Source: a virus. Taken from it: a stretch of 13,069 nt of DNA. Within the stretch, counting starts at the first letter, position 1, and the number at the start of each line of letters is the position of its first letter. The notes beneath the pieces are model-generated. The model did no database searches. It was not told the origin of the DNA and saw only the letters and a program-made list of their open reading frames with translations. The DNA lies in IMG/VR virus record IMGVR_UViG_3300045988_082792, positions 1-13,069 of that record. One strand, given 5' to 3'. Below are positions 1 to 13,069 of the stretch, piece after piece. The translations under genes and the position numbers were made by a program.

Positions 1-19
1 AAACTTGGCAAGGTAAACC

Positions 20-66
20 TGTGAACAAATTGTGAACATTTCCCCAATCTGTTCATATTTTGTTCA
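20..66. repeat. Terminal-proximal phased repeat array (mirror copy at 13004-13050)
   Basis: TGTGAACA occurs at 20-27 and 31-38. The inverse hexamer TGTTCA occurs at 50-55 and 61-66. Spacing within each pair is 11 bp. The two pairs together form an imperfect inverted repeat. Confidence 0.8.
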
Positions 67-152
67 TAATTGCAAAACTGGCATGGTTCTTGCTAGGCAA
101 CTATAACATTAAATTGTCTGACAATATCACACAAAGTCTGTCACTTATCCTG

Positions 153-181
153 TTGACATATTAGTTCATTTGGACTATAAT
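153..181 (+). promoter_or_regulatory. Inward-facing consensus sigma-A-type promoter in the left ITR
   Basis: TTGACA (153-158), 17-nt spacer, TATAAT (176-181). Both hexamers and the spacing match the consensus exactly. AGGAGG and an ATG follow about 40 nt downstream. Confidence 0.8.
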
Positions 182-228
182 AAACTCAACAAATCAATAC
201 AGCACAGCCAACTAGGCAGGAGGGTGAA

Positions 229-309
229 ATGATGAGTGAAGCAAGATTATATGAATTAGCACATGAAAAAGAACTTTGGAAAGAATTAAAAATCTTGAAC
301 ACGAAATGA
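229..309 (+). CDS. ITR-encoded micro-ORF, 26 aa (left copy)
   Basis: ATG at 229 (second ATG at 232) to TGA at 307-309. AGGAGG at 218-223 lies 5 nt upstream. Translation is MMSEARLYELAHEKELWKELKILNTK, charged and helix-like. It falls below the ORF-track size cutoff. I recognise no family. Confidence 0.45.
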   Translation: MMSEARLYELAHEKELWKELKILNTK

Positions 310-341
310 AAGAAAAAGGATTTGAATAGGAGGATTAAACC

Positions 342-620
342 ATGAAATACAATCAATATTATAACAAAGAGGTCATGAACCTTAAACAACTTACTCATGA
401 TCTTGAGAAACAAGGCTTCACTTGTGAGATATCCGAAGATGGTGATTATTTATGTGTATACTATCTTTGCTATATAGATTACATTGAAATAGCCTTAACT
501 GGCTATAAGGATTGGTCGGTAGCTTACTATCAGTCATTTAAAGGACTTAAAATCTACAAGGCATCAACAAACTGGGGTGTAATCAAGCTGCTCAGAAAGC
601 TTTTGAAAGAAGCAAAATAA
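342..620 (+). CDS. Hypothetical early protein, 92 aa (the only unique plus-strand gene)
   Basis: The ATG is preceded by AATAGGAGGA (325-334, the last bases of the ITR). The ORF ends a few nt before the terminator hairpin. I recognise no family. Confidence 0.7.
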   Translation: MKYNQYYNKEVMNLKQLTHDLEKQGFTCEISEDGDYLCVYYLCYIDYIEIALTGYKDWSVAYYQSFKGLKIYKASTNWGVIKLLRKLLKEAK

Positions 621-623
621 AAT

Positions 624-657
624 GGTAGCCCGGCATCTGCTGGGCTACCTCTCTTTT
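624..657. terminator. Bidirectional intrinsic terminator between convergent operons
   Basis: GGTAGCCC (624-631) pairs with GGGCTACC (642-649), with further inner pairs. On the plus strand the hairpin is followed by TCTCTTTT. On the minus strand the same hairpin is followed by ATTTTATTTT. It lies between the stop codons of 342-620 (+) and 656-1912 (-). Confidence 0.8.
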
Positions 658-1912
658 ACATCGTAATTGACCCTCTATGAATCTGTACCTGTGTAACGTT
701 TGTTAAAGTCCGGTAGTTATGCTTATCGTCTGAAATATCATACAAGCTCAAATAGATATGTCGACCTCGGAAGTTAAGCTGTGCAGGAATGTGAAAAAAG
801 TCACTGCCGGACTTAACGATCACGGTTGTTGGGTAGCATGTATAGCCGTTATGGTCTCCAATAAATGAAGTCGAATAGATACGCCCCAAACGGTATTCAG
901 TGCCATCACAGACAAGAGTTCCGCTGTTTGGTAGGCAAACATAGTTACCCCAGATTAAAGTGCTTGTATTTTCATTATATGAGCTTACAAAAGTCCAGCT
1001 TGCCCCAGGAGCAGGTGTAAAGTCGCCTGCTTCAAAATTTGCACTGACTTCGTAAAATGATGGGCTGCATGCCCCTGTTTCGACAGCTGTAGCAAGATAG
1101 GTAGCAAGCCGTTCCTGCCCTGTTGTGTTGGGGTGAAATCCGTCAGATGCAAGAAAGCCGTCAGCATGGAGGATATAATCTGACCCTGCCAAATACCGCC
1201 AATTCTTACGCTGTGTGTTATAAACAGATTTTGCAATCTTTAACCGATTTTGCACGTTTGGGTCATCCGTCCGGTCAACTGACCATGCTACCATAGCGGC
1301 AAATACTTTTGCATTTGGGAATCTGACCTCCGCAGCACCAATAAAAGCATTGATTGCATTTTCAATCTCTGAATAGGTTCCGAACTCATTAAACCCCCCA
1401 ACTACAAGGATCTGTTTCACGTCATCAGAAGCTGGCACAGCATTTAAAAGCATAAGGAATGAATTGGAAGCTGTCGAAAATGAAGCTCCACCATTTGCAG
1501 AAATAGTAACATTCTCAAGCCCTGTGTAATTGATAAAGTTAGTAGTCCAAGGCTGTAGATTACCATCTGGACTATAACCAACCGTGTAGCTGTCTCCGAT
1601 GATGATGGTTTTTCCGGAGTGGTCAAAAAGTCCCTCCCTTTTTTGTAACTTTGTGATCTCAGATGTATTTGTTCCAACCTGTTCTTTTAATGGAACAATC
1701 TGTTCAGTGATGACTTTTGTAGTAGCATCATTTACTACTTTTCCGATTTCTCCATCATCAAGTGATTTTTGAATAGCATCATCGATCATGGTTTGAGCTG
1801 TATCTTTTATGTGTGTCCACTCCTCATGATCTTTACTTGCCTGTTTGCCAACTTTAAGCAACCAGTCCAGGTTCATATCCTGCATAGAACTATGTGGGTA
1901 TTCAAAAAACAT
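656..1912 (-). CDS. Tail appendage / receptor-binding protein with central SGNH (GDSL) esterase domain, 418 aa
   Basis: SGNH blocks are present: IIIGDSYTVG (block I, GDS), VVGGFNE (block III, GxN) and SDGFHPN (block V, DxxH). It is the last gene after the gp9/gp10/gp11-like genes, the position of phi29 gp12. I prefer the ATG at 1912 because GGAGG lies 7 nt upstream. The ATG at 1918 is only 1 nt from the SD. Confidence 0.7.
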   Translation of the reverse strand: MFFEYPHSSMQDMNLDWLLKVGKQASKDHEEWTHIKDTAQTMIDDAIQKSLDDGEIGKVVNDATTKVITEQIVPLKEQVGTNTSEITKLQKREGLFDHSGKTIIIGDSYTVGYSPDGNLQPWTTNFINYTGLENVTISANGGASFSTASNSFLMLLNAVPASDDVKQILVVGGFNEFGTYSEIENAINAFIGAAEVRFPNAKVFAAMVAWSVDRTDDPNVQNRLKIAKSVYNTQRKNWRYLAGSDYILHADGFLASDGFHPNTTGQERLATYLATAVETGACSPSFYEVSANFEAGDFTPAPGASWTFVSSYNENTSTLIWGNYVCLPNSGTLVCDGTEYRLGRIYSTSFIGDHNGYTCYPTTVIVKSGSDFFHIPAQLNFRGRHIYLSLYDISDDKHNYRTLTNVTQVQIHRGSITM

Positions 1913-1924
1913 AATCATTCCTCC

Positions 1925-2614
1925 TTAATAAATTAATAAAAGCAGATCCTGTGCAAAAAGTCCAGTACAATAGTCAATAAAGCTTTGCTTCCTCAGACTG
2001 AGCTCAGATAGCCCCATCTGTTGCGAAGTAGTCACACCAATATTCCCATGAATACGTCCGGAATGCTTATTCTGTCCTGTCTCTCGGCTTGTTTCACCTT
2101 TTCCGTATTCAAACGTGTTTTTGTTTTCCCCAGAGCTTTGTACTTTTGTGCTACCCCCGTACTCTGTCGTTGTTTTTTCGTTCGGACTGTAGCTGGAATC
2201 ATTAAAAGCACTGACTTCATTGGTAGCTGTATCTGACCCAGAGTTAGTAGTAGTGGTTCCCTGTCCTGCCTCTGCCCTATTTACATCCTGCCCGGAACTT
2301 TGACTTGTTCGTGTCATATCCGGGCTATCTGTCCATTCTTCATGACGGTCATAGTTTTCAAGTGGTTCATACTCAGTTAAATCTAATACCTTGTATACTT
2401 TGTCTATACTTCTTTTCCACTTCCTGCTCCATGCAGGGATGGCATTCTCATGCATAAAATCCCAGTCTGGATAAAGTGGCTCACAATCCCCATATGACAG
2501 AAGCAAACTGTCGATAAAATTCTGCCTGTCGGCTGATTCAGGGAACTCCATCCTGTCAAAGAGGGTATCGTTCCATTCATAAAGTCCTGCTATCGTCACT
2601 CTATAAAGTCCCAT
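1925..2614 (-). CDS. Putative lower collar / head-tail adaptor (phi29 gp11 position), 229 aa
   Basis: The ATG is preceded by GGAGGTGA. The gene overlaps the connector gene by 14 nt. It has a Ser/Thr/Gly/Asn-rich central region. The assignment rests mainly on synteny (gp9-gp10-gp11-gp12 order), not on a recognised motif. Confidence 0.45.
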   Translation of the reverse strand: MGLYRVTIAGLYEWNDTLFDRMEFPESADRQNFIDSLLLSYGDCEPLYPDWDFMHENAIPAWSRKWKRSIDKVYKVLDLTEYEPLENYDRHEEWTDSPDMTRTSQSSGQDVNRAEAGQGTTTTNSGSDTATNEVSAFNDSSYSPNEKTTTEYGGSTKVQSSGENKNTFEYGKGETSRETGQNKHSGRIHGNIGVTTSQQMGLSELSLRKQSFIDYCTGLFAQDLLLLIY

Positions 2615-3521
2615 ATGGTTTCACCTCCGCAGTTTCATAGCTTCTGATCTTGATTGATAAGTTCATCTCCGGATAAAGTCTGTTTGTCATATCAACCCCT
2701 GCTTGCATAGTCTCAAGCCAAGTAGTGAGCCGTGTCACGGATTCTGCATCATTTTTGCTTGTTTCAAGTACATTCAGACGTTCTTTTTTATCAGATCCGA
2801 CAGATGGAATACCCACCTCTGTATCGAACTGATCCAGAAGTTTCTCAAATACCTCAATCAGCTCCGGTGCAATGAAGTTTTGCTTCAGATCTTTATTAAA
2901 GCTCTCCCAGGCTTCCTGTTTGACTCCTTGTCTGTCCTCACTTTTTATCGATACGTCAAAAGCCTCAACCGGATTACCAGCTTGTATGCTGTCATAGATT
3001 TTTTTCAACGTCTGTGCTGCTGCCTTGTTTTTTGCAGCTATCAGAAAAGCTAATTTTGAGTTGAACACGTTCATGTCAAAAGCACTTGCTACCAGTGCCA
3101 GCTTATAGCTGTAAAAACCAATGATATCTCCAATCCCACAAAAAGTAGGACTGAGATAGATGACTGAACAGTCTTTTCCAATCTCCATGTCCTCCATGTC
3201 AATCTCTGCGTTGCTTGCATACGTGTGTATAGTAGCTGTGGTTGGTTTGAAATAAATATTGTAGCCTGTCAGCATTGGATACTGTGCAATCAGTCCATAA
3301 AGGTCTGTCTTTGTGATGCAAATATACCCCCCGAAAAGCAAGCAATATTTGAAATAATCAATGTCAATAGTTCCATTATAGGTAATGTCCAAAATAGAAC
3401 AAACACGCTCATAAAGCATCCGATCAAACGTATCTGTGTATAAGCTATCTACTTTTATTCCGGATGGCTGGAAGTAATTTGTGCAAATGTTGATTTTATC
3501 GAAATTAACCGGTGTCCACAT
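2601..3521 (-). CDS. Portal / upper collar connector (phi29 gp10-like), 306 aa
   Basis: Size is close to phi29 gp10 (309 aa). The C-terminal segment GIPSVGSDKKERLNVLETSKNDAE resembles gp10 [25 protein letters not shown] as I recall it. I prefer the ATG at 3521 (AAAGAGGTGA upstream). The track start at 3530 is a GTG inside the SD. Confidence 0.8.
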   Translation of the reverse strand: MWTPVNFDKINICTNYFQPSGIKVDSLYTDTFDRMLYERVCSILDITYNGTIDIDYFKYCLLFGGYICITKTDLYGLIAQYPMLTGYNIYFKPTTATIHTYASNAEIDMEDMEIGKDCSVIYLSPTFCGIGDIIGFYSYKLALVASAFDMNVFNSKLAFLIAAKNKAAAQTLKKIYDSIQAGNPVEAFDVSIKSEDRQGVKQEAWESFNKDLKQNFIAPELIEVFEKLLDQFDTEVGIPSVGSDKKERLNVLETSKNDAESVTRLTTWLETMQAGVDMTNRLYPEMNLSIKIRSYETAEVKPYGTL

Positions 3522-3536
3522 GTTTATCACCTCTTT

Positions 3537-4883
3537 CTATTCAAAGTAAAACCCGTTATTTAGGTAGCTGTTTACCTGTTCTTGATCCCCCTCAAATCCT
3601 GCAATCTGGATAGATGCATTTCTACACTTTACAAATCCAGTCAGTCCAGATATAGAGCGTACAGTGCCATCTACAAACCCCTCACTTGCTCCATCTGGAT
3701 CCATGCTTGTACAGGCATAGGAATTAAACTCTAAAATCTGATTGTTGAGAATATTCGATATGTTCCCAACAGTTCCAAGCATAGAAATCTCTGGTGCGGT
3801 AATACTTCTGCCTGCATCTATTCCTGCTGATACTCCTTGTGCAATGTTTCCCTGTAAGCCAGCACCGACAAGGCTCACAGCTGACGTAGCTAGTTGTGCT
3901 ATGTTTGTGCTGGCATAACCGATTTGCACAGGGACTGATAATTGCAGCTGATAAGACGCAAAAACAACTTTCTTTGATTGCAAAAACACGTTGCATAATC
4001 CGCTTGTTGCATCAAACTGATATAGTGCATTTACGCTTTCATCTATCTTGTATGGATTGAGGGCAACCACTCCAATAAAAGGGAGTTTTATAAAATAGTT
4101 TGAAAAAGATGAAGTATAGTATCTAAAATCTGTAATAGCGTAAAGTGGATTGTCAAAAGCAAAAGAATACGAAAAATTAACCACTGTATCTTCATCAATT
4201 CTTTTTGCTACCACCCCACTGTCCCAAAATCCTAGTTGGATTGCTTCATCATTGCTGCTTTTAAAAGCAGATTCAACAAATGGCACCCATTTCAAATCAA
4301 CTATATATTTAAATGGGTCAAACATTAACTTTGTAATGGCATCTTGTATTACGTCAGTAAAATTTGATTCCGTGTACATAAAGTCAAGCAAGTTATTTAA
4401 TTGATCACCGTTTATATAATATGACGCAACTCCGGTTCTCGAAACTACCCGTATTATATATTGCTGTGAATATGCACTTGTCATTATTTTCTCTTTATGA
4501 GTTACATTCCTTGTGGTTAACACCCAATCATTTGTTGGGATATACATAGAGTCGTTGGCAAGCGTAGTTTGCTTACTTGATCGCTCGATAAAACATGTGT
4601 AGTTGCTGATCTCTGTCCGGTATGTTGCTAACACGTCCTCACTTGCTGAGATCTCAACCATGTCATTATTTAACGATACTGTTGAATTGATAAAATAGTA
4701 ATGGTCAGCCCATTTCAGATAGTTAAATTGCAACGCACTATCCAGTGCTAGCTTTAACTTAAATACTGGATTTTGAAAAGTGGTATTTGATTTTAAAAGA
4801 CAGGGCACAGTAGTGCCCTGTCCCGTTGGTCTTTTGGTACTGTTTTTTCTTTTGGAAAAATGATATAAGATAATTTCTGTCAT
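3537..4883 (-). CDS. Tail knob / distal tail tube protein (phi29 gp9-like), 448 aa
   Basis: A Gly/Ala/Ser-rich loop (VGAGLQGNIAQGVSAGIDAG) is followed by a C-terminal segment (FVKCRNASIQIAGFEGDQEQVNSYLNNGFYF). These parallel gp9 (GGGISAGASAAGG ... [32 protein letters not shown]). The gene sits directly upstream of the connector gene, as in phi29. The start ATG at 4883 overlaps the endolysin stop (ATGA). The track start at 4925 is a TTG inside the endolysin gene. Confidence 0.6.
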   Translation of the reverse strand: MTEIILYHFSKRKNSTKRPTGQGTTVPCLLKSNTTFQNPVFKLKLALDSALQFNYLKWADHYYFINSTVSLNNDMVEISASEDVLATYRTEISNYTCFIERSSKQTTLANDSMYIPTNDWVLTTRNVTHKEKIMTSAYSQQYIIRVVSRTGVASYYINGDQLNNLLDFMYTESNFTDVIQDAITKLMFDPFKYIVDLKWVPFVESAFKSSNDEAIQLGFWDSGVVAKRIDEDTVVNFSYSFAFDNPLYAITDFRYYTSSFSNYFIKLPFIGVVALNPYKIDESVNALYQFDATSGLCNVFLQSKKVVFASYQLQLSVPVQIGYASTNIAQLATSAVSLVGAGLQGNIAQGVSAGIDAGRSITAPEISMLGTVGNISNILNNQILEFNSYACTSMDPDGASEGFVDGTVRSISGLTGFVKCRNASIQIAGFEGDQEQVNSYLNNGFYFE

Positions 4884-5539
4884 GACAAATAGATTTCTCC
4901 CCTTGAAGTAATGGCACAGATCCAACCGGATGGAATCTTAACCCACGTTGCTCCGGCTTCATCCTTTTTGACATCCTTTACCGTGACTGTGGTTCCCTTT
5001 TTCAAGCACCCATCAGAATAAGCGTGTTTCATTCCATCTGCTGTCAGCTGTGCATACTCTTTGATCTGTCCCCAAACGGAAAAACGAACATGTAAGTGGT
5101 CAACTTTGGTTGTATAAGTTTTTCCAATCAAATAGGTCAATGGTTCTTTATATTCTTCATCCCATACCCTGCGGACGCGGACAAGATCATGCCTGCGAGT
5201 TACCGGAGAAATAACAACTCCTTTGCCCGGATTCTCTTTTGTGTTCTTACGACTACCCTGGCTTTCAATCATTTTTCCATAACCTATGTAGATAGCACAG
5301 TGAGTAACAGGAGAACCGAAGAATAAAAAATCACCGGGTTTCTCTAAACCAATCGGAATTTTCACACCCATATTTGCATAAGTTGCCGCATTATAGCGAC
5401 CAACGGATGAACCTGCCATCCTCTGAACCTGGTAAAGCAATCCGGAACAGTCAAGTCCCTGTGCAGGAGTGTTACCACCCCACACATAAGGAGTACCAAT
5501 TAAATTAGTAGCATATGCTACAAGTTCATTTGCTGTCAT
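4880..5539 (-). CDS. Endolysin: NlpC/P60 endopeptidase with C-terminal SH3-like wall-binding domain, 219 aa
   Basis: The NlpC/P60 signature PYVWGGNTPAQGLDCSGLL contains the catalytic Cys, and VTHCAIYIG contains the His. The C-terminal TTVTVKDVKKDEAGATWVKIPSGWICA region looks SH3b-like. The gene is adjacent to the holin. I prefer the ATG at 5539. The track start at 5557 is a TTG inside the holin gene. Confidence 0.85.
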   Translation of the reverse strand: MTANELVAYATNLIGTPYVWGGNTPAQGLDCSGLLYQVQRMAGSSVGRYNAATYANMGVKIPIGLEKPGDFLFFGSPVTHCAIYIGYGKMIESQGSRKNTKENPGKGVVISPVTRRHDLVRVRRVWDEEYKEPLTYLIGKTYTTKVDHLHVRFSVWGQIKEYAQLTADGMKHAYSDGCLKKGTTVTVKDVKKDEAGATWVKIPSGWICAITSRGEIYLS

Positions 5540-5546
5540 ATAGCAC

Positions 5547-5771
5547 CTACTTTCCAATCTGTTCGATTAACGTGTTCATTTTTTCCAAAGCAATCGTATT
5601 GTTTTTAATTACCTCAGAAAGTGTGTCAACTTCGTTTTTGTGTTCCTCGTTGAGTTTGTCAACTCTTGCATTAGTCTGATCGTACATGTACTTAACAAAG
5701 TATGCCATGACACAACAGCATACGATCGGAAACGCATAGTTTCCCAAGATAGTTAAAAATGTGTCCATCAT
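5547..5771 (-). CDS. Holin, BhlA/UviB-like architecture, 74 aa
   Basis: It has one N-terminal TM helix (FLTILGNYAFPIVCCCVMAYFVKYMY) and a charged coiled-coil tail (DKLNEEHKNEVDTLSEVIKNN...). It lies immediately upstream of the endolysin. The ATG at 5771 is preceded by GAGAGGAG. Confidence 0.7.
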   Translation of the reverse strand: MMDTFLTILGNYAFPIVCCCVMAYFVKYMYDQTNARVDKLNEEHKNEVDTLSEVIKNNTIALEKMNTLIEQIGK

Positions 5772-5772
5772 G

Positions 5773-6087
5773 CTAACTCCTCTCAAAATAATCACTATTT
5801 ATAGGTGCGTCTGGGACATGATCGACAAGCACTGTCGCTTGTACAGGAGTAGTTCCATTATTAACCATTGAAAATAAAGACGAATCCGGATATCCGTAAT
5901 AGCTTTCAAAATTCAATTCAACAAATCCGTTGGAAGAGTTAAATTTAATAATTGGGGTTCCGTCATAATTTAATGTAACATCATTATGAGGAGAAGATAC
6001 TATTAATCTTCTTATGCCTGTTTTTTTAAAAGGAAAATTCACAACTATAGAACCACCGGCAGGAATAGTTAATAATGCTGCTAACAT
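5773..6087 (-). CDS. Small beta-rich structural protein candidate, 104 aa (the phi29 gp8.5 position)
   Basis: The ATG at 6087 lies 1 nt after the capsid gene stop and is preceded by GGGGGAGGGGG. The track start at 6183 is a GTG lying 95 nt inside the capsid gene. Translation is MLAALLTIPAGGSIVVNFPFKK.... I recognise no family. Confidence 0.6.
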   Translation of the reverse strand: MLAALLTIPAGGSIVVNFPFKKTGIRRLIVSSPHNDVTLNYDGTPIIKFNSSNGFVELNFESYYGYPDSSLFSMVNNGTTPVQATVLVDHVPDAPINSDYFERS

Positions 6088-6088
6088 A

Positions 6089-7285
6089 TTATGCCCCCTC
6101 CCCCAGTACGTAAAGGACTGCGTTGTGTGTGAAATTATTCCAAGCGTTGAACCGGTAGTGATCAAAGATATTGTAATAGCCACCTGCTGCGTTGAATGGG
6201 GTAGCTGCTGAGTACATCCACTGATTGTTCACTCCCATTGCTCTACGATCATATAAAATACCAAGTACATATGGTAGATTTACCGCTGTCGTAGCTGTTT
6301 TGGAAACACCGGTCGCATCAATGATGTTAGGTTTAATGTTGATGGCTGGGCTGTCAAACTCCTGCCAGCCGTTTACAAGTTCTTTGTCGGCAATCTTTAA
6401 CTGTTCATCACTAAAGACTGTCGGAAATACCTGTGTTTCGGAATCAATCCAGAAATCGGTATACATAAGCAGTTTCTGGTTCTCCGGACGTGTAAAGCGC
6501 AGGATATCTTTTCCAGTCAGATTCATGTGATACTTTGTCGTGCGATCCTGCATCTTTTTGGAATCTTTTTTGATTCTTGCAACCACAAAAGCCATGAAAT
6601 CTCTGTGGTACTCCGGGCTTAAAAGCTGCTTTCTTGTCAGTTTTGTTCCATAGGCTGTATTGTACTCTTTTACAAGATCTACTTCATTTGTTCCAAGAGA
6701 GGAAATGCCTGCCATAAAGTTGAGTACCGTCAATCTGCGCTTTGCTTCATTTCTGGATTCAATATCATTATAGTAAGCAGTCATATAGCTACTTACAAAC
6801 ATGAGGAATTCTGCTTCATTTGAAAATGCTAATGCCAGCTGATCACGGAATCGTGTTATATGAGACTGTAAGACTTTGCTACCGTAGAATTTCAACTCCA
6901 CTACTTTCGGGGCATTGATCTTGTACATGTCGACCGACTGACCATCAGCAAGCTGATTTTCATTCAAATCCGTGTTCCAATCCTGTGACGCTTCTGCATC
7001 CAGTGGAAGTGAAATAATCTCACGTGTGATAGCTCCCCAGCGTTCATTATTCTCAATGATTGACCGGAATACACCGGATCTGTATTTTTCCATTTCAAAG
7101 TAGGTTCTTCCACACCACTGACTTAATGCTTTTAAAGTTGGTTCTACGCCTGTCCGCAGCATTGTTTCACCAACAGACACAAAGGAACTTGTGTCCACTG
7201 CTTTGATGTTTTCACGTCCGGTAGCCATCTTGTATAAATCATTGATGATTAAATAGGCATCCTGGACTACTAAACTGTTTGCCAT
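6089..7285 (-). CDS. Major capsid protein (phi29 gp8-like, HK97 fold), 398 aa
   Basis: The segment AEFLMFVSSYMTAYYNDIE resembles gp8 NFESFVSSIINAIYNSAE. The C-terminal RFNAWNNFTHNAVLYVLGEG resembles gp8 VSRFANAVAFVSGD. The gene has a strong SD (AAGGAGGG). The protein appears to end where gp8 continues into its Ig-like domain. Confidence 0.85.
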   Translation of the reverse strand: MANSLVVQDAYLIINDLYKMATGRENIKAVDTSSFVSVGETMLRTGVEPTLKALSQWCGRTYFEMEKYRSGVFRSIIENNERWGAITREIISLPLDAEASQDWNTDLNENQLADGQSVDMYKINAPKVVELKFYGSKVLQSHITRFRDQLALAFSNEAEFLMFVSSYMTAYYNDIESRNEAKRRLTVLNFMAGISSLGTNEVDLVKEYNTAYGTKLTRKQLLSPEYHRDFMAFVVARIKKDSKKMQDRTTKYHMNLTGKDILRFTRPENQKLLMYTDFWIDSETQVFPTVFSDEQLKIADKELVNGWQEFDSPAINIKPNIIDATGVSKTATTAVNLPYVLGILYDRRAMGVNNQWMYSAATPFNAAGGYYNIFDHYRFNAWNNFTHNAVLYVLGEGA

Positions 7286-7298
7286 TTATTTACCCTCC

Positions 7299-7610
7299 TT
7301 AATTCATGAGTTTCATAAGGTCTTCTGCTACGTTGTCAGAAGTGCGCTGTGTTGTTCCGGTTTTTCCGGATGCTGACAGGTTCCCAGCCTGCAGGGTAGC
7401 AGTCAAAGTATTGATTGCTGTCAATAACGCTGTGTTTGTTGCATCCTGCCCCGGAGTTGGAACCTGTGCAGGACTAGTCTGCTGCTGAGTACCCTGTTCC
7501 GGAGTTGGAATCTGTCCAAGTCCGGACATGCTCTGAGCATTCAGAATCCCCATGATCTCATTTTTTGTAAATCCAAGTTTTCCAAGTTCTAAAATCTGAT
7601 CTACTTTCAT
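7299..7610 (-). CDS. Putative scaffolding protein (phi29 gp7 position), 103 aa
   Basis: It lies directly upstream of the capsid gene and is similar in size to gp7 (98 aa). It has a short helical N-terminus, a Pro/Gln/Thr-rich linker and an acidic C-terminal helix. SD is AAAGGAG. The assignment is positional only. Confidence 0.5.
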   Translation of the reverse strand: MKVDQILELGKLGFTKNEIMGILNAQSMSGLGQIPTPEQGTQQQTSPAQVPTPGQDATNTALLTAINTLTATLQAGNLSASGKTGTTQRTSDNVAEDLMKLMN

Positions 7611-7624
7611 TTTTATCTCCTTTT

Positions 7625-7715
7625 CTGCCGGAAGTTAATTAAATAGGTCAACGCTTCCGGGTAATCATCCCACGGCATCCGCTTCCGGCGGTCGATGTAG
7701 CCACGTTGACCTAAT
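7625..7715 (-). other. GC-rich structured intergenic element (candidate ncRNA or regulatory RNA)
   Basis: This is the only sizeable non-coding gap (7611-7727) inside the long operon. TAGGTCAACG (7644-7653) and CGTTGACCTA (7704-7713) form a perfect 10-bp inverted repeat. CGCTTCCGG is directly repeated at 7652-7660 and 7680-7688. GCCGGAAG (7627-7634) is the inverse complement of 7682-7689. By hand count, 7651-7710 is about 60% G+C in an AT-rich genome. Confidence 0.5.
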
Positions 7716-7727
7716 TAAAATATAAGT

Positions 7728-8777
7728 TTATTTGAATAATTTGTCAATATAAAATTTTACTGAAATATTCTGATAACTTATCCTATTTGTCAGACGATAG
7801 CTATCAATCCAACTATAAAAGCATCTGAATTGGTCTTTTCCATGTTGGTTGTCTTCAAATACATCTTTACAAGACCCAGAGATATGATCCGACACATACA
7901 AATGAGCTTTTGATTTGTGCTCATAAATTGCTACTTTTCCAATCACACAAATAAGCTTGTATTGGCGTATATCCTCTGATCTGATAGCTGACACATCATC
8001 ATATGCAAACTCATTTGAAAGTGCCATCTTTGCAAAGTCCGTATCACCCGATAAAGCACGATACAATGCAGTGTCTTTCTTTTTTTCAGAAATCGGGGAA
8101 TCATTGATTAAAACTAAAATGATTCCTCGTTCTTTCAGCAAGGAAAATTCCTGCTTATTCTTTTTCATTCTCTCCAGGATTGGAAGCAAACCAAAAGCTT
8201 GTACAATCGGATTATCCAGTGTATTGGAATTGGAAGCAAGCCACCAGCGGAAGGGCTTCTTTCCTTGCAATTCCCTGTTTGCTGAAATCGTTTCTACAGC
8301 ATTCAAAAAAGCATCATCTTCCCCACTGATTGCTTTTGCAATCTTCTCCGGTATAAACTCATCATAAATACCCTCAGAAAAATCAGATCCGGAGAAACCA
8401 CGGTTGTTATGCATCGAGGTGAGACAAAAAGCCTCACCTCTGTATACTTCCTCTTCCTCAACCTGTTCTACAATCTTGATGCGCCCATACTCACCTCTGG
8501 GTTTTTCAAAATGAAAAAATTTATTCATATCTTTGTTAATGTCCAGCCACGGGTCAAACTCCGGAAGAAACACTTTTGCCAGCTGCTCTTTTGTCCGGCG
8601 CATGTAAATGATTTTTTCATTTTTTGAAAAAACATCATTGATAAAGTGCTGGAAGATCCCGTATGTTTTACCGGTTCGTCTTGCTCCAATGATAAAGATA
8701 AAATTAATTTTATTTTTATCGGCAAGCTGGACAATCCTTGGAACGTCCAACCACCCATTTTTATTATAGATATTCAT
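7728..8777 (-). CDS. DNA encapsidation ATPase (phi29 gp16-like), 349 aa
   Basis: INFIFIIGARRTGKTYGIF...EKIIYMRRTKEQLAKV aligns with gp16 ILNFVIGARGIGKSYAM...EQFIYVRRYKPELAKV, which includes Walker A. A Walker B-like GIYDEF matches gp16 IVFDEF. Size is similar to gp16 (332 aa). Confidence 0.9.
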   Translation of the reverse strand: MNIYNKNGWLDVPRIVQLADKNKINFIFIIGARRTGKTYGIFQHFINDVFSKNEKIIYMRRTKEQLAKVFLPEFDPWLDINKDMNKFFHFEKPRGEYGRIKIVEQVEEEEVYRGEAFCLTSMHNNRGFSGSDFSEGIYDEFIPEKIAKAISGEDDAFLNAVETISANRELQGKKPFRWWLASNSNTLDNPIVQAFGLLPILERMKKNKQEFSLLKERGIILVLINDSPISEKKKDTALYRALSGDTDFAKMALSNEFAYDDVSAIRSEDIRQYKLICVIGKVAIYEHKSKAHLYVSDHISGSCKDVFEDNQHGKDQFRCFYSWIDSYRLTNRISYQNISVKFYIDKLFK

Positions 8778-9077
8778 TTACTGAAATCCACCTCCAGAGG
8801 TTGCAGGCTGCGAAGTCTGATTGCATTCCTTATACTTTTTAATGCAAGCATCCTGCAAAAGATTTGACCACTCTTTATCCAGAGAGTAAACGGAATTGTA
8901 ATAGTTTCCATCTTTTCCTTTTTTGCTTGGGGATGACAAAAAAAGTCCATCATTCCCCTCAACCAGTGTAAGTCCTTTAATTACAAGTGTGTCATCAAGT
9001 TTAAGATCAATAAAAGCTTTTGTTTTTGAGTTACCGTTATATGGTTTGCAAGTGATTTTTACATTTGATTTTAACAT
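8778..9077 (-). CDS. spoVG: SpoVG-family nucleic-acid-binding protein, 99 aa
   Basis: AFIDLKLDDTLVIKGLTLVEGNDGLFLSSPSKKGKDGNYY...LLQDACIKKY aligns with B. subtilis SpoVG [40 protein letters not shown]...KIQDAVLTEY as I recall it. SD is AAAGGAG. The stop abuts the ATPase ATG. Confidence 0.75.
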   Translation of the reverse strand: MLKSNVKITCKPYNGNSKTKAFIDLKLDDTLVIKGLTLVEGNDGLFLSSPSKKGKDGNYYNSVYSLDKEWSNLLQDACIKKYKECNQTSQPATSGGGFQ

Positions 9078-9091
9078 GATTTTTTCTCCTT

Positions 9092-9271
9092 TTATTTACA
9101 TAATCTTCTTGTTGGTTCAACCAGTTCCCAATTTGATGGTGCTGTCTCTTTTATAAAAATACAGCAATCATCACTATCAATGAGTGGGCAACCCTCGCAT
9201 GTATTGTCTTTTGACGCACAATAATCTTTTATAGTAAGTAATGCATCATATAATTCATAAATTGCTGTCAT
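9092..9271 (-). CDS. Cys-rich small protein, 59 aa
   Basis: It falls below the ORF-track cutoff. Its ATG overlaps the upstream stop (ATGA), and AAGGAGG lies upstream. Translation is MTAIYELYDALLTIKDYCASKDNTCEGCPLIDSDDCCIFIKETAPSNWELVEPTRRLCK. It has six Cys, including C-x6-C-x2-C-x7-CC. Confidence 0.6.
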   Translation of the reverse strand: MTAIYELYDALLTIKDYCASKDNTCEGCPLIDSDDCCIFIKETAPSNWELVEPTRRLCK

Positions 9272-9408
9272 CTTTGTACCTCCTTTACATCAATTCTAAT
9301 GATATTTCCTACTTTGTATGCTATGATACTGATCTCATCATCCTCATAGCTAACTTTTCTCAGACTGCTTGTTCGCAGTGTTTCATAAATCTCTGACATG
9401 TCAATCAT
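9268..9408 (-). CDS. Hypothetical small protein, 46 aa
   Basis: It falls below the ORF-track cutoff. The ATG is preceded by GGAGGTGAAGAACC. Translation is MIDMSEIYETLRTSSLRKVSYEDDEISIIAYKVGNIIRIDVKEVQR. It is translationally coupled to the next ORF. Confidence 0.55.
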   Translation of the reverse strand: MIDMSEIYETLRTSSLRKVSYEDDEISIIAYKVGNIIRIDVKEVQR

Positions 9409-9422
9409 GGTTCTTCACCTCC

Positions 9423-9536
9423 TTAATCACCTAACAGCATCCAGACTTGACAGCTTGCAAACATGCAAGCAAAAGTGACGCAAGTCCAAAACAATGTACT
9501 CAAATCTTCTTTGTTTTCTTTCCAGAATTTTTTCAT
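9423..9536 (-). CDS. Small membrane peptide, 37 aa
   Basis: It falls below the ORF-track cutoff. The ATG is preceded by AAGGAGGTG. Translation is MKKFWKENKEDLSTLFWTCVTFACMFASCQVWMLLGD, with one hydrophobic helix. It is the first ORF downstream of the polymerase gene. Confidence 0.55.
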   Translation of the reverse strand: MKKFWKENKEDLSTLFWTCVTFACMFASCQVWMLLGD

Positions 9537-9573
9537 AGGTTACACCTCCTTTATACAGTTTAACTTATTTATG

Positions 9574-9601
9574 TTACAAAACTATTACAAATTTATAACA
9601 A
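9574..9601. repeat. Three TTGTAA-type hexamers at 11-bp phasing
   Basis: On the plus strand, TTACAA is at 9574-9579, TTACAA at 9585-9590 and TAACAA at 9596-9601. They lie in the 67-nt gap between the polymerase stop and the next SD. Confidence 0.6.
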
Positions 9602-9603
9602 TT

Positions 9604-11727
9604 CTATTCATATACTGTATCTTCCATTTCAAATGGCAACGGCAATCCTGTTTCTTTATCATACGGAATCGTATGATCCAATTCATACTCTGTATCAGTC
9701 AACCGGATAGCACAGCCATATTCAATCCTGCATCCGTCAATGGTCAGTTCATTGATTCCATCATGAAAAAGATACTCCGTTTTCATTTTCCACTTGGGGT
9801 CCTGCCAATCATTCGCCCTGCGGTAGTTCCTGCGGAATGTAAGATCATTTTTGAAAATAAATCCTTTTCGAAAATTGGAAATATCATCATCAAGACAATA
9901 TATCCCCTCTTTTGGCACTCCAGCGACCGTCAGATGCAAAGATGCATCTTTTTTTAAGCGGTAACAATACCGCTTACTACCCATCGTTATAAACTCACTG
10001 TATATTCCATCAAACTCAGCGATACCCAGACGGAATGTTTTTCCCTTATACTCAACTACTCCGATGTTTCTTTTTTGTGACATTTCAACGATGGACTGAT
10101 TAAATCCATCCAGTTTATCATGATCCCAGTCTGTGCCTTTAACAGAGTCCGTATCAGAGTATAGCCATTTCCGGCAACAAGACCCCAACCGGAAAAGATA
10201 TGCCTGTGCATAGGCTGTGATAAAAACTCCCCACTGGTAGGGCATAAAGCTGTTTTTATTTTTGTAAAACTTTTCAAGTTCTTTCTCTCTGTCCTCTGGC
10301 TCTTTTGCCTCCCACTCTCCGGATTCCATCAACTCAGTACATAAGATTTGAATGATCCGCTGTACTGTCATGCCGTACATTCCATTAAGTTCCCCTTTTG
10401 AGATCATATAGTTTGCTTCATCCAGACCTTTAAGGGTACATTTTTTAAAAAACAATTCCATCAAATAGCCAATGAACCACTCCGGCAAGTAGTCCTTTGT
10501 CGCTCTCATGACCTTTGACACGTCCGCCCATTCATAATCATAACTTGACAGGATGACTTCTAAATCCGGATCAGTAAATGGATATATGACAAGATCTGCA
10601 TTTACAATCTTTCCATTGTCCAAATTATCATGGAACTGTTCTTTTTTGCTTTTTGCTTCCGGGAAAACACAAACTTTTGCTTTTGAAAAAGCAAGAGGTG
10701 GCATAGGGCAGTCTTTTTTCAACCTCAGATTCTTTAATCTTATATAACCGGAAAAAGCATAATCTTCTTTCAAGTCCATAATGTCTTTTAATGTTATACT
10801 ATTTGTATAACAAAAGTTCGTCATAGGAAATTTGCAATAGCACATCCAAGCAATGTATGAGCTTGCAAAATCGTAGCATTCGACAGGTTCTTTTATCAAT
10901 TGATTAACATAGTATCTGTTTGCATGCGTATATCCCCCATGATAGCAGTCAAGCATTTGGTCATACTGTTCAAGTGTTAATGCCATTTGCTCAAATTGCT
11001 TGCGCCATTTCTTGTCTTTTCTTGATCTTCTGCGGGCATTGGTTCGGATAAAACCAGTATTGGTTAGCGGACAGTTCGCCACGTTAAACCCTCTCTGATC
11101 TATGTATTTGCGCAGTGCCTTGCACAAACTTATCGTATCAGTACAGACATATGCTATTTCTTTTGCCGTACGTGGGCTTGCTGGTGTTCGAAACTTCTTA
11201 TAGTCCCATGTTCCGACAGCTTTCTCAGTGGTTCCCATGTCTTTACAAAGCTTTTCTAACGATCGCTGTGTCAAGATAAGACTGTCACGGAACTCAATCC
11301 CCTGCCCTGTCCATTTCATAAAGATGTACTTATGAGTTTTAGCGGCTAATGATTTGTCCGGATTCCCCCATTTTTGGAAAAAATGATTTCTTAAAAATAC
11401 ATAGTCATACGGAAAGTTATGCACATAAAAGCGTACAAGGTGGCTGTCATCAGCATGTAATGTGGTACAGATCTTGTCTATCGTGTCTATCAGATCTGAT
11501 ACATGATTGCCATAGATGCAGCAATCATTCTCTATCGTGATTGTCCAATCAGTAACAAAACCAATGTTTTTGTTGAGATAGACAAAGGTTTCCGTGTCTA
11601 CGGTTATGATTTTTTCATATACTCCAAGATAATGACCTGCGTTGGATCTCCGGATAAAATTACCATCAAATAAGCTCATATAATCATACTTTTTGAAGTA
11701 TACAACCGGATATCCTGCTACTATCAT
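9604..11727 (-). CDS. Family-B DNA polymerase, protein-primed type (phi29 gp2-like), 707 aa
   Basis: Exonuclease motifs: Exo I VDTETF, Exo II HNFPYDYVFL, Exo III YVCTD. Polymerase motifs: motif A YDFASSYIAWM (Dx2SLYP-like), motif B KGELNGMYG (Kx3NSxYG), motif C LYSDTDS, and KxY as SKRYCY. SD is GGGGAGGT. The gene sits next to an ITR and a candidate terminal protein. Confidence 0.92.
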   Translation of the reverse strand: MIVAGYPVVYFKKYDYMSLFDGNFIRRSNAGHYLGVYEKIITVDTETFVYLNKNIGFVTDWTITIENDCCIYGNHVSDLIDTIDKICTTLHADDSHLVRFYVHNFPYDYVFLRNHFFQKWGNPDKSLAAKTHKYIFMKWTGQGIEFRDSLILTQRSLEKLCKDMGTTEKAVGTWDYKKFRTPASPRTAKEIAYVCTDTISLCKALRKYIDQRGFNVANCPLTNTGFIRTNARRRSRKDKKWRKQFEQMALTLEQYDQMLDCYHGGYTHANRYYVNQLIKEPVECYDFASSYIAWMCYCKFPMTNFCYTNSITLKDIMDLKEDYAFSGYIRLKNLRLKKDCPMPPLAFSKAKVCVFPEAKSKKEQFHDNLDNGKIVNADLVIYPFTDPDLEVILSSYDYEWADVSKVMRATKDYLPEWFIGYLMELFFKKCTLKGLDEANYMISKGELNGMYGMTVQRIIQILCTELMESGEWEAKEPEDREKELEKFYKNKNSFMPYQWGVFITAYAQAYLFRLGSCCRKWLYSDTDSVKGTDWDHDKLDGFNQSIVEMSQKRNIGVVEYKGKTFRLGIAEFDGIYSEFITMGSKRYCYRLKKDASLHLTVAGVPKEGIYCLDDDISNFRKGFIFKNDLTFRRNYRRANDWQDPKWKMKTEYLFHDGINELTIDGCRIEYGCAIRLTDTEYELDHTIPYDKETGLPLPFEMEDTVYE

Positions 11728-11743
11728 TACTTTACCTCCCCTG

Positions 11744-12364
11744 CTATGGTCTGTACTTCAAAGCCTCAGACTCACCAGAAAAACCTAGCTCTTTTGCAAT
11801 CGTATCAGCCATATCCGGATCTGTTCTTTCTCTGAATTTCTCCAAATCTTTTATGATCTCAGAAACAGTAGAATCATCCAGTTTGTGACTGATGATTCGC
11901 ATTGTCTGTTTACTATCATAAAATCTTTGCAGCCACTTCCAAACCTCAGATTTGAAAAACAGCTTCATTTCCTCTTTTGACTTAAAATTGATTCCGTATT
12001 CAGTGCTGAGTGTTTTTTGACGTTTATCAATAATTTCTCTCCAACCTTGCACAGTGCTACTTTTTTCTTTCAATACTTTTTGTATGGCTTTGACCTGTGT
12101 TCTAGGTAACCCTTTATACTTTTCATTTTCCAAGTTTTCCGGGATGGTTGACCGTCCGGGAAAAAACCTTACAAGTAAATCTTGATAGTCAGCGTACGCT
12201 CCTCCTACTTCTGAATCAAATCCTTTTGCCTTTAATCTACGCATACGCTGATTAAGACGTTTTGCAAGCTGTCTGCGGAGATGTAAAGCCTCAGCAGTAG
12301 TCAGCATGTTTGGGTTTACGTTAAGTCCCTTTGAAGTGGTCGGGATTTTAGGATTTTTTGGCAT
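11744..12364 (-). CDS. Candidate terminal protein (phi29 gp3 position), 206 aa
   Basis: It lies immediately upstream of the polymerase gene, as in phi29. It has a basic N-terminus (MPKNPKIPTT..., LRRQLAKRLNQRMRRLKAK), comparable to the gp3 N-terminus MARSPRIRIK. Composition is helical and charged. I recognise no sequence motif, so the assignment is positional and compositional. Confidence 0.5.
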   Translation of the reverse strand: MPKNPKIPTTSKGLNVNPNMLTTAEALHLRRQLAKRLNQRMRRLKAKGFDSEVGGAYADYQDLLVRFFPGRSTIPENLENEKYKGLPRTQVKAIQKVLKEKSSTVQGWREIIDKRQKTLSTEYGINFKSKEEMKLFFKSEVWKWLQRFYDSKQTMRIISHKLDDSTVSEIIKDLEKFRERTDPDMADTIAKELGFSGESEALKYRP

Positions 12365-12728
12365 TGTACAAAACCCCCTTCATATACTCATAAATGCTAT
12401 CATAATCCTTGGTCGTTATGCGGAAATCCAATTCCGGTTTTTTAATGATTAAGTAAAGGTTTTCACAAACAATTCTTGCATCGTTAATGGTATCATAGAC
12501 TATAGCAACATAAGATTCATCAGTATCATTACTCTGTATAATTATCTTAGAGGATGATCTGGTATACATAGTTTTCCGTGTTAATCTTTTAATTGTAATA
12601 ATCATTTCCTCATATTCTAATTCAATGATGCTAGCCCTGCTAAGTTCTGGACTTGATTTCATACAAGTTACTACCGGGGCTTTTATTCCGCTATTGGTAT
12701 ATTTGATTTTTGTGTATTTTGAGTTCAT
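12348..12728 (-). CDS. Hypothetical early protein, 126 aa (first unique gene of the right operon)
   Basis: The ATG is preceded by AATAGGAGGA, which is ITR sequence and the same SD as the 92-aa gene at the left end. It overlaps the next gene by 17 nt. I recognise no family. Confidence 0.7.
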   Translation of the reverse strand: MNSKYTKIKYTNSGIKAPVVTCMKSSPELSRASIIELEYEEMIITIKRLTRKTMYTRSSSKIIIQSNDTDESYVAIVYDTINDARIVCENLYLIIKKPELDFRITTKDYDSIYEYMKGVLYNAKKS

Positions 12729-12760
12729 TTAGTGTTCCTCCTATTCAAATCCTTTTTCTT

Positions 12761-12841
12761 TCATTTCGTGTTCAAGATTTTTAATTCTTTCCAAAGTTCT
12801 TTTTCATGTGCTAATTCATATAATCTTGCTTCACTCATCAT
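12761..12841 (-). CDS. ITR-encoded micro-ORF, 26 aa (right copy, identical)
   Basis: Exact mirror of 229-309, with the same SD and the same peptide. It is the first cistron downstream of the right ITR promoter. Confidence 0.45.
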   Translation of the reverse strand: MMSEARLYELAHEKELWKELKILNTK

Positions 12842-12888
12842 TTCACCCTCCTGCCTAGTTGGCTGTGCTGTATTGATTTGTTGAGTTT

Positions 12889-12917
12889 ATTATAGTCCAA
12901 ATGAACTAATATGTCAA
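12889..12917 (-). promoter_or_regulatory. Inward-facing consensus sigma-A-type promoter in the right ITR
   Basis: Mirror copy: TTGACA is the reverse complement of 12912-12917 and TATAAT of 12889-12894. It sits in position to drive the long minus-strand gene array. Confidence 0.8.
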
Positions 12918-13069
12918 CAGGATAAGTGACAGACTTTGTGTGATATTGTCAGACAATTTAATGTTATAGTTGCCTAGCAAGAACCATGCCAGTTTTGCAA
13001 TTATGAACAAAATATGAACAGATTGGGGAAATGTTCACAATTTGTTCACAGGTTTACCTTGCCAAGTTT

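What the first reader, a model, noticed from the sequence alone, without database searches (positions are those of the whole stretch)
1..13069. Complete, unusually small phi29-like protein-primed phage genome
The window begins and ends exactly at a perfect 334-bp inverted repeat with a 5'-AAA terminus. A reiterated terminal base is what the sliding-back initiation of protein-primed replication needs. Between the repeats lies a full but minimal phi29-type gene set: polymerase, candidate terminal protein, gp16-like ATPase, scaffold, gp8-like capsid, gp9/gp10/gp11/gp12-like tail and neck genes, holin and endolysin. Cultured phi29-like phages are typically about 16-22 kb, and Mycoplasma phage P1 is the small outlier I recall. 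A 13.1-kb member with about 20 genes would therefore sit near the lower size limit. No gp13-type tail lysin, no p5/p6-type proteins and no recognisable pRNA gene are evident.
Basis: partly seen in the sequence, partly recalled or inferred. Interest (0 to 1): 0.8.

Follow-up and report, generated by a model that had tools for sequence, protein, structure and literature searches.

The report
Gut phi29-like phage with mini-pRNA
This is a complete 13-kb linear genome of a very common human-gut relative of phage phi29, ordinary in size for its kind, but it carries a conserved folded 68-nt RNA built like a miniature of the 'packaging RNA' that the literature searched here reports only from Bacillus-type phages.

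Summary
The window is bounded by a perfect 334-nt inverted repeat ending 5'-AAA. About 20 independent public contigs stop at the same AAACTTGGCAAG terminus. pPolB, gp16 ATPase, gp8 capsid, gp10 connector and gp11 lower collar are confirmed. The gp9 tail knob has moderate support. The terminal-protein call rests on synteny and an invariant Ser. The 'gp12-like' call fails.

The 'unusually small, near the lower limit' reading does not hold. Cultured phi29-like phages of 10.4-12.3 kb exist, a 2024 review lists over 2,000 phi29-like entries, and this lineage sits in public data over 1,000 times, unannotated.

Between the ATPase and scaffold genes lies a consensus promoter followed by a 68-nt three-way-junction RNA. 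It recurs in lineages whose ATPases are about 35% identical. 21 of 24 pairs covary. It has the same helix order as the phi29 pRNA prohead-binding domain, including a 5' bulge complementary to a hairpin loop, with at least 15 different sequences. Rfam's pRNA model does not score it.

I rate 'miniature packaging RNA' at about 0.45 and 'cis-acting late-operon leader' at about 0.35.

The parts
1..334 (.). Left inverted terminal repeat; the terminus 5'-AAACTTGGCAAG is the presumed replication origin
   Evidence: Perfect 334-nt inverted repeat. The same terminus occurs at about 20 independent contig ends and is never internal.
12736..13069 (.). Right inverted terminal repeat
153..181 (+). Consensus sigma-70/sigma-A promoter TTGACA-17-TATAAT inside the ITR, pointing inward. 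The copy at 12889-12917 (-) drives the long minus-strand gene set.
   Evidence: 12 of 12 consensus matches at both ends
229..309 (+). 26-aa ORF (MMSEARLYELAHEKELWKELKILNTK) with an RBS, lying wholly inside the ITR and therefore present twice (second copy 12761-12841, minus strand)
   Evidence: Read from the sequence; function unknown
342..620 (+). 92-aa ORF, the only long plus-strand gene; clade-specific, function unknown
   Evidence: No Pfam or PHROG hit. No homologue in distant lineages.
624..649 (.). GC-rich hairpin terminator between the convergent 92-aa and 420-aa genes
   Evidence: 11-bp stem, 8 GC pairs, followed by a T-run
656..1918 (-). 420-aa tail protein with an SGNH/GDSL hydrolase domain. 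Probably a receptor-binding or cell-surface-modifying appendage. Not a gp12 homologue.
   Evidence: PF13472 3.7e-8. phrog_31573 5e-25. Conserved in 15 lineages. HHalign to phi29 gp12 gives 1.4% probability.
1925..2614 (-). 229-aa lower collar protein (gp11-like)
   Evidence: HHalign of the family profile against phi29 gp11: 95.3%, E 2e-8; against Athos lower collar: 60%. Core gene in 20 lineages.
2601..3530 (-). Connector / upper collar (gp10-like), about 306-309 aa. It lacks the basic N-terminal RKR motif of phi29 gp10.
   Evidence: PF05352 5e-13. phrog_2038 2e-22. HHalign 99.8%. N-termini compared.
3537..4883 (-). 448-aa tail protein, probably the tail knob (gp9-like N-terminal domain). The central part (about 3720-4522) is hypervariable among strains.
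   Evidence: phrog_2248 5.6e-5. HHalign to phi29 gp9, Athos and LE1-1 tail proteins: 23-55%, E about 1e-4, same N-terminal region. Foldseek top hits are phi29 gp9, C1 gp12 and Andhra tail knob, prob 0.8-0.99 but E >= 0.02, from a model confident only for residues 1-83. Variability.
4880..5557 (-). NlpC/P60 peptidoglycan endopeptidase (endolysin) with a C-terminal putative wall-binding domain; likely start at ATG 5539
   Evidence: PF00877 1.7e-17
5547..5771 (-). 74-aa holin-like membrane protein. In many other lineages it is the first gene after the RNA element.
   Evidence: phrog_4898 holin 1e-3. Family present in 16 lineages. Downstream-gene comparison.
5773..6087 (-). About 104-aa ORF downstream of the capsid gene; clade-specific, function unknown
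   Evidence: a 106-aa homologue is called in L113/L114
6089..7285 (-). Major capsid protein (gp8-like, 398 aa, no BIG2 extension)
   Evidence: PF25622 3e-15. HHalign to phi29 gp8: 97.5%, E 7e-12.
7299..7610 (-). 103-aa scaffold candidate, assigned by position, size and Gln/Thr/Pro-rich low complexity
   Evidence: Family in 17 lineages. No similarity to phi29, Cp-1 or Athos scaffolds. Position inference only.
7645..7712 (-). 68-nt structured RNA forming a three-way junction. P1 7712-7704/7653-7645. P2 7702-7700/7676-7674. 8-nt 5' bulge 7699-7692. P3 7691-7688/7682-7679 with CGGAA loop 7687-7683. P4 7671-7669/7661-7659 with loop 7668-7662. The bulge (AUCG) is complementary to the P4 loop (UGAU). 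A U-rich tract follows at 7644-7636.
   Evidence: Topology compared with phi29 pRNA.
7719..7747 (-). Near-consensus promoter TTGACA-17-TATATT overlapping the 3' end of the ATPase gene. The predicted start site falls at the first base of P1.
   Evidence: 11 of 12 matches. Conserved in all relatives.
7728..8777 (-). DNA-packaging ATPase (gp16-like, 349 aa), aligned to phi29 gp16 over nearly its full length including the C-terminal domain
   Evidence: PF05894 6e-18. phrog_2150 8e-29. HHalign 99.9%, residues 20-350 against 3-320 of 332.
8778..9077 (-). SpoVG-family nucleic-acid-binding protein (99 aa)
   Evidence: PF04026 9e-16. Present only in the window clade, L058, L077 and L067.
9092..9535 (-). 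Three small ORFs (59 aa at 9092-9271, 46 aa at 9268-9408, 37-aa membrane peptide at 9422-9535), each with a strong RBS
   Evidence: phrog_9264 for the 59-aa ORF. This shows the pol-downstream 'gap' is coding, not an RNA gene (z = 0.1).
9604..11727 (-). Protein-primed family-B DNA polymerase (707 aa)
   Evidence: PF03175 2.7e-11. phrog_1907 5.5e-51. HHalign to phi29 gp2: 99.7%. The motifs DTET, NFPYD, YVCTD, YDFASSY, KGELNGMYG, YSDTDS and KRY are visible in the translation.
11744..12364 (-). 206-aa terminal-protein candidate; invariant Ser151 (Y-D-S) and a conserved [ST][ST]xxG motif
   Evidence: Lies immediately upstream of pol. Family conserved in 19 divergent lineages including cultured AD70P2 and HM2. 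No similarity to phi29, Cp-1 or Athos TPs or to PDB chains. AF2 pLDDT 44, all-alpha.
12348..12728 (-). 126-aa first early gene; clade-specific, function unknown

Best explanation
The window is the complete linear genome of a virulent phi29-like podophage from an abundant human-gut lineage. Its host is unknown and is probably a Bacillota species.

Shown:
- 334-nt ITRs whose AAA termini are physical DNA ends.
- A protein-primed-type polymerase with all exonuclease and polymerase motifs.
- A phi29-type capsid protein, connector, lower collar and packaging ATPase.

Inferred:
- The 206-aa protein encoded upstream of the polymerase is the terminal protein. It would prime replication at the 3'-TTT template ends, with sliding-back as in phi29.
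- Identical consensus promoters in the two ITRs fire inward. The right one reads the replication genes and, on the same strand, everything else.
- A second near-consensus promoter at the 3' end of the ATPase gene starts transcription exactly at a 68-nt three-way-junction RNA at the head of the structural operon.

This RNA has the architecture of the prohead-binding domain of phi29 pRNA: a closing helix, a C-like helix, a 5' bulge with nothing opposite, a 4-bp E-like hairpin and a D-like hairpin. Its bulge is complementary to the D-like loop.

My preferred reading (probability about 0.45) is a miniature packaging RNA. It would be released by termination at the U-tract that follows it in this clade, or by processing. 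It would form rings through bulge-loop pairing and bridge the connector and the gp16-type ATPase.

The stated confidence of 0.85 refers to the genome-level reading only, not to the RNA's function.
For: Genome:
- ITR.
- Shared termini, an adapter-fused end, and no internal copies of the terminus.
- Collinear relatives of 12.4-13.8 kb.
- Never found in bacterial genomes.
- Core proteins.
- The TP-candidate family is always next to pol and has an invariant Ser.

RNA:
- The ATPase-scaffold gap is kept at 117-130 nt in all relatives.
- On 50 variants, 7 of 19 nested pairs are compensatory; with the 5 tested pseudoknot pairs added, 7 of 24 against 3.0 in shuffles.
- On three clades, 12 of 23 pairs are compensatory and 99.5% of cells are paired.
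- Covariance models reach clades with about 35%-identical ATPases at E down to 1e-17.
- On that wider alignment, 21 of 24 pairs are compensatory, 96.9% of cells are paired against 72% shuffled, and 0 of 500 shuffles reach this.
- The model gives exactly one full-length hit, on the gene strand, in 85 of 100 loci over 1.19 Mb.
- MFE folds of further lineages, including L066 (and, by eye, cultured AD70P2), recover the same topology.
- Bulge x P4-loop complementarity: cognate mean 4.0 WC bp (minimum 3, at least 15 different sequences) against 2.3 non-cognate; 0 of 5,000 permutations reach this. One pair switches UA:12 to CG:11 in columns the model did not pair.
- The phi29 pRNA consensus from Rfam shows the same order of parts: helix, 9-nt 5' bulge with 0 nt opposite, 4-bp hairpin, 6-bp hairpin with loop UGGUU.
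- Clade L083 uses AAACCAA/UGGUU, the same AACC/GGUU pairing as phi29.
- The promoter places the start site at P1.
- A U-tract follows P1' in the window, L058 and L069 clades.
- In L066 a tRNA-Gln abuts the element's 3' end, so RNase P would release it.
- The ATPase retains the C-terminal domain.
- The literature held here treats pRNA as unique to Bacillus-type phi29 phages and uses the same loop-covariation criterion (PMC11476376, PMC5066667, PMC12670572).
Against: Genome:
- A covalent terminal protein cannot be shown from sequence.
- The TP candidate has no detectable similarity to known TPs, and its model is unusable.

RNA as pRNA:
- RF00044 does not score it even in a 160-nt search.
- My model finds nothing in phi29.
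- The closing helix is 9-16 bp and unbulged, against about 25 bp with a CCA bulge in phi29.
- In most lineages no terminator follows, and the next RBS lies 10-25 nt downstream, so the RNA is usually the 5' end of the late mRNA.
- In L063, where the ATPase and the late operon are separated, the element stays with the late operon.
- Connectors lack the basic N-terminus that, from memory, phi29 gp10 uses to bind pRNA.
- The element is absent after the ATPase gene in L068 and in Salmonella phage astrithr.
- The loops used were parsed by hand.
Confidence: 0.85

Rival explanations
1. The 68-nt structure is not a packaging RNA. It is a cis-acting 5' leader of the late (structural) operon. It forms a compact pseudoknotted three-way junction, with the bulge-loop pairing made within one molecule. 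It could protect the mRNA 5' end from 5'-exonuclease. Alternatively it could serve as the binding site or attenuator through which late-gene expression or translation of the first late gene is controlled. This would be comparable to a constitutive late promoter followed by a short terminated RNA, as at lambda PR'-tR', or to 5' stabilisers of Bacillus phage mRNAs (both from my own knowledge).
For: - The element always sits at the start of the late operon, directly after a strong promoter, with the RBS of the next gene 10-25 nt downstream and usually no terminator.
- In L063 it stays with the late operon rather than with the ATPase gene.
- The P1 5' strand is purine-rich and SD-like in about 15 of 22 lineages. 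In L083 the P1 3' strand can instead pair with the downstream RBS (the weak engA-like hairpin). That would give a simple translational switch.
- There is no similarity to RF00044.
Against: - A 5' stabiliser or attenuator needs only a hairpin. It does not explain a conserved three-way junction, a bulge with nothing opposite, a near-universal CGGAA loop, and bulge-loop complementarity that changes sequence in at least 15 lineages.
- No conserved expression platform exists. The candidate loop-tail pseudoknot failed in the distant clade.
- The downstream gene differs between lineages: scaffold-like in some, holin-like in others.
- Sequence conservation outside the loops is low, unlike ligand-binding riboswitches.
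- In L066 a tRNA follows the element, not a coding gene.
Confidence: 0.35
2. One reading: a novel, unusually small phi29-like phage at the lower size limit of the group, lacking any pRNA.
For: The 13,069-bp size and the gene set are as described. Rfam finds no pRNA.
Against: - Cultured relatives are smaller: Vibrio K58 g2 10,390 bp, Salmonella astrithr 11,569 bp, Acinetobacter Phanie 11,885 bp, Amedibacillus AD70P2 and AD70P3 12,320 and 12,228 bp.
- Over 2,000 phi29-like entries are reviewed in PMC11476376.
- The exact proteins are already in MGnify, IMG, ENA, Logan and NCBI, in clusters of 1,000-1,600 members.
- More than 50 near-identical IMG/VR genomes exist, and GenBank MT836115.1 is 84% identical.
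- A pRNA-like RNA is present.
Confidence: 0.05
3. The contig is not a complete linear genome. The ITR would be an assembly artefact of a circular or circularly permuted genome, or the sequence would be a fragment of a prophage or a linear plasmid.
For: - ITR length differs among assemblies: 83-432 nt perfect, with 557 and 1,430 nt in two contigs.
- One 84.9-kb contig joins phage and bacterial DNA.
- Eggerthella phage LE1-1 is deposited as circular.
Against: - About 20 independent assemblies stop at the same base, one of them fused to an adapter remnant. The terminal 30-mer is never internal, so no junction exists.
- The bacterial junction lies inside a hexanucleotide repeat within a phage gene, with a GC jump, so it is a chimera.
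- There are no hits in 185,579 species genomes.
- The virion gene set is full, with no integrase or partition genes.
Confidence: 0.03

Closest known systems
Uncultured human-gut phages: GenBank MT836115.1 ('UNVERIFIED Bacteriophage sp.', Mexico, 12,876 bp) and more than 50 IMG/VR UViGs (e.g. IMGVR_UViG_3300045988_103135)
   Same: Same lineage and collinear. 84% nt identity over 89% of the window for MT836115.1. Polymerase 92-100% and capsid 90-99% aa identity for the IMG/VR contigs. Same termini.
   Different: These records are unannotated or labelled 'hypothetical protein'. ITR length, the genes next to the ITRs, small early genes and the centre of the tail-knob gene vary between strains.
Amedibacillus phages AD70P2/AD70P3 (cultured, 12.3 kb, filed under Guelinviridae in NCBI) and Clostridium phage HM2
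   Same: Same gene order on one strand: unknown, TP candidate, pol, small genes, ATPase, 123-nt gap, scaffold-position gene, capsid, tail, connector and so on. Same type of promoter plus stem-closed three-way-junction RNA after the ATPase gene. The TP-candidate family is shared.
   Different: Only about 31% aa identity in polymerase and ATPase. GC 26.7% against 39%. Short ITR, and the deposited ends are not AAA. The primary sequence of the RNA is different and my covariance model does not detect it.
Bacillus phage phi29 (Salasmaviridae)
   Same: Protein-primed pol, gp16 ATPase, gp8, gp10 and gp11 homologues at 95-99.9% HHalign probability. 5'-AAA termini (phi29 AAAGTA, per PMC11476376).
   Different: phi29 is 19.3 kb with a 6-bp ITR, divergent early and late operons, and p4, p5, p6, gp8.5, gp12 and gp13. 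None of those has a detectable homologue here. Here the ITR is 334 nt and contains a promoter and an ORF. Nearly all genes are on one strand, and the ATPase gene precedes the structural genes instead of ending the late operon.
phi29 prohead/packaging RNA (pRNA; Rfam RF00044)
   Same: - Same order of elements: closing helix, inner helix, 7-9-nt 5' bulge with 0 nt opposite, 4-bp hairpin, second hairpin, closing helix.
- The bulge is complementary to the second hairpin's loop, with covariation between lineages.
- It has its own strong promoter, with the start site at the closing helix.
- It occurs in a phage with gp16 and gp10 homologues.
   Different: - 66-83 nt against 117-174 nt.
- The closing helix is short and unbulged (no CCA bulge).
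- It sits at the head of the late operon, usually without a terminator, instead of in the left early region.
- It is not scored by RF00044, and RF00044-type pRNA is not found by my model.
- The P3 loop CGGAA is conserved, whereas the phi29 E-loop differs.

Membership tests
phi29-like protein-primed podophages (Salasmaviridae / Guelinviridae / Rountreeviridae type) | Family-B DNA polymerase of the protein-primed type | tested here: met
   PF03175 2.7e-11. phrog_1907 5.5e-51. HHalign to phi29 gp2 99.7% over 506 columns. Exo I-III, motifs A-C and KxY are visible in the translation.
phi29-like protein-primed podophages (Salasmaviridae / Guelinviridae / Rountreeviridae type) | Linear dsDNA with inverted terminal repeats and a reiterated terminal base | tested here: met
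   334-nt perfect ITR with 5'-AAA. The terminus is shared by about 20 independent contig ends and is fused to an adapter in L038.
phi29-like protein-primed podophages (Salasmaviridae / Guelinviridae / Rountreeviridae type) | Terminal protein covalently bound to the 5' ends | not testable with these tools
   This needs protease-dependent DNA recovery or gel shifts of end fragments. Only a positional candidate gene with an invariant Ser is available.
phi29-like protein-primed podophages (Salasmaviridae / Guelinviridae / Rountreeviridae type) | Terminal-protein gene recognisable by homology or fold | tested here: inconclusive
   No HHalign match to phi29, Cp-1 or Athos TPs. No PDB profile hit. 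AF2 pLDDT 44. Synteny with pol in 19 lineages supports the call.
phi29-like protein-primed podophages (Salasmaviridae / Guelinviridae / Rountreeviridae type) | gp16-type packaging ATPase, gp10 connector, gp8 capsid protein | tested here: met
   PF05894, PF05352 and PF25622 are all above their curated cut-offs. HHalign 99.9%, 99.8% and 97.5%.
phi29-like protein-primed podophages (Salasmaviridae / Guelinviridae / Rountreeviridae type) | gp11 lower collar and gp9 tail knob | tested here: met
   gp11: 95.3%, E 2e-8. gp9: only moderate support. HHalign gives 23-55% to three tail-knob proteins, PHROG 'tail protein' 5.6e-5, and the Foldseek top hits are tail knobs but with E >= 0.02.
phi29-like protein-primed podophages (Salasmaviridae / Guelinviridae / Rountreeviridae type) | gp12-type appendage and gp13-type tail lysin | tested here: not met
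   The 420-aa protein against gp12: 1.4%. No protein matches gp13. An SGNH-domain protein and a free NlpC/P60 lysin are present instead. These are not universal in the wider group (LE1-1 and AD70P2).
A named family (Guelinviridae or Salasmaviridae) | Proteome-level clustering with family members by ICTV criteria | not tested
   Only pairwise values are available: polymerase and ATPase about 31% identical to AD70P2 and HM2, and 22-28% to Salasmaviridae ATPases. ViPTree or vConTACT were not available.
pRNA (prohead/packaging RNA; Rfam RF00044; criteria of PMC12670572) | Three-way junction with helix order A / C / CE bulge / E hairpin / D hairpin | tested here: met
   RNAalifold consensus and pair counts, compared with the RF00044 consensus line on phi29.
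pRNA (prohead/packaging RNA; Rfam RF00044; criteria of PMC12670572) | At least 3-nt complementary right-hand (CE) and left-hand (D) loops that covary | tested here: met
   3-8 WC bp in all 22 lineages, with at least 15 different sequences. Cognate mean 4.0 against 2.3 non-cognate; 0 of 5,000 permutations reach this. UA:12 / CG:11 switch. Whether the pairing is inter- or intramolecular cannot be told from sequence.
pRNA (prohead/packaging RNA; Rfam RF00044; criteria of PMC12670572) | Long A-helix with a CCA-type bulge (ATPase-binding domain) | tested here: not met
   P1 is 9 bp and unbulged in the window, and 6-16 bp elsewhere. phi29 has about 25 bp with bulges.
pRNA (prohead/packaging RNA; Rfam RF00044; criteria of PMC12670572) | Scored by the RF00044 covariance model | tested here: not met
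   No hit at E <= 10 in the window, in a 161-nt slice, or in the L083 element. The control on phi29 gives 145 bits. The model also misses the structured regions of Athos and Cp-1, so it is narrow.
pRNA (prohead/packaging RNA; Rfam RF00044; criteria of PMC12670572) | Discrete small transcript | tested here: inconclusive
   The promoter fits. A U-tract follows in three clades, and a tRNA abuts the element in L066. Most lineages show no terminator.
pRNA (prohead/packaging RNA; Rfam RF00044; criteria of PMC12670572) | Bound to proheads and required for DNA packaging | not testable with these tools
   Needs biochemistry or cryo-EM.

The most novel reading that the evidence does not exclude
The 68-nt three-way-junction RNA is a functional miniature pRNA. 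If so, RNA-dependent packaging is not a peculiarity of Bacillus phi29 phages. It would be widespread, and perhaps ancestral, among phi29-like phages with gp16-type ATPases, in a stripped-down form: the prohead-binding domain plus a 9-16-bp stem. Hundreds of natural sequence variants and at least one cultured host-phage pair (Amedibacillus with AD70P2) would be available for testing.
Probability: 0.42. Interest if true: 0.85.

Novelty: new variant of a known kind. Interest (0 to 1): 0.6.

Why it matters
As a genome, this is one more member of a well-populated group and adds little.

The RNA is different. Reviews state that pRNA is unique to phi29 and related Bacillus phages (PMC11476376, PMC5066667). 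As far as I know, how other phi29-like phages dock their small gp16-type ATPase on the portal is unresolved.

A conserved, covarying RNA with the pRNA prohead-binding architecture, present in a large gut-phage radiation and in a cultured phage, makes that question directly testable. It would also give a natural minimal pRNA of 66-83 nt, with many orthogonal loop pairs, for the RNA-nanotechnology field built on pRNA.

If instead it is a late-operon leader, it is an undescribed structured cis-regulatory RNA class of abundant gut phages, with no Rfam 15 family at E <= 10.

Tried and rejected
- **Pol-downstream gap (9409-9603):** tested as a possible RNA gene and rejected. It holds a 37-aa ORF with a strong RBS and does not fold better than shuffles (z = 0.1).
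- **Loop-tail pseudoknot:** a pairing between the P3 loop (CGGAA) and the downstream TTCCG is perfect in the window clade but broken in the distant clade. Rejected.
- **Rfam:** searches of the whole window and of 150-160-nt slices gave only chance-level hits, and RF00044 was absent.
- **My covariance model R2 with filters off** on phi29, Cp-1, Athos, LE1-1 and HM2 gave nothing below E = 2.
- **Terminal protein:** the AlphaFold2 model was unusable (pLDDT 44), so no fold search was run on it. The profile search against PDB chains found nothing.
- **448-aa tail protein:** only residues 1-83 of the AF2 model are confident. The Foldseek result is suggestive only.
- **PDB sequence searches** for the 448-, 229- and 420-aa proteins found nothing.
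- **Two protein-database searches for TP relatives** returned almost only close relatives, so the alignment for structure prediction stayed shallow.
- **Host search:** scanning 185,579 species genomes with the capsid protein gave no hits.
- **The 84.9-kb contig** that seemed to embed the phage in a bacterial genome is a repeat-mediated chimera.
- **The argument that the element travels with the ATPase gene** was weakened by L063, where it stays with the late operon.
- **The Cp-1 1996 paper,** which from memory proposed a pRNA-like region, is not held in the library.

Full report
**1. Observation.**
The window's first and last 334 nt are perfectly complementary. The sequence starts 5'-AAACTTGGCAAGG. 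Two IMG/VR scans returned 59 loci, 56 of them close relatives (polymerase 92-100%, capsid 90-99% aa identity), all 12.4-13.8 kb when complete. About 20 of their contig ends begin at exactly AAACTTGGCAAG. Others are a few nt shorter and none is longer. The terminal 30-mer (up to 4 mismatches allowed) never occurs inside a contig. In L038 the terminus is preceded by CTTCCGATCT, which I recall as the 3' tail of the Illumina adapter, so an adapter was probably ligated to a physical end. A clade with 62%-identical capsid proteins ends AAACTAGGCAAGG. Longer relatives differ by extra genes or longer ITRs, not by flanking DNA.

One 84.9-kb ENA contig does join phage and bacterial genes. Its junction lies inside the (CAGAAC)n repeat of the scaffold gene. 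The bacterial side is GC-rich and the phage is truncated mid-gene. This is an assembly chimera. No relative exists in 185,579 bacterial and archaeal species genomes.

**2. Gene content.**
All long genes but one lie on the minus strand, with matching GC skew.

- Pfam, above curated cut-offs: DNA_pol_B_2, Podovirus_Gp16, Phi29_MCP, Phage_connector, NLPC_P60, SpoVG, Lipase_GDSL_2. PHROGs agree.
- I built family profiles from about 20 divergent relatives and compared them by HHalign with annotated phi29, Cp-1, Athos and LE1-1 proteins.
- Strong matches: polymerase 99.7%, ATPase 99.9% (nearly full length, including the C-terminal domain), connector 99.8%, capsid 97.5%, and the 229-aa protein to gp11 lower collar at 95.3%.
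- The 448-aa protein matches the N-terminal region of three gp9-type tail proteins weakly (23-55%, E about 1e-4). Its AF2 model is confident only for residues 1-83. Foldseek still ranks phi29 gp9, C1 gp12 and the Andhra tail knob on top, though none is significant. I call it a probable tail knob.
- The 420-aa SGNH protein is not gp12-like (1.4%).
- Nothing matches gp13, p4, p5, p6 or gp8.5.

The 206-aa protein upstream of the polymerase belongs to a family present in 19 lineages, including cultured AD70P2 and HM2. It is always next to pol. It has an invariant Ser151 (Y-D-S) and a conserved [ST][ST]xxG motif. It has no detectable similarity to known terminal proteins, and its model is unusable (pLDDT 44). 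The TP call is therefore a reasonable inference, not a demonstration.

**3. Transcription layout.**
Each ITR carries a perfect TTGACA-17-TATAAT promoter pointing inward, then a 26-aa ORF, then the RBS of the first unique gene. A strong hairpin terminator at 624-649 separates the short plus-strand unit from the end of the minus-strand genes. The third-best promoter in the window (11 of 12 matches) overlaps the ATPase stop codon.

**4. Size and novelty of the genome.**
A tblastn search with the polymerase finds cultured phages that are smaller: Vibrio K58 g2 (10,390 bp), Salmonella astrithr (11,569), Acinetobacter Phanie (11,885), and Amedibacillus AD70P2/P3 (12,320/12,228) (annotations). A 2024 review describes phi29-like phages as the smallest tailed viruses and found over 2,000 database entries, including 12-14-kb gut MAGs (PMC11476376). 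GenBank MT836115.1 is 84% identical over 89% of the window. The window's own polymerase, capsid and TP-candidate proteins are already in MGnify, IMG, ENA and Logan, in 90% clusters of 1,000-1,600 members, all labelled 'hypothetical'. The 'near the lower size limit' claim and the novelty of the genome are not supported.

**5. A conserved structured RNA.**
The 117-nt gap between the ATPase and scaffold genes holds a GC-rich fold just downstream of the internal promoter. The gap is kept at 117-130 nt in every relative.

- Alignment of 50 distinct versions gives a three-way junction: P1 of 9 bp, a P2-P3 arm, and a P4 hairpin. 7 of its 19 nested pairs are compensatory. Counted with the 5 tested pseudoknot pairs, that is 7 of 24 against 3.0±1.0 in column shuffles and 0-1 in slid controls.
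- With two further clades, 12 of 23 pairs covary and 99.5% of cells are paired.
- A covariance model built from these reaches a clade whose ATPase is only 35-36% identical (E 1e-4 to 4e-7). After one iteration the E-values fall to 1e-14 to 1e-17, and L081, L063 and L107 are added.
- On the resulting alignment, every nested helix is 99.6-100% paired and 21 of 24 pairs are compensatory, against 14.4±1.2 in shuffles (0 of 500 reach this). The alignment is fitted to the nested structure, which inflates pairing somewhat. The slid controls (34-47% paired) bound that effect.
- The model gives exactly one full-length hit, always on the gene strand, in 85 of 100 loci across 1.19 Mb.
- Lineages it misses, and others such as L064-L067, L082, L092-L108 and cultured AD70P2, show the same layout by plain MFE folding or, for AD70P2, L064, L067, L099 and L108, by eye. 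The layout is a promoter, a closing stem, a 7-8-nt 5' bulge of consensus AAG-NNN-A with nothing opposite, a 4-5-bp hairpin usually capped CGGAA, a second hairpin, and the closing stem.

**6. Resemblance to pRNA.**
I checked my recollection of pRNA with a control. Rfam RF00044 finds the phi29 pRNA at 145 bits. Its consensus line reads A-helix / C-helix / 9-nt 5' bulge with 0 nt opposite / 4-bp E hairpin / UUU / 6-bp D hairpin with loop UGGUU / A-helix. That is the same order of parts.

The hallmark of pRNA is Watson-Crick pairing between the CE bulge and the D loop of neighbouring molecules. It varies in sequence between phages (PMC5066667). PMC12670572 uses it as a criterion for new pRNAs. Here the bulge and the P4 loop are complementary in all 22 lineages examined, over 3-8 bp, with at least 15 different sequences:

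| Lineage | Bulge / P4 loop |
|---|---|
| window | AUCG / UGAU |
| L058 | ACCA / UGGU |
| L083 | AACCA / UGGUU (the phi29 pairing) |
| L082 | GGCA / UGCC |
| L065 | GUCG / CGAC |
| L103 | GAGC / GCUC |
| L108 | GCACA / UGUGC |
| L067 | AAAAGGAA / UUCCUUUU |

Cognate pairs average 4.0 WC bp against 2.3 for non-cognate pairs. None of 5,000 partner permutations and none of 1,000 loop shuffles reach that value. The loops were delimited by hand from the helices, which is a caveat. In the model-derived alignment, where these columns were not modelled as pairs, the four core pairs are 88-96% paired and one switches UA (12) to CG (11).

**7. What argues against a packaging RNA.**
- RF00044 does not score the element even in 150-nt searches, and my model finds nothing in phi29. 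The resemblance is architectural, not demonstrable homology.
- RF00044 also ignores the structured non-coding regions upstream of the scaffold genes of Athos and Cp-1, so it is a narrow model.
- The closing helix is short and lacks the CCA bulge.
- A U-tract follows P1' only in the window, L058, L069, AD70P2 and L065 lineages. Elsewhere the next RBS is 10-25 nt away, so the RNA is the 5' end of the late mRNA unless it is processed.
- In L063 the ATPase gene ends at a plain terminator. The element, with its own promoter, heads the oppositely oriented structural operon. So it goes with the late-operon start.
- Connectors lack a basic N-terminus.
- L068 and astrithr have no gap after the ATPase gene.

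In favour of a free RNA, in L066 a tRNA-Gln starts within about 2 nt of P1'. Also, the gene downstream of the element differs between lineages.

**8. Verdict.**
Genome-level reading: a complete phi29-like protein-primed podophage of an abundant gut lineage, confidence about 0.85-0.9, and ordinary. RNA: the structure is well supported. For its function I put about 0.45 on a miniature pRNA, about 0.35 on a cis-acting late-operon leader, and the rest on something else. In the literature held here, pRNA is described as unique to Bacillus-type phi29 phages, and the 12 'novel pRNAs' of 2025 are all from Bacillus or Cytobacillus phages. I found no report of this element. Absence from the searchable library is not proof of absence.

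Noticed in passing
window 8778-9077 (-): A SpoVG-family protein (PF04026, 9e-16) is encoded directly upstream of the ATPase gene. Among distant relatives it occurs only in L058, L077 and L067. As a nucleic-acid-binding protein it could stand in for the missing p6-type DNA-binding protein, or it could bind the RNA element. Neither was tested.
   Followed up: partly
window 1-334 / 12736-13069; loci L010, L019, L021-L023, L029, L040-L042, L050: The ITR duplicates a whole transcription start: promoter, 26-aa ORF, and the RBS of the next gene. ITR length varies between strains, with perfect repeats of 83-432 nt, and 557 nt (L029) and 1,430 nt (L050) in two contigs. This suggests end-to-end recombination or copy-correction, or in the extreme cases assembly artefacts.
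   Followed up: partly
window 3720-4522 (-), inside the 448-aa tail gene: The central third of the tail-knob candidate drops to about 70% nt identity, or is unalignable, between strains that are otherwise 85-95% identical. This is typical of a host-recognition region under diversifying selection.
   Followed up: no
L114 (ENA scaffold, 12,046 bp) and the L069-L080 clade: In this sister clade the TP-candidate and polymerase module sits at the opposite genome end in inverted orientation. The order SpoVG, ATPase, RNA element, structural genes is unchanged. A replication module has flipped between the two ITR-proximal positions.
   Followed up: no
L113 7370-7440; L114 2070-2190: The scaffold gene of the sister clade contains a long (CAGAAC)n = (Gln-Asn)n repeat. 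It caused a MEGAHIT mis-join to GC-rich bacterial DNA (ComEC, HolA, IspF neighbourhood) in an 84.9-kb contig.
   Followed up: yes
L066 5131-5206 (+); L064 9066-9142 (+): Two 13-kb relatives carry a tRNA gene: tRNA-Gln(UUG) abutting the RNA element in L066, and tRNA-Pro(CGG) in L064. This is unusual for genomes this small.
   Followed up: partly
L111 (Enterococcus phage Athos) 4577-4842; L110 (Cp-1) 4655-4875; L062 (HM2) about 6090-6220: Cultured relatives have structured non-coding regions at the same late-operon-head position. Athos appears to have a promoter, about 150 nt of RNA, an intrinsic terminator, then a second promoter before the scaffold gene. Cp-1 has a stable fold of about 100 nt (-37 kcal/mol). 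HM2 has a helix / GUAGU bulge / hairpin module with a downstream ACUAC complement. RF00044 scores neither of the two regions tested (Athos, Cp-1); the HM2 region was not run against Rfam.
   Followed up: partly
P1 5' strands of the element in about 15 of 22 lineages; L083 5899-5919: The 5' strand of the closing helix is purine-rich and Shine-Dalgarno-like (AGGGGGAG, GGAGGGG, GAGGGG and others). Its partner strand is therefore anti-SD-like. In L083 the partner strand can pair with the downstream RBS instead. This could be a translational switch or could simply reflect start-site composition.
   Followed up: no
L023 about 5281-5320: One strain has a tandem duplication of about 28 nt of the promoter region (TTGACAAATTATTCAAATAATCTTATA) upstream of the RNA element, giving two -35/-10 sets.
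   Followed up: no
L061 (AD70P2) 1-60 and 12261-12320: The deposited AD70P2 genome has an ITR of only about 55 nt and begins GTGCTAATTG rather than with a reiterated base. Either its true ends are missing from the record or this lineage uses a different terminal sequence.
   Followed up: no
L005 1-20: One IMG/VR contig begins with a poly-A run instead of the ITR, probably a sequencing or assembly artefact.
   Followed up: no

Follow-up and report, generated by a model that had tools for sequence, protein, structure and literature searches.

The DNA analyzed here (the window; 13,069 nt, positions 1 to 13,069 of IMG/VR record IMGVR_UViG_3300045988_082792) carries inverted terminal repeats (ITRs) of 334 nt at its two ends, 1–334 and 12736–13069, which are 100% complementary. 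It reads as a linear genome, complete from end to end, that belongs to a human gut podovirus not yet in culture, of phi29-like type (Picovirinae-type, Salasmaviridae/Guelinviridae-like) and replicating by protein priming. Every long ORF except one lies on the minus strand. Searches with PHROG profiles identified a 707-aa ORF (9604–11727, minus strand) as a B-family DNA polymerase (phrog_1907, E 5.5e-51), and further matches to phrog_2150 (E 8e-29), phrog_2038 (E 2e-22), and phrog_2006 (E 2e-8) pointed to a phi29-type packaging ATPase, an upper collar connector, and a major head protein, respectively; a tail protein was also recognized in this way. A 206-aa ORF directly upstream of the polymerase gene (11744–12364, minus strand), conserved in 51 relatives and with no significant Pfam or PHROG annotation, is likely the terminal protein.

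In tblastn searches the polymerase showed ∼30% identity to those of Clostridium phage HM2, Amedibacillus phage AD70P2 (Guelinviridae), and Salmonella phage astrithr, which are the nearest cultured relatives, and an unannotated human fecal scaffold (MT836115.1) shared 84% identity with the window genome-wide. Two scans of IMG/VR yielded ∼60 related genomes, mostly with 88–99% protein identity to the window; more distant are one clade (L106–L116) with ∼74% identity in the connector and another (L050–L052) with 50–57% identity in the putative terminal protein. An additional human gut metagenome contig from ENA (L117), whose assembly may share its sample with the window, reproduces the left end of the window from position 207 inward, including the short ORF discussed below. 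A look at ITRs and promoters in five other fecal phi29-like scaffolds, AD70P2, and HM2 was uninformative, as contig ends were incomplete or ITRs short.

More than 20 related contigs have an end with the same letters as the start of the window, AAACTTGGCAAG, which makes it very likely that the window ends are true termini. The terminal form AAACT(T/A)GGCA(A/T)G is retained in all clades, and its AAA fits a sliding-back mode of initiation. The phased TGTTCAYA motifs that follow (Table 1) have eight matches in the genome, all within the ITRs, a number reached in 0 of 200 shuffles; the same region contains a 17-nt inverted repeat (I1), and a related sequence, GTTCAT, is present in the promoter spacer. 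We presume the TGTTCAYA motifs to be sites for a phage DNA-binding protein, and together with the spacer GTTCAT they allow the speculation that such a protein acts at the origin and perhaps also on the promoter.

Table 1. Features of the two genome ends, in window coordinates. SD, Shine-Dalgarno sequence.
Feature	Position	Strand	Mirror copy	Remarks
Terminus AAACTTGGCAAG	1–12	+		Presumed protein-primed replication origin
Left ITR	1–334	+	12736–13069	Family core of ∼224 nt, then an extension (225–334) peculiar to the window genome
Four TGTTCAYA motifs	20–68	20–27 and 31–38 on −; 50–57 and 61–68 on +		11-nt phasing
Inward promoter	153–181	+	12889–12917	−35 TTGACA (153–158), 17-nt spacer, −10 TATAAT (176–181); sigma-70/sigma-A-type consensus
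First SD, AGGAGG	218–223	+	12847–12852	5 nt before the ATG at 229
Micro-ORF, 26 codons, MMSEARLYELAHEKELWKELKILNTK	229–309	+	12841–12761 (−)	TGA stop at 307–309
AGCACATGAA	258–267	+		Sole remaining copy of a 10-nt direct repeat; both copies in L077 and L070
Run of five A	288–292	+		Six A in the closest intact relatives, L070 and L077; also five in L117
Out-of-frame ancestral C-terminus, MKEKGFE	306–329	+		TAG stop (327–329) embedded in the second SD (TAGGAGGA)
Second SD, AATAGGAGGA	325–334	+	12736–12745	Last letters of the ITR; used by the first unique gene at either end
Left unique gene, 92 aa	342–620	+		MKYNQYY family; homologs at the left end of many relatives
Stem-loop, 11 bp (8 G-C)	624–649			Presumed to terminate transcription from both sides; flanked by T-runs on either strand
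Right unique gene, 126 aa	12348–12728	−		MNSKYTKIKYTN family
Right ITR	12736–13069	−	1–334	Exact mirror of 1–334
Mirror promoter	12889–12917	−	153–181	Upstream of the genes for the 126-aa protein, the putative terminal protein, and the DNA polymerase

An earlier note on this DNA had described the ITR as more than an origin, with an exact consensus promoter pointing inward from both ends and a leader and SD common to two unrelated first genes, and this anatomy holds. The two ITR copies are the only 12/12 matches to TTGACA-17-TATAAT in the window (two observed vs. 0.01 expected; two reached in 0 of 200 shuffles). To find genome ends among the relatives, we used a downstream anchor, CAAAT.AA, whose choice did not depend on the hexamers. 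Each of the 30 distinct ends kept TTGAC in the −35 box and the T, A, and final T of the −10 box, which was mostly TATAAT and otherwise TATGAT, TATAGT, TATACT, TAAAAT, TACTAT, or TATTAT; the spacer varied in sequence and measured 16–18 nt. Promoter position and hexamers were kept across the ∼60 relatives and three diverged clades, and the spacer and the upstream ITR differed. In the distant clades the upstream ITR had diverged even in its set of repeated motifs, and the distance of the promoter from the end was unchanged (TTGACT-17-TACTAT and TTGACA-17-TAAAAT, positioned as in the window). Hexamers that are kept around a spacer that varies are the pattern expected under selection for a working promoter, and the shared promoter and ribosome-binding site (RBS) are real and conserved and very probably functional. 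From the consensus match and the conservation we infer promoter activity and early timing, with transcription predicted to start at ∼188 on the left and ∼12882 on the right; use of a sigma-A-type promoter and strong SDs is assumed here from the sequence. The predicted ITR transcript (188–345) folded no better than shuffled sequences (z −0.29), and we dropped the idea of an RNA-structure role for the leader on this result.

Identity between the left and right ends stops at 334, and both unique genes begin 7 nt further in, at the equivalent of 342, as the earlier note had stated. It was also right that the two genes are unrelated: the 92-aa and 126-aa proteins showed no similarity by BLASTP, and neither these nor the 59-aa protein discussed below fell into a family in Pfam or PHROG searches. 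An exact look-up of the 126-aa protein returned no record, and the right-hand junction was seen only in the window. Similarity of the window ITR to those of most relatives ends at about 224–257 nt, or at about 224–240 in the nucleotide comparison, and in most relatives the first SD directly serves the first unique gene at either end. In relatives with contigs that span the inner boundary on the left and on the right, the repeat stops somewhere from the SD GGCAGGAGG(G) to a few nt beyond the first ATG. Measured from the terminus, it ends at 224 nt in L068, 227 in L105, 236 in L082, 237 in L055, 245 in L073, and 252 in L058, and at ∼240 in L062 and ∼237 in L094 after adding the terminal nucleotides missing from these two contigs; in L061, L074, L075, and L079, contigs that lack the termini, it ends at the SD/ATG junction, and in L099 immediately after the SD. 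The repeat extends a few bases past the start codon where both genes begin with ATGAAA.

In the relatives, too, the left and right first genes differ from each other. The usual left gene belongs to the 92-aa MKYNQYY family, and the right one to a 124–144-aa MKSKYTKIKYTN family, a 77-aa MKRGMILNGR family, or others. On this comparison, one promoter, leader, and RBS serving two unrelated end genes is the rule for the whole group. Two genomes bear on the need for the left copy: in L085 the left promoter leads straight into the terminator hairpin with no gene between, and in L090 the left end lacks the promoter. Because the L090 ITR is only 117 nt, the sequence required at both ends would be no more than ∼117 nt. 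By the evidence of these two genomes the left promoter copy is dispensable, and it looks like a by-product of the repeat that can be exploited for accessory-gene expression. The 624–649 hairpin is conserved in L085, L090, and L076 and presumably closes both the short left unit and the long leftward operon.

Between the two SDs of the window ITR lies the 26-codon micro-ORF (229–309) that the earlier note had reported behind an AGGAGG spaced 5 nt from the ATG; an ORF of this size is below the length that gene callers usually report. The ORF is present as described, and its interpretation as a peptide gene kept in two copies did not survive comparison with the relatives, in most of which the first unique gene follows the ITR SD with no ORF in between. 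Using tblastn, we found that at least 10 relatives carry an intact homolog of 58–64 aa directly after the ITR SD. Its place is the left end in L077, L059, L057, L078, L073, L083, L079, and L075, and the right end in L070, L076, L082, and L104 (the intact L070 product is MMKEARLYELAYEALLERWGVEYDYTMKYPDIEVFVAHEKKLWKELKNLEDEMKEKGFK). Reading frames of this family stay intact down to 53% identity, with dN/dS of 0.2–0.6 at dS of 0.4–1.1; these ratios describe the parent family, the remnant having no diverged copies. By these measures the parent is a real gene under purifying selection. The comparison of relatives that the earlier note had proposed as a check thus turned, in spirit, against its own reading, as the conserved frame is that of the 58–64-aa homologs and not the 26-aa one.

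Nucleotide alignment locates the damage precisely. The window copy is missing 78 nt (26 codons) exactly between two AGCACATGAA direct repeats, a loss that bears the signature of replication slippage, and it is one nt short in the A-run; the second loss causes a frameshift and therefore the new TGA stop. As a result of the two lesions the micro-ORF lacks the central 26 residues, and the conserved C-terminus NLE.EMK.KG is lost by frameshift. The ancestral C-terminus can still be read out of frame, which points to recent decay, and the presence of a second SD inside the repeat is explained by the ancestral TAG stop lying within that SD. Exact searches of IMG/VR and the JGI metagenomes gave no match to the deletion junction; only the ENA contig L117 has it. 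We conclude from these alignments that the 26-codon ORF is a recent, lineage-specific pseudogene remnant of the 59-aa gene. With its SD and ATG intact it is probably still translated, and its product, which carries no sign of selection, most likely has no function; a residual or regulatory role for the peptide could nonetheless be imagined given the perfect SD and ATG, and a low-level −1 slip on the A-run could yield a 33-aa product.

The genomes in which the 59-aa gene is intact suggest why the window ITR is longer than those of its relatives. The 59-aa gene stands before a member of the 92-aa family on the left in L073, L078, L057, and L076, and before one of the 126-aa family on the right in L070, L076, and L082. 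Recombination between a phage of the first kind and one of the second would suffice to place the gene at both ends of one genome, and L076 does carry it intact on either side. A similar case is L103, whose 442-nt ITR encloses an unrelated intact 62-aa gene together with the next SD, and whose two ITR copies differ at only two mismatches, which turn TTA into CTG, both leucine codons. We therefore propose for the window that the 59-aa accessory early gene, with an SD overlapping its stop, came to both ends and joined the repeat, and that the captured gene would have decayed later, losing 78 nt by slippage between the AGCACATGAA repeats and 1 nt in the A-run. Because both window copies share the same two lesions, the ends must have been homogenized or duplicated after the decay. 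From what holds for protein-primed replicons in general, the window ITRs may have been made alike by gene conversion as the terminal repeats paired in replicating DNA; the 100% identity of the ITRs could partly stem from the way assemblers handle repeats and is weak evidence for active homogenization. Two other related contigs, 080276 and L093, were rejected as evidence of ITR growth, since each has a repeat that breaks off within an essential gene and has a chimeric or defective look.

A functional reading of the micro-ORF, as a small-peptide gene or regulatory upstream ORF deliberately duplicated in both ITRs, seems quite unlikely to us. What speaks for it is the ATG start behind a near-ideal SD at near-ideal spacing, a 26-codon frame intact in both ITR copies, the identical sequence in L117, and the inclusion of the ORF by a gene caller in a partial gene call at a contig edge. 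However, the frame is unique, its deletion junction being absent from IMG/VR and the JGI metagenomes, and all homologs are the 58–64-aa proteins under purifying selection, relative to which the micro-ORF has lost its central 26 residues and carries its NLE.EMK.KG C-terminus frameshifted and readable only out of frame; in most relatives no ORF separates the ITR SD from the first unique gene; and the leader offers no RNA structure that upstream-ORF translation could modulate (z −0.29). The extension itself might be questioned, if the true ITR were ∼224–250 nt and a remnant present at one end had been copied to the other by the assembler. Implausible inverted repeats do exist in related contigs (1430 nt in 080276, ending inside the tail-fiber gene, and 557 nt in L093, ending inside the terminal protein gene), and no second contig supports the right-end junction of remnant and 126-aa gene. 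Such an artifact is nevertheless very improbable, since both types of junction occur naturally (left in L073, L078, L057, and L076; right in L070, L076, and L082), L076 and L103 have intact genes inside the ITR in the same architecture, the left junction of the window is reproduced in L117, and the window repeat ends cleanly at an SD/ATG junction like those of its relatives and not within a gene.

The transcript starting in the ITR could also be imagined as a non-coding RNA, such as a phi29-like packaging RNA (pRNA), instead of an mRNA leader. The window does encode a phi29-type packaging ATPase and connector, and the pRNA gene of phi29 sits near a genome end, the left one (PMC11476376). Yet when the entire window was compared with Rfam at E ≤ 10, nothing came up in the ITRs and no pRNA (RF00044) was seen, the 188–345 transcript lacks structure beyond that of its shuffles (z −0.29), relatives do not conserve what lies past ∼235, and a far better candidate for a structured RNA lies elsewhere, at 7642–7714 (minus strand). 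We consider this reading extremely improbable and retain that of an mRNA leader shared by two first genes.

The 7642–7714 candidate deserves mention in its own right. It is a 73-nt, GC-rich three-way-junction RNA on the minus strand, just downstream of an 11/12 promoter and the packaging ATPase gene. Covariation supports it strongly: in the alignment 98.6% of cells were paired and eight pairs had changed on both sides, and none of 500 shuffles was as good; a covariance model found matches in all three clades of the group. The same model gave no match in AD70P2, HM2, Cp-1, Mycoplasma phage P1, or five other fecal phi29-like scaffolds, and the RNA matched no Rfam family. Possible roles are those of a pRNA-like packaging RNA and of a leader for the late operon, and the RNA is in our view more novel than the ITR arrangement.

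Overall, we judge it probable that the window is a phi29-like genome with a composite replication-plus-expression ITR that contains a captured and decayed 59-aa gene. From the end inward, such an ITR comprises the terminus as presumed origin, the phased TGTTCAYA motifs, the inward promoter of near-perfect host type, an unstructured leader of ∼40 nt, and a strong SD. Upon DNA entry, host RNA polymerase would start at ∼188 and ∼12882. The right transcript would cover the replication operon, from the 126-aa gene through those of the putative terminal protein and the DNA polymerase to the genes beyond; the left one would cover the remnant and the 92-aa gene, a short accessory unit ending at the 624–649 terminator. 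ITRs of protein-primed replicons stay identical, and in this group the repeat reaches the first start codon, so that whichever gene comes first at either end inherits promoter, leader, and RBS; genes would then be swapped into and out of the two end slots as ATG-to-stop cassettes. A more far-reaching version strikes us as rather unlikely: the ITR would be a portable expression platform with its inner edge set at RBSs, recombination or template switching at (T)AGGAGG would move cassettes between ends and between phages, sometimes creating two-copy genes that evolve in concert (L103, L076, and the window), the slots would be a fast-turnover site for host-takeover or anti-defense genes, and the 26- or 33-aa product could retain a function.

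For an abundant uncultured group of gut phages with genomes of 12–13.5 kb, these results would place origin, early promoter, and RBS together in the terminal repeat, and the shared ITR layout helps to recognize, in assemblies from metagenomes, where a genome really ends and which gene comes first. They also carry a warning for annotation, as a tiny ORF close to an ITR can be the wreckage of a gene in spite of a perfect SD. The hypervariable slots just inside the ITR hold families of 92, 126, 59, 62, and 77 aa, none of known function; as the predicted first-expressed genes of these phages they are natural candidates for host-takeover or anti-defense functions. For orthogonal protein-primed replication, L090 suggests a natural minimal ITR of at most 117 nt, and the unit of ITR plus promoter may be reusable in engineering. 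What merits attention is the labile, RBS-anchored ITR boundary and the fast change of genes in the first slots.

Among known systems, phi29 (Salasmaviridae) resembles the window in its B-family DNA polymerase, packaging ATPase, connector, and major head protein, in its early genes at the genome ends, and in a terminus that begins with AAA. The arrangement had seemed unfamiliar to the earlier note by comparison with phi29, and that contrast stands: the phi29 ITR is 6 bp (AAAGTA), and its early promoters A1, A2b/c, C1, and C2 are unique and lie outside the repeat (PMC11476376). The novelty does not extend to other phages, however, as promoters are already annotated in the terminal repeats of Streptococcus phage Cp-1 and Mycoplasma phage P1. 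We take these precedents from the GenBank annotations and checked them on the sequences; the open-access literature searched discusses ITR lengths, and we found in it no explicit statement on promoters in phage ITRs.

Like the window, Cp-1 (Salasmaviridae, NC_001825) is a protein-primed phi29-like podovirus with a long terminal repeat, although its DNA polymerase is only distantly related and was absent from the tblastn matches of the window polymerase. Its repeat is annotated as 236 bp, and in our comparison an imperfect repeat continues to 352 nt with eight mismatches. Two TTGACA-17-TATAAT promoters lie in tandem at the left end (at 222 and 316), compared with one per end in the window, and both are mirrored at the right end, the outer one with a TACAAT −10 box; from the annotated start sites (PE1/PE2 on the left, PE4/PE5 on the right) they read inward into different early genes. 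The Cp-1 leaders diverge just after these sites, so its repeat ends at about the transcription start and leaves leader and SD unshared, whereas the window repeat covers leader, SD, remnant, and second SD. Mycoplasma phage P1 (Delislevirus, NC_002515; 11.7 kb, protein priming) has a perfect 350-nt ITR with a promoter annotated, as a prediction, at 227–260 and at the mirror position, and its repeat stops at, or a few nt short of, the start codons of two different genes, orf1 (the DNA polymerase) and orf11. Unlike in the window, the repeat does not take in the SD of the right-hand gene, the ITR contains no ORF, and the polymerase is the first gene of the left end.

Repeats with a mobile inner boundary that swallows whole genes, which are then held in two copies and evolve in concert, occur in poxviruses and some linear plasmids. 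The repeats of those large replicons are kilobases long, and poxvirus ends are hairpins and not protein-primed; by comparison, only one tiny gene or its remnant has been captured here. An early promoter carried by the ITR is thus not new, being on record in Cp-1 and Mycoplasma phage P1, and the window group differs from these only in degree, in that its repeat adds the leader and the SD and occasionally a whole small gene.

Four copies of the motif TGTTCAYA lie in each inverted terminal repeat (ITR) of the genome. All eight genomic copies fall inside the ITRs, and none of 200 shuffled sequences reached this number. A related sequence, TTAGTTCAT, is located within the spacer of the inward ITR promoter (161-169), and the distant clade of the group carries a different repeated motif, GACAATT. 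A protein acting at the origin, or a regulator, may bind to the TGTTCAYA motifs. Coordinates of these and the other features discussed here are compiled in the table below.

Features in the 13,069-nt phage genome and, where indicated, in a related phage contig
Feature	Position	Strand	Remarks and evidence
TGTTCAYA motifs, four per ITR	20-68, mirror 13002-13050	two on each strand	11-nt phasing; motif search
Structured RNA, GC-rich, three-way junction	7642-7714	minus	fold, covariation and covariance model
Promoter match TTGACA-17-TATATT, 11/12	7719-7747	minus	consensus match and conservation in relatives
99-aa ORF, SpoVG homologue	8778-9077	minus	PF04026, E 9e-16
37-codon ORF, MKKFWKENKEDLSTLFWTCVTFACMFASCQVWMLLGD	9423-9536	minus	good SD; hydrophobic product
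255-aa protein gene, MKENTLVLRPSYWASVSGGKDSLYMLKY...	86-850 of contig L041		first gene after right ITR promoter

The variable slot just inside the ITR promoter holds a further accessory cargo gene in some relatives (for example L041), encoding a 255-aa protein with a motif that, judged by eye, looks like that of the PAPS-reductase/ATP-pyrophosphatase family. The right ends of two other relatives, L054 and L059, resemble this gene region. In L054, the copy of the 59-aa accessory gene (13151-13314) is frameshifted and was split into two frames by tblastn; as this is the second relative so affected, decay of the accessory gene may be recurrent. Some relatives have no gene at the left end at all (L085 and L090; first ~210 nt of the left end). 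In L085 the terminator hairpin comes immediately after the ITR promoter, and L090 has an ITR of only 117 nt and a left end that lacks the promoter, so that these two genomes bound the sequence required at both ends. Two further contigs carried very long perfect inverted repeats, spanning the first and last 1430 nt in L049/L098 (IMGVR_UViG_3300045988_080276) and the first and last 557 nt in L093. The repeat of the former stops within the tail-fibre gene, that of the latter within the terminal protein gene. Both are probably assembly chimeras, or else defective genomes produced by strand switching.

A homologue of SpoVG is encoded in the region that lies between the early genes on one side and the packaging ATPase gene on the other. 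SpoVG proteins bind nucleic acids, and such a homologue is unusual for a phage of this size. The 195-nt gap after the polymerase gene, seemingly non-coding, contains an ORF too short for the ORF list, which started at 40 aa; its hydrophobic product is likely a small membrane protein.

The stretch of 117 nt (7611-7727) that separates the packaging ATPase gene from a 103-aa gene contains a conserved structured RNA. Its outer stem is formed by UAGGUCAACG and CGUUGACCUA and encloses the hairpins CCGC-CGGAA-GCGG and GGG-AUGAUUA-CCC, with a minimum free energy z-score of −2.0. When 19 distinct sequences were compared, 98.6% of cells were paired and both sides had changed in eight pairs, a level of covariation support matched by none of 500 shuffles. 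Downstream, CUUCCGGC is complementary to GCCGGAAG in hairpin 1, and a pseudoknot or alternative pairing between the two is therefore possible. Directly upstream of the RNA and the head genes, and overlapping the ATPase gene at its 3′ end, is the second-best promoter match genome-wide, which is kept in relatives and is probably the late promoter.

A covariance model detected the RNA in each of the group's three clades. The model gave no hit in Cp-1, the Mycoplasma phage P1, AD70P2, HM2, or five further phi29-like scaffolds from faeces, and a comparison with Rfam gave no match. The RNA could be a packaging RNA resembling the pRNA of phi29, or could serve as a late-operon leader.

Follow-up and report, generated by a model that had tools for sequence, protein, structure and literature searches.

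Few RNA machines have been studied as thoroughly as the prohead RNA (pRNA) of phage phi29, which is also a mainstay of RNA nanotechnology. It is defined by an A helix formed from its paired ends, by a three-way junction, and by a CE (bulge) loop and a D (hairpin) loop, which pair with each other over 3–4 nt and covary (PMC5066667, PMC12670572). The A helix of the phi29 molecule is long, and its CCA bulge is required for binding of the ATPase (PMC5066667). No examples have been reported outside Bacillus phages, and a review of 2024 considered the pRNA unique to them (PMC11476376), so that the role of a packaging RNA is vacant in the phage clade considered here. How the motor is attached to the portal in other phages with a short gp16-type ATPase is a question for which the RNA element described below offers a testable candidate. 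A literature survey gave no prior account of this element, nor of a pRNA in Guelinviridae.

The late-operon leader and the fold of its RNA

The window, i.e. the whole stretch of DNA that was analysed (IMG/VR record IMGVR_UViG_3300045988_082792), is a complete phi29-like phage genome of 13,069 bp with 334-bp terminal repeats. The phage encodes a gp16-type ATPase, a phi29-type connector, a capsid protein and a protein-primed polymerase (Pfam matches Podovirus_Gp16, 6e-18; Phage_connector, 5e-13; Phi29_MCP, 3e-15; and DNA_pol_B_2; PHROGs concordant). The gap at 7611–7727 is the sole non-coding stretch of more than 100 nt within the gene block, as the initial annotation had maintained; a second apparent gap, at 9272–9603, is occupied by open reading frames of 37–59 residues. 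The gap precedes a late operon of ≈ 7 kb, in which the lysis genes are joined to the scaffold, capsid and tail genes, and whose first product is a scaffold-like protein of 103 residues. With a GC content of 58.6% versus a genome mean of 39%, the 70-nt core of the gap (7644–7713) has the highest value among all 70-nt windows of the genome (top 0.08%), in line with the GC-rich core described at the outset. Indeed, all sequence features listed in the initial annotation were located where it had placed them. The features of the leader, in the order of transcription, are the following.

7742–7747, minus strand: -35 box TTGACA of the late promoter, within the last ATPase codons
7719–7724, minus strand: -10 box TATATT, directly after the ATPase stop codon (7730–7728, minus strand)
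7703–7713, minus strand: 5' arm of P1 (UAGGUCAACGU), pairs with 7644–7654
7700–7702, minus strand: 5' arm of P1b (GGC), pairs with 7674–7676; zero junction nucleotides to P1
7692–7699, minus strand: 8-nt internal loop UACAUCGA, with 7696–7694 as the 5' partner of the pseudoknot
7679–7691, minus strand: P2 hairpin (CCGC, loop CGGAA, GCGG), stem 7691–7688 with 7682–7679
7674–7676, minus strand: 3' arm of P1b (GCC), pairs with 7700–7702
7659–7671, minus strand: P3 hairpin (GGG, loop AUGAUUA, CCC), with G7666-A7665-U7664 as the 3' partner of the pseudoknot
7655–7658, minus strand: junction strand J3/1 (GGAA), its AA invariant in close and mid-distance relatives
7644–7654, minus strand: 3' arm of P1 (GCGUUGACCUA), pairs with 7703–7713
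7636–7643, minus strand: U-rich tail UUUAAUUA directly 3' of P1, resembling a putative weak terminator or pause site
7627–7634, minus strand: leader segment CUUCCGGC, complement of 7689–7682 (GCCGGAAG; P2, 5' side and loop)
7608–7620, minus strand: Shine-Dalgarno sequence GGAG (7620–7617) and ATG (7610–7608) of the first late gene

With near certainty, the RNA encoded at positions 7644–7713 (minus strand) belongs to a new family of structured RNAs and is folded as a three-way junction of P1, the P1b/internal-loop/P2 arm and the P3 hairpin. P1 pairs both ends of the RNA, and the P1b/internal-loop/P2 arm stacks on it. The perfect 10-bp stem 7713–7704/7653–7644, which encloses 50 nt, and the CCGC/GCGG hairpin had both been recognized in the initial annotation; the pair U7703–G7654 extends the stem to 11 bp. 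The pseudoknot is formed by the internal loop (AUC) and the P3 loop (GAU), A7696-U7695-C7694 pairing with G7666-A7665-U7664. A pseudoknot had thus been rightly anticipated, although not this one: the pairing proposed originally was that of CUUCCGGC (7634–7627) with GCCGGAAG (7689–7682), a complementarity which is present, but only in some lineages, and which would disrupt P2. Likewise, the two CCGGAAGCG repeats are found at 7688–7680 and 7660–7652, but the second reads CCCGUAAG, CCCGCAAG or CCCAGAAG in relatives, and because this copy varies freely the direct repeat was rejected as a functional unit.

The fold is carried by covariation. In 50 distinct homologous sequences, 95.7% of the cells were paired and 18 of 25 pairs had changed on both sides, compared with only 27–48% paired when the structure was shifted by 1–3 columns in the same sequences. 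Taken over three alignments, 95.7–99.6% of the cells were paired, with both-side changes at 13–18 pairs (A1/A4) and at 4 pairs in A5, which is made up of closely related sequences. In P1, 10 of the 11 pairs have changed on both sides (e.g. AGGUCAGAG/CUCUGACCU and UAAGGGAAAAC/GUUUUCCCUUA), and the wobble U7703–G7654 is UG in 30 of the 50 sequences, which fits an RNA on the minus strand. P1b is 100% paired and all three of its pairs covary (GC/AU, GC/CG, CG/GC/AU); P2, also 100% paired, shows changes of CG to UA at two pairs, and P3 a change of GC to AU at one pair, with further covariation within the L087 lineage. The pseudoknot columns (19–21 with 53–55) are 100% paired, AU being replaced by GC in 10 sequences and UA by CG in 12. 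Each distant lineage has its own complementary 3–8-mer at the pseudoknot position, and the pairs are all different (AACC/GGUU, AGCC/GGCU, GCUA/UAGC, GUCG/CGAC, AUCC/GGAU, UCC/GGA). Unguided RNAalifold returned identical helices, and the same helices resulted from single-sequence folding of the distant lineages. The folding energy is moderately unusual: z reaches -2.0 over the entire gap and -2.75 over the core, and the opposite strand gives -2.73. The covariation among relatives nevertheless places the element far beyond chance. The earlier proposal of a functional element at the RNA level on the minus-strand transcript, to be sought by covariation in homologues, is supported.

A search of Rfam 15 at E ≤ 10, with the whole 13,069 nt as well as with 171 nt around the element, gave no match overlapping the core; the matches obtained were chance ones confined to the ribosome-binding-site region. 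At permissive thresholds, no Rfam family matching the element was found in eight related genomes. ARAGORN detected no tRNA or tmRNA in the 13,069-nt stretch, and the complete genome, including the 334-bp terminal repeats, held no other RNA candidate, in agreement with the initial statement that no other pRNA candidate was apparent.

Distribution, promoter and transcript ends

The same architecture, with strong covariation, recurs in about 12 lineages of gut phi29-like phages whose ATPase identity falls to 26%, and hundreds of small phi29-like gut phage genomes carry the element, among them the cultured Amedibacillus phage AD70P3 (OP172639), in which it occupies about 6300–6366 on the minus strand. 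It is almost beyond doubt that the family occurs throughout a large clade of phi29-like podophages of the human gut, with one copy per genome, in the transcribed orientation and directly after a strong sigma-70-type promoter that heads the late operon. The best-conserved sequence feature across lineages is the P2 loop consensus C-N-G-A-A, the loop being CGGAA, CAGAA or CCGAA in 10 of the ≈ 12 lineages; L086 has a plain H-type pseudoknot version that lacks the P3 hairpin. With default filters the covariance model R1 recovered close relatives only; with filters off it reached L082, L083 and a group whose ATPase shares 41% identity with that of the present genome, and missed L084–L087, whose elements were recognized from position, promoter and folding. 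Two pattern scans of 185,579 bacterial species representatives returned a single match, a 12.6-kb phage contig binned into a metagenome-assembled genome. The element is confined to phages. In public assemblies every contig with the scaffold gene is a near-full-length DNA genome, which gives no information on transcript ends. In none of the gaps of Astrithrvirus genomes, which belong to small phi29-like phages of Gram-negative hosts with the same ATPase type, was a comparable RNA found.

The initial annotation had attached meaning to the position downstream of the ATPase gene. This position turned out to be incidental. In genomes in which the ATPase gene is separated from the late genes, it is the late promoter and the scaffold/capsid genes that the element accompanies, and the idea of a functional tie to the ATPase gene was rejected for this reason. 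The first late gene itself is not constant between lineages.

The late promoter, TTGACA-17-TATATT, scores 11/12 and ranks third among the promoter matches of the genome, after the two perfect matches, both of which lie in the terminal repeats. All lineages examined have a comparable match in this position, that of L085 with a weak -35 box. In 12 of 12 lineages P1 starts 3–6 nt past the -10 box, from which we infer that the 5' end of the RNA lies at the base of P1; in the present genome, standard spacing from -10 to +1 predicts a transcription start near A7712. There is no space for another promoter before the first late gene, so that all late transcription has to traverse the element. A cis-acting gate would be served by this obligatory passage equally well as an RNA acting in trans.

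Directly 3' of P1, UUU is found in 59 of 73 aligned relatives, and most distant lineages have a run of at least three U within a few nucleotides of P1. In L087, a lineage of 80 genomes, P1 is followed after 4–6 nt by a covarying tRNA-Gln; owing to this adjacency, RNase P should free the element from the late mRNA as a discrete RNA. On balance, we would expect from these sequences that a discrete RNA of ≈ 70–75 nt with paired ends is produced. Its 5' end would be set by initiation at the first base of P1 and its 3' end by termination or pausing at the U-rich stretch, or by the RNase P cut at the tRNA in L087, with the remaining transcripts reading through into the late mRNA. Further downstream, the complementarity of CUUCCGGC to P2 is significant against shuffled leaders (p = 0.004). 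Analogous complements of 8–9 nt are seen in L056 (p = 0.016), L067 (p = 0.0065) and L082 (p = 0.0005), and none was found in seven to eight other lineages. As judged from the leaders, the pairing is a lineage-specific accessory, significant in four lineages.

Candidate functions of the element

The favoured reading, though a tentative one and less likely than not, is that of a small trans-acting RNA with paired ends, a minimal analogue of the phi29 prohead RNA. By this analogy P1 would stand for the A helix and P3 for the D hairpin, and the arm of P1b, internal loop and P2 would match the C helix, CE loop and E hairpin, respectively. The pairing of the internal loop with the P3 loop, proposed to be intermolecular, would join adjacent copies of the RNA into a ring at the portal vertex; this ring would dock the gp16-type ATPase, the RNA being co-expressed with the prohead proteins. 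In its full form the proposal envisages a stripped-down packaging RNA of ≈ 70 nt in phi29-like phages outside Bacillus, transcribed from the late promoter, freed by termination or tRNA processing, and assembled into a portal ring by loop pairing; taken as a whole, this is a rather doubtful possibility.

The idea of a pRNA, as put forward in the initial annotation, has in its favour the phi29-type genes, the helix order, the side on which the bulge loop lies, the covarying pairing between bulge and hairpin loops, and the lack of another RNA candidate in the genome. A long bulged A helix and an Rfam match are absent. Of domain I the element has the order of helices, at ≈ 70 nt versus 117 nt and with much shorter helices; P1 comprises 6–12 continuous pairs across lineages, with a bulge in none and hence nothing of the C18C19A20 type. 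The Phage_pRNA model of Rfam, a scan with which had been suggested at the start, gave no match at E ≤ 10 in the whole 13,069 nt or in the 171 nt around the element; the same model also fails on the RNA cassette of Enterococcus phage Athos (Salasmaviridae). Domain II is absent, since the U-rich stretch and the ribosome-binding site follow within 33 nt 3' of P1. In phi29 the basic N-terminus of gp10 binds the pRNA, and no basic cluster was found at the connector N-termini of this clade. Astrithrvirus, having the same ATPase type without a comparable RNA, indicates that an RNA adaptor is not obligatory for gp16-type motors. Finally, P1b (3–6 bp) and P3 (3–5 bp) are similar in length, which makes an ordinary intramolecular pseudoknot feasible.

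The attenuator or partial terminator considered in the initial annotation is still live, now as a co-transcriptional gate on the late operon, either an attenuator or an antiterminator target; this main rival of the packaging RNA we regard as possible, if doubtful. A near-consensus late promoter should fire from the start of infection, and P1 together with the U-rich stretch would halt or pause most polymerases, as at PR'-tR' of lambda. A phage or host factor binding the folded core (the C-N-G-A-A loop, the pseudoknot) would set the level of transcription into the scaffold, capsid, tail and lysis genes; in genomes arranged as here, read-through from the early genes would also be blocked. Early and late promoters are both of the near-consensus sigma-70 type, which makes control after initiation plausible. 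The gate is favoured by the location of the element, which in any genome arrangement separates the late promoter from the first late gene and leaves no room for a second promoter, by the U-rich stretch that follows P1 in most lineages, and by the inclusion of the lysis genes in the same operon. Against it, the U-stretches are short and interrupted (UAUUUAAUU in the tail after P1, GUUUCUGA and UAUUACUG), a structured "loop" of 50 nt is atypical of an intrinsic terminator, and a terminator scan made no call. Attenuators and riboswitches do not need P1 exactly at +1, yet this is kept in 12 of 12 lineages. Because the transcript begins at P1, the terminator stem has no upstream competitor; no conserved antiterminator pairing exists upstream of the decision point and no conserved candidate antiterminator was found among the lineages, competing segments being located downstream of the U-stretch only, and in four lineages only. 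The SpoVG-like protein (8778–9077) was rejected as an obligate partner, since most of the element-bearing lineages lack it. The initial annotation had also offered an antitermination RNA, of the HK022 put/Bacillus EAR type, by which the nascent RNA would render the polymerase terminator-resistant across the 7-kb late operon. The promoter-proximal, cis-located and structured element, with a U-rich, pause-like site directly 3', would suit such a function; the late operon, though, is devoid of convincing predicted internal terminators, there is no Rfam similarity to the EAR family, and the tRNA of L087 would cut the tether between RNA and polymerase. This last point in particular weakens the alternative, which stays alive but is very improbable.

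The leader complements suggest an antisense-type regulator of the late mRNA leader, similar to c4, in which the P2 seed pairs just upstream of the first late ribosome-binding site and, in cis or once released, would tune translation or the fate of the mRNA. Complements of 8–9 nt to P2 or the adjoining core in four independent lineages (p 0.0005–0.016) speak for it, as does CUUCC, which can alternatively pair here with the GGAG of the ribosome-binding site. Seven to eight lineages retain the complete fold but lack the complement, which therefore cannot represent the core function; moreover, both the targeted part of the element and the first late gene vary by lineage, and this reading is unlikely. 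A stem at the extreme 5' end protects Gram-positive mRNA against attack of the RNase J type. Since every lineage has P1 at the predicted +1, the sole role of the element might be that of a protective 5' structure, by which late mRNA in a Firmicute host would be spared 5'-end-dependent decay. A simple hairpin would suffice for this purpose, which leaves the junction, the pseudoknot and the loop conservation unexplained, and in L087 the tRNA between element and mRNA would lead to removal of the protector by processing; protection as the sole role appears distinctly unlikely. As to sites at the level of DNA, the last alternative of the initial annotation, the gap has three CCGGAA/TTCCGG copies ≈ 27–28 bp apart, and the start site is flanked by an inverted repeat, to either of which a late-gene regulator might bind. 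Conservation does not extend to the second copy, the genome contains 19 occurrences of CCGGAA, and the P1 arms change fully yet stay complementary, including G-U pairs that are meaningless in duplex DNA; a DNA-level operator, hardly credible on these grounds, was rejected.

If the packaging-RNA reading were true, RNA-dependent packaging would be ancestral and widespread among gp16-type motors, and a minimal motor RNA would be defined. If the element is a transcription gate, it would represent a new, RNA-based timing of late genes for minimal phages relying on near-consensus promoters and on the unmodified polymerase of the host. Either way, the element defines a new family of structured RNAs, pseudoknotted and rich in covariation, that is suited to Rfam and to structural work.

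Comparison with described systems

In the lambda system (constitutive promoter PR', terminator tR', short "6S" RNA, antitermination by Q), a strong late promoter is likewise closely followed by a stem and a U-stretch, and a short RNA and regulated read-through would share one promoter. The lambda short RNA lacks a conserved higher-order fold, and control is exerted via a DNA site and a polymerase-bound protein, whereas here it is a pseudoknotted RNA that is conserved, and a Q-like protein was not found. HK022 put and EAR resemble the element as promoter-proximal, cis-located structured RNAs of ≈ 70–120 nt at the head of a long operon, and EAR contains a pseudoknot, too. HK022 put consists of two stem-loops without a junction; EAR differs in that it gave no Rfam match, and for both mechanisms the tether would be severed by the tRNA that follows the element in one lineage. 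The c4 RNA of P1 and P7 is a small structured RNA excised from the transcript that bears its target, with RNase P taking part in the release, and its loops can pair with a complementary site that lies immediately 5' of a ribosome-binding site. Here the complementarity is limited to 4 of ≈ 12 lineages, the fold is another one, and there is no match to C4 in Rfam.

The same genomic position is taken by other RNAs in two cultured relatives, Clostridium phage phiCPV4 and Enterococcus phage Athos, in which a promoter followed by an unannotated structured RNA is situated directly upstream of the scaffold/capsid genes. The Athos RNA ends in a strong terminator of its own, downstream of which there is a separate late promoter; the available relatives of its RNA cassette are all near-identical. 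With ≈ 110–150 nt and different helix layouts, as known from single-sequence folding alone, these RNAs are unlike the element.

From the phi29 pRNA the element differs in size, ≈ 70 nt as opposed to 117 nt (174 nt with domain II), in its basal helix of 6–12 uninterrupted pairs instead of a long A helix with the ATPase-binding CCA bulge, and in the absence of sequence or covariance-model similarity. The pRNA is a separate early gene near the genome end, while the element is part of the late operon leader, and the connector here is without the basic N-terminus. On the other hand, both belong to phi29-type phages with a gp16 ATPase and a gp10-type connector, and in both the paired 5' and 3' ends form a basal helix, at whose first base transcription begins (in the present case, as predicted). 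Both RNAs have a three-way junction, one arm of which carries a 5'-strand bulge loop beneath a terminal hairpin. Both also have another short hairpin, and 3–4 nt of its loop are complementary to the bulge loop and covary with it.

The gap ahead of the late genes

The perfect inverted terminal repeats of 334 bp at positions 1-334 and 12736-13069 (6 bp in phi29) mark the window as a complete linear genome of 13,069 bp. The virus is a phi29-like podophage, commonly present in human gut metagenomes, and its nearest GenBank record is a human faecal contig (MT836115) with 84% nucleotide identity and no annotation. An ORF of 26 aa and a perfect TTGACA-17-TATAAT promoter lie in each terminal repeat, the promoters being at 153-181 on the plus strand and at 12917-12889 on the minus strand. 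All long genes lie on the minus strand, which is therefore the strand of the transcript of interest; the following were assigned.

2601-3530: connector
6089-7285: phi29-type major capsid protein
7728-8777, minus strand: Gp16-type packaging ATPase
8778-9077, minus strand: SpoVG-family nucleic-acid-binding protein of 99 aa (Pfam, 9e-16), just upstream of the ATPase
9604-11727: protein-primed family B polymerase

The initial annotation had singled out the gap at 7611-7727 as a GC-rich, pseudoknot-capable element, and all the sequence features that it listed were found in place. The core (7644-7713, 70 nt) has 58.6% G+C against 39% for the genome, the highest value among all 70-nt windows, and the gap is the sole non-coding stretch of more than 100 nt inside the gene block, an apparent second one (9272-9603) being filled by small ORFs. 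Its folding energy is only modestly unusual and equal on both strands (z about -2.7), so that the case for the element depends on comparison with relatives. The last part of the ATPase gene overlaps with a sigma-70-type promoter, TTGACA-17-TATATT (7747-7719, minus strand). Its score of 11/12 is exceeded only by the two perfect promoters of the terminal repeats, and from standard spacing transcription is predicted to start near A7712, base 2 of the 10-bp stem. In one close relative (L003, ~5040-5095) a 27-bp tandem duplication (TATATTGACAAATTATTCAAATAATCT, twice) places two -35 boxes and two ATPase stop codons ahead of the element.

A new structured RNA family

ATPase relatives in IMG/VR numbered 337, of which 80 were fetched; downstream of the ATPase gene, the element is carried by the relatives of 93-99% and by those of 66-68% ATPase identity alike. 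The sequence of the outer stem differs wholly between groups while its complementarity is kept (AGGUCAACG/CGUUGACCU, AGGUCAGAG/CUCUGACCU, UAAGGGAAAAC/GUUUUCCCUUA, AAGGAAGCG/CGCUUCCUU). A five-helix structure is 99.1% paired in 33 sequences, with 13 pairs changed on both sides, compared with 30-46% in slid controls, and RNAalifold recovers the same helices unaided from this set. Across 73 model-aligned relatives (50 distinct), 95.7% of positions are paired and 18 pairs are changed on both sides. The pseudoknot is paired in every aligned relative, with AU replaced by GC in 10 sequences and UA by CG in 12. In the window the fold comprises the following parts.

7713-7703 with 7654-7644, minus strand: P1
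7702-7700 with 7676-7674, minus strand: P1b, stacked directly on P1
7699-7692, minus strand: internal loop of 8 nt
7691-7688 with 7682-7679, minus strand: P2, with loop CGGAA
7671-7669 with 7661-7659, minus strand: P3, with loop AUGAUUA
A7696-U7695-C7694 with G7666-A7665-U7664, minus strand: pseudoknot

The element is thus a real finding and a new structured RNA family. Rfam 15 holds no family matching it, no published description was found in the literature searched, and pattern scans across the genomes of 185,579 prokaryotic species returned a single match, a phage contig of 12.6 kb (L110, CABPYD010000046.1) that also has a SpoVG gene. This contig is binned in a MAG labelled uncultured Odoribacter, probably spuriously, since the TTGACA/TATAAT promoters and GGAGG ribosome-binding sites of the phage indicate a Firmicute host.

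At ATPase identities of only 26-35%, in the cultured Amedibacillus phage AD70P3 (Guelinviridae) and five unannotated faecal contigs, the layout and place of the element are unchanged, each lineage has its own promoter match (with a weak -35 in L085), and single-sequence folding recovers the same helices in most of them. The complements joining internal loop and P3 loop differ by lineage (AUCC/GGAU, UCC/GGA, GUCG/CGAC, GCUA/UAGC, GGC/GCC, AACC/GGUU), and in the G+C-rich lineage L086 a single strand replaces P3 and pairs over 8 bp with the internal loop. Sequence conservation is greatest in the P2 loop, which is C-N-G-A-A in about 10 of 12 lineages. For the lineage of L087, gut phages of about 14 kb, a further 80 genomes were fetched; here pairing of the structure reaches 99.6%, and P1, P2 and P3 all show compensatory changes. 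The element of L086 is directly followed (~6100-6180, plus strand) by what may be another structured domain, which GUUUCUGA/UCAGAAAC closes and whose UUCCGG is complementary to the P2 loop.

Position, ends and neighbours of the element

The location in the window, between the ATPase and scaffold genes, is a coincidence of gene order; the initial annotation had remarked that a pRNA directly downstream of the ATPase gene would be a new arrangement. The ATPase gene of MT835998 lies on the opposite strand 8 kb off, and the element (1047-1125) stands behind TTGACA-17-TACTAT, followed by genes for a small membrane protein, scaffold and capsid. In the group with 41% ATPase identity the ATPase gene runs into a convergent terminator and the element lies close to the left end of the genome, with scaffold and capsid immediately downstream of it (in L088 at 91-164; 60 bits, E = 1e-14). 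The element therefore goes with the late operon, at its head, with one copy per genome, and as there is no space for another promoter before the first late gene, all late transcription traverses it. P1 starts 3-6 nt past the -10 box in all 12 lineages, which puts the predicted 5' end of the transcript at its base. On the 3' side UUU directly follows P1 in 59 of 73 close and mid-distance relatives and short U-runs follow it in most distant lineages, U-tails that are weak by terminator standards.

In L087 (8489-8564, minus strand) and L123-L202, a tRNA-Gln(UUG) begins 4-6 nt past P1, ahead of the scaffold gene; its score passes the Rfam threshold, and its acceptor stem has compensatory changes. 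RNase P processing should consequently free the element from the late mRNA in this lineage. A tRNA-Pro(CGG) was also seen in L083 (3917-3993, minus strand), within the late region of MT836263.

The sequence CUUCCGGC (7634-7627), proposed earlier as partner in a pseudoknot or an alternative fold, is indeed complementary to 8 nt of the P2 5' side and loop (p = 0.004 against shuffled leaders). If formed, this pairing would disrupt P2 instead of adding to the fold. In three other lineages the leader has a complement of its own to the core, 8-9 nt long (p = 0.0005 to 0.016), and 7-8 lineages have none by the same comparison. The leader pairing is real yet accessory and lineage-specific; it might serve as a switch, or as an antisense contact of the c4 kind.

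Function and comparison with phage packaging RNAs

Unlike its RNA fold, family, strand, position and copy number, which the comparison demonstrates, the function of the element has to be inferred. The main rival to a released RNA, itself rather doubtful, is a promoter-proximal attenuator or antiterminator target gating the late operon. Such a gate would be sensible, as early and late promoters are both near-consensus; against it stand the weak U-tails, the lack of an upstream alternative pairing and of a conserved partner protein, and the strict coincidence of P1 with +1, for which attenuators have no need. SpoVG is patchy in this respect: relatives of 93-99% and of 66-68% ATPase identity have homologues, as do L067 and Clostridium phage phiCPV4 (the phiCPV4 gene lies directly upstream of that phage's RNA gap), but the 41% group, L082-L085 and L087 lack them. 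The RNase P release expected in the L087 lineage is compatible with a co-transcriptional decision or a released small RNA, and argues against roles that keep the element attached to the mRNA, namely 5' protector, translational operator or tethered antiterminator. Protection of the 5' end alone is quite improbable, and put/EAR-like antitermination still more so; an antisense-type leader regulator is unlikely, and the TTCCGG repeats acting as DNA-level sites can hardly be credited. The remaining probability falls to something not yet imagined. With a host-phage pair in culture, the question can be tested directly.

Among cultured relatives, Enterococcus phage Athos (LR990834, ~4590-4775, plus strand) carries an unannotated cassette immediately before the promoter that belongs to its scaffold gene. 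The cassette combines an extended -10 promoter and a strong terminator with a structured RNA of ~150 nt, the ends of which form a long bulged helix. It looks like a pRNA-type gene, but the Rfam pRNA model does not match it, and the relatives available for comparison are all near-identical. In phiCPV4 (NC_018083; 16131-16343, minus strand) a 213-nt gap, bounded on one side by the SpoVG gene and its terminator and on the other by scaffold/capsid, folds as a larger multi-helix RNA (~110 nt) with GAACC/GGUUC complementarity; the genome paper reports no pRNA. Salmonella phage astrithr and Acinetobacter phage Phanie, phi29-like phages of 11.5 kb from Gram-negative hosts with capsid proteins related to those of the window clade, are tightly packed; they have no post-terminase gap, and none of their intergenic regions contains a structured RNA of this kind.

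The leading reading, a released pRNA-like RNA, is tentative. Packaging RNA is so far known only in Bacillus phages (PMC11476376). That no such RNA was seen in Astrithrvirus phages, with the same ATPase type, counts against the reading. The Rfam pRNA model, suggested earlier as a check, does not match the element, and no basic N-terminus was found on the connector; the complete genome holds no other RNA candidate. Several details of the original argument for a pRNA were wrong, but the topology of the true structure resembles pRNA more than the initial annotation could see. Compared with published descriptions (PMC5066667, PMC12670572), the element is shorter (~70 nt against 117), its P1 is short and without a bulge, and domain II is missing, whereas it shares with pRNA the phage type, the paired termini, the order of helices, the bulge loop on the 5' side and a hairpin loop complementary to that bulge loop over 3-4 nt, with covariation.
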